The notes beneath the pieces are model-generated. The model had not been told where the DNA came from, did not search any database, and was given only the letters and a program-made list of their open reading frames with translations. Both the position numbers and the translations under genes were made by a program. Of a stretch of DNA of 26,462 nt, positions 1 through 26,462 are shown in pieces (within the stretch, counting starts at the first letter, position 1; the number at the start of each line of letters is the position of its first letter). The stretch comes from Candidatus Heimdallarchaeota archaeon (lineage in GTDB: Archaea; Asgardarchaeota; Heimdallarchaeia; JABLTI01): positions 1 to 26,462 of the forward strand of contig JABCTZ010000042.1 in the NCBI GenBank assembly GCA_018238155.1, in the 5' to 3' direction.

Positions 1-3000
1 TTGATATTTGCATAAGCAGAAGAGGAGGATAGACCATAGGTATTAACCCACCAAGTATATTCAGCCTTATCACTTATGCCGTCATTGTCTGTGTCAGAAT
101 CTGTTGGATTGGTTTCAGAAGTGAAGATTTCAAAATAATCTGACCAACCGTCGTTATCCGTGTCACTATTTGTAAGACTGGTGCCATAGGTAAAGGCTTC
201 TAAGCGATCATTTAACCCATCGTTATCCGTATCGCTATCCCAGGGATTTCCTCCATAGAGGTATTCATCGATGTTCTTGAGGTTATCACCATCTAAATCA
301 GTTAATTCATCACTATCACTCGTGGGATTAAGTGAGTAGGTTACTTCCCAACCATCGGGCATGCCATCATTATCCGTGTCGGAATCTCTAGGGTCAGTAC
401 CAAGTGAATATTCGGAAATATTAGTTAAGCCATCATTATCAGGATCGTTCGCAGCATCATCAACAAGTGGATTTAGATTACGGGTTATTTCAAAACCATC
501 ATCCATTCCATCATTATCCGTGTCAGTATCTATTGGACTTGTACCATATGTATGCACTTCATCACCATCGTTAATGCCATCAAGATCAGAATCTGGTGCA
601 ACAGGATCTGAAAGATAGGTATTTACTTCGTCTCCATCTGTCAAACCATCGTTATCTATATCTGGATTATTACAATAACTGTATGCTGTAGAATCAGCTG
701 TTCCTAGACTTTTCCAATAATCATATTCGGAAACATCATCTAATCCATCTCCATCCGAATCACTTAACAAAGGATTTGTTAATGTAACACTTGTTTCATA
801 GTAGTCATTCCAACCATCATTATCAGTATCACTTATGAGTAAATCAGTTTCGTATACTGTAATTTCCATCAATGAAGATAATCCATCACAATCATGGTCA
901 AATTCAGCATCATTTGGATTAGTTGGATCAAGATTTAATTCATATTCAATATTATCATCAAGTCCATCCCCATCAGTATCCTTTACAAATGGATTTGTGA
1001 ATATCATTGATTCGATATAATTGGGTAAATGATCTTCATCAGTATCTTCTAGATTCCAATTTGAAATTGGAGATTCAAATGGATCAACATAATCTTGATA
1101 ATAACTATAGTCTTCATCATAACCATTAGCCCATTTTACTGCGTGTGTATAAACCTCCCAACCATCTTGCATTAAATCACCATCGCTATCTGGATTCAAA
1201 GGATCTAAAAGAAGTTCCCATTCTTCTTTATCACCTAGTCCATCGAAGTCACTATCTGTTGCAGCGGGATTAGACCAATAATCTATATCTTGTAATGTGA
1301 TTGTTTGACTATCCAACTCACCATTTCGGTCATGATCAGTTAAATAGACATCTACAGTTTCAGAATCTCCTAATAGTATTATCTCTTGATTATCATTTAA
1401 TCCATCTTTATCTGTATCGCTAGCAAATGGATTAGACTCGCATAGTATTTCAGTAATAGTTAATAATCCATCAGAATCATAATCAGAACTTGGATCCATC
1501 CAGATATATCGTTGGTCTTCAGGGATAGCATCAAAATTGGTATCAGTTGGTGTATCTGATATAAAGCTATATTCTTCTTCAGTATAAGCTTCAAAAATAT
1601 CTGCTATATAGATTTCATAATAATTTGCTTCTATTAAATTAGAAATCCCATCTCCATCATCATCATAGTAACGATTGGATTCATCTGAATCAAGAAAGCT
1701 TGAAATACTATCATCAATTTCATCATAGTCTGTCCAACTCCCCCCTTCTGGTTCTGAAACAGCAGTAGATAATTCTATTGATTGTGGATTATCATATAAA
1801 GGATTTCGACCTCGAAAAGGATTTGGAAATGATGACATACCAAATATAACTCCAATAGCAATACAACCTGTAACTACAGATCCTGTAGGACCACCAATCG
1901 CAAATCCTATAGCAACAGCTACACATAACATTAGAATATAACCCCAATTTTTAGCAAACCAGTCTCTTATAGGATATTTATCGGTATCTGTATCTGAATT
2001 TCCAGAGTCTATATAACCCTCTAATATATCTAGAGAGAGTGCGGCTAAAATCTCTGGAGCTTGATAAGTTCCGAGTGTATATACGTAATTGCCACGTTTT
2101 ATAATATTTTTAGATCTACACCAATCTTGATGATTTTCAACTTGAAAAATTAAAGCACTAACCGCAACTAAAAGCAAAGTACCTTCTGCACCAGTAGCTA
2201 ATGCACTTCTTATAGTATATCTTGTATGAGTACCTGGGGCTGAAGGATTCCTACCTGGCAATCCAATTAATATACCTACAAGACTTGCTGTTGAATAATT
2301 AGGATACAATTTAAACATCACAAGTTGAGTGTATTTGTCTGTTGGCTTCTTAAATATAAACCACATGGTACTATAACTTCTTAGGATGTCTTTGATTACA
2401 TAATTGTTTATGTATATTTCATCAGTTTTTGCATTTATGTGATCAGCGCCCCAATTCCCTCCTGGCTCTGTACTTTGTGAACCTTGTTGTAAATCTATAT
2501 GTAGGTAATCAGTAACAAATACTTTATCAAAAATATTCTGAATCGATAATGCTGATAATGCTAATATAGCTTGTAATCCGAATTGACTAAAAACCTCTGG
2601 TGTAACATATAATTGATATTTACATAATTGGTTACGCATTAAATCATTAATTCTTGGTTTGTATGAATTCCATTCAGCTAGACATCTAACAACTTCTTCA
2701 ACTTGGATATTTCCTTTAAAACCCATTACATTATCAAAATATTGTGAGATAATATATGAATCACAAGATGCTAATAACACCCATGAAAATTCATTGGATA
2801 ATTCATTAATCAAATTAGTCGAATCTCTTAAGCTTAATAGATAATATCCATGCTCAATTAGAACTGCCCAATCATTCTCGGAATAAACTAAATAACCAAA
2901 ATGAAATGGTTTGATTTTTGCATTGTATGCTTTTGCAATTTCAAATGCAATTAGATACATAATCGATAAGTCATCACAACTCAATCTTGAAATTAAATTA

Positions 3001-3266
3001 GCAATCTGAAACCTGACATCTAAATTTAAGCTTTCTTCAGAAAGCAAAAATAAACTACTTGGTTGTAGTTCGTTTCTTGTAATTTTAATTTCATTTTTGT
3101 CATTAACACTTATACAATTGCTATTAAGAATCAAATTAGAAGTAGCTTTTCTCTTAACGATATCGCAATTAATATCTCGTGCAAAAGAGAAACTACCCAA
3201 CAAACTGGCACATGCTATTAATATAATAATTAATAGAGCTCCGAATCTCTGCTTTTTCAAAATCAT
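1..3266 (-). CDS. Large secreted/surface protein with many Ca-binding Dx[DN]xDG (thrombospondin type-3-like) repeats; 3' end lies beyond the window start (>1088 aa)
   Basis: Not in the ORF track because it has no stop in the window. ATG at 3266 after GAAAGGA reads MILKKQRFGALLIIILIACASLLGSFSFA (signal-peptide-like). The same frame at the window start reads NPTDSDTDNDGISDKAE. DxDxDG repeats run over ~1-1700, and a hydrophobic hairpin lies at ~1840-1950. Confidence 0.85.
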   Translation of the reverse strand, partial: MILKKQRFGALLIIILIACASLLGSFSFARDINCDIVKRKATSNLILNSNCISVNDKNEIKITRNELQPSSLFLLSEESLNLDVRFQIANLISRLSCDDLSIMYLIAFEIAKAYNAKIKPFHFGYLVYSENDWAVLIEHGYYLLSLRDSTNLINELSNEFSWVLLASCDSYIISQYFDNVMGFKGNIQVEEVVRCLAEWNSYKPRINDLMRNQLCKYQLYVTPEVFSQFGLQAILALSALSIQNIFDKVFVTDYLHIDLQQGSQSTEPGGNWGADHINAKTDEIYINNYVIKDILRSYSTMWFIFKKPTDKYTQLVMFKLYPNYSTASLVGILIGLPGRNPSAPGTHTRYTIRSALATGAEGTLLLVAVSALIFQVENHQDWCRSKNIIKRGNYVYTLGTYQAPEILAALSLDILEGYIDSGNSDTDTDKYPIRDWFAKNWGYILMLCVAVAIGFAIGGPTGSVVTGCIAIGVIFGMSSFPNPFRGRNPLYDNPQSIELSTAVSEPEGGSWTDYDEIDDSISSFLDSDESNRYYDDDGDGISNLIEANYYEIYIADIFEAYTEEEYSFISDTPTDTNFDAIPEDQRYIWMDPSSDYDSDGLLTITEILCESNPFASDTDKDGLNDNQEIILLGDSETVDVYLTDHDRNGELDSQTITLQDIDYWSNPAATDSDFDGLGDKEEWELLLDPLNPDSDGDLMQDGWEVYTHAVKWANGYDEDYSYYQDYVDPFESPISNWNLEDTDEDHLPNYIESMIFTNPFVKDTDGDGLDDNIEYELNLDPTNPNDAEFDHDCDGLSSLMEITVYETDLLISDTDNDGWNDYYETSVTLTNPLLSDSDGDGLDDVSEYDYWKSLGTADSTAYSYCNNPDIDNDGLTDGDEVNTYLSDPVAPDSDLDGINDGDEVHTYGTSPIDTDTDNDGMDDGFEITRNLNPLVDDAANDPDNDGLTNISEYSLGTDPRDSDTDNDGMPDGWEVTYSLNPTSDSDELTDLDGDNLKNIDEYLYGGNPWDSDTDNDGLNDRLEAFTYGTSLTNSDTDNDGWSDYFEIFTSETNPTDSDTDNDGISDKAEYTWWVNTYGLSSSSAYANI

Positions 3267-3339
3267 TTCCTTTCAATTCTTCTATAAGATAGATTAATAT
3301 TAATATTTTGAGTTTTTGTCGTTTTGAATTCTTTAGCAA

Positions 3340-3353
3340 AATCTAATTAGATT
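3340..3353. promoter_or_regulatory. Perfect 14-bp palindrome AATCTAATTAGATT in a divergent intergenic region; possible operator
   Basis: Palindrome read directly between the divergent starts at 3266 (-) and 3412 (+). AT-rich, so it could be chance. Confidence 0.3.
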
Positions 3354-3411
3354 AGTTTCAAATAAGTATATAATGATTATTAATTGATGGCGTTGGGATT
3401 TGTAAATTTTA

Positions 3412-4344
3412 ATGATAGAGATAAATAAAGACTTTATACCTTTAATTCTGGAAAGAAGTTCTGCAATAACTACTTATATTCTAAATAATGAATTACTTGG
3501 TTCCGAACAGACTTATAATCTTGGAACACATCCTTACAAAGCATTTGAACTCCTTACTACTTTGTATAATAATGAGCATACAAGAAAGGCTATCCCAAAA
3601 CGATTCCATCAATACCTATCTTTTGGAAGAGATAATCTAAAAACATACAAGTCATATCCCCTCGTTGGGGAAGGTTGCAGCTATGTAATCCAGTTTGATC
3701 TAATAACTGAGAAACAATCAAAAAAACCAGTCTTACTAAAAAATATTAATTATCTTCATAGTTCAGAAAAGAAGCTTGGTATTTCCATCCGTATCACTGG
3801 TGAAGAAGCATTTATGATCTTTGCTAATATTTTAACAAATGCTCTATGTGATAATTTCGATCATTTCCTAAAAGATAATTGGCTTAGGGATTTTGAACAA
3901 CTTGATATTAGAGCGGAAATACTTGAGTCAATTCAAAGAATGGAACAAATGGAAAATGTTGAACAAAGGAAAAGATATCTTGAGCTTTGGGGTTACTCCT
4001 ACCTCTCGATGAACGAGTTCGCATTAGAATATTTGAAATATATTAAAGAAAATATTCTTAGCAAGCAATTTACACCTTATTTTATCCAACATTTCAGTGG
4101 TTCAAGGGTACTTGTATTTCTTGGTTACCTCCAACCAGTCAGAGACTATTTCATAGAAATAAATAAGAAATTACTTTATCCTGAAAAATTATCAAAAAAT
4201 GAAATTAGGCTTTATTGTCATTTTCTCCAGGCATTTAGAAACCGTAGAAGTTATGAAGAAGATGAGGAAATTGATAATCTAATAGCAGTTTATTCTGTTT
4301 ATGCTCCTTTGTTTGAAAAATTCCTTTTCATGAAATTTCTATAG
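3412..4344 (+). CDS. Hypothetical 310-aa protein, paralogue of 24839..25774
   Basis: Shared blocks: HPYKAFELLTTLYNNEHTRKAIPKRFHQYL vs YPFRAFELLIKLYQNANARKGIPKRFYSYL; GEEAFMIFANILTN vs AEEAFSLLANILAN; SYLSMNEFALEYL vs SYLPMINFSLEYL. Confidence 0.85.
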   Translation: MIEINKDFIPLILERSSAITTYILNNELLGSEQTYNLGTHPYKAFELLTTLYNNEHTRKAIPKRFHQYLSFGRDNLKTYKSYPLVGEGCSYVIQFDLITEKQSKKPVLLKNINYLHSSEKKLGISIRITGEEAFMIFANILTNALCDNFDHFLKDNWLRDFEQLDIRAEILESIQRMEQMENVEQRKRYLELWGYSYLSMNEFALEYLKYIKENILSKQFTPYFIQHFSGSRVLVFLGYLQPVRDYFIEINKKLLYPEKLSKNEIRLYCHFLQAFRNRRSYEEDEEIDNLIAVYSVYAPLFEKFLFMKFL

Positions 4345-4362
4345 ATAAAAATTTCAGTATAA

Positions 4363-4414
4363 CTTTCTTCTTTAAGGTCGAGAAGTCCAGTATAGTAATG
4401 ACACGCCAAGGTGG
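4363..4414 (+). repeat. Island repeat, partial copy (right half)
   Basis: ctttcttctttaaggtcgagaagtccagtatagtaatgacacgccaaggtgg matches the right half of the full copies. Confidence 0.85.
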
Positions 4415-4463
4415 AAAGATTAAGTTTTCTGTTAAATACCAGCAAAAATTCGAAAATGAATTA

Positions 4464-4661
4464 TTACTTCTTCAAGTTAACTTTAAAACAAATAAATAGA
4501 GTAGATCCTTTTTTCACTCAAATAACCCAGTCTCACCTGAGGTTATAGGGGTTAGTAAAAGAAAATAAAAAATAACTGATAATTATTTTGTAGAATCTAC
4601 GGCCCTCGCTTCTTCTTGAAGGTCTAGAAGTCCAGGTCGGTAATGACATGCTTTGGTGGCA
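4464..4661 (+). repeat. Island repeat, full copy A (~200 bp)
   Basis: ttacttcttcaagttaa...tcaaataacccagtctcacctgaggttataggg...aaaataactgataattattttgtagaatctac-ggccctcgcttcttcttgaaggtctagaagtcc...taatgacatgctttggtgg. Confidence 0.95.
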
Positions 4662-4840
4662 AGTAAATGCTGGTTGAGTATCTTGCTAAAAGATTCTGTA
4701 TGTAAATACCAAACATGAAAAAATCAGCTAAATTACTTGAAAACGAATAATTCTTACTAATTTGCTTAATTCATCATCGAAAAATATAAAACCACAAACG
4801 AATTAATTGTTTTAAAAAACTGGATAAGTGGGATAAAATT

Positions 4841-5239
4841 ATGGCTAAGATTTTCATCAGTTATAGGGATGATGATATTGAATGGAGAAATAATCTATAT
4901 AGTTTATTAAGAAATCCTGAAACTGAATTTCAAGATGTTCCAATACAAGAAAGGGAGGATTACAGAGGTACATCTGAGAGAACCATAAAAGATTATTTAC
5001 GACCATTGATAAGCGATGCTAGTTGTTTGATTTTACTGGTAGGAAATAATACTCACAATGGATGGTTTTTAAATTGGGAAATTGATGTAGCAATCTCAAG
5101 ACAAATTCCAATTGGTGCAATTAGAATACCTGATACAATAGGTGGACTCCCTCCAAAAATAAAGGGAATGGAAATTCCATTAGTTAATTGGGATAATACA
5201 GAGATAAAAAATATGATTGATCAATTTTTTGGCAGATAA
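4841..5239 (+). CDS. TIR-domain protein (ThsB / MTH538-like)
   Basis: KIFISY start, ASCLILLVGNNTH, WFLNWEIDVA with the catalytic Glu, PIGAIRI, VNWD. Confidence 0.9.
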   Translation: MAKIFISYRDDDIEWRNNLYSLLRNPETEFQDVPIQEREDYRGTSERTIKDYLRPLISDASCLILLVGNNTHNGWFLNWEIDVAISRQIPIGAIRIPDTIGGLPPKIKGMEIPLVNWDNTEIKNMIDQFFGR

Positions 5240-5275
5240 TAAAGGAAATTTCACTAGTGGTAAAGTGGATTAAAA

Positions 5276-5599
5276 ATGATAGATAGACCAAAATGTATAG
5301 TTAAAGAAGAAAATAATCGAAAATCTTGTACTAGTCGAGCTAAAATGGAAATAAAAGTAACACTGTATCATCCTGGTTCCGAAAGAAAATCACAACAACA
5401 TTGGTTTCTGTGTGAAAAGCATATGAGATTATTTTTGGATGCAAAGGGGGAAGGTTGGTATGTAAGGTACAATAATAAAGAAAATATATCACCAGTAATT
5501 GATTATAGCATTATATTTGATATTGAACAAATAGCAAATATACCAAATATGATTAGAGATAAAACACATAAAGAAGAAAAAATCTTCTTAAATATATAA
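5276..5599 (+). CDS. Small hypothetical protein, possibly Zn-binding (C...C...CxxH)
   Basis: 107-aa ORF tightly inside the operon; PKC-x10-C and FLCEKH motifs. Confidence 0.65.
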   Translation: MIDRPKCIVKEENNRKSCTSRAKMEIKVTLYHPGSERKSQQHWFLCEKHMRLFLDAKGEGWYVRYNNKENISPVIDYSIIFDIEQIANIPNMIRDKTHKEEKIFLNI

Positions 5600-5612
5600 A
5601 AAGAGTGATTTT

Positions 5613-6203
5613 ATGGAAGATATACTAGTATTAATGTCAGGCGGAATTGATTCGTTTTTGATGTCTTCGATTCTAAATGAAGACTATTCCATACAACCAT
5701 TTTATGTTAATTATAATCACTTAGCATATTTAGAAGAAAAAAATGCTGTGATTAAACAAATTGATTATCTGAAATTAATGCCTTTAATTGAAGTTTCTGT
5801 CAATAATATCTCAAAATTAATGGTGAATTCTTTAGTTGTTGAAAACGAATTGAAAAACGACTTTTATCCAGCTCGTAACTTATTATTATTAACTTTAGCT
5901 AGTCAAATTGCTTACAGTAGAAATATTACCAGAATAGCAATTGGAATCATAGGTGGAAGTAGAATTTTTCCGGATTGTACTGATCATTTCATTTCTGAAT
6001 TGGAGAATATATTATCAATTTCTAATGATAAAGAAATCATAGTATTCAAACCCCTATCAAATTTATCAAAAAAAGAGGTAATCAAATTGTTTTTTAAAAC
6101 GAATCTACCATTTAATCTTGTTTATTCATGTCAAAAAGGAAATAAGGAGCATTGTAATTCATGCCCTTCTTGTAAAGAACTATTCAATGAAATAAATAGA
6201 TAA
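5613..6203 (+). CDS. queC: QueC-family (7-cyano-7-deazaguanine synthase-like, Cap9/QatC-like) PP-loop ATPase
   Basis: LVLMSGGIDS PP-loop, YPARNLLLL, FPDC, and the Zn site YSC-x7-CNSCPSC. Confidence 0.92.
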   Translation: MEDILVLMSGGIDSFLMSSILNEDYSIQPFYVNYNHLAYLEEKNAVIKQIDYLKLMPLIEVSVNNISKLMVNSLVVENELKNDFYPARNLLLLTLASQIAYSRNITRIAIGIIGGSRIFPDCTDHFISELENILSISNDKEIIVFKPLSNLSKKEVIKLFFKTNLPFNLVYSCQKGNKEHCNSCPSCKELFNEINR

Positions 6204-6216
6204 GGAGAGAAAGAAA

Positions 6217-7131
6217 ATGGAAATAACCCATGAAGCTCAATTTGGAAATAGTAGGATTTTTAAAATAAAAATCAAGGAAAAAGAGATATTTACTCCGATT
6301 TTTTTCCCTGCAGTATCAAGTGTAGATATTAGAAAGTTTGAATCTATACTTAACTGGTTAATTGAAAAAAAGCCAATTAATTTCTTAGTATCTGGCTATG
6401 ATATCAATACAGAAATAGTAAGAAAATTCCCGATTAAGGAAACTTTTTTGATGCTAGATAGTGGGGGATATGAGATAAGAAATTTAGAAAAAAAATCATC
6501 TTGGTCGTTAAATAATTACAAGGAGATTATTGAAAAACTTGAACCAGATATAATAATCTCTTTAGATCTTCCTGATAATCAAAATCCAATTCAAGATTAT
6601 TTGTCTTTAAAGAGTAATTTAAATGAAGATGTTTTTCTTGAATTTGTTATTAGTGAAACCAATCCAAAAAAAATTCCTAATATGTTAATTTCATCATTGC
6701 AAGAAATACAACCTAATGCAATAGCGATTCCAGAGAGGAATTTGGGATTATCATTTATTGAAAGATTAAAAACTGTTAGAAAAGTTTCTAATATTTTACA
6801 AAATATGGAAAATCCGATTTTATTTCATATATTAGGCTGTAGCGATCCTGATTCAATTATTAAATATGCCAATGAAGGAGTTGATTTATTCGATGGTTTA
6901 GGATGGTATAAACGCGCAGTTTTTTATAAAGAAATTAAAAATAATAAATATAAATTGTATTCAGATTGGTCATTTATAGATTCATCAAAATTATCTGATT
7001 GTAATTGTTTTGTATGTAAAAAGGCTGACGAAATCAATCATTTAGAGAGAGTATTATCACATAATTTGCTTGCATATTCAAAATTGTGTGAGGAATTACA
7101 AATGTATATTATTGAAGGAGGAAAATTGTAA
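6217..7131 (+). CDS. tRNA-guanine transglycosylase (TGT)-like protein 1 (Cap10-like)
   Basis: TPIFFP, LMLDSGGYE, IISLD, FHILG, GVDLFDG, Zn motif CNCFVC...HNL. Confidence 0.88.
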   Translation: MEITHEAQFGNSRIFKIKIKEKEIFTPIFFPAVSSVDIRKFESILNWLIEKKPINFLVSGYDINTEIVRKFPIKETFLMLDSGGYEIRNLEKKSSWSLNNYKEIIEKLEPDIIISLDLPDNQNPIQDYLSLKSNLNEDVFLEFVISETNPKKIPNMLISSLQEIQPNAIAIPERNLGLSFIERLKTVRKVSNILQNMENPILFHILGCSDPDSIIKYANEGVDLFDGLGWYKRAVFYKEIKNNKYKLYSDWSFIDSSKLSDCNCFVCKKADEINHLERVLSHNLLAYSKLCEELQMYIIEGGKL

Positions 7132-7665
7132 ATGGGTGGTGGTGGTGGTGGTCGAGAAACTTCATATAGTAAATCAACTACAGGAATAAATTCACAGAAT
7201 TTAAGAAGAGAAGTAAAAGACAGCATAAGAAAAACCGAAAAAAGATTAAAATCAAAAGAATCAAAGATTACCTATCCTTCCAGAAATGTATTCATAAGCT
7301 TTCATATGGCTGATGAAATGCAAGTAAAATTGTTAAGACATCAAGCTAAAGATAATAGATTTAATTTTAAATTCAGAGATTATTCAGCTAAAGAAGCATT
7401 TAAGGACCCTTGGAAAAAATATTGCCGAGAAAAAATCAAACAATCCTCGTTTACAATTGTTATGATTGGAGAAGATACTCATAAGAGACCTGCTGTAAAA
7501 TGGGAAATTGCTGAAAGTTACAGACAAGGAAAGGAAGTCATTGGAATACGCATGTATAGAGATGAAAATTATAAAATACCACAGCAAATGAACGAGAAAA
7601 ATGCTAAAATCGTAAATTGGAATTTGGGTGATATTATGGAAATTCTTAGTGAAGCTTCTTATTAA
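7132..7665 (+). CDS. TIR-domain protein (ThsB / MTH538-like) with N-terminal MGGGGGG extension
   Basis: RNVFISF, FRDYS, SSFTIVMIGEDTH, AVKWEIAES (catalytic Glu). The ATG directly follows the TGT1 stop, with GGAGG at 7117-7121. Confidence 0.9.
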   Translation: MGGGGGGRETSYSKSTTGINSQNLRREVKDSIRKTEKRLKSKESKITYPSRNVFISFHMADEMQVKLLRHQAKDNRFNFKFRDYSAKEAFKDPWKKYCREKIKQSSFTIVMIGEDTHKRPAVKWEIAESYRQGKEVIGIRMYRDENYKIPQQMNEKNAKIVNWNLGDIMEILSEASY

Positions 7666-7699
7666 TGAGATTATTGAGATCTGAAGGAAGAGATGGCTT

Positions 7700-8638
7700 A
7701 TGAAAATAGATTTAATCAAGAAATTGAACATGGCAAAATCTTACAGAATTAAAATTAATAATTTTGAATTCAAAACGCCATTTTTTTTTCCTTCAATCTC
7801 AACATATAAAAATAATTTCGATACAATATTTAAATGGGTTTTAAGTAATCGATGTAACCAATTTTTATTTTCAGCTTATGATCTTAATAACAAGAGAACT
7901 GAATTATTGGCTAAAAAAAATATGAATATCTGTTTAGATAGCGGTGGATTTGAATTAAAAATACTAGAAAACCCAAAAAAATGGGATATTTATGATTTAA
8001 TAAACGTTTGTAATTCGGGAAAATTTGATATGATTATCTCTTTAGATCCATTTTTCGATAAAGAAGTTTTGCATAAATTCTTTCATACAAAAAATGATAT
8101 CTTAATACTATATTATGAAAAAATGGTTGAATCAATAAATTATGAAAGTCTTTTTGAATTTGCAATAACTGAGCATAAACCTGAAATGATAATTAAACAA
8201 TTGAAATATACCTTGAAAAAAATTAATCCAAACGCAATCGCTATCCCTGAGGAAAATTTGGGATTCACTTTTTCTGAAAAAATAAGCAATATAGAAACAA
8301 TTTCGAATCTACTGTCCAATCAATCAAATCCAATTTTATTTCATCTAAGAGGGTGCAGTAACCCTTTATCGATGATTGAATATTCATTGAGTGGTGTTGA
8401 CATATTTGATGGATTGGGATGGTCATCAAAAGTCATTAAAAAAACAGAAAACATATCAAATGAAGGAAAAATTTTACACAATTGGAAAACTTTCGATTAT
8501 AGTAAATTAGATAATTGTGAATGTGATGCATGTAAATCAAACAAAAGAAAAAAATATAATGATAAAGTATTAGCTCATAATTTATTTGCATATAAGAAAC
8601 TATTATCTGAAATCCAATTATTAATTAATGATCACTAA
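7700..8638 (+). CDS. TGT-like protein 2, paralogue of 6217..7131
   Basis: TPFFFP, CLDSGGFE, IISLD, PNAIAIPE, GVDIFDGLGW, CECDAC...HNL. Confidence 0.88.
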   Translation: MKIDLIKKLNMAKSYRIKINNFEFKTPFFFPSISTYKNNFDTIFKWVLSNRCNQFLFSAYDLNNKRTELLAKKNMNICLDSGGFELKILENPKKWDIYDLINVCNSGKFDMIISLDPFFDKEVLHKFFHTKNDILILYYEKMVESINYESLFEFAITEHKPEMIIKQLKYTLKKINPNAIAIPEENLGFTFSEKISNIETISNLLSNQSNPILFHLRGCSNPLSMIEYSLSGVDIFDGLGWSSKVIKKTENISNEGKILHNWKTFDYSKLDNCECDACKSNKRKKYNDKVLAHNLFAYKKLLSEIQLLINDH

Positions 8639-9573
8639 CTTAAATCGCTGTGATTGATATAGTAATTTCTTATATTTGTATATAAAGAATCAAATGCATT
8701 AGCAATAATTAAATGAGATTTAGCGGTTCTATAATCGATATTTTTTTTGTATTTCTCTAATAATATTTTTAATAAATCTAATTCAAATTTAGCAATTTGA
8801 TTTTTTCTGTATGAAATAATTTCTGGAAAGCAAAACCAAGTACAAGAATCATAATACGATAATAAGTAACTATGATAAACCATATTATCAGTAATTTTTT
8901 TGATTTCAAGAATTCGGATTTTCTTTTTTTCACCAACATCTCTTTCAGAAATGCCCATAACCAAATTTAAGATATTATCATATGCCTTAATAAAATTAAA
9001 TGGTGCACATCCCAATAATAAATCTCCTTCATATATTTCTGGAGAAATAATAAACTTATTTTTTATTAAAATCTCTATTTCAATAATAAGTTCTTTCCTT
9101 TTACTCTCCTCTCTATGAAAAACCTCATCAAGAACGTTATTTGAATTCTTTAGAAAATCATCTTTACAATTACTTAAACCCATTTTTGTATAAATAGTTA
9201 CTATATCATTAACGTATTTAATCAGAATATTTCTTGATACAGAATGAAATTTCGGTGAGTGGTATAATCTATTCCGAATTTCATGATATTCCAGCAATTT
9301 ATCAAACATATTCTTTATTTTTTTAAATTGTTTCTGTTTCTTACACATTTTGATTATATTTTCAAAGGATCTATTCTTTACAGGAATTCCAATAATAGTT
9401 TCCAAATAACTACGTAGTGTTCTTTCAACAACATTATCCAGTAATACAAAACTTTGCCGCAATGATGTATCATCGTTATTTTCTGCTAAAATAATGATAT
9501 TTCCTATAGATTTGTATAAATCCTCTATCCATAACCTATCTTGGTTTTTTTTAATTACCATTGCAATCCCCAA
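8635..9573 (-). CDS. HEPN-domain protein (putative RNase effector) with an unknown C-terminal domain
   Basis: SFVLLDNVVERTL helix and the HEPN R-x4-H motif EIRNRLYH. The start may be the ATG at 9561. Confidence 0.7.
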   Translation of the reverse strand: MGIAMVIKKNQDRLWIEDLYKSIGNIIILAENNDDTSLRQSFVLLDNVVERTLRSYLETIIGIPVKNRSFENIIKMCKKQKQFKKIKNMFDKLLEYHEIRNRLYHSPKFHSVSRNILIKYVNDIVTIYTKMGLSNCKDDFLKNSNNVLDEVFHREESKRKELIIEIEILIKNKFIISPEIYEGDLLLGCAPFNFIKAYDNILNLVMGISERDVGEKKKIRILEIKKITDNMVYHSYLLSYYDSCTWFCFPEIISYRKNQIAKFELDLLKILLEKYKKNIDYRTAKSHLIIANAFDSLYTNIRNYYINHSDLS

Positions 9574-9583
9574 TTTATTTTAT

Positions 9584-10171
9584 TTATATTTGCCAATTGC
9601 TAATAAGTGAATCAAAATTATAACCAACCCAAATTAGTACCAATATTGTGAAAACACCATATACAATAATCAAAGTTACGGGTATCCAAATTTCACCAAA
9701 AGTGATTTCTATATATTTCTTATCAATAATTTTTCTATTTCTTTTCCTGAATTTCTTCAATTTTATAATTCTTTTCTTGGGTTTCTTCGGTTTTTTATTC
9801 TTTTTCATTAATGCCCATTCTATTGTATATCCTTTTGCTGGTAATCTTTTTTCAATTTCATTAATAACTTGAAATTTGCTATCATTTAGTTTTTTATATT
9901 TTTTAATAAGTCGCTGCCAGCTTAAATCAAAAATGATACCAATAATAAGAACAATAAAAGTCCAGTGAATTAAATTTGATTCAACTAATAATCCAATAGC
10001 AACTAGAAATAAACTATTTGCAGTAAGAAAGAAGTTATTCATTGTGGCTCTTCTTGAACTAATTCTATCAGCCATCTCAATAAACAATTTATACTGTTTA
10101 AAAAGAGTATCTTTATCGTTCATTTCATCTTTATTAAAAAGATTGTTTATTGGTGAATCTTTGTTAGACAA
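9584..10171 (-). CDS. RipA/Rip1-like multi-pass membrane protein (putative pore-forming effector)
   Basis: QYKLFIEMADRISSRRATMNNFFLTAN, two TM helices, W..LIKKYKKLN.SKF.VI.EIEKRLP...EW, and a third TM at the C-terminus. Confidence 0.75.
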   Translation of the reverse strand: MSNKDSPINNLFNKDEMNDKDTLFKQYKLFIEMADRISSRRATMNNFFLTANSLFLVAIGLLVESNLIHWTFIVLIIGIIFDLSWQRLIKKYKKLNDSKFQVINEIEKRLPAKGYTIEWALMKKNKKPKKPKKRIIKLKKFRKRNRKIIDKKYIEITFGEIWIPVTLIIVYGVFTILVLIWVGYNFDSLISNWQI

Positions 10172-10591
10172 TAGAAACCTACCTCATCTTCAATTAAATG
10201 TATTACTTTGTTTAAATTTATATTTTTTGTTTTTACTGATTGACCTAAAATTAGAAAATTAGATTATCCTTTTAAAGTTAATGTTTTTGTAGTTTTCCAT
10301 TCAGCAATATCAGTATATTCAAGTTCTTTACATTCTAAAGTAATAAAGTCTTCATCTATTCTACGTTTGAATCTATTAATCAAGAACAATTACAAATTTT
10401 GTTGAACGAACACCTAGGTATAGATTGGTCAAATAATATCGATTATTTTGTAACATCAAGTATAAGAAGAAATAGCTCAAACTTGATTGAAATATAGTAA
10501 CTATAAAAAGGTAAATCAAAATAAAAGAGAAAAATAATTGTCAAGGCTTCATCGTGGTACTTTTGGTGGGATTAAACAGGTTACAATTAAA

Positions 10592-10806
10592 TACTTCTTC
10601 AAGTTAAATATAAAATAAGATTGACCCTTTTTCGTTCAAATAACCCTAGTCTCACCTGAGGTTATAGGGATAAATAAAAGAAAATAAAAAATAACTGATA
10701 ATTATTTTGTAGAATCTACGACCCTCGCATCTTCTGTAAGGTCTAAAGTCCATTTCGGAAATGACACGCTTTGGCAGCAGTTTTCTCCAAATTATTATTT
10801 CTTTAC
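10592..10806 (+). repeat. Island repeat, full copy B
   Basis: tacttcttcaagttaa...ttcaaataaccctagtctcacctgaggttataggg...gtagaatctacgaccctcgcatcttc...gtccatttcggaaatgacacgctttgg...ttatttctttac. Confidence 0.95.
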
Positions 10807-11276
10807 CACCATTTAAACCCATGTAAATCATCATGTTCTTTTTTAGACATAACTTCCAAGTTATCAGGTTCGTTGTTAAGTTTGTCACCATCGATATGAT
10901 GAACAACTTCACCACGACGAAGTTTTCTACCAACAACATAGTTTTCAGCAACCCAACGATGAACATATTCTCCTGAATCGCTAAACCGCATATATCCTCT
11001 ACTATCTTCATAGGTCTCAGATTCATCAACATCTCTTGGGGAGTAAGAGTCACAATTACAAATTCTACCAAACTTGAAAAGGATAATACCTAAGACTACA
11101 ATAACTCCAATTGCTATAAACCATCCATTGTGAAATAAAATACCAATAATAAATAAAATTACTCCTAAAAGAAAGAATGTACCTGTACAACCTAAAACTG
11201 AAATACAAGAACTTTTTTCCTCAATCTCCTCATCTTCTTCTTCATCATCTCCAAAACAACAATTGAATAGTCCCAT
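10803..11276 (-). CDS. Membrane-anchored HNH endonuclease
   Basis: Two TM helices followed by YVHRWVAE...EVVHHIDGDKLNNEPDNLEVM...EH (HNH motif). The stop codon lies in the end of repeat B. Confidence 0.85.
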   Translation of the reverse strand: MGLFNCCFGDDEEEDEEIEEKSSCISVLGCTGTFFLLGVILFIIGILFHNGWFIAIGVIVVLGIILFKFGRICNCDSYSPRDVDESETYEDSRGYMRFSDSGEYVHRWVAENYVVGRKLRRGEVVHHIDGDKLNNEPDNLEVMSKKEHDDLHGFKWW

Positions 11277-11348
11277 TAAATCCCTTCACTATAACCATTA
11301 AAAGTAAACACTAATCTTTATTAGTTTTACGATTCTCAAATTAGACTT

Positions 11349-11374
11349 GTATACTAATCATAATTTTAGTATAC
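11349..11374. promoter_or_regulatory. Inverted repeat GTATACTAA-N8-TTAGTATAC; candidate operator or recombination site
   Basis: Perfect 9-bp arms in the divergent region between the HNH and REase genes. Confidence 0.4.
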
Positions 11375-11523
11375 TGAAAAAAAATAAAATGGAAAATTCA
11401 GAGCCATTACACCCACATCCTCTCTGAAAGTAATGATTCTTGGAATCAATAAACAGAAATATTATAAAACTAGAAAATTGATTAGAATTAGAGCAAAAAA
11501 CAATTCATATAATTGGTGATTCA

Positions 11524-12606
11524 ATGAAGGGAAATATTGGAGAATGGAGTGAAATATATACATTCATGAAATTACTCGCAGATGGAAAACTATATGCAGC
11601 AGATGCTAATCTTGAAAAAATTGAATCGATTTTTTATCCGATTTTAAAAATTATTCGTGAAGAAAACAATGTAAAACTTATCTATGTTCGAAACTCAATG
11701 ATTAGAATAGCAGAAGAAGATGAAATAATTACTCTTAAAGAAGAGAAAGTAGAGAATTTCCAAAAAACAGCTAGACAATTACTAAGTTATCTAAAGGAGT
11801 CAAAAGGCAGGTCATTTGAATTTCCTGACATTGAACTTTTTCTGAATTCTATAATGTGTAAAGATTTGAAATCTAAATCAAATAACAAAAAGGATATTAC
11901 AATCGTAATCCATGATCCAAATACTGGTTTTGAACCAACACTGGGTTTTAGTATAAAAAGTCAACTGGGTTCACCTTCTACCTTATTAAATCCTGGAAAA
12001 CCAACGAATTTTCTATTCAAGATAAACAATTTAACACTTACAGATGAACAAGTACAAGAGATTAATAATATATCAACAAAAAGTAAAATCAAAGATAGAG
12101 TTAACAAAATTTTTTCTCTAGGAGGCAGACTTGAATTTTCGGGAATTGAAAATCCAACATTTAAATCCAATCTCCAATTAATTGATTCAAATTTACCATT
12201 CATATTAAGTGAATTGTTAACACTATTTTTTAGAGGGGAAGGAAGGACTTTACTTGAATTAATCCAAAAGATAATAGACGATAATCCATGCGATTTTGTA
12301 AATCCCAATGAACAACCATTTTACGAATATAAAATTAAGAAACTCCTACTTGATATAGCGTTAGGTATGACACCTACAAAAACTTGGACAGGAATATATG
12401 ATGCAACAGGAGGATACATCATTGTTAAAAAAAGTGGTGAGATTTTATCGTATCATATTTACAATTTAAATGAGTTTCAAAATTATTTACTAAATAATAC
12501 TAAGTTGGATTCACCTAGCTCAACACGCTATGAGTATGGAAAAATATACAAAGATACTGATGAGTTATATTTTAAATTGAACTTGCAAATTAGATTTATA
12601 AGTTAA
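11524..12606 (+). CDS. HpaII-family type II restriction endonuclease
   Basis: GNIGEWSEIY, KKDITI, GFSIKSQLGSPSTLLN, C-terminal KLNLQIRF; adjacent to a C5 MTase. Confidence 0.88.
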   Translation: MKGNIGEWSEIYTFMKLLADGKLYAADANLEKIESIFYPILKIIREENNVKLIYVRNSMIRIAEEDEIITLKEEKVENFQKTARQLLSYLKESKGRSFEFPDIELFLNSIMCKDLKSKSNNKKDITIVIHDPNTGFEPTLGFSIKSQLGSPSTLLNPGKPTNFLFKINNLTLTDEQVQEINNISTKSKIKDRVNKIFSLGGRLEFSGIENPTFKSNLQLIDSNLPFILSELLTLFFRGEGRTLLELIQKIIDDNPCDFVNPNEQPFYEYKIKKLLLDIALGMTPTKTWTGIYDATGGYIIVKKSGEILSYHIYNLNEFQNYLLNNTKLDSPSSTRYEYGKIYKDTDELYFKLNLQIRFIS

Positions 12607-12684
12607 TAAAGGAATGATTCCCATATTACTTAGTGGCACTTATAAATTGAAATTTGAACATAAATAATAGATTGGAGCAATAAA

Positions 12685-13998
12685 ATGGATGGAATTTTCA
12701 GAGCTATTGACCTATTTGCTGGCATAGGTGGCATTCGTTTAGGGTTTAAAGAAGCCTTTAATGATGAAATAGAATTTGTCTTTTCAAATGAAATTGATCC
12801 CTATTGTTGTCAAACGTATAAAGCAAATTTTGGCGATGATCCCTTAGGAGATATTACTAAAATAAACCCTAATAGTATTCCTGATTTTGATATTCTATTA
12901 GCAGGTTTTCCATGCCAAGCCTTTTCAATTGCCGGACGGAAAGAAGGATTTGACGACACTCGAGGAACGTTATTTTATAATATAGCTAAAATTCTAGATG
13001 CCAAAAAACCAATGGCTTTTCTTTTAGAAAATGTACCTCACTTAATGAATCATGACAAAGGTAGAACATTTCAAATAATTCGAGATATATTGGAAGAAGA
13101 TCTAAATTATAATATTCATTATATAATTTTAAATGCAAAAAATTTTGGTTTGCCCCAAAACCGGCCTAGAATTTTTATCGTAGGTTTCAAGCAGAACCTA
13201 CGTTTTACATTTCCTAAACCAACAAACGAAGTGATTAAATTAGAAGAAATCCTTGAAGATAAAGTTGATGAGTCCTATTATCTTTCACAACAATATTTGA
13301 ATGGTTTGAAAAAGCACAGAGCAAGACATGAAGCAAAAGGTAATGGATTTGGTTATGTAGTTGTCTCTAGAAATGGCATAGCAAATGCTATCGTTTTAGG
13401 TGGTATGGGTAAAGAGAGGAACTTGGTGAAGGATAAAATATTAACAAACTGTTGGAAGAGAGAAGGAGATAATATTCAACTTCGAAATAACGAAGGCATA
13501 AGAAAAATGACGGAAAGAGAATGGGCTAGATTACAGGGATTCCCTGAAACATTTACTTTCCCTGTAGCAAAAACACGAATTTATAGACAACTAGCTAATT
13601 CGGTTTCTGTTCCAGTTATAAGTGCAATAGCTAAGGAAATACTGAAAAGTTTAACTGAAAATATAATAGAAAAAAAACCAATCTTAAATACAAATGAAAA
13701 ACATGCAATTGATTTATTATTAACAATGTTTAGAAGAAAGAAATTTACTCATTCGGGAAAAAAAATGAAGAGTTCAATATATAGCATTATCAAAAATTAT
13801 GCATTAAGAATTGATGATATCGATGAAATTTTGAACATATTATTTAAATTGAAATTAATTGAAAGACTTGAAAAAGACAAGTTATATTTCAACAAGAAAT
13901 TGTTAAGCATAAATACTGAGACAGAATTTAAAAAATTAATTTATGACAGTTTTTTTGATGGAAAACCAATTTCAACGACAATTGAACAATATATCTAA
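12685..13998 (+). CDS. dcm: DNA (cytosine-5) methyltransferase, M.HpaII-like, with a ~110-aa C-terminal extension
   Basis: Motifs DLFAGIGG, AGFPCQAFS, LENV, PQNRPRIF, ARLQGFP, QLANSV; TRD segment RHEAKGNGFGY resembles M.HpaII. Confidence 0.95.
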   Translation: MDGIFRAIDLFAGIGGIRLGFKEAFNDEIEFVFSNEIDPYCCQTYKANFGDDPLGDITKINPNSIPDFDILLAGFPCQAFSIAGRKEGFDDTRGTLFYNIAKILDAKKPMAFLLENVPHLMNHDKGRTFQIIRDILEEDLNYNIHYIILNAKNFGLPQNRPRIFIVGFKQNLRFTFPKPTNEVIKLEEILEDKVDESYYLSQQYLNGLKKHRARHEAKGNGFGYVVVSRNGIANAIVLGGMGKERNLVKDKILTNCWKREGDNIQLRNNEGIRKMTEREWARLQGFPETFTFPVAKTRIYRQLANSVSVPVISAIAKEILKSLTENIIEKKPILNTNEKHAIDLLLTMFRRKKFTHSGKKMKSSIYSIIKNYALRIDDIDEILNILFKLKLIERLEKDKLYFNKKLLSINTETEFKKLIYDSFFDGKPISTTIEQYI

Positions 13999-14024
13999 AA
14001 TATAAAGTAAATTGATAATTCAAC

Positions 14025-14426
14025 TCATTTTAAATAGTGCTCAATATCAAGTACGATTTGATCTAAATTATCTTTTATTTCATGACCCCAAAATCTCAAT
14101 ACAATCCATCCTTTTTCTTTTAGAATAAGATTCACTTTAGTGGCTCTAGTTTTATTGGATTCGAATTTATTTAGCCAAAAATCCTTATTTGAATCTGGAA
14201 TCTTTTTGCAAATCGGACATCCATGCCAATAACAACCATCACAAAAAATAGCTATTTTTTGCTTGACAAAAACTATATCAGGCTTACCTTCAATTTTGTA
14301 TTGAACTCTAAAGCGATGACCTCGTATCCATAGAGCTGATCTTAAGGTCTTTTCTATACCGGTATCACGAGTTTTTATTTTACTCATTAATTTACTTCTT
14401 TGTTCAGGAGTGAATATATCTACCAT
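14025..14426 (-). CDS. vsr: Very short patch repair endonuclease
   Basis: MVDIFTPEQRSKLMSKIK, PDIVF, IFCDGCYWHGC, WIVLRFWGHE. The likely start is the ATG at 14426 rather than 14456. Confidence 0.93.
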   Translation of the reverse strand: MVDIFTPEQRSKLMSKIKTRDTGIEKTLRSALWIRGHRFRVQYKIEGKPDIVFVKQKIAIFCDGCYWHGCPICKKIPDSNKDFWLNKFESNKTRATKVNLILKEKGWIVLRFWGHEIKDNLDQIVLDIEHYLK

Positions 14427-14537
14427 TTTGACTCTAGACTCACTATAACTAAACAATTAATAATTTGAAAGTTTTATGTAACAAAGTATCCAAATTTCAC
14501 ATTCAATCTGTATATTTAGTTAGCAGAAGTGTATTAA

Positions 14538-15710
14538 TTGAGAGAGAATAATAGAAAAAATGTTGAAATAAATGAGTCGATGTTAGGATTTTGGGCAAAC
14601 TTCACATTTGACAAAATGCTAAGTCTAATTGATGAATATCACATTGAGGCAAAGGAAATATTAACAGCAACAAATTTCTGGAATGAAATAAAAAATAAAC
14701 CAGTTACAGGTAAATCTATTGCGGGTATTAGAGAAATTAACAATAAAGATGGGGGTATCTTTAAGGAAGTAAGTATGTCTGAGATTTTTTATAAGGCAAT
14801 TAATAAAGATACAGTACATTTTCTCCCGATATTTTATTTATTGGAATCAATAAATGAAATTAGCAAAAGAGAGAGGAATATTTCTATAAAAGATATTAGT
14901 GGTATTTTGGGTAGATTCTACAGAAGCTATGCTTCTTTATTAAGAGATTTTGATGCAAATAATAAAATGAATATCTATATACGAAAGAATAATACCAATA
15001 TCAATTTTCAGTTATTTCATGATCCCGAATTTGATATAAAACTTCATACAGACATAGGATTAGAGTTATCAAATAATGAAAGGAAAATAAGGATAGCTAT
15101 TTGGTTATATTTGAATACATCAGCAGGTGCAATAAAAACAAAAGTAAAGATAACTGAATCAATGAAGGGTAAATTACCTTTTGGTATTCATCTATTTGCA
15201 CCTATTAATATGAAAAAAAACCTAAGAAACGAGATGATTAAAGATTGGATATTATATTCTGAATATTATATTGAGGAAATTGTTCAAAAGTGTATCGAGT
15301 TATTCAATGGGATAGTACAACCTGATTTAAACTTAGTAGAATTGAAGAAGAAGATAGAAGATAATAATCAATATCAAATTAAACCAATACTTGTGGTAAT
15401 AAAAATATTGGATATAAGTGTAATAGAAGTCGAATTAAAAAAGTTATTACAAATTAAAACAAGAATTACAATAAGAGATATAGCTAAGATCTTGATTACA
15501 TCAGAGAATGATGTTAGGAATATCTTAAAGCGATTAAAAACTAACATACATTCCCATATTATGGAAGAAAGAGATGAAGATACAATTAATATTATTGATG
15601 AGGAAGTTTTCATTCATGAATTTGCCAATTTAATTAGGATTTTTTATAATGATTATAACTATATGACTAATGATAAAAAACCAATGATTCTCTATGAGAA
15701 ATCTCAATAG
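14538..15710 (+). CDS. Putative TaqI-like restriction endonuclease with a C-terminal helix-turn-helix/winged-helix
   Basis: GRFYRSYASLLRD and DPEFDIKLHTDI resemble TaqI-family motifs; ITIRDIAKILITSENDVRNIL is HTH-like. Confidence 0.5.
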   Translation: MRENNRKNVEINESMLGFWANFTFDKMLSLIDEYHIEAKEILTATNFWNEIKNKPVTGKSIAGIREINNKDGGIFKEVSMSEIFYKAINKDTVHFLPIFYLLESINEISKRERNISIKDISGILGRFYRSYASLLRDFDANNKMNIYIRKNNTNINFQLFHDPEFDIKLHTDIGLELSNNERKIRIAIWLYLNTSAGAIKTKVKITESMKGKLPFGIHLFAPINMKKNLRNEMIKDWILYSEYYIEEIVQKCIELFNGIVQPDLNLVELKKKIEDNNQYQIKPILVVIKILDISVIEVELKKLLQIKTRITIRDIAKILITSENDVRNILKRLKTNIHSHIMEERDEDTINIIDEEVFIHEFANLIRIFYNDYNYMTNDKKPMILYEKSQ

Positions 15711-15717
15711 ACAATAA

Positions 15718-15922
15718 TTAATTCTTCAGGTTAACAAAAAACAAGTAGATCCTTTTTTCATTCAAATAACCCTAGTCTCACCTGAGATTGTAGGAGGTAT
15801 TAAAAGAAAAAATAACTGATTATGTAGAATCTACAGCCCTCGCTTCTTCTTGAAGGTCTAGAAGACCATTTCGGTAATGACACACTTAGGTGGTAGTTTT
15901 CTCAGAGTAATTATTTCTTTAC
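15718..15922 (+). repeat. Island repeat, full copy C
   Basis: ttcttcaggttaac...gtagatccttttttcattcaaataaccctagtctcacctgagattgtagg...gtagaatctacagccctcgcttcttcttgaaggtctagaagaccatttcggtaatgacacacttaggtgg...ttatttctttac. Confidence 0.95.
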
Positions 15923-16046
15923 AATAGTAGTCTCATTTTTTTGTTGATAAAAAGTTGTAAATTTCCAATGAGACCCTAGAGTTTAGCTAAAAGCCGTATA
16001 TCAATAGTAATCTTAATTAGATGTGTTTTAATTTAATTAGATAAGG

Positions 16047-17471
16047 TTGGATAATTTGAGCTATAGAGATAATAGCCTACCTGAATGGCAAGTTGAGTTA
16101 GCAATTTTAGATAATCTTACCATATTAAATCATCCAAATTTACCAATAAATTATGATAGAATCGAGAATCAATATTATTTAAAAAGCAAAGGTAGATATA
16201 TTGATATTTTACTGAGAAAAAAAAATCACTTCTACATTGTTGAACTTAAAGGAGTACATATCGATCAAGAATCAATTATTACTGATCAATTATTGGATTA
16301 TAAAGAGGGAATACAGAGAGAAAAAAACGTGTCAAGTGCAAATATTACTTGTATATTAGCTTCTCCTTATGGTTTTTCTAACAATGTAGTAAAACTAGCA
16401 GAGAAAGAGGCAATTATTTTAATTGAACTTAATGAACGAATGATATATAAATTGCTGCCAAAAAAAACAGAGAATTTAAACTATTACATAGAAAAAAGGA
16501 TTATTCAACGAAGATTAGATATAACAGACAATAAAACTATTAATGAAATAATTTCAGGAAAAAATCAAAACTATAATTCAATAATTAGTAGTACAAAAAA
16601 TTGGTTGAAAAATAGAATTCATGATGATAAAGATAAAGTAGCTATTTCTATACGAATGAAAAAAATAAGTGAATATGCACCAATTATGGCTCATGACATT
16701 AATGAAATTACTGATTTCAATTTGAATGATGATAATGAAAAATGGTGGTGGCTTGTATATAGTATTTTAGATAAAAGAGGAAATGCATCATCTTTTTATC
16801 ATGTAAAGGAACATCTTTTACGAAAGAATCTTTTTTATCCTGAAGATATAATACAGCATATCAATAGTGAATCTGACACATATACTTTGGAATTATTATC
16901 TACATACATTTCCGAATCAGGTATTTCTACAAGACAAAATATTAGATCTTTAGCTGAAGGGATATTTATGGCAGCAAAAAAAATAGAAAAATATAATTTT
17001 AATTTTTCTAATATTTTTAATGAGTGCAAAAAACAATCAATAAATAAAAGTGATTTATTTGACAAAATTTGGGATTTTTTTATAGAAATATATGGTGTTG
17101 GTCCTAGAATTTGTAGTCAGATAGTTAGAGGATTAATTTTAAAGGGTGGTTGGGATTTAGAAAAAAGTAGTCATAGATTATTAGAAGAACAAAAACATAA
17201 TATCTTCATTGCAAAACAATGTCTAAGTTTGATAGATGATAAAGGGAAATTTAAGCAAGAATTGTTAGAGTTCTCAATGAAATATCTTGATGGAAATAAT
17301 GCTATTTTATCACACATTCTATGGTATATTCGTAAAAAGTATATGTGTACTAGTAAAAAACCATTGTGTGAACATTGTCCAATGTCTGGTTATTGTAATG
17401 TATATCTAAATAATGTTCTTAAATTTGATAAATTAACAGGACAAGTGAAAATTACAGACTTTTTTAATTAG
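16047..17471 (+). CDS. Fusion of a NucS/EndoMS-like PD-(D/E)xK nuclease and an HhH-GPD/EndoIII-like [4Fe-4S] domain, with a C-terminal PIP-box
   Basis: RYIDILL...IVELK...QLLDY; HhH IYGVGPRI; C-x6-C-x2-C-x5-C (CTSKKPLCEHCPMSGYC); ends QVKITDFFN. Confidence 0.8.
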   Translation: MDNLSYRDNSLPEWQVELAILDNLTILNHPNLPINYDRIENQYYLKSKGRYIDILLRKKNHFYIVELKGVHIDQESIITDQLLDYKEGIQREKNVSSANITCILASPYGFSNNVVKLAEKEAIILIELNERMIYKLLPKKTENLNYYIEKRIIQRRLDITDNKTINEIISGKNQNYNSIISSTKNWLKNRIHDDKDKVAISIRMKKISEYAPIMAHDINEITDFNLNDDNEKWWWLVYSILDKRGNASSFYHVKEHLLRKNLFYPEDIIQHINSESDTYTLELLSTYISESGISTRQNIRSLAEGIFMAAKKIEKYNFNFSNIFNECKKQSINKSDLFDKIWDFFIEIYGVGPRICSQIVRGLILKGGWDLEKSSHRLLEEQKHNIFIAKQCLSLIDDKGKFKQELLEFSMKYLDGNNAILSHILWYIRKKYMCTSKKPLCEHCPMSGYCNVYLNNVLKFDKLTGQVKITDFFN

Positions 17472-17487
17472 ATATAAATAATAATTT

Positions 17488-19242
17488 TCATTTATCTTTC
17501 CTTTTCTTTTCAATTTTTTGCATTGTTTCCCCCAAATCATCTTTAGTAATTGCAACATAGGCATGATACGGAATATTGACTTTGCTTTCTAATTTTTTAT
17601 CTTCTGAAATAAAATGCTCATTAACAAATATCTCATAATACTTTGATTTCTCATCATCTACTTTTACATTCGAAGGCTTTTGATGAAAATATTCCAAACA
17701 AACAATATTCTGTTTTTTATCATGTAGAATACTTCTTGCTTTATCTTTTCCCAATTTGACTTTAAAATGAACATCAAAATCTCTATTTGCTCCATCAACT
17801 GCTCCTCTGAAAATCTTTGTATATTTCTTACAAATATTAAGAAATATAGATCTAGTCTCTTTATCTTTGTGAATTGTATTGAGAATTATTGTGTAATCAA
17901 TTTTTTCATTATCAAATTTTTCAAGCTTTACTCTCCAACCAAGTGTATGTGTAGTCATTCTGCCTGATGGTCTCCCCCAACATTGTAATTCATCAAGGAA
18001 TGTAAGTAGAAATTGAAAATTATTTATATTTAGGTGATAAATATCATTACAATTATGTATTGCAATACTTCTTAAAATTTCTCTCCTTATTTGAAATTGT
18101 TTTTGATCCATTATTTTCAAAGTATGAAAATCATCTAATAGATAATCAGATTCCAAAAAATAAACCAAGTATTTCATAAGAAGCACACAACTAACAATTC
18201 CATGATCATAATCTTCAAAAGCTCTAGACAGTTTTAACCAGTATTTTGACTGAATATGCAATTTATACTCTTCAGGAGATTTATTACATCTTTCTAGTCT
18301 AGAAGAAATAAACTTTAGAACAAAATCATTAATAAAATGACCTTGTTGTGGAAAAGTAATGTCTATTTCTTGAATTTTTGATCTACCAAATGCTTCAAGC
18401 ATTTCCCGTACTTTGCTATTTATTTTTGTTAATTTTTCTAAAGGATAACCTAAATCATGTGTTAACGAAATTATAAACCACATTGCTACTTTTTCATTAT
18501 CCTGAATTAATTTCTCATTTTTTATTTTTTTGATATAAGTTTTTTCTGCTTTTTTAGAAGCTTTTTCCATTTCTTTGATATAGGCTTCTTCTAATTCTTT
18601 GATATAGACCTTTTCTATTTCTTTGAACATGTCATCATTTTGGTAAATCTTTAGAGAATTCAACTTTTCTTTATTTTTCTTAAACAAAAGGATAATACCT
18701 ATAAGAAAAACCCTAAAAACATGGAAAACATGATCTCTGTAGTATGGAATATTTTCATATAAAACTTCCTCAAATTCAATGAATCTTTTGAAATACTTGT
18801 ATAATTCATCAATACCAAATGTTTCCCAATCATGATATTTTTCTCTTTTATCCATTTCTTTCAAGTAAACTATTGCATCTTTTAATAATTCTCTCCATAA
18901 TTTAAGGACAATTTCATGAAAAGGATAAAATTTAAACTCGAAATTATTTTTATCATCTTTTATTTTTTTTAATTGCTTCTCATATAAATCATTTATCTCT
19001 TTTATATAATAATGGCTATCTTCAATTAAATCTTGTTCATAAGTCTTTGTTTTTTGAAAAGAGATACCAAAAAATAATCTTTCTTTCAGTTCCGATTTAT
19101 ATAATGACATGAAAGTTTTCCATAAATAATAATCATTTATTTCTAAACCATCGCTTTCAATTAATTTCTCATATTTCTCAATAAAATCTAATTCAACTTT
19201 ATTTTCAATAGTTGTAATCTTACTTCCTCTCCTAAGAAACAA
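17488..19242 (-). CDS. HD-superfamily metal-dependent phosphohydrolase (HD-CE-like)
   Basis: RDHVFHVFRV, LTHDLGYP, DHGIVS, IAIHN, LDELQCWGR. Confidence 0.8.
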   Translation of the reverse strand: MFLRRGSKITTIENKVELDFIEKYEKLIESDGLEINDYYLWKTFMSLYKSELKERLFFGISFQKTKTYEQDLIEDSHYYIKEINDLYEKQLKKIKDDKNNFEFKFYPFHEIVLKLWRELLKDAIVYLKEMDKREKYHDWETFGIDELYKYFKRFIEFEEVLYENIPYYRDHVFHVFRVFLIGIILLFKKNKEKLNSLKIYQNDDMFKEIEKVYIKELEEAYIKEMEKASKKAEKTYIKKIKNEKLIQDNEKVAMWFIISLTHDLGYPLEKLTKINSKVREMLEAFGRSKIQEIDITFPQQGHFINDFVLKFISSRLERCNKSPEEYKLHIQSKYWLKLSRAFEDYDHGIVSCVLLMKYLVYFLESDYLLDDFHTLKIMDQKQFQIRREILRSIAIHNCNDIYHLNINNFQFLLTFLDELQCWGRPSGRMTTHTLGWRVKLEKFDNEKIDYTIILNTIHKDKETRSIFLNICKKYTKIFRGAVDGANRDFDVHFKVKLGKDKARSILHDKKQNIVCLEYFHQKPSNVKVDDEKSKYYEIFVNEHFISEDKKLESKVNIPYHAYVAITKDDLGETMQKIEKKRKDK

Positions 19243-19246
19243 AATA

Positions 19247-20230
19247 TTAGACCAATTGTTCCTTAATAATTTTTTGAGCAGGACAATTTAAGTGGCATTC
19301 GTACTCCTGATTTGATTTATGAATAGAATTCATGAATTTGAAAACTTTTGAATCACTAATAATTATACTTAATAGATTTGTTTCAATGTTATTATCACCA
19401 TTTAATTTAATATTTTTCAAAGCTACACATGGATAGACATAACCATAAGGTGTTATACAAATCTTGTCAGTTCCAGCGCGACATTTAATTCTATCATTTT
19501 GTTTTAATATTGGAAGTGAAGAACTAAGAGAGATTCCTATTTTTTCACCATACTCACTGATAAAATCTTGAATTAGTGTTTTTACTTCAGTATCATCTAA
19601 TTCAAATTTGACTCTATTATTAAAAGCACGACCATGGGGTATAAATCTCAATAGATGTAAATTAAAAATATTAAATTTTCTAAGAAATGGTACTACCTTA
19701 AATAATTCATTTGCATTATTTTTCATAATAACAAAATTAACTTCTCTTTTAAAAACATAATCATTTTTTGAATTTTCCATTGAAATTAGTAGATTCATAT
19801 AGCTGTTAGATACTTGAGTGATTTCTTCGTGAGAATCCTTTGAAATTCCATGTAAGCTGAAAACAAGCTTATCCAATCCACTTTTATCTAGTTTTTTAAA
19901 GAATTCTTTTGATAATGGTAAATTCTTTTGTTCACGTCTATTGTATAAATTACCACTAGTATAACATATTACATAAAATGAATATTGTTTTGCTAATTTG
20001 ATAATTTTGTCTATTTTAGGATGTAATAATGGATCTCCACCTGAAAGTGAAATTTCATTGAAACCTAATCTTGCTGATTCTTCTATTATTCTAGAAATTT
20101 TATTAAAGCTTAAGAATGTATTTTTTTTAATATTTGAATTGCTAGAACAATGCGCACAATTCAAACCACATTTATCTGTGACTTCTAAACAGATAGTTTT
20201 GTTAAGATTCTTCGTGTATCTAAAGGCCAT
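19247..20230 (-). CDS. Radical SAM protein with SPASM/twitch domain
   Basis: CGLNCAHC (CxxxCxxC), SLSGGDPLLH, FSLHG, CRAG...ITPYGYVYPC, C-terminal Cys cluster. Confidence 0.92.
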   Translation of the reverse strand: MAFRYTKNLNKTICLEVTDKCGLNCAHCSSNSNIKKNTFLSFNKISRIIEESARLGFNEISLSGGDPLLHPKIDKIIKLAKQYSFYVICYTSGNLYNRREQKNLPLSKEFFKKLDKSGLDKLVFSLHGISKDSHEEITQVSNSYMNLLISMENSKNDYVFKREVNFVIMKNNANELFKVVPFLRKFNIFNLHLLRFIPHGRAFNNRVKFELDDTEVKTLIQDFISEYGEKIGISLSSSLPILKQNDRIKCRAGTDKICITPYGYVYPCVALKNIKLNGDNNIETNLLSIIISDSKVFKFMNSIHKSNQEYECHLNCPAQKIIKEQLV

Positions 20231-20465
20231 TTGTTAATAATCCCTTCATATCGCTCCAATACTTATTGGACATTCTATCTAATATTCTTTTTCTATCAAG
20301 CAATCTAAATCCAAATATGCTAATAAATAAGCATTTGCTTTTACTTAAATATCTATAAATTAGAGTTTTATTGAATTGAACCAATCACTTCTCTATATAT
20401 AAAAAAATATGTAATGTTTGCTTATATAAAATTTAGTGACATGAATTGAATCAGATATTCAATTC

Positions 20466-21338
20466 TTACAATGAGTCATGTTTTAATCCACCAAATTCAA
20501 TATTTTTACTGATAAGATTTATAGCCCATTTCTTCGTATTTGATACACGTCTTGCTGGATTCATTTCAGCTGAACAAACGGCTTCTTGGCCAAAAGATTG
20601 TGGCCAATCAGCAAGACAAAACCCTTTTCTTAATTTCTGATAATTTTTGAATCTTGTAAAACCATTATATGAGCAAAGAGGTAATTTGAATGTAAGGAGA
20701 TTTCTTAACTCATAATTGCTTAATCTAAGATCTTTTGTTAGTTTTTTGAACATACCCGCACCTGGCAGATTTGTATCAATTATATTTTTTGAAGCAATGT
20801 ATAGGATATTATTCTTATCCTTTAGATAACTATCTTTCAAATGAGGATGATAGGAATATTCCTTATTTTTAGTCGTAGGTTTAATAATCTCACCAACATG
20901 AATCCAACCATAGATATAGTAACCTTCAGTTAATATATTATCATATTTCTCCCAAGGTGAAAACCTAGAGAAAAAAAGAAAAATAGCACCAATAGAATTT
21001 TGTCCTACACCACAATTTCTGAGATATCCTTGAGCTGAACCCTTCTGTCCAAAAATAGGTCGCCAATTTTCTGTGGGAAATATTTGAATTAAATCAGGAT
21101 CTAAATGTGCACCATATTTTGGAATTCTTTTTCTCGTTTCCAAAATTTCAAATATATTATCAAAATTCATGAAATTAATTTTTAAACGATTATAGTCTAT
21201 TCCCTTATAATTTCTTGATATTTGATTTTTTGATTCAGGTTTAGGTATGAATACATATTCACCAGTTTTACCATTTAATGGTGAATACATACCTCCGCTA
21301 CTACTATCTATCCCTTTTCTACTTAAAATAACAGTCAA
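20466..21338 (-). CDS. Nucleotide-modification-associated domain 3 (Nmad3)-like protein
   Basis: VILSRKGIDSSSGG..SP, HLDPDL, FGQKGSAQGYL, FLFF, HPH. Confidence 0.78.
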   Translation of the reverse strand: MTVILSRKGIDSSSGGMYSPLNGKTGEYVFIPKPESKNQISRNYKGIDYNRLKINFMNFDNIFEILETRKRIPKYGAHLDPDLIQIFPTENWRPIFGQKGSAQGYLRNCGVGQNSIGAIFLFFSRFSPWEKYDNILTEGYYIYGWIHVGEIIKPTTKNKEYSYHPHLKDSYLKDKNNILYIASKNIIDTNLPGAGMFKKLTKDLRLSNYELRNLLTFKLPLCSYNGFTRFKNYQKLRKGFCLADWPQSFGQEAVCSAEMNPARRVSNTKKWAINLISKNIEFGGLKHDSL

Positions 21339-21460
21339 TTTACTTCACTCAACATAAATTATCATAAAATTTGGATTCGTTTGTCTTTATTGTAGATTAT
21401 TCAATGATTATTTATTAATCTAATATATTATACCTTTTGTAAATAAATACTAACTCACAC

Positions 21461-21507
21461 CTCTTCATGGTCTAGAAGTCCATTTCGGTAATGACACGCT
21501 TAGGTGG
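21461..21507 (+). repeat. Island repeat, partial copy (right half)
   Basis: ggtctagaagtccatttcggtaatgacacgcttaggtgg is near-identical to copy C. Confidence 0.9.
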
Positions 21508-21519
21508 AAAAAATATGAA

Positions 21520-22029
21520 TTATCTTGATTTTAATATGAATTCAATGAGTCTTTTCAATTCATTTGAGAAATAGATATCAGGTTTGGGACGGTGCTGCCT
21601 GAAGATATAGTATTCGTTCTTGAGTAGTTCATGCAAAATGTTATTGTAAGTTTCTATCTCATCAAAAGAAACAAACATATGAAGATACTGAGGTATTTCT
21701 CGTTTCTTTTCATTCCATTGTTTTAGAACTAACTCTGGTTTACTATAGATACCACTTTTCTTCACTTCAATTGCAAATTTATTCCCAAGTAAAATATCAA
21801 TTCTTTTTCTTGTTCCTTTAGGAGAAACTTCGAATGAAACAGACAATTTCGTTTTTTCTTTAAGGAAATTCCCAAAAACTTTAGCATAAATATCTCCTTT
21901 AGTTGATCTTAATGCATCAGATTCTTGAAAAACTAAATTGTTATTAGCATATACTTTTTCTACAGTGAGATAAAGTTCTTTATACACCTTTTCGATTTGT
22001 TTGTAAAGATTTCTTAATTCATTTTCCAA
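21520..22029 (-). CDS. PD-(D/E)xK nuclease-fold protein
   Basis: SFE...RIDILLGNKFAIEVKKSG. Confidence 0.7.
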   Translation of the reverse strand: MENELRNLYKQIEKVYKELYLTVEKVYANNNLVFQESDALRSTKGDIYAKVFGNFLKEKTKLSVSFEVSPKGTRKRIDILLGNKFAIEVKKSGIYSKPELVLKQWNEKKREIPQYLHMFVSFDEIETYNNILHELLKNEYYIFRQHRPKPDIYFSNELKRLIEFILKSR

Positions 22030-22030
22030 T

Positions 22031-23107
22031 TTATTCCAACCTCTTGATTGAATTAGTATAAACTCTTAATGAAAAACGCCAGACAAGGGAGAAGAGTTTA
22101 ACAGCCTGCTCTGAATCTAGATTAATCAGTTGACCAATCTTTTTTGAATCCAAGTTGTGTTTCTTAGCAAATTCACGAGTTATGTATCCACCATTATGGA
22201 TAATTAAGTTCCGAATTGCCCACATACTAACAAAGAACCTTCTATGTTCCGGAGTAGTATTATTTAGCAAACTAATTTGTTTTGATGACACAAATTTATA
22301 CAGTGCAGATAAACAGGTTCGTTTTAGGTTTGGTATCAAAATTCTAACTTGAGAATTACTTTGAGTTGATTTAGAAACAATATATTTCTTGTAGCTATTG
22401 CCTTGCTTTTTGGTTATTACTCGAAACATCTTTGTAGTTTGAATAAGAAGCTTAATGCTTCGTGTGAGAAAGGATTCAAATTGGGCTAAACAAGTAACTA
22501 ATACTTGAGCTAATACCTGGTGATTGTAGTTGATTGTATCTGAATAGTAATCAAGAATATTATCTTTAGAGAAATTGATTGTCAATACATTTGGAACACC
22601 ATATTTTGCATTAAAATCTTTAACTGTTAGGTTTCTATCTGGAACATTATTATTTTCTAGGAATTCTGATCTAAATGCATCCCGGATAATCAGTTCTGAA
22701 AAAATCTCATCTTTATCCTTCGATTTATTCATTAATAGTAAAGTATCAAGAGAATATTGATTTGTAAGTAGTAATAAGATGCTAAACCTCGTTAAAGAAT
22801 CATAATCTTTGGTAAAATGAGAATAATCATCCACAGTTAGGAATCCTTGTTGTCTGAATTTCTTCCGTTCTTTTAGAAATTTGAAATCTTCATTAAGGCT
22901 TTCTTTCAATTCTTTAGGAAGATTCTTTGGAAAATCACCTAAAGCTTTCACTGAAATTCTTGCCATGATTGATGTTCTTGCTAAAGAATTGAGATAATTG
23001 GAAGAGTATTCTTTGTAACTTTCTAAAGAATTATTTTGAATCATTTTAATATCTCCATAAAAAGCAAATCCTATTTGTTTTCCACTTTCTAGTCTTCTTC
23101 TTATCAT
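22031..23107 (-). CDS. C-terminal HEPN-domain protein
   Basis: LAQFESFL helix and the R-x4-H motif AIRNLIIHNGG. Confidence 0.7.
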   Translation of the reverse strand: MIRRRLESGKQIGFAFYGDIKMIQNNSLESYKEYSSNYLNSLARTSIMARISVKALGDFPKNLPKELKESLNEDFKFLKERKKFRQQGFLTVDDYSHFTKDYDSLTRFSILLLLTNQYSLDTLLLMNKSKDKDEIFSELIIRDAFRSEFLENNNVPDRNLTVKDFNAKYGVPNVLTINFSKDNILDYYSDTINYNHQVLAQVLVTCLAQFESFLTRSIKLLIQTTKMFRVITKKQGNSYKKYIVSKSTQSNSQVRILIPNLKRTCLSALYKFVSSKQISLLNNTTPEHRRFFVSMWAIRNLIIHNGGYITREFAKKHNLDSKKIGQLINLDSEQAVKLFSLVWRFSLRVYTNSIKRLE

Positions 23108-23297
23108 AAAAAATTATTGATGAGTAATTACAAGAAAATTCCTAGCAAGTTAAAGATCAAAAATCTTATAGCAATGAAAAATCATCATTTTTAATATCTT
23201 TATGATAGATAAAGATCCAATACTTGCTCATTGTTTTTGTTGGTATTTCTATTTTATCTTTAGTTGAGTTCAATCTTTCACCTCAACAAAAAGAAAA

Positions 23298-23837
23298 TCA
23301 AATGCGATAGTCTCCTAATTTCAACCTGCCAAATATTGCAGGCATATGTTTAAACTCACTATCCACATAAGTAAGAATTTTATCGTATTCTTGATTCAGA
23401 AACCAATTAGGTACATCTCTTCCGCTACCCTTAGTTGCGGGGAAACCATACGCCTTGAGAATATTATTCCATTTTTGATTATAGAAATTATTTCGAGATG
23501 TGAAAATTTGTAATAAGTCAATGTGCCAACAATCTCGATAAAAAGTCTTGTATAATTCACTGTAATAAAGGATTTTATGAAAGATACACCTGCAAATTAT
23601 AAAAGGAATATCGAAACTCAATGTATTATAACCAATTATTTGTGGTTTTAAGTTACCACTTGATGGAAAAGCACAAATACGTTTAATTAGTTCCTCCAAT
23701 ATTGCCTTTTCGTTGGATTGCCATGAAAGAAACTTTTCATGTTTACCATTTATTCCATTTTGTAAGCTGATCAGTACAATCTTATCTTTACTTTTTAATC
23801 CAGTAGTTTCTATATCCAGAAAAAAATCCCGCTCCAA
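23298..23837 (-). CDS. DEDD / PolB-type 3'-5' exonuclease (RNase H-like fold)
   Basis: FLDIETTG (ExoI), IGYNTLSFDIPFI (ExoII), HIDL, YVDSE (ExoIII-like). Confidence 0.85.
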   Translation of the reverse strand: MERDFFLDIETTGLKSKDKIVLISLQNGINGKHEKFLSWQSNEKAILEELIKRICAFPSSGNLKPQIIGYNTLSFDIPFIICRCIFHKILYYSELYKTFYRDCWHIDLLQIFTSRNNFYNQKWNNILKAYGFPATKGSGRDVPNWFLNQEYDKILTYVDSEFKHMPAIFGRLKLGDYRI

Positions 23838-23914
23838 AAAATCACCTATTTAACTTACTTGTGTTAAATTATAAGTTTTTATTAAATTAGAGCTAATAAT
23901 TCAAAACTCAATTT

Positions 23915-24057
23915 AATTCTTCAATTCAATAATCCTAGTTACAACTAATCGTAAAAAGGACAAAAGAAAAATAGAATTTCTAATTGATTGCAGTCAATAT
24001 ATGACACTTAGCCCTCGCTTCTTCTTGAAGGTCTAGAAGTTCATTTCAGTAAAGAAA
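23915..24057 (+). repeat. Island repeat, degenerate copy (left part decayed, right part conserved)
   Basis: tcaataatcctagtt...aaaagaaaaa...agccctcgcttcttcttgaaggtctagaagttcatttcagtaa. Confidence 0.88.
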
Positions 24058-24079
24058 GCAAGTTCAAGTACTTGCTTTC
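24054..24079 (-). terminator. Perfect 10-bp hairpin GAAAGCAAGT-N6-ACTTGCTTTC just downstream of the GNAT gene
   Basis: Inverted repeat read directly, 8 nt after the GNAT stop; followed by TTT on the minus strand. Confidence 0.45.
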
Positions 24080-24087
24080 ACGCAGTA

Positions 24088-24687
24088 CTATTTTTGCTGA
24101 CGAATCTTATCGTTAAAGATTATACTCATAATAATTACATCTTCTAAAGAGCCATCATCCATCAGAAATTTTTTCTGTAAAATAGCTTCTTGTTTAAAAC
24201 CAAATTTAGGATAGATCTTTCGAGCATCATTAGAAACACAGACTTCAAGCTCTAAGCGAAAAATGCCAGGTTTTGCTTGAGCAATATCAACTGATAGTTT
24301 AGTGAGAAAGGAACCTATGCCTAATTTCTGAAATTTAGGAAGAACAGATAATCCCATTTGAGCTCTATGCTTGTATCTTCCACTTTGAGAAAAAATAAGA
24401 GCCATATTACCAGCAAATGCCACTTCATTTTGAGAATCATCAAGAAGCATTACATTTATTGGTAAAGAATTTTTATATTCTAACTCTACTCCTTGGGGAT
24501 ACCAGTGATCAATAGCTTTTTTTGTTATAGGATTAAGGAATTTAAAAAAATCTCGCGGAGCATCTTGATATCCTTGCCAAACCAAATCTCTATCAGAACT
24601 TTTCGCAGGACGGATGTGAAACCAATAATTACAAAATTGCTTTTTGATAGCATAATCACCGGGATTAAAAGCCATAATAAATCTCAC
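24088..24687 (-). CDS. GNAT-family N-acetyltransferase
   Basis: GLSVLPKFQKLGIGSFL (AcCoA-binding motif A), LELEV..SN.ARKIY.KFGF. Confidence 0.9.
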   Translation of the reverse strand: MRFIMAFNPGDYAIKKQFCNYWFHIRPAKSSDRDLVWQGYQDAPRDFFKFLNPITKKAIDHWYPQGVELEYKNSLPINVMLLDDSQNEVAFAGNMALIFSQSGRYKHRAQMGLSVLPKFQKLGIGSFLTKLSVDIAQAKPGIFRLELEVCVSNDARKIYPKFGFKQEAILQKKFLMDDGSLEDVIIMSIIFNDKIRQQK

Positions 24688-24764
24688 AGGAAAACTACTT
24701 TGTGAATCATTTAATAGTTTATATTCATCTTCTGTAAATTGTTTAATTATTCATCCATTAAAAA

Positions 24765-24830
24765 ATTCAATTCTTATCTCAATAATCCTAGTTTCACCTT
24801 GAGGCTGTAGGGATAAAAGAAAAAAAATAC
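24765..24830 (+). repeat. Island repeat, partial copy (central hairpin)
   Basis: ctcaataatcctagtttcaccttgaggctgtagggataaaagaaaaaaaata. Confidence 0.85.
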
Positions 24831-24838
24831 TCACTTCT

Positions 24839-25774
24839 TTATTTTAAAGGAAACTTTGAATGATATGCAGAAGTACTATTGAAATGTCTCTCTTTTAGAA
24901 ATATAAAACTAGGATTATCAATAATTTTAGAACCGAAACCATGAGATGAATAATGGGAAAGAGCATTAAGAAAGCAAAAAGAAACCGCCAATTCATTCTG
25001 AGTAAAAGGGTGATTAGCTTCTACTTTATGAAGAATAGAATAAGTGAACTCTTGAACAATAGGCAAGTAACTAAGAGAAGATAAAGTACGAATTCCGTCA
25101 TAAAAAGCAATCTCATAAGGAGTCAGAGACTGGGCAAGCAAACATTCTTGTAGATAAAATAGATACTCCAAACTAAAATTAATCATTGGTAAATAGGAGT
25201 CATCATAGTGCTTCCAAGAACTTTGTGAAGTGTATTCATTTATGATTGATTTAGGAACTTGAGAATAAGATTGATACTGTTTAAGAGCAGGAATATCAGA
25301 CCCAAAGAATGTGTTAGCTAAAATATTAGCTAAAAGGGAGAATGCTTCCTCAGCTGAAACAGTAAAAGAGGAGAAAGGAATAACACATTTACGGAAACGA
25401 TAAGTAATATCAGTGAATTGAATTTCAGTGGGCAGATCATCTCTAAAGGCAAGATCCAGATATACAGTATGAAAATCAAAAAGAGCATGATAATCAGGTT
25501 CTTCCGCAATTTCACCAATTAGGCAAGGATATTGAGCAGTATTAGGATGGGGAGTCGTCAATTTCAAATAAGAATAGAAACGTTTTGGAATACCTTTCCG
25601 AGCATTGGCATTTTGATAAAGCTTTATTAATAATTCAAATGCACGAAAGGGATAAGAATATTCCCAAGAACCAATACCATCAATTATCAGTTCGTTGTTT
25701 ATGAAATAACATTGAGTCTCATTGTCCCAAATAAGAAATAAAGGCAAATTATCTTCTTGTATTTTCTGTAACAA
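24839..25774 (-). CDS. Hypothetical 311-aa protein, paralogue of 3412..4344
   Basis: Conserved blocks listed under 3412..4344. Confidence 0.85.
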   Translation of the reverse strand: MLQKIQEDNLPLFLIWDNETQCYFINNELIIDGIGSWEYSYPFRAFELLIKLYQNANARKGIPKRFYSYLKLTTPHPNTAQYPCLIGEIAEEPDYHALFDFHTVYLDLAFRDDLPTEIQFTDITYRFRKCVIPFSSFTVSAEEAFSLLANILANTFFGSDIPALKQYQSYSQVPKSIINEYTSQSSWKHYDDSYLPMINFSLEYLFYLQECLLAQSLTPYEIAFYDGIRTLSSLSYLPIVQEFTYSILHKVEANHPFTQNELAVSFCFLNALSHYSSHGFGSKIIDNPSFIFLKERHFNSTSAYHSKFPLK

Positions 25775-25856
25775 ATCCTTTTCTCCTATTCCTTATTTCA
25801 ATTAGGATGTAGTAATAGTGTAAAAAAAGGTTGTGAAAAAAATCGAGCAAAAATGG

Positions 25857-25888
25857 TTACTTCTTCAAGTGAACAAATAAAATAGATC
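25857..25888 (+). repeat. Island repeat, left-end remnant
   Basis: ttacttcttcaagtgaacaaataaaatagatc matches the start of copies A-C. Confidence 0.65.
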
Positions 25889-26067
25889 TAATATTTCTAA
25901 CAATCCTCTATAGCTCTTTTTGTAGCATCTATTTAATAGTAAACCCTTTTTATTTCGCATTGTTTTTAAGTATTGATTGACACGATGATACTATTCACTA
26001 TAATTCAGAAAAGGTTCAAGTAAAAATCAAGTTATTTTTATCGAGTATTTGCAGGAGTGGAAAATGA

Positions 26068-26462
26068 GTGGGTGCTATAAATACAAAACAAATCATCTTC
26101 AATTTATTCATTTTATCACTTGTTGGATCATTACCGATGAGTTCTTCTCTATTTACCTTCTCTTCAGGCACAATCAATACAGATAGTGCTGTCTTAATGT
26201 ACGAATGTTTTGTAGCTATTGAGTACGATGAACCTTTGCAAACTGATTATGTTATTAATTGGTCCTATACTCTCTCAGATTCTTATCGCCACGAAGTATT
26301 ACTTTTCACTCAAGCGAACTTTGAAAAAGCCAATCATATTTTAACCCTTGATTTTTCTGATCCGACCTGTGAGTATTATCTATTATCAGATTCTATTAGT
26401 CTCTCAGCTGAAGGAAGCTTTCCCATTCCAGCTTATGGTAGCTATGTCTTTGTTATTTTTAA
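26068..26462 (+). CDS. Secreted/membrane hypothetical protein; runs off the window end
   Basis: GTG at 26068 after GGAG opens MGAINTKQIIFNLFILSLVGSLPM... with no stop to the window end; hydrophobic N-terminus. Confidence 0.65.
   Translation, partial: MGAINTKQIIFNLFILSLVGSLPMSSSLFTFSSGTINTDSAVLMYECFVAIEYDEPLQTDYVINWSYTLSDSYRHEVLLFTQANFEKANHILTLDFSDPTCEYYLLSDSISLSAEGSFPIPAYGSYVFVIF

Follow-up and report, generated by a model that had tools for sequence, protein, structure and literature searches.

The 26,462-nt window analyzed here (positions 1–26,462 of the forward strand of contig JABCTZ010000042.1, assembly GCA_018238155.1) comes from a Candidatus Heimdallarchaeota archaeon (Asgardarchaeota; Heimdallarchaeia; JABLTI01; genome G000) and raises the question of what the repeat is that separates its blocks of genes, and whether it is the means by which they are exchanged. 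An initial annotation had described eight co-oriented intergenic copies of a ~200-bp repeat, and an nhmmer profile made from ten full copies matches at all of the positions given (4363, 4464, 10592, 15718, 21461, 23915, 24765 and 25857). All eight matches are on the + strand, with a best opposite-strand match of only E 0.22, and all are intergenic according to the ORF list. The proposed length fits the three full units (about 190–220 bp) and not the five partial copies; the proposed block sizes (about 5.9, 4.9, 5.5, 2.4, 0.7 and 1.0 kb) agree with the measured intervals of 5.9, 4.9, 5.6, 2.4, 0.7 and 1.0 kb. A sensitive scan of the three large blocks for degenerate internal copies found none.

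The cargo, annotated with Pfam and PADLOC, consists of defence-type genes (Table 1). Cassette I contains a + strand operon encoding a ThsB-like TIR protein, a 107-aa protein, a QueC-like protein, a TGT/DpdA-like protein, a second ThsB-like TIR protein and a second TGT/DpdA-like protein, and on the − strand a 312-aa protein without assignment and an 8xMP membrane protein. Cassette II encodes an HNH endonuclease, an HpaII-type restriction enzyme (RE_HpaII, E 9e-126), a C5 cytosine methyltransferase (DNA_methylase, 4e-98), a Vsr mismatch endonuclease (Vsr, 4e-27) and an unassigned 390-aa protein. Cassette III encodes a 474-aa protein with an EndoIII-type Fe-S motif, an unassigned 584-aa protein, a viperin-like radical-SAM/SPASM protein and Nmad3. 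Block IV probably represents two fused cassettes; its exonuclease part (23182–23880) is found alone at two other loci (G004:C98 and L140). The gene at 3412–4344, whose stop lies 20 nt before the copy at 4365–4419, thereby adjoins the outermost copy on its contig, and the ORF running off the right end is 97% identical to the end of another G000 contig (C32). As previously noted, the window contains no IntI or transposase gene, nor any other integrase, that Pfam or PADLOC detects. No DNA-level copy of the three large defence cassettes was found elsewhere, so that the mobility of these three themselves is judged from position only.

Table 1. Repeat-derived junctions and cargo of the window. Junction strands refer to the rRNA sense, which is the − strand of the window.
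Feature	Coordinates	Strand	Basis
310-aa protein of an abundant unannotated array family, adjoining copy 4365..4419	3412..4344	+	
Partial junction copy, stem arm + 23S-tail mimic	4365..4419	−	nhmmer E 3e-9; native 23S-end alignment
Full junction unit	4451..4670	−	nhmmer E 2e-65
Cassette I, 5.9 kb	4671..10585	both	Pfam; PADLOC
Full junction unit	10586..10787	−	nhmmer E 7e-61; alignment
Cassette II, 4.9 kb	10788..15706		Pfam
Full junction unit	15707..15901	−	nhmmer E 3e-56
Cassette III, 5.6 kb	15902..21459		Pfam; PADLOC pVip matches
Partial junction copy, stem arm + 23S-tail mimic	21460..21512	−	nhmmer E 8e-12; alignment
Block IV, 2.4 kb: 169-aa and 358-aa proteins, DEDDh/RNase H-like exonuclease	21513..23918		
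Partial junction copy, degenerate A/M module + stem arm	23919..24057	−	nhmmer E 4e-14
Cassette V: one GNAT acetyltransferase gene	24058..24780		Pfam
Junction remnant, hairpin module + decayed stem arm	24781..24850	−	nhmmer 24781–24827, E 6e-8; C33 comparison
Cassette VI: 311-aa protein of the same abundant unannotated array family as the 310-aa protein	24828..25843		
Junction remnant, 'A' motif + internally deleted M module	25844..25935	−	nhmmer 25844–25888, E 4e-4; C28, C32 comparison
Start of next cassette: HNH_4-like ORF, open at contig end	25936..26462	+	

The repeat is not a private recombination site: by alignment it reproduces, in reverse complement, the final ~26 nt of 23S rRNA together with the 31-nt 3′ arm of the processing stem. 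In G000 and the related genome G006 it often adds a trailer with oligo-T tracts, a small hairpin and an 18-nt 'A' motif. The native copy in G000 (C35:5180–5390) is directly behind the 23S gene; the segment C35:5360–5952 is the missing 23S 3′ part of this genome, with 97.8% identity to that of G006, and overlaps contig C1. In four congeners (G006:C95, G004:C98, G010:C20 and G002:C99) the core copy and the Rfam LSU_rRNA_archaea match are on opposite strands and overlap at the 3′ end of the latter, the four native 23S ends align with window copies, and Rfam has no family for the repeat itself. The trailer arm is predicted to pair with the 23S leader (duplexes of −62 and −68 kcal/mol), and the conserved 27 nt of the repeat pair with the rRNA leader and not with themselves, the consensus fold containing small local hairpins only. 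Because the repeat copies the 23S tail and stem arm, the array is anchored behind the rRNA gene.

Copies range in length from 45 to ~220 bp, carry from 0 to ~125 nt of 23S tail, and are 62–98% alike in the trailer part. Conservation is 0.85–1.0 in the arm, a value somewhat inflated because copies were picked by a 12-nt anchor inside it, and falls to 0.3–0.8 in the tail mimic. The full unit at 4451–4670 contains the 'A' motif, a T-rich/hairpin trailer module ('M'), the stem arm and, in diverged form, ~57 nt from the 3′ terminus of 23S; it is 87% identical to the native 23S end and trailer of G006. The partial window copies consist of the stem arm and tail, or the trailer module, or the 'A' motif alone; that at 21460–21512 has a trailer side similar to the native trailer of the G004 type, that at 23919–24057 has non-23S sequence in place of the tail side, and the remnant at 25844–25935 has neither arm nor tail.

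The window is one piece of an array that extends over at least 133 kb. G000 has 43 co-oriented copies on eight contigs spanning about 133 kb, or more than 3% of the genome, and just two isolated partial copies (C10 and C4). The gaps between copies are 31 bp to 12.3 kb (median 1.2 kb), many cassettes are only 0.3–1.2 kb with one or two small genes, and ORFs within the arrays are oriented 55 one way and 67 the other. Copies are present in nine of ten Ca. Heimdallarchaeota congeners, with at least 40 in G004, and arrays begin right at the 23S 3′ end in four of them; all genomes compared are fragmented MAGs, and contamination in G000 is 5.9%. Metagenomes yielded a further 61 stretches with 136 copies, of mixed orientation at only one locus, where the spacing fits a 23S gene between leader and trailer arms. 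Copies are co-oriented in every array examined, as the initial annotation's own check against a MITE-like repeat had asked, and with 43 of the 45 copies of G000 in co-oriented arrays a MITE/REP-type element, which would be dispersed in both orientations with terminal inverted repeats and target duplications, is rejected. The distinction drawn earlier from CRISPR, which combines identical repeats of about 25–40 bp, spacers of like length and cas genes, also holds: long, variable units of 45–220 bp, 62–98% alike in the trailer part, alternate with 0.03–12 kb of genes including whole operons, and the only Cas1 gene of G000 is on C15.

Comparison between genomes shows that the junctions separate units that recur. 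In the window orientation these have the form stem arm, tail mimic, cargo. The GNAT cassette is found in three contexts (the window, G000:C33 and G008:C402) with homology starting in the arm each time, and toxin-antitoxin cassettes are common to C33 and C28. G000 and G006 are 96% identical through the 23S gene and native unit, and unrelated beyond. Differences between genomes map to the repeats, as the check proposed earlier for strains had asked: 46% of 192 homology-block ends are inside a repeat, versus 2.8% for random positions, with about half of the ends away from any repeat. Block starts fall within ~30 model positions covering the arm in 57 of 69 cases, BLAST ends not being placeable within the segment common to all copies.

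These patterns are best accounted for, with a probability of about 0.55, by the copies being att-like recombination junctions in a cassette store that resembles an integron, is anchored at the 23S 3′ end and would be served by an enzyme in trans. The stem arm would be the crossover site, and circular cassettes would be inserted, excised and reshuffled behind the rRNA gene, with the 23S end and processing stem left intact each time. The array would then behave like a sedentary integron in which modules for defence and toxin-antitoxin functions accumulate. Scars of serial integration and ongoing shuffling may fit these data alike. Logan contigs of a related population contain no clean excision or circle junction, the joints seen being cross-matches between copies.

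Plain homologous recombination is a serious rival, to which we give a minority share of belief. The 55–220-bp tail copies would then be portable homology used by the general recombination machinery with no dedicated site-specific enzyme: recombination between two copies would release the cassette that they flank, which could reinsert at any copy, whether within one cell or following transfer of DNA. This process, too, should concentrate block ends in the arm, since the arm is the best-conserved 30 nt. The variation among copies in length and in the amount of 23S tail is compatible with it, as is the native trailer module of G000 resembling an in-array copy (95%) more than its G006 orthologue (87%), which gene conversion or exchange would give. 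However, it leaves unexplained the origin of the first tail copies and of tail-mimic flanks on new cargo, and many junctions have only ~50 nt in common at 80–90% identity. Copies retain the arm better than the tail mimic, which suggests sequence-specific use, and block starts fall within ~30 positions even though long units offer ~200 bp of homology.

The arrays and their surroundings have yielded no recombinase, as homologous recombination would predict; a search for a linked tyrosine or serine recombinase had been proposed at the outset. Of 25 PF00589 tyrosine recombinase matches in ten genomes, none is on a copy-bearing contig; the two in G000 are on C8 and C19, neither an array contig. Neither tblastn nor phmmer finds a tyrosine recombinase in about 720 kb of array-bearing DNA. 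No serine recombinase occurs in G000, where matches to Cas1, Y1 and TnpB are all off the array contigs. These negative results cover incomplete MAGs, from which a distant trans-acting gene could escape. Since no cassette encodes a recombinase, the enzyme of the att-like junctions must act in trans, and it would not be a recognizable tyrosine or serine recombinase linked to the array. That a dedicated activity of this kind uses the stem arm as its attachment site and moves defence operons and toxin-antitoxin pairs, making the system an archaeal counterpart of the integron, is a tentative proposal.

Loss of the enzyme gene is instead assumed if the blocks are decayed tandem elements, each once self-mobile by an integrase targeting the 23S 3′ end, which we regard as improbable. 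The co-oriented direct repeat of an RNA-gene 3′ end after each insert is the layout of serial integration at tRNA genes (10.1101/2020.12.28.424599), and integrase-gene loss after plasmid integration receives mention in a passage on Methanococcales (PMC8371274). Yet neither integrase genes nor pieces of them accompany the more than 240 junction copies that about 720 kb contain, many cassettes have just one or two small genes in 0.3–1.2 kb, and the same small cassettes turn up in new contexts. A 27-kb contiguous array in G004 has no drop in copy quality along it and no gradient with distance from the 23S gene.

Islands formed by serial integration at tRNA and tmRNA 3′ ends are known as Islander-type islands (PMC4383910) and as Prochlorococcus tycheposons (10.1101/2020.12.28.424599). 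They share with the Heimdallarchaeota arrays a target at the 3′ end of a structural RNA gene, a displaced co-oriented partial copy after each insert with the intact target at the root, and the stacking of inserts, which gives an island with many defence and niche genes. The arrays differ in having a 23S rRNA end and trailer as target, dozens of junctions per genome rather than a few, no integrase or fragment at element ends, units down to 0.3–1 kb, and no proximal-to-distal gradient of copy decay. The literature searched contains no report of a 23S rRNA end or trailer as an integration target, nor of the 23S gene end plus processing stem as the recombination target named here.

True attC-based integrons also occur in Asgard MAGs (Ghaly et al. 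2022, PMC9668308), and at first sight the array looks similar to sedentary chromosomal integrons and to CALINs, the attC clusters without an integrase, both of which include examples from these MAGs: all are long one-directional arrays with a repeat after each cassette, with cassettes that often encode toxin-antitoxin or defence functions, have varying neighbours and lack a recombinase of their own. The repeat is however 23S tail plus stem arm rather than an attC hairpin with R″/L″–L′/R′ boxes, no IntI is found in the arrays of ten genomes, genes are in both orientations, cassettes reach 6–12 kb with whole operons, and the anchor is an rRNA gene rather than attI/Pc. An attC site is an imperfect palindrome of 57–141 bp with RYYYAAC and GTTRRRY boxes, folding into a single hairpin, and IntI is a tyrosine recombinase with its own extra domain, encoded beside the array. 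The GTTAAC of the 'A' motif does not fit GTTRRRY, the fold contains no single attC hairpin, and neither the gaps nor the operon-sized window blocks resemble cassettes that are mostly single, promoterless same-orientation ORFs. A classical integron, like a MITE/REP-type repeat, is therefore scarcely credible, and of the integron-like cassette capture first proposed the cassette junctions stand, the likeness to integrons being one of analogy.

The arrays also resemble additive flexible genomic islands in being a fixed chromosomal spot that gains and loses small cassettes. In marine bacteria such islands are located at tRNA genes and are tied to integrases or have unmarked junctions, and in Methylophilaceae strains reportedly differ at a fixed spot by gain and loss of small cassettes. 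In the arrays, by contrast, every junction is marked by an rRNA-tail copy.

Oligo-T tracts are established terminators in archaea, and the copies could be bidirectional terminators, insulators or decoy stem arms that protect horizontally acquired genes against read-through from the strong rRNA promoter. The long unit has T6 and T4 tracts on the rRNA-sense strand and T6 on the other, and pairing of its hairpin is kept through G-U/G-C changes. Most copies in congeners and metagenomes consist of arm and tail without the T-rich module, however, and neither the arm-located block starts nor the changes of neighbours are explained. Expression control can be an added role and is very unlikely as the origin of the copies; within the att-like junctions, the oligo-T tracts that the long unit has on each strand probably have the further effect of shielding cassettes from rRNA read-through.

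If the att-like reading is true, the arrays would represent a gene-cassette store of a second design with an independent origin, in the archaeal lineage nearest to eukaryotes and filled with defence functions (TIR/QueC/TGT, HpaII-type restriction-modification, viperin-like radical SAM and toxin-antitoxin pairs), and would provide one definite path for the extensive gene flow described in Heimdallarchaeia. In the Heimdall group of Asgard archaea, this candidate counterpart of the integron sits behind the only rRNA gene. MAGs are fragmented at this rRNA operon because the tail copies break assemblies there, and in annotation the array part of such MAGs comes out in pieces.

The composite direct repeat first seen in a repeat scan of the window was represented by a search profile of ten full copies, which matches the window eight times (E 4e-4 to 2e-65), always on the + strand; the best match on the opposite strand has an E value of 0.22. 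Three of the copies are full units (~200 bp) and five are partial. All eight co-oriented copies described in the initial annotation are thus recovered, all are intergenic as it stated, and the intervals between them agree with its block sizes (about 5.9, 4.9, 5.5, 2.4, 0.7 and 1.0 kb). Two junction copies are separated by 31 bp (4419-4451) with no gene in between, a pair that could represent an empty unit or the scar of an excision. The window contains no tRNA (ARAGORN) and no Rfam family at the gathering threshold; one unit searched at E values up to 10 also has no Rfam family, and a short copy has no rRNA or tRNA match.

Repeat copies and selected cargo of the window
Feature	Coordinates	Strand	Basis
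Repeat copy	4365-4419	+	Profile match
Repeat copy	4451-4670	+	Profile match
Repeat copy	10586-10787	+	Profile match
Repeat copy	15707-15901	+	Profile match
Repeat copy	21460-21512	+	Profile match
Repeat copy	23919-24057	+	Profile match
Repeat copy	24781-24827	+	Profile match
Repeat copy	25844-25888	+	Profile match
Tightly packed operon: two ThsB-type TIR proteins, QueC-like protein, two TGT/DpdA-like proteins, 107-aa protein	4841-8638	+	Pfam/PADLOC
1088-aa protein with bacterial TSP3 repeats, left end of window	3-3266	-	TSP3 repeats

The repeat corresponds to the 3′ end of the 23S rRNA gene. In four congeneric genomes (G006:C95, G004:C98, G010:C20 and G002:C99) a core copy and the opposite-strand Rfam match to LSU_rRNA_archaea overlap at the 3′ end of the latter, and comparison of these four native ends with the window copies identifies the repeat as the reverse complement of the last ~20-57 nt of mature 23S rRNA together with the trailer that follows. 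The - strand of the window is therefore rRNA-sense, and the orientation of the repeat places the 23S gene past the right end of the window. The 23S gene of this genome, on contig C1, is cut off by the contig end; its missing 3′ part is C35:5360-5952, which overlaps C1 and is 97.8% identical to G006, and the native trailer is a full unit at C35:5180-5390. The first 31 nt of the trailer pair with the 23S leader (duplex -62 and -68 kcal/mol, helix 1 included) and therefore constitute the 3′ arm of the pre-rRNA processing stem.

In the window orientation, the unit begins with ~25 loosely conserved nt, followed by the ‘A’ motif TTACTTCTTCAAGTTAAC and a trailer module (M) containing a T6 tract, a small hairpin CCCTAGTCTCA/TGAGAC-TAGGG, and an A-rich run that corresponds to T6/T4 tracts on the rRNA-sense strand. 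The sequence GTAGAATCTAC is located between module M and the arm (about CGCTTCTTCTTGAAGGTCTAGAAGTCC), which is followed by the 23S-tail mimic ending at about ...GCTTAGGTGG(TAAGTA). Arm and tail (~58 nt) are the sole part of the unit common to the genus. The native trailers of G004, G010 and G002 differ, and the window copy at 21460 has a trailer side of the G004 type; there are at least three families of arm-adjoining flank, all with a TAAYTGAT-like word ~20 nt from the arm. Among copies picked by a 12-nt anchor inside the arm, per-position conservation is 0.85-1.0 in the arm and 0.3-0.8 in the tail mimic, and similarity falls to background ~26 nt into the 23S sequence. Consensus folding as RNA or DNA on either strand yields no one long hairpin, and the small central hairpin has weak support from one double change and several G-U/G-C changes. 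Part of the arm is complementary to the ‘A’ motif, and both are nearly invariant. Oligo-T tracts have an established role in archaeal transcription termination, and the long unit may for this reason also terminate transcription on both strands.

The array is rooted at the 23S end, and its copies are co-oriented and spread throughout the genus. The window represents one entire contig (C31) of the array. The metagenome-assembled genome (MAG; 4.08 Mb, 46 contigs, 90.7% completeness, 5.9% contamination) contains 45 profile matches, 43 of them on eight contigs (C28, C33, C31, C9, C2, C5, C35 and C32) with a single orientation per contig, and the repeat is thus not dispersed in both orientations in the manner that would have spoken against the cassette reading of the initial annotation. 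The copies extend over ~133 kb with gaps of 31 bp-12.3 kb (median 1.2 kb), and the ORFs are transcribed in both directions (55 in one and 67 in the other). Small cassettes resemble toxin-antitoxin pairs, and some of the largest blocks of the array, including large multi-gene defence cassettes, fall in the window. Contig-end overlaps lead from C28 or C9 to C35 or C5, and from C35 to the 23S gene. The two remaining matches are isolated partial copies outside the arrays on large contigs: C10:33822-33909 (arm and part of M), which is 3.3 kb from a TnpB-like frame with one TGA stop (C10:37228-37428), and C4:54957-55037 (M only).

The ~55-nt core is found in nine of ten congeners, which are Candidatus Heimdallarchaeota MAGs; the single second-genus genome among the 12 genomes covered from the order gave no match in the repeat search. 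G004 contains a 27-kb contiguous array of 15 copies that begins at the 23S end, with no fall in copy quality with distance from it. A scan of metagenome contigs gave 136 copies in 61 stretches (392 kb), 36 of which have more than one copy; mixed orientation occurs in just one stretch, where the 3.4-kb spacing would accommodate a 23S gene flanked by its leader and trailer arms. The genes first behind the 23S trailer encode a WD40 beta-propeller, a 463-aa unannotated protein and a HerA-like ATPase of 856 aa. This block exists in two versions, on C35 and C5 (loci L089 and L090), with 92% protein identity between the ATPases, and the start of the C5 version forms the ends of both C28 and C9; the two versions suggest either a duplicated cassette or two strains in the MAG, given its contamination.

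Cassettes are reused in different contexts, with breakpoints in the arm. Between this genome and G006, identity is 96% across the 23S gene and native unit, and the sequences are unrelated past the unit end. The GNAT cassette (24018-24765) is also present on C33 and in G008:C402 at 91-93% identity; its left neighbour differs in all three places and homology always begins in the arm, a pattern shared by several toxin-antitoxin cassettes common to C33 and C28. Across the 92 array sequences analysed (724 kb in total; split-alignment ends discarded), 46% of 192 homology-block ends lie inside the repeat in at least one partner and 33% in both, compared with 2.8% for random positions. Differences between genomes map to the repeat. 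Block starts are concentrated at model positions 130-160 (57/69), spanning GTAGAATCTAC to the first half of the arm. The moving unit is thus arm, tail mimic and cargo in the window orientation; read in the rRNA sense, it is cargo followed by tail mimic and arm, and the distal part of the arm forms its boundary.

The exonuclease region (23182-23880) is found again in the G004 23S array and at metagenome locus L140, in both cases lacking its two companion genes of the window, and in locus L106 the 358-aa gene has a homologue that is followed by a core. Between the 358-aa and exonuclease genes, the gap (23107-23215) contains a decayed A-like word at 23133-23152, and both L106 and L140 have a junction copy at the equivalent position. 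From the lone exonuclease, the L106 core and the decayed word, it seems that the 2.4-kb block arose when two cassettes lost the junction between them and fused. For the three large defence blocks of the window, neither the congeners nor the metagenome stretches contain a DNA-level copy; the blocks are bounded by full units and may be mobile.

A recombinase is not encoded in cis. None of the Pfam/PADLOC annotations of the window is an integrase or transposase, as the initial annotation had noted, and the linked tyrosine or serine recombinase that it proposed to look for did not emerge: none of the 25 PF00589 matches in ten genomes is on a copy-bearing contig, and a profile search finds no serine recombinase in this genome. 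The genome encodes two PF00589 proteins, a weak match of 524 aa on C19 and a 351-aa protein with SAM-like N-terminal domains on C8; the latter is probably a chromosomal Xer-type enzyme, since close 355-360-aa counterparts exist in five congeners. Searches with tblastn and phmmer using ORFs taken from around twelve of the PF00589 matches gave no hit in the 724 kb of array-bearing DNA, archaeal Phage_integr_3 has no match in this genome or its ten congeners, and profiles for Cas1, Y1 transposase and TnpB have all their matches in this genome off the array contigs. The cassettes could alternatively be decayed self-mobile elements, but integrase remnants are completely absent and the units very small, which weakens this explanation.

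Sequence-specific use of the arm has its main rival in plain homologous recombination among copies, which needs no enzyme of its own and agrees both with the variable copy length and with a native trailer that resembles an in-array copy (95%) more than its orthologue (87%). Speaking for sequence-specific use are the stronger conservation of the arm relative to the tail mimic, the confinement of block starts to a narrow window, and the lack of an age gradient in the array; the data accommodate either explanation. Under sequence-specific use, the arm would be the crossover site, cassettes would move as circles carrying one unit, and the enzyme would work in trans. A search of sequencing runs returned one run from a related population, matching 14% of query words at the contig level; its contigs have cross-matches between repeat copies and uneven cassette coverage. 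Two ~24-nt arm matches in a viral-contig scan were considered as attP sites and judged to be chance, the one examined being inside a coding region. The match at 5446-5473 of viral contig L096 (IMGVR_UViG_3300037067_002099, 29% GC) is near-perfect over 24 nt, at an ORF start, and attributed to chance.

The closest known mechanism is serial integration at tRNA genes, which for Islander reportedly leaves displaced partial tRNA copies. Tycheposons similarly integrate serially at tRNA genes with displaced partial tRNA copies (10.1101/2020.12.28.424599). Unlike the 23S-tail array, both types of element have their own integrases and use tRNA or tmRNA sites. Asgard MAGs are reported to contain true attC/IntI integrons (PMC9668308); by the defining tests of integrons, the 23S-tail array is not one. 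Mobile elements described for Heimdallarchaeum include tRNA-site elements and aloposons and no 23S-anchored array (PMC8813620), and in a limited literature search the terms ‘23S’ and ‘rRNA’ were absent from a paper on Atabeyarchaeia and a review of archaeal tyrosine recombinases.

The commonest cassette protein belongs to a ~310-aa family, sometimes doubled to ~650 aa, of which ~720 kb of array DNA encode at least 20 members. Two are in the window (3412-4344, +; 24839-25774, -), and others are on contigs C28, C33 and C2 and in loci L099, L106, L117, L135, L148, L152 and L155. The family has no matches in Pfam, PADLOC or Atlas and lacks an invariant acidic residue. An AlphaFold model (pLDDT 75, pTM 0.80) combines an N-terminal beta/alpha part with a C-terminal helical part. 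Foldseek returns no match to it at E ≤ 0.001, and VIA-align no convincing PDB match (Z ≤ 5.6, helical part only). With no family, fold or conserved acidic residue marking either, there is no basis for designating the protein a nuclease or recombinase.

Pfam and PADLOC also identify among the window cargo two ThsB-type TIR proteins, QueC and two TGT/DpdA-like proteins, whose operon suggests a 7-deazaguanine DNA-modification module joined to TIR effectors, as well as an HpaII-type restriction enzyme, a C5 methylase, Vsr and an HNH nuclease. A radical-SAM/SPASM viperin-like protein (with PADLOC viperin [pVip] matches) and an Nmad3 protein are clustered at 16047-21338 with a 584-aa protein and a 474-aa protein that ends in an EndoIII-type Fe-S motif, possibly forming a nucleotide-modifying defence system. 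A DEDDh-like exonuclease, the GNAT protein and several unannotated proteins complete the cargo. The 1088-aa TSP3-repeat protein has a relative in the C28 array (a 1033-aa ORF, 29% identity), and its repeat region has a DNA-level match within the G004 array (G004:C98:121571-122032); because of these relatives inside arrays, the left end of the window may still be cargo and not the chromosomal flank of the array.

Follow-up and report, generated by a model that had tools for sequence, protein, structure and literature searches.

What does a QueC-family enzyme do in an Asgard (Heimdall-group) archaeon when its neighbours are TIR-domain and TGT-like proteins? The window considered here, i.e. the whole stretch of DNA that was analysed (26,462 nt, contig JABCTZ010000042.1), carries such a locus, which an earlier note had read as a QueC/TGT control module coupled to TIR signalling enzymes. 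We propose that the locus is probably a Thoeris-type TIR antiviral signalling cassette which carries the ancillary module of type IV CBASS, with a TIR protein (TIR-2) tagged by 7-amido-7-deazaguanine (NDG) and an 8xMP membrane protein as the effector.

Results

ORF calling gave six co-oriented, tightly packed ORFs on the plus strand between positions 4841 and 8638 (4841–5239, 5276–5599, 5613–6203, 6217–7131, 7132–7665 and 7700–8638), with gaps of 36, 13, 13, 0 and 34 nt between successive ORFs, in full agreement with the earlier description. In order, they encode TIR-1, a small Cys/His protein, a Cap9-like QueC, the Cap10-like TGT-1, TIR-2 and the Cap10-like TGT-2. That description fell short in extent, since it left out two further, convergent genes on the minus strand (8635–9573 and 9584–10171) that lie inside the same repeat-bounded cassette, and it named no effector. 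The cassette comprises eight genes at about 4660–10600 and is bracketed by two copies of an intergenic repeat without assigned strand, the left copy at 4483–4659 (repeat search, families D1–D3) and the right copy at 10602–10778 (repeat search), which are 83% identical over 133 nt and spaced by 6119 nt. A partial copy lies to the left of the cassette (4340–4414), and extra copies at 15728–15893, 21433–21507 and 23994–24068 divide the island into cassettes; an Rfam search with the bounding repeat returned no match. The cassette sits in a defence island: among the other large ORFs, Pfam identified HpaII R-M, Vsr, HNH and Nmad3 genes.

Pfam scans of the large ORFs of the window found no CD-NTase/SMODS, NTP_transf, QueD or Dpd gene, so that the earlier claim that queD, queE, dpd and CD-NTase genes are missing stands, apart from a sole QueE-like signal (23.8 bits) that comes from a generic radical-SAM/SPASM gene at 19247–20230. 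The cassette gave no Ogg-HhH match in Pfam, i.e. it is without Cap11/OGG, and the nucleotide-sensing domains SLOG, Macro and SAVED were not found in its proteins with Pfam and PADLOC. Neither was there a PADLOC or Pfam match to the known effector families of Thoeris types I–XI (ThsA SIR2-SLOG, Macro-TM, SLATT, DUF2270 and others), nor, among the nine proteins tested with PADLOC, a match to a Qat model (QatA ATPase, QatB, QatC, QatD TatD nuclease).

Both TIR proteins are ThsB-like and have the intact W–E motif previously reported for them. TIR-1 (132 aa; 4841–5239, plus strand; Pfam ThsB_TIR 4.3e-13, PADLOC ThsB 3.9e-11) is tail-less, starts with MAKIFISY and has its motif at W79–E80, with E80 as the catalytic Glu. 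TIR-2 (177 aa; 7132–7665, plus strand; Pfam ThsB_TIR 1.2e-18) has W124–E125, with E125 as the catalytic Glu, and starts with MGGGGGG followed by a helical extension of about 50 aa. Its start, ATG(GGT)6, lies immediately 3′ of the TGT-1 stop codon and has GGAGG upstream. Among the cassette proteins such a Gly tail is found in TIR-2 only. A start of the form M[GS]3+ is present in 59 of 99 TIR-2 homologues, many of the others have a Gly run just past a miscalled start, and G2–G4 are conserved at 90% or more. Cap9 of type IV CBASS attaches NDG to the cyclase at M(G/S)G(G/S)GG, a site that is universal among type IV CBASS CD-NTases (Wassarman et al.). The TIR-2 tail matches this site, which supports TIR-2 as an NDG acceptor, and we predict that it is the acceptor and the client of Cap10.

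Orthologues of TIR-1 occupy the equivalent position in three loci (L003, L004 and L006), and TIR-1-class proteins adjoin 8xMP without Cap9/10 in three others (L043, L050 and L051). The small protein encoded next to TIR-1 (107 aa; 5276–5599, plus strand) belongs to no Pfam family and is conserved in four loci with 31–55% identity; 48 family members all share C18 and C46, with H32 and H49 conserved at 90% or more. Of 1.84 billion cluster representatives 59 belong to this family, some members lie outside TIR loci, and a structure search with the AF2 model (pLDDT 87.5) gave no fold match.

The QueC and the two paralogous TGT-like proteins of the earlier note are borne out by Pfam and by the CBASS-type PADLOC models. 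The Cap9-like QueC-family enzyme (196 aa; 5613–6203, plus strand; Pfam QueC 1.4e-31, PADLOC CBASS QueC PDLC00911 1e-31) has the SGGIDS pyrophosphate loop (S9, G11, D13, S14) and a C-terminal Cys zinc motif, and matches in the PDB both Cap9 (9nto_B, 9.8e-13) and Bacillus subtilis QueC (3bl5, 1.7e-13). It stays below the NCBIfam QueC equivalog cut-off (93 versus 150 bits). The NDG-binding residues R86, Y115 and D117 of Cap9 align with R, F and D, respectively; the Cap9 residues checked are probably common to true QueC enzymes and hence alone non-discriminating.

TGT-1 (304 aa; 6217–7131, plus strand; Pfam TGT 5.5e-13, PADLOC CBASS TGT PDLC00913 4.6e-30) is the conserved Cap10 of the system. Its sole PDB sequence match is Cap10 (9ntn_A, 5.1e-07), and five of the six pocket and catalytic residues of Cap10 (D73, S74, D122, K154, H226 and D248) map onto it: D73/S74, D122, H226 and D248 correspond to D81/S82, D117, H204 and D226, none of which varies among 19 homologues, and the counterpart of K154 falls in a poorly aligned region. 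TGT-1 is below all NCBIfam TGT cut-offs (29.5 versus 350 bits for TgtA, 21.9 versus 307 for Tgt). TGT-2 (312 aa; 7700–8638, plus strand; Pfam TGT 4.3e-06, PADLOC TGT PDLC00913 1e-21) is 37% identical to TGT-1, has Cap10 as its sole PDB match (0.0036), reaches 19 bits against the Tgt cut-off of 307 and retains all catalytic and base-binding residues, including D80/S81, H215 and D237, together with the zinc motif. In the tree it is nested in a clade of Cap10s from TIR-1-bearing loci (support 98/99), with branches of 0.84 versus 0.14. It evolves 3–6 times faster than TGT-1, and among the loci compared it is restricted to the window and L006/L007; TGT-2 is thus a lineage-specific, fast-evolving Cap10 duplicate. 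Since TGT-1 and TGT-2 keep the CxCxxC...H zinc motif, which is absent from the solved Rhizobiales Cap10, they may have residual nucleic-acid binding. We rejected an assignment of the QueC and TGT proteins as housekeeping QueC, ArcTGT or Tgt, given that the equivalog cut-offs are missed widely and that the genome has separate copies.

A complex model of TGT-1 and TIR-2 (1:1 stoichiometry, alignments built in this analysis) gave an ipSAE of 0.69, versus 0.00 for the best control. Of 80 solved complexes 58 reach this mark, as do 2 of 110 mismatched pairs. The runs have at least 74% of contacts in common, with a partner pLDDT of at least 68. The modelled interface is formed by TIR-2 residues 11–42, i.e. 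by the N-terminal extension and not by the TIR fold, and the Gly tail is not placed in the Cap10 pocket; the model supports docking of TIR-2 on TGT-1 via this extension.

In the gene neighbourhoods compared, QueC is present in 12 of 12 loci with a Gly-tailed TIR and Cap10 in 11 of 12 (the remaining one is truncated at the end of its contig), counts that overstate independence as these loci are related to one another. In one locus (L010) the TIR is fused to Cap10. Tail-less TIRs of the TIR-2 family occur with 8xMP, and there QueC and TGT are absent. Ogg is present in 5 of the 12 related loci and, in the loci sampled, Ogg (five loci) and the pair of TIR-1 and the small protein (four loci) are mutually exclusive. 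Several loci combine a single 8xMP with two or three different TIRs, and some have QueF-like and QueT genes. Another Asgard genome has, by the same tools, the same Cap9/10 module with a SMODS CD-NTase, i.e. a true type IV CBASS, indicating that the module swaps between signalling enzymes. The host has a housekeeping QueC with an adjacent QueE-like gene (contig C13), two QueD genes and ArcTGT elsewhere, and can therefore plausibly supply the substrate 7-carboxy-7-deazaguanine (CDG).

Of the two convergent genes, the one at 9584–10171 (minus strand) encodes a three-TM membrane protein of the 8xMP family (PF24838; Pfam 8xMP 1e-31), for which PADLOC has no model. In 11 of 12 loci 8xMP adjoins the Gly-tailed TIR, every one of the 14 strong 8xMP loci in 400 Asgard genomes has a neighbouring TIR gene, and contig C20 of the same genome carries a second TIR and 8xMP pair. 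Judged from sequence, 8xMP is likely to be the effector of the TIR signal; a ligand-binding site within it is conjectural. The other gene, at 8635–9573 (minus strand), encodes a HEPN-like protein with a C-terminal α/β domain (312 aa from TTG, or 308 aa from the ATG at 9561) that has no Pfam family and only two homologues, one of which holds the equivalent position in L006. R96-N97-x-L-Y-H101 is invariant (RNRLYH; compare the Rx4–6H motif of the four-helix HEPN fold), and in a Foldseek search with the AF2 model (pLDDT 66) the HEPN domains 3o10, 6m6u and 8xeh top the list (probability 0.98–1.00, TM ~0.6, E ~0.08–0.1). The protein may act as an accessory RNase effector, or else be an unrelated passenger.

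Discussion

The coupling of a Cap9/Cap10-type QueC/TGT module to TIR signalling enzymes in place of a CD-NTase, as the earlier note had suggested, holds, because the NDG motif, the way the Gly tail co-varies with QueC and TGT, Cap9 and Cap10 as the closest solved relatives, the separate housekeeping QueC and ArcTGT, and the TIR-2/TGT-1 model all point to it. Gene content, motifs, conserved residues, the co-variation among loci and the limits of the cassette are directly observed, and TIR-2/TGT-1 binding is supported by modelling. We suggest that the Cap9-like QueC would use ATP and host-made CDG to place the NDG nucleobase on Gly2 of TIR-2, after removal of the initiator Met, and that TGT-1 would bind the helical N-terminal extension and hold the tagged tail, such that TIR-2 is primed and controlled. 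Upon infection, TIR-2 and the tail-less TIR-1 would turn NAD+ into an ADP-ribose-derived signal, which in turn may activate an oligomeric three-TM 8xMP, leading to membrane damage and aborted infection. As for the remaining proteins, the recent Cap10 duplicate TGT-2 probably pairs with TGT-1 or gives a second NDG pocket, and an RNase-type HEPN protein may serve as a further effector.

It is possible, if rather unlikely, that TGT-2 and the HEPN protein make up a sub-module of their own, a second, RNA-directed arm in which TGT-1 and TGT-2 are a heterodimer (compare QTRT1/QTRT2) or TGT-2 licenses the HEPN RNase by transferring NDG-tagged TIR-2 to a target. The two genes occur together in both loci that have either (the window and L006/L007), the TGT-2 catalytic and base-binding residues are all kept despite its fast evolution, the HEPN RNxLYH motif is invariant, and Cap10 acts as a dimer with each client tail entering the opposite protomer (Wassarman et al.). 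Yet these are two independent loci only, the HEPN assignment comes from a model of pLDDT 66 with Foldseek E ~0.1, the HEPN gene is convergent and not co-transcribed, and TIR-2 alone has a tail to offer. We regard it as improbable that the TIRs are themselves NAD+-depleting effectors, triggered by 8xMP as a membrane sensor or anchor, with Cap9/Cap10 still gating TIR-2. CBASS, Pycsar and pAgo systems do use TIR domains as effector NADases (Yirmiya et al.), 8xMP is without demonstrated effector function, and the lack of SLOG, Macro or SAVED matches in the cassette proteins would agree with such a role; however, these TIRs are minimal, single-domain ThsB-family proteins (PF08937) resembling Thoeris signal generators, two or three TIRs per 8xMP are the many-sensors-one-effector layout of Thoeris, and within the Cap9/10 module TIR-2 stands where the signal-making CD-NTase would be.

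The retention of the TGT catalytic Asp and CxCxxC...H by the Cap10-like proteins, a weak DpdA match (13.2 bits, E 0.007) and the QueF-like and QueT genes of related loci could suggest that QueC and TGT make or insert 7-deazaguanine in nucleic acid (Dpd-like DNA modification or housekeeping archaeosine), the TIRs being unrelated island neighbours. We find this scarcely credible, considering that the DpdA match compares with 103 bits for the CBASS TGT model (PADLOC), that the QueC, ArcTGT and Tgt cut-offs are missed widely and housekeeping copies lie elsewhere, that no dpdB–K genes were found by Pfam in the window, that linkage to a TIR is kept in 12 loci out of 12 and goes along with the Gly tail, and that no nucleotide separates the stop of TGT-1 from the start codon of TIR-2.

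The earlier claim that the architecture matches no named system fails, because Thoeris operons with cap9, cap10 and cap11 have been described, from bioinformatics and AF3 only, together with an AF3 model of a TIR with Cap9/Cap10 (TIR–Cap10 ipTM 0.79; Yirmiya et al., bioRxiv 10.64898/2025.12.03.692087, December 2025, Fig. 6G, S10B). They largely match the cassette: a ThsB-like TIR with catalytic Glu, an effector, a QueC-like cap9 and a TGT-like cap10 are common to both, as are predicted TIR–Cap10 binding (by ipTM there and by ipSAE here) and a proposed mechanism analogous to type IV CBASS. The text of the preprint makes no mention of an N-terminal Gly motif on TIRs or of its co-variation with cap9/10. 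In contrast to those operons the cassette is without Cap11/OGG, adds the tail-less TIR-1 with the small Cys/His protein, a second, fast-evolving Cap10 paralogue and the HEPN-like gene, has a three-TM 8xMP protein as predicted effector and resides in an Asgard host; such a layout, with two TIRs and two TGTs and without OGG, is a variant not described before.

Type IV CBASS consists of a CD-NTase, an effector and Cap9/Cap10, to which about one-third of systems add the optional Cap11 (Millman, 2020; Wassarman et al., 2025; structures 9ntn, 9nto). It shares with the cassette a Cap9-like QueC with SxGxDS, a Cap10-like TGT whose pocket reads D/S, D, H, D and a client whose N-terminal M-G-G-G-G tail leads into a docking helix; its effectors are often membrane proteins, and it occurs in archaea. 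The client is a CD-NTase there and a TIR here, and the Cap10-like proteins of the cassette, unlike the solved Cap10, keep the TGT zinc motif, and Cap10 is duplicated; the residues of the acidic client-binding helix of Cap10 (E38, D42, D45, D65) are not conserved. In QatABCD too, a QueC-family enzyme has been repurposed for a protein N-terminus in defence (QatC deazaguanylates QatB), but the cassette has a TGT-like Cap10 and TIRs instead of PADLOC Qat matches. Finally, ‘TIR + 3TM’ is a predicted Thoeris configuration (Yirmiya et al., Table S1), absent from their Table S2 of tested systems, in which, as here, a small ThsB-like TIR adjoins a three-TM protein, although its basic module is without Cap9/10. 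The 3TM protein of the preprint may be Pfam 8xMP, judging by likeness of motifs seen by eye: the TIR on contig C20 shares the 3TM-class motifs LFISHSW.Y, (Y/K)NYSVPK and YS.WI.KEI.

Organization of the cassette

The TIR/QueC/TGT operon described in the earlier note at 4841–8638 is real: ORF calls, Pfam and PADLOC agree on six ORFs, all on the + strand, with gaps of 36, 13, 13, 0 and 34 nt. They encode TIR-1 (ThsB-type TIR, 132 aa, 4841–5239; Pfam, PADLOC), a small Cys/His protein (107 aa, 5276–5599; no family assigned), a QueC (196 aa, 5613–6203; Pfam 1.4e-31, PADLOC CBASS-type QueC model 1e-31), TGT-1 (304 aa, 6217–7131; PADLOC CBASS-type TGT 4.6e-30), TIR-2 (ThsB-type TIR, 177 aa, 7132–7665; Pfam, PADLOC) and TGT-2 (312 aa, 7700–8638; PADLOC TGT 1e-21). 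Convergent with these, on the − strand, lie genes for a 312-aa HEPN-like protein (8635–9573; its stop codon overlaps that of TGT-2) and an 8xMP-family (PF24838) membrane protein (195 aa, 9584–10171; Pfam). The intact W-E catalytic motifs noted earlier are present in both TIRs (E80 in TIR-1, E125 in TIR-2), the cassette QueC carries SGGIDS and, in line with the same note, Pfam scans of the remaining window ORFs yielded no CD-NTase, QueD or Dpd gene.

Copies of a repeat of about 180 nt at 4483–4659 and 10602–10778 bracket the operon and the two convergent genes as one cassette; more copies lie at 15728–15893, 21433–21507 and 23994–24068. Since the upstream gene for a 310-aa protein (3412–4344; no Pfam family at E up to 10) lacks conservation among related loci and sits beyond the main repeat copy (4483–4659), we exclude it from the system. 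The window, which is the complete 26.5-kb contig C31 of a host genome of 4.08 Mb in 46 contigs, is a defence island with HpaII endonuclease, C5 methylase, Vsr, HNH endonuclease, Nmad3 and radical-SAM genes. The ArcTGT of the host shares 91% identity with that of a Candidatus Heimdallarchaeota MAG, which places the host among the Asgard archaea. Neither Rfam nor tRNA scans gave a match in the window, the repeats included; a sigma-70 promoter/terminator scan, inapplicable to an archaeon, stayed at chance level.

TIR-2 carries a putative Cap9 acceptor tail

TIR-2 starts with ATG(GGT)6 immediately 3′ of the TGT-1 stop codon, with GGAGG upstream, so that the protein begins MGGGGGG, and about 50 residues lie N-terminal to its TIR fold. 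According to Wassarman et al., the QueC-like Cap9 conjugates 7-amido-7-deazaguanine (NDG) to Gly2 of the CD-NTase in type IV CBASS, every type IV CBASS CD-NTase carries an extension at its N-terminus that begins M(G/S)G(G/S)GG, and the tagged tail and following helix are bound by the TGT-like Cap10. At the level of sequence, TIR-2 bears exactly this acceptor motif. Among 99 detectable TIR-2 homologues, 59 start M[GS]3+ and many others have a Gly run a few residues past a doubtful start; in an alignment of 46 sequences, conservation of G2–G4 is 90% or more.

Moreover, complex models of TGT-1 with TIR-2 (alignments of 19 and 46 rows, respectively) gave ipSAE values of 0.69, 0.72 and 0.67 versus 0.00 for three controls; 58 of 80 solved complexes and 2 of 110 mismatched pairs attain the ipSAE mark. 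At least 74% of contacts were common to the runs, with partner pLDDT of at least 68, and the confident interface joins residues 11–42 of TIR-2 (the extension) to residues 2–25, 51–54 and the C-terminal helix 281–299 of TGT-1, much as CdnD docks on Cap10 by a helix clamp. This 1:1 model, in which the Gly tail is not placed in a pocket, supports the prediction that TIR-2 binds TGT-1.

The QueC-like and TGT-like enzymes

Cap10 (9ntn) is the only PDB sequence match for TGT-1 (5.1e-07) and TGT-2 (0.0036). Cap10 residues D73/S74, D122, H226 and D248 map to D81/S82, D117, H204 and D226 of TGT-1, and the mapped residues are invariant across 19 homologues including TGT-2 (D80/S81, H215, D237); Cap10 K154 is not mappable. 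Unlike solved Cap10, the cassette TGTs keep a CxCxxC...H zinc motif. The cassette QueC has near-equal PDB matches to Bacillus subtilis QueC (1.7e-13) and Cap9 (9.8e-13). Cap9 S18/D22/S23, R86 and D117 all have counterparts in it, as does Y115, in the form of Phe.

All three proteins fall below the NCBIfam curated cut-offs for QueC, TgtA and Tgt, and the host genome has separate housekeeping genes, namely QueC with an adjoining QueE-like radical-SAM gene (contig C13), two QueD (C21) and ArcTGT (C11). A role as housekeeping archaeosine or queuosine enzymes is therefore rejected; the cassette QueC and TGTs are extra paralogues beside the housekeeping genes, and the host can plausibly supply 7-carboxy-7-deazaguanine (CDG). 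Dpd and QatABCD are rejected on the PADLOC results, and classical type IV CBASS on the lack of a CD-NTase among the window ORFs in Pfam. A TGT-1 pattern scan of the genome_contigs collection gave two weak matches only. Further QueC-like or TGT-like paralogues of the host lie at C9 10917–11513, C4 69080–70093, C26 19731–20756 and C21 32129–32743; the C4 type (about 378 aa), conserved throughout the genus, is housekeeping-like in appearance.

TGT-2 was found only in the window and in L006/7, a related locus. In the tree it is nested (98/99 support) inside the Cap10 clade of TIR-1-bearing loci on much longer branches (0.84 and 0.72 versus 0.14 and 0.24). It is a recent duplicate, evolving fast but with an intact active site. 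The Cap10 linked to an Asgard CBASS locus forms a separate clade in the same tree (100/100).

Co-variation of the Gly tail with Cap9/Cap10

We compared 12 distinct neighbourhoods with Gly-tailed TIRs (the window, L003/L097, L004/5, L006/7, L008, L009, L010, L030, L031, the P0043 contig, L098 and L039). A QueC-like gene is present in all 12, so that the TIR linkage of QueC/TGT proposed earlier is conserved; a Cap10-like gene is present in 11 (the exception, L039, ends at a contig edge; L010 has its Cap10 as a fusion with a TIR_2 domain), 8xMP in 11, and the OGG-like Cap11 in five. Tail-less members of the TIR-2 family (P0095, P0091) occur with 8xMP and without QueC or TGT, as does the second TIR+8xMP pair of the host genome (contig C20). 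Considering that Gly-tailed loci have QueC/TGT and tail-less ones 8xMP alone, the tail co-varies with Cap9/Cap10, with TIR+8xMP as the basal module. The C20 pair (L028:6945–7939) consists of a tail-less TIR (140 aa) and a convergent 8xMP (187 aa) with no Cap9/10; orthologous minimal pairs occur in most genomes of the host genus, with an 8xMP match in 8 of the 10 others.

Across a 400-genome sample of the phylum, 8xMP exceeded the family cut-off in 20 genomes, and in all 14 strong loci a TIR gene directly adjoins it. Strong Cap10-like matches were rare, occurring in 6 of the 400 genomes and in none of the 10 other genomes of the host genus. One of these, G250, has a true type IV CBASS with QueC, TGT, a SMODS CD-NTase and Ogg; since Cap9/Cap10 accompany a CD-NTase there and a TIR elsewhere, the module therefore serves TIR or CD-NTase signalling enzymes alike. 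The G250 locus lies at L099 (G250:C50) 4918–8159, and its Cap10 belongs to a clade apart from the TIR-linked Cap10s.

TIR-1, the small protein and candidate effectors

TIR-1 and the small Cys/His protein lie upstream of Cap9 in four loci (the window, L003, L004 and L006), all without Ogg, and both are absent from the five Ogg-bearing loci. TIR-1-class proteins also adjoin 8xMP without Cap9/10 (L043, L050, L051), for which reason TIR-1 looks like an ordinary second ThsB sharing the effector, by analogy with multi-ThsB Thoeris islands. The small protein, which is also present in non-TIR contexts, has 59 cluster representatives, in which C18 and C46 are invariant and H32 and H49 near-invariant. 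Its fold is confidently predicted (pLDDT 87.5) and had no known match (Foldseek PDB best E 0.15, atlas TM at most 0.51, VIA-wide best Z 3.8), nor did a Pfam family match at E up to 10. NCBIfam gave no match for either TIR, the small protein, the HEPN-like protein or 8xMP, and an atlas feature search yielded unnamed clusters only.

We nominate 8xMP, which is common in Asgard archaea, as a candidate Thoeris-type effector. The ‘3TM’ protein of Yirmiya et al. would, on TIR motifs compared by eye, be 8xMP; a literature search for ‘8xMP’ or ‘octameric membrane protein’ found nothing useful. The 312-aa convergent protein co-occurs with TGT-2 and has an invariant R-N-x-L-Y-H motif. The best structural matches of its N-terminal helical bundle are HEPN domains (probability 0.98–1.00, TM about 0.6), but with E about 0.1 and a model pLDDT of 66; the protein is a plausible candidate RNase. 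No Pfam family matched it at E up to 10, a metagenome scan for its homologue P0180 was without matches, and the 400 Asgard genomes gave marginal N-terminal matches only.

A proposed mechanism

In the reading that we consider likely, Cap9 would tag Gly2 of TIR-2 with NDG, consuming host CDG and ATP, and Cap10 (TGT-1, perhaps with TGT-2) would dock the TIR-2 extension and hold the tag, leaving TIR-2 primed and controlled. Infection would then release or activate TIR-2, which together with untagged TIR-1 would produce a NAD-derived signal causing 8xMP to compromise the membrane. The main rival exchanges the roles at the two ends of this pathway, making the TIRs NADase effectors and 8xMP the sensor. 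Nucleic-acid modification by QueC/TGT is disfavoured.

A fuller version of the signalling mechanism, which we regard as unlikely, takes the locus to be a rewired, Cap11-less subtype: the two Cap10s would pair asymmetrically, so that one docks TIR-2 while its partner holds or transfers the NDG tag; the regulatory place of Cap11 would be taken by TIR-1 with the small Cys/His protein; and NDG-tagged TIR-2 would drive two effectors, an 8xMP pore and a HEPN RNase. If this were true, the compact cassette would offer a tractable system for finding the unknown target of Cap10-mediated NDG transfer.

Relation to earlier work

Protein deazaguanylation is a discovery of 2025, and to our knowledge the target and purpose of the Cap10 transfer step are still unknown. 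Among prokaryotes, Asgard archaea are the nearest relatives of eukaryotes, in which TIR signalling is likewise used. Our comparison supports the control by one module of a second, unrelated class of immune-signalling enzyme, the TIRs; since the acceptor motif travels with the module, Cap9/Cap10 would be a regulator that can move between systems and is not confined to CBASS. It also provides a testable rule within one TIR family, Gly tail with Cap9/10 and tail-less members with 8xMP alone.

The earlier note had not recognized the architecture as a named system, a claim that does not stand for the general layout: Yirmiya et al. (bioRxiv 10.64898/2025.12.03.692087) present Thoeris operons with cap9/10/11 (Fig. 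6G), which were not among their tested systems, and use AF3 to model a TIR together with Cap10 and Cap9 (Fig. S10B). The general TIR+Cap9/Cap10 architecture is thus already published as a preprint, on genes and a model only. In the searched literature the Cap9/10–TIR link appeared only in this preprint and in reviews, and TIR goes unmentioned in the QueC-family SSN paper and in the accessible portion of the Cap9/Cap10 paper. New in the present locus are the lack of Cap11, the two TIRs, the two Cap10s, the HEPN-like gene, the 8xMP candidate effector and the Asgard host; the tail co-variation and the TIR–8xMP linkage have no earlier report in the literature searched. The added value is a locus variant and comparative evidence, not a new kind of system.

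Additional genes in related loci and in the island

QueF-like genes (nitrile reductase family) lie in or beside Cap9/Cap10–TIR operons, with a QueT transporter gene in one locus (L008:4074–4340; L081:2101–2619; the P0043 contig; L030:2624–3118), and may adjust the local 7-deazaguanine pool; the accessible portion of the Cap9/Cap10 paper names only Cap9, Cap10 and Cap11 as accessory genes. A small ORF of 64–71 aa, 53% identical between L008 (5338–5553, −) and L030 (4324–4518, −), separates Cap10 from Ogg in these Ogg-bearing TIR systems, is encoded on the strand opposite to them and may be a regulator. The 473-aa fusion in L010 (4275–5696) joins a TIR_2 domain to a Cap10-like TGT domain; its neighbours are Ogg, QueC and a Gly-tailed TIR, and the surrounding island also has several other TIR proteins as well as a SLATT gene.

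In the window, the intergenic repeat family (also at 4340–4414; about 75–180 nt, 61–89% identical) splits the island into cassettes of 2.5–6 kb with a different system in each, a layout that recalls an integron-like or hotspot array. Directly past the right-hand repeat lies a complete HpaII-type R-M cassette (HpaII endonuclease, C5 cytosine methylase, Vsr mismatch endonuclease) with an HNH endonuclease (10803–14456). The neighbouring cassette is probably a separate nucleotide-modification defence system. In it, the gene for a 474-aa protein bearing an Fe-S motif of the EndoIII type (16047–17471, +), which we do not count as Cap11, converges on genes for a 584-aa protein, a radical-SAM/SPASM enzyme and an Nmad3 protein (17488–21338, −). 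Finally, the ORF at 3–3266 (−) runs off the contig end; its product, which exceeds 1088 aa and contains bacterial TSP3 (thrombospondin type 3) repeats, probably resides at the cell surface and has no relation to the cassette.

Follow-up and report, generated by a model that had tools for sequence, protein, structure and literature searches.

A Thoeris-type locus, probably from a Heimdallarchaeote, in which a TIR protein carries a candidate N-terminal acceptor for a deazaguanine base

Introduction

Type IV CBASS consists of the CD-NTase CdnD, the QueC-like Cap9, the TGT-like Cap10 and, in some cases, the OGG-like Cap11 (Wassarman et al. 2025), the last being optional (about one third of systems). 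An N-terminal 7-amido-7-deazaguanine (NDG) was found on G2 of the type IV CBASS CD-NTase by mass spectrometry and crystallography (Wassarman et al., bioRxiv 10.1101/2025.04.06.647259 / Science 389:1347). In the same preprint, deletion of the CD-NTase motif or a G2D substitution abolished defence, as did mutations of Cap9 M29, L104 and S135, and in the Cap9–CdnD crystal the partner is bound through its N-terminal tail and helix α1. The complex with Cap10 is stabilised by the modification in CBASS, and when Cap10 is lost the Cap9 complex becomes trapped. Similarly, in the QatABCD system the QueC-family protein QatC uses the N-terminal Gly of its partner QatB as nucleophile. The only enzyme on which deazaguanylation, the placing of a nucleobase on a protein N-terminus, has been shown to date is a CD-NTase; for QatB it has been studied.

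Thoeris operons with cap9, cap10 and cap11 have been reported (Yirmiya et al., bioRxiv 10.64898/2025.12.03.692087, Dec 2025), and the AF3 ipTM values with ThsB were 0.79 for Cap10 and 0.62 for Cap9. The idea of TIR deazaguanylation was already proposed there, and the locus described below is a variant of that predicted kind.

Composition of the locus and comparison with known systems

The window, that is, the whole stretch of 26,462 nucleotides analysed, carries the features collected in Table 1.

Table 1. Features of the operon and its neighbours in the window, in order of position
Feature	Position	Strand	Basis
TIR1, second ThsB-type TIR, without N-terminal extension	4841..5239	+	Pfam ThsB_TIR 4.3e-13
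Small conserved protein, 107 aa, with invariant Cys7, Cys18, Cys46 and His49	5276..5599	+	alignment A5
Cap9-like QueC-family enzyme, 196 aa, predicted deazaguanylating enzyme	5613..6203	+	PADLOC QueC 1e-31
TGT1, Cap10-like transglycosylase-family protein, translationally abutting TIR2	6217..7131	+	PADLOC TGT 4.6e-30
GGAGG, Shine-Dalgarno-like site	7118..7122	+	9 nt before the TIR2 ATG
TIR2, ThsB-type TIR enzyme, 177 aa (tail, helix, TIR fold)	7132..7665	+	Pfam, PADLOC, Foldseek
ATG(GGT)6, MGGGGGG N-terminus of TIR2; predicted 7-amido-7-deazaguanine acceptor (Gly2 after Met removal)	7132..7152	+	sequence, homologue conservation
TIR2 codons 21-41, predicted alpha-helix of the extension, putative QueC docking element	7192..7254	+	AF2 and complex model
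TGT2, second Cap10-like paralogue, 38% identical to TGT1	7700..8638	+	PADLOC TGT 1e-21
312-aa protein, convergent with the operon, stop region overlapping the TGT2 end	8635..9573	-	ORF
8xMP-family (PF24838) membrane protein, three hydrophobic segments, predicted effector of the TIR signal	9584..10171	-	Pfam 8xMP 1e-31

The SxGxDS loop of its Cap9-like QueC and the base-reading and catalytic Asp/His residues of its Cap10-like TGTs are features that the locus shares with type IV CBASS, and the MGGGGGG start of TIR2 fits the CD-NTase acceptor motif M(G/S)G(G/S)GG. Unlike type IV CBASS, the enzyme predicted to be primed is a TIR protein, with no CD-NTase family in the ORFs scanned; the window also has two Cap10 paralogues, a zinc site in the TGTs, an 8xMP protein as predicted effector and an archaeal host. 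Taking gene content and homology together, we consider the locus to be probably an anti-virus system of the Thoeris type, based on a TIR that is primed by type IV CBASS accessory machinery.

A search of the whole genome, whose completeness is 90.7%, gave no match to Ogg-HhH, the Cap11 family. L007 and L002, archaeal relatives of the canonical type, do have it, and the canonical operon reads TGT-OGG-QueC-TIR-8xMP. Compared with this arrangement, in the clade of the window OGG is replaced by the small Cys/His protein, a tail-less TIR is added and some loci have a second TGT.

The systems of Yirmiya et al. resemble the present one in the combination of a ThsB TIR with cap9 and cap10 and in AF3-predicted binding as for the CD-NTase. 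They differ in that the main text of the preprint describes no N-terminal Gly motif and takes its example from a Pseudomonadales bacterium, whereas the family studied here is mainly archaeal; the supplementary-table text examined contains no mention of PF24838, PF06508 or Heimdall. The use of a partner's N-terminal Gly would be shared with QatABCD. In contrast to that system, the window QueC is not matched by the QatC model NF041925 (model length 398, about twice as long), QatA-, QatB- and QatD-type families were absent from the ORFs scanned, and TGT partners are present. The TIR family and the adjacent 8xMP gene recur in two-gene systems of Acidobacteriota, Rhodothermales and Chloroflexota (L026-L046) and in a pair on contig C20 of the same genome. 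Unlike the window, these lack QueC, TGT and the TIR tail, and they look like an unprimed core system.

The start of TIR2 and its N-terminal extension

The original prediction held that ATG(GGT)6 directly abuts the TGT1 stop, has its own GGAGG and is a credible start. It is clear that the TAA of TGT1 ends at 7131, immediately before the ATG, and that no alternative in-frame start lies ahead of the TIR fold; the prediction was confirmed on this point. The ORF translation begins MGGGGGGRETSY. The pattern ATGGGNGGNGGNGG has a single occurrence in the window, and none of 100 dinucleotide-preserving shuffles contained it. Abutting or overlapping of the TGT stop and the TIR2 start was seen also in the homologous loci L054, L056 and L058, and a GGAGG before the TIR start in L054 and L051.

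Archaeal start-site prediction is generally error-prone, and the annotated start might be wrong and the Gly run untranslated. We regard the chance of this as next to negligible: reading from codon 1, the next in-frame ATG, GTG or TTG is Met59, by which point the TIR fold has begun; the closest homologues conserve the extension over its full 50 aa, at 53-77% identity; and both the GGAGG and the abutting upstream stop are conserved.

Residues 54-144 of TIR2 match Pfam ThsB_TIR (1.2e-18), and the PADLOC ThsB models match too. The TIR fold spans residues 51-177 and its first strand, RNVFISF, starts at residue 51, which together with the Pfam boundaries shows that the extension of about 50 aa is real. 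In the AF2 model residues 1-20, the Gly tail, are disordered and residues 21-41 form a helix. The top Foldseek matches were a B. cereus TIR (8FZ9, TM 0.72-0.78 on target) and ThsB (9B7D, 8WCF and 6LHY), so that both Pfam and Foldseek identify a ThsB-type TIR domain and fold as in Thoeris. Glu125, in a W-E-I motif, is a candidate for the conserved catalytic glutamate of TIR NADases; it lies in a column at least 90% conserved in alignment A1 and is invariant in alignment A4.

The extension had been described as lacking in TIR1, and this proved correct. TIR1 begins MAKIFISY, directly at the first strand. A hidden Gly start upstream was considered and ruled out: the reading frame is closed there, and TIR1 is thus without an extension. 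Its position is the same in L054, L056 and L131. Most simply, TIR1 would be a second, unprimed ThsB feeding the same effector as TIR2.

Conservation of the tail and its linkage to QueC and TGT

We compared 99 family members, the window TIR2 and 98 homologues. An extension of 29-59 aa was found in 88 of them; its position 2 is G in 71 of the 88 and S in 8, and G also occupies position 3 in 62 and position 4 in 69. The rest of the extension linker is variable among homologues. The Gly codons differ between homologues, which points to selection on the protein. Family members come mainly from archaea (Nitrososphaerota, Thermoplasmatota, Bathyarchaeia, Thor- and Heimdallarchaeota), and the tail was also found in a Brocadia bacterium (L005).

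Besides the window, 22 loci have QueC adjoining the TIR gene (23 in the tree table), and each of these 23 TIRs has a tail of 35-50 aa. It had been expected that QueC-linked homologues would conserve an MG start, and this was borne out: 19 of the 23 begin M-G, the others MSGG (two), MAGG (one) and MTAGGGGG (one, L002), the last showing that Gly2 is not absolute. A G/S/A-rich form of the acceptor motif is present in all 23. In 26 loci without QueC the TIR either begins with the first strand or is truncated at that point by the end of the contig. One Nitrosopumilaceae subclade (L021-L025; branch support 98/92), which the TIR-domain tree nests among tailed, QueC-linked relatives, has lost QueC, TGT and the tail together. 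These linkage counts include related sequences, so that few independent events stand behind them. The extension is kept without QueC within 9 kb in four loci (L009, L132, L133 and L134). In two of these, L132 and L133, the protein begins cleanly with MGGG and the only QueC- or TGT-like neighbour is a degenerate TGT-like gene; the tail can thus persist without a linked QueC.

An N-terminal Gly may also serve as a lipidation signal of the N-myristoylation kind, which would bring TIR2 to the membrane near the 8xMP protein. MGGGGGGR is compatible with the loose pattern for myristoylation in eukaryotes, the host is probably an Asgard archaeon, and the genome encodes a GNAT protein with a weak match to the NMT N-domain (32-33 bits). 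We hold this to be highly improbable: the GNAT protein matches Acetyltransf_9 better and is without the NMT C-domain, a second NMT match in the genome is interrupted by three stop codons, and in Nitrososphaerota, Thermoplasmatota, Bathyarchaeia and the Brocadia bacterium the tail always goes with QueC and TGT.

QueC and its predicted complex with TIR2

The PDB matches of the window QueC were QueC 3BL5 and Cap9 9NTO (the latter at 9.8e-13). An alignment of 19 sequences shows no change at S9, G10, G11, D13 and S14 of the PP-loop SGGxDS, and the four zinc Cys are invariant as well. The protein scored 93 bits against the 150.3-bit cut-off of the housekeeping QueC model TIGR00364, and the genome's own QueC scored 163; the window thus holds a QueC with an intact PP-loop, distinct from the housekeeping enzyme. 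The housekeeping gene lies elsewhere in the genome, next to a gene for a QueE-like radical SAM protein, and the genome also has two QueD/PTPS genes. These genes would provide for the supply of substrate to the window QueC.

We modelled the complex of QueC with TIR2 and obtained an ipSAE of 0.75 (0.75, 0.75 and 0.68 in separate runs) versus 0.00 for the best of three controls. Of 80 solved complexes 58 reach the mark used, as do 2 of 110 mismatched pairs; these counts apply only roughly here, as our own alignments were used. Since the Cap9–CdnD structure has been solved, passing the mark may owe something to resemblance to it. Contact agreement between runs was 63% or higher, and partner pLDDT was at least 65. 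In the modelled interface TIR2 residues 21-43 meet QueC residues 17-24, 106-107 and 141-163. The QueC side includes or adjoins the positions that the PDB-search alignment equates with Cap9 M29, L104 and S135, at which mutation abolishes defence. Docking of QueC on the extension helix of TIR2 is thus supported by the model. The original prediction had suggested modelling the peptide in the QueC active site as a check; here the extension helix was placed with confidence, but Gly2 in the active site was not.

The confident contacts, made by helix 21-43 and not by the Gly tail, would also suit a tail and helix that act as a non-covalent docking handle. QueC and the TGTs would then be regulators or scaffolds and Gly2 would bear no base; alternatively, the product of QueC might be an unattached deazaguanine, sensed by TGT as a ligand. 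The MGGG tail kept in L132 and L133 beside a degenerate TGT-like gene, with QueC not nearby, fits such a role. However, docking of the helix alone needs no conserved N-terminal Gly/Ser run with varied codons, the run matches the motif that is covalently modified in CBASS, and the whole ATP-pyrophosphatase loop is kept in QueC, so that we find this explanation unlikely. We infer instead a covalent deazaguanine adduct on Gly2 of TIR2. TIR2 as the substrate of QueC, the core of the original prediction, gains support from MG conservation, from the likeness to Cap9 and Cap10 and from the complex model; its extension of the modification to TIR enzymes is not new, having been proposed by Yirmiya et al.

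The two TGT proteins

The sole PDB match of TGT1, and likewise of TGT2, was Cap10 (9NTN). TGT1 D81, S82, D117, H204 and D226 are invariant across 16 sequences including TGT2, and PDB-search alignments map them onto Cap10 D73, S74, D122, H226 and D248; the TGTs of the window thus retain the base-reading residues (D73, S74 and D122 in Cap10) and the catalytic pair (H226 and D248). A CxCxxC..H zinc site is present in these TGTs and lacking in Rhizobiales Cap10. TGT2 is confined to the window, L051 and L054, and is absent from L056 and L131.

QueC and TGT proteins classically modify nucleic acid, and the zinc site is retained here as in the tRNA enzymes. On these grounds QueC and the TGTs might belong to a Dpd-like DNA pathway or a tRNA pathway, with the TIR an unrelated neighbour and the Gly run a linker born of slippage; the six identical GGT codons of the window could be produced by replication slippage. 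Several observations make this very unlikely. The PADLOC match to DpdA was negligible (E 0.007, no matched stretch) as against that of the TGT model (Cap10 role; Table 1), and, unlike the Dpd system, neither dpdB nor other dpd genes were present in the ORFs scanned with Pfam and PADLOC. The exclusive PDB match to Cap10 speaks against it, as do the score of the window QueC below the equivalog cut-off and the housekeeping copy elsewhere. In addition, the tail and QueC/TGT were gained and lost jointly, and the TGT1 stop abuts the TIR2 start in several loci.

QTRT1 and QTRT2 form a heterodimer. TGT1 and TGT2 might similarly act as a heterodimer that moves NDG-tagged TIR2 covalently, by base exchange, onto nucleic acid or another ribosyl target, with TIR1 and the small Cys/His protein as sensor or partner; we regard this as doubtful. 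If true, the archaeal lineage closest to eukaryotes would supply the first TIR signalling enzyme tethered via a nucleobase, and a Thoeris branch missed by current Asgard defence surveys (PMC13700489).

Other parts of the operon and genome context

Of 46 genome loci, 41 have an 8xMP homologue adjoining the TIR gene, whether or not QueC and TGT are present, and L051, L054, L056 and L131 have one beside the TIR too; the pair on contig C20 is the second of its kind in this genome. As in Thoeris, a dedicated gene for a predicted effector thus adjoins the TIR, and we infer that the 8xMP protein is the effector responding to the TIR signal. It was also considered as DUF2270 (ThsF) or SLATT, and this was rejected, as no such Pfam match appeared even at E <= 10; the system is therefore not placed in Thoeris type V or VII. 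PADLOC does not list an 8xMP effector, and a literature search for '8xMP' returned nothing relevant.

In the clade of the window, which is without the Cap11 (OGG) gene, the small Cys/His protein sits between TIR1 and QueC. Its AF2 model had a pLDDT of 72 and gave no Foldseek match in the PDB at E <= 0.001. No Pfam family was found (a WSD match was at chance level), and the protein-atlas matches were only unnamed archaeal clusters at 0.89-0.91. The convergent 312-aa protein had no match in Pfam or PADLOC, and its protein-atlas matches were unnamed clusters, with DUF4145/DUF3644 only at 0.81-0.86. It contains an RNRLYH (Rx4H) motif and co-occurs with TGT2 in L051 and L054. An earlier assignment of this protein to HEPN, based on the Rx4H motif, was left unconfirmed. 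An Rfam scan of the window, intergenic repeats included, matched no family.

We also weighed whether the contig might be mis-binned. Its GC content is 0.289 against 0.328 for the genome, and its tetranucleotide correlation of 0.98 is the lowest. Its intergenic repeat is common to nine other contigs of the genome, and an operon of the same type was found on a Heimdallarchaeota contig of 174 kb. The Asgard assignment was kept as probable, with a Heimdallarchaeote as the likely host.

Proposed mechanism

The following scheme is drawn by homology at every step, from systems other than TIRs. TIR2 would be translated from the ATG at 7132 and would lose Met1 because Gly follows. The Cap9-like QueC would dock on the extension helix, residues 21-41, and the flexible Gly tail would enter its active site. 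There QueC, with ATP, would activate host-made 7-carboxy-7-deazaguanine and join the base to the free amine of Gly2, giving NDG, which would add 176 Da. The NDG tail would be held in the base pocket of the Cap10-like TGT1, possibly with TGT2, and this binding may keep TIR2 in a controlled state or hand it on to a target. Upon infection, TIR2 would make an NAD-derived signal, and this would open the neighbouring 8xMP effector.

Discussion

To the published prediction our analysis adds that TIRs conserve the acceptor motif and the predicted docking helix and lose them along with QueC and TGT, and that the family is mainly archaeal, with an 8xMP effector that is not in PADLOC. Asgard archaea were reported to be without complete Thoeris systems (PMC13700489); the present locus adds that they carry a Thoeris-type variant with extra parts. 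It is also a source of compact constructs for seeking the target of Cap10. If TIR2 is deazaguanylated, one primer would control immune signal synthases of a second class, unrelated to the first, and the Cap9/Cap10 module would be a portable regulator, like Cap2/Cap3.

Gene order and the TIR2 start

Open reading frames of the window were assigned with Pfam and PADLOC models. As the original prediction had read it, TIR2 opens with ATG and six GGT codons, directly abuts the TAA of the upstream frame and is preceded by GGAGG. The ATGGGNGGNGGNGG pattern occurs once in the window and in 0 of 100 shuffles, and the reading frame encodes 177 aa with the N-terminus MGGGGGGRETSY. The first in-frame start codon after codon 1 is Met59, which lies within the TIR fold, so the ATG at 7132 is the sole start yielding the whole TIR2 domain. 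A wrongly assigned start, with translation beginning downstream, was excluded by the absence of alternative start codons and by the conserved extension. TIR1 has no such extension, as the original prediction had also read; it begins at the first strand and its upstream frame is closed. Abutment or overlap of the TGT stop with the TIR2 start is conserved, an arrangement that would fit co-translation of a stoichiometric pair; in type IV CBASS the Cap10–CdnD complex is 2:2 (Wassarman et al., 10.1101/2025.04.06.647259).

Features of the window and of the compared loci
Feature	Position	Strand	Assignment and setting
Intergenic repeat	4356-4500; 4596-4740		upstream of TIR1
Partial repeat copies	15830-15893; 21462-21510; 24011-24055		
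TIR1	4841-5239	+	ThsB_TIR; first gene in plus-strand order
Small 107-aa Cys/His protein	5276-5599	+	no family; between TIR1 and QueC
QueC	5613-6203	+	PADLOC QueC model, 1e-31; after 107-aa protein
TGT1	6217-7131	+	PADLOC TGT model, 4.6e-30; after QueC; TAA ends at 7131
GGAGG	7118-7122		
ATG(GGT)6	7132-7152		TIR2 start
TIR2	7132-7665	+	ThsB_TIR at residues 54-144; after TGT1
TGT2	7700-8638	+	PADLOC TGT model, 1e-21; after TIR2
312-aa protein	8635-9573	-	no family; convergent with operon
8xMP membrane protein	9584-10171	-	PF24838, 1e-31; convergent with operon
Defence island	10803-13998; 17488-21338		HNH endonuclease; HpaII restriction enzyme and C5 cytosine methylase; cluster of Nmad3, radical SAM/SPASM gene and 584-aa gene without known function
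L049, QueC-like gene	1468-2145	-	contig C9, same genome
L136, GNAT	760-1851	-	contig C21, same genome
L138, TIR / 8xMP	1016-1438 / 1447-2010	+ / -	contig C20, same genome (8xMP match at C20:197429-197833)
L132, locus of tailed TIR, 8xMP, TGT-like gene and CARF-wHTH gene	7316-9865		Pacearchaeota MAG
L133, locus of tailed TIR, 8xMP, TGT-like gene and CARF-wHTH gene	504-3053		unclassified MAG
L054, genes past 8xMP	6076-8605		closest metagenomic relative

Conservation of the tail and its linkage to QueC and TGT

The search found 98 TIR2 homologues (99 family members with the query), and 88 of the 99 have an N-terminal extension of 29-59 aa ahead of an invariant RNVFISF strand (33-54 aa among the 73 members with a clear Gly/Ser start). 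Residue 2 of the 88 is Gly in 71, Ser in 8 and Ala in 3; residue 3 is Gly in 62 and residue 4 in 69. Several seeming exceptions hold an internal MGGG and, judged by sequence, look like miscalled starts. The Gly codons differ across homologues (GGT, GGA, GGC, GGG), which points to selection at the protein level; the remainder of the linker is weakly conserved.

Loci were screened with the window proteins and HMMs (46 genome loci, further metagenome loci and one more genome scan). The usual archaeal operon is TGT, OGG-like gene (Pfam Ogg-HhH, in the role of Cap11), QueC, tailed TIR and 8xMP. The tail was present in all 23 loci with an adjoining QueC (the window and 22 others; 23 rows of the tree table); the MG start anticipated for QueC-linked TIRs was found in 19 of them, the others beginning with MSGG (2), MAGG (1) and MTAGGGGG (1). 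At 26 loci that lack both QueC and TGT, the TIR starts within a few residues of its first strand or the contig end cuts there, and 8xMP still adjoins it in most cases. In the TIR-domain tree short bacterial forms make up one clade and archaeal forms the other. A Nitrosopumilaceae group (L021-L025), nested among the tailed QueC-linked archaeal TIRs, is without QueC, TGT and tail; as read from the tree (branch support 98/92) the three were lost jointly, so the linkage of tail and QueC rests on more than one event, the independent events being few.

Two loci (L009 and L134) have odd TIR extensions and no QueC nearby. In L132 and L133, a clean MGGG-tailed TIR and 8xMP neighbour a TGT-like gene that is degenerate (hhalign probability 89%, DSGG motif lost) and a divergent CARF-wHTH gene, with no QueC within 9 kb of either tailed TIR; these loci represent another variant, the tail being kept without a linked QueC.

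Relationships of QueC and TGT

Among solved structures, QueC matched B. subtilis QueC and Cap9 (9NTO), and Cap10 (9NTN) was the only match for TGT1 and for TGT2. Each of the 19 aligned QueC members retains four cysteines and the SGGxDS pyrophosphate loop. By counting along the alignments with 9NTN, equivalents of the Cap10 residues reading 7-amido-7-deazaguanine (NDG; D73, S74, D122) and of its catalytic pair (H226, D248) were located in both TGTs, and they are invariant in 16 TGT family members. A CxCxxC...H zinc motif was also observed in 16/16 TGT-like members (TGT1 C262, C264, C267, H282), whereas the zinc site is reported absent from structurally characterised Rhizobiales Cap10.

With the QueC equivalog model (cut-off 150 bits) the window QueC reached 93 bits, and contig C13 carries a true QueC (163 bits) beside a QueE-like gene, suggesting that the window gene is a specialised paralogue. 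Together with two QueD/PTPS genes on contig C21, the C13 genes probably enable the host to provide 7-carboxy-7-deazaguanine (CDG). The housekeeping QueC shares 94-97% identity with its counterpart in a Candidatus Heimdallarchaeota MAG. A third QueC-like gene (L049; 225 aa, scoring 51.6 bits with TIGR00364, well under the cut-off) lies beside a PLD/NucT-like nuclease and a 395-aa protein without known function, and may be part of another QueC-based defence system.

That QueC and TGT modify nucleic acid and are unrelated to the TIR is argued against by their affinities to Cap9 and Cap10, by the lack of dpd genes among the ORFs scanned with Pfam and PADLOC, and by the tail co-varying with QueC/TGT. 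Lipidation of the TIR2 N-terminal Gly could draw on a 363-aa GNAT that passes the Pfam N-myristoyltransferase N-domain cut-off (32-33 bits), a match seen in 0 of 14 control genomes; however, this sole candidate is a generic GNAT, fitted better by Acetyltransf_9 and missing the NMT C-domain, and tail-bearing lineages always have QueC and TGT, which argues against lipidation.

Modelled docking of TIR2 on QueC

In the AF2 model of TIR2, residues 1-20 are disordered, 21-41 form a helix and 51-177 the TIR fold, whose nearest relatives are B. cereus TIR 8FZ9 and ThsB structures. One controlled QueC–TIR2 complex prediction, run with family alignments of both, gave ipSAE scores of 0.75, 0.75 and 0.68, with 0.00 as the highest of three control scores. 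In calibration, 58 of 80 solved complexes attained this mark, as did 2 of 110 mismatched pairs; with our own alignments supplied, these figures apply only roughly. Contact agreement between runs was at least 63% and partner pLDDT at least 65.

Confident contacts joined TIR2 21-43 to QueC 17-24, 106-107 and 141-163, which take in or border the residues aligned with Cap9 M29, L104 and S135; mutating all three together abolishes CBASS defence, and in the Cap9–CdnD crystal the partner is bound via its N-terminal tail and helix alpha1 (Wassarman et al., 10.1101/2025.04.06.647259). The model thus recovers the known binding mode with an unrelated substrate fold, and its pass may be partly owed to that solved relative. 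Of the predicted engagement of the peptide by QueC, the tail helix docked confidently, but Gly2 was not placed confidently in the active site. The tail may instead serve as a non-covalent handle only, a less likely reading that offers no explanation for the Gly run at the terminus.

The Heimdallarchaeial variant

Of the operons carried on long contigs, L131 (174 kb, another Heimdallarchaeota MAG) is the closest; its order is 8xMP, TIR1, small protein, QueC, TGT, TIR2. TGT2 and the 312-aa protein are additions in the window, L051 and L054; the latter accompanies TGT2 in L051 and L054 and is absent from L056 and L131. It contains an RNRLYH motif (Rx4H, HEPN-like) and overlaps the TGT2 end by 4 nt. 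Just past 8xMP, L054 encodes a RelA_SpoT + TPR-S protein and a third ThsB_TIR that lacks the tail.

OGG-like Cap11 is absent from the entire genome (90.7% complete) and from the clade of the window. In its place is the small Cys/His protein (invariant Cys7, Cys18, Cys46, His49; HPxxERxSxQxW motif), which this clade alone conserves, at the position between TIR1 and QueC; its predicted model is beta-rich, and no fold relative was found among solved structures. On a 212-kb contig of the same genome (C20), a 140-aa tail-less ThsB_TIR is convergent with 8xMP, with no QueC or TGT; the pair looks like an unprimed core system.

The contig of the window is richer in AT than the genome, and its tetranucleotide profile is the least typical of all the genome's contigs. 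Its remainder, outside the operon, is a defence island. The repeat upstream of TIR1 (~50-90 nt, no Rfam match) occurs on nine other contigs, mostly AT-rich, including C28, C33, C5, C9, C35, C2, C10 and C32.

Proposed mechanism and relation to known systems

Deazaguanylation is established for type IV CBASS (Wassarman et al., 10.1101/2025.04.06.647259), and that of QatB by QatC is under study. Sequence features, linkage and modelled docking are what this analysis shows, and the chemistry proposed would follow by homology to Wassarman et al. Met1 of TIR2 would be cleaved off, as Gly at position 2 suggests; QueC would bind the tail helix, adenylate CDG and couple it to the amine of Gly2, which would yield NDG. 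The NDG tail would be bound by the Cap10-like TGT, which would control TIR2 or pass it on. Upon infection TIR2 activity would be freed, and an NAD-derived signal would open the 8xMP effector.

In the original prediction TIR2 is the modified substrate, which would carry this modification over to TIR enzymes. Yirmiya et al. (bioRxiv, December 2025, 10.64898/2025.12.03.692087) report Thoeris operons with cap9, cap10 and cap11, give AF3 models of ThsB (ipTM 0.79 with Cap10, 0.62 with Cap9) and suggest a similar mechanism, so deazaguanylation, as predicted for TIRs, is not new as an idea. Among the putative (Asgard) host genomes discussed in a 2026 survey, no Thoeris system is reported as complete (PMC13700489). 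Our analysis adds an acceptor motif and helix that are conserved in TIRs and disappear jointly with QueC and TGT. It also shows how widely the family extends in archaea, Asgard lineages included, and adds a predicted 8xMP effector and a variant operon architecture.
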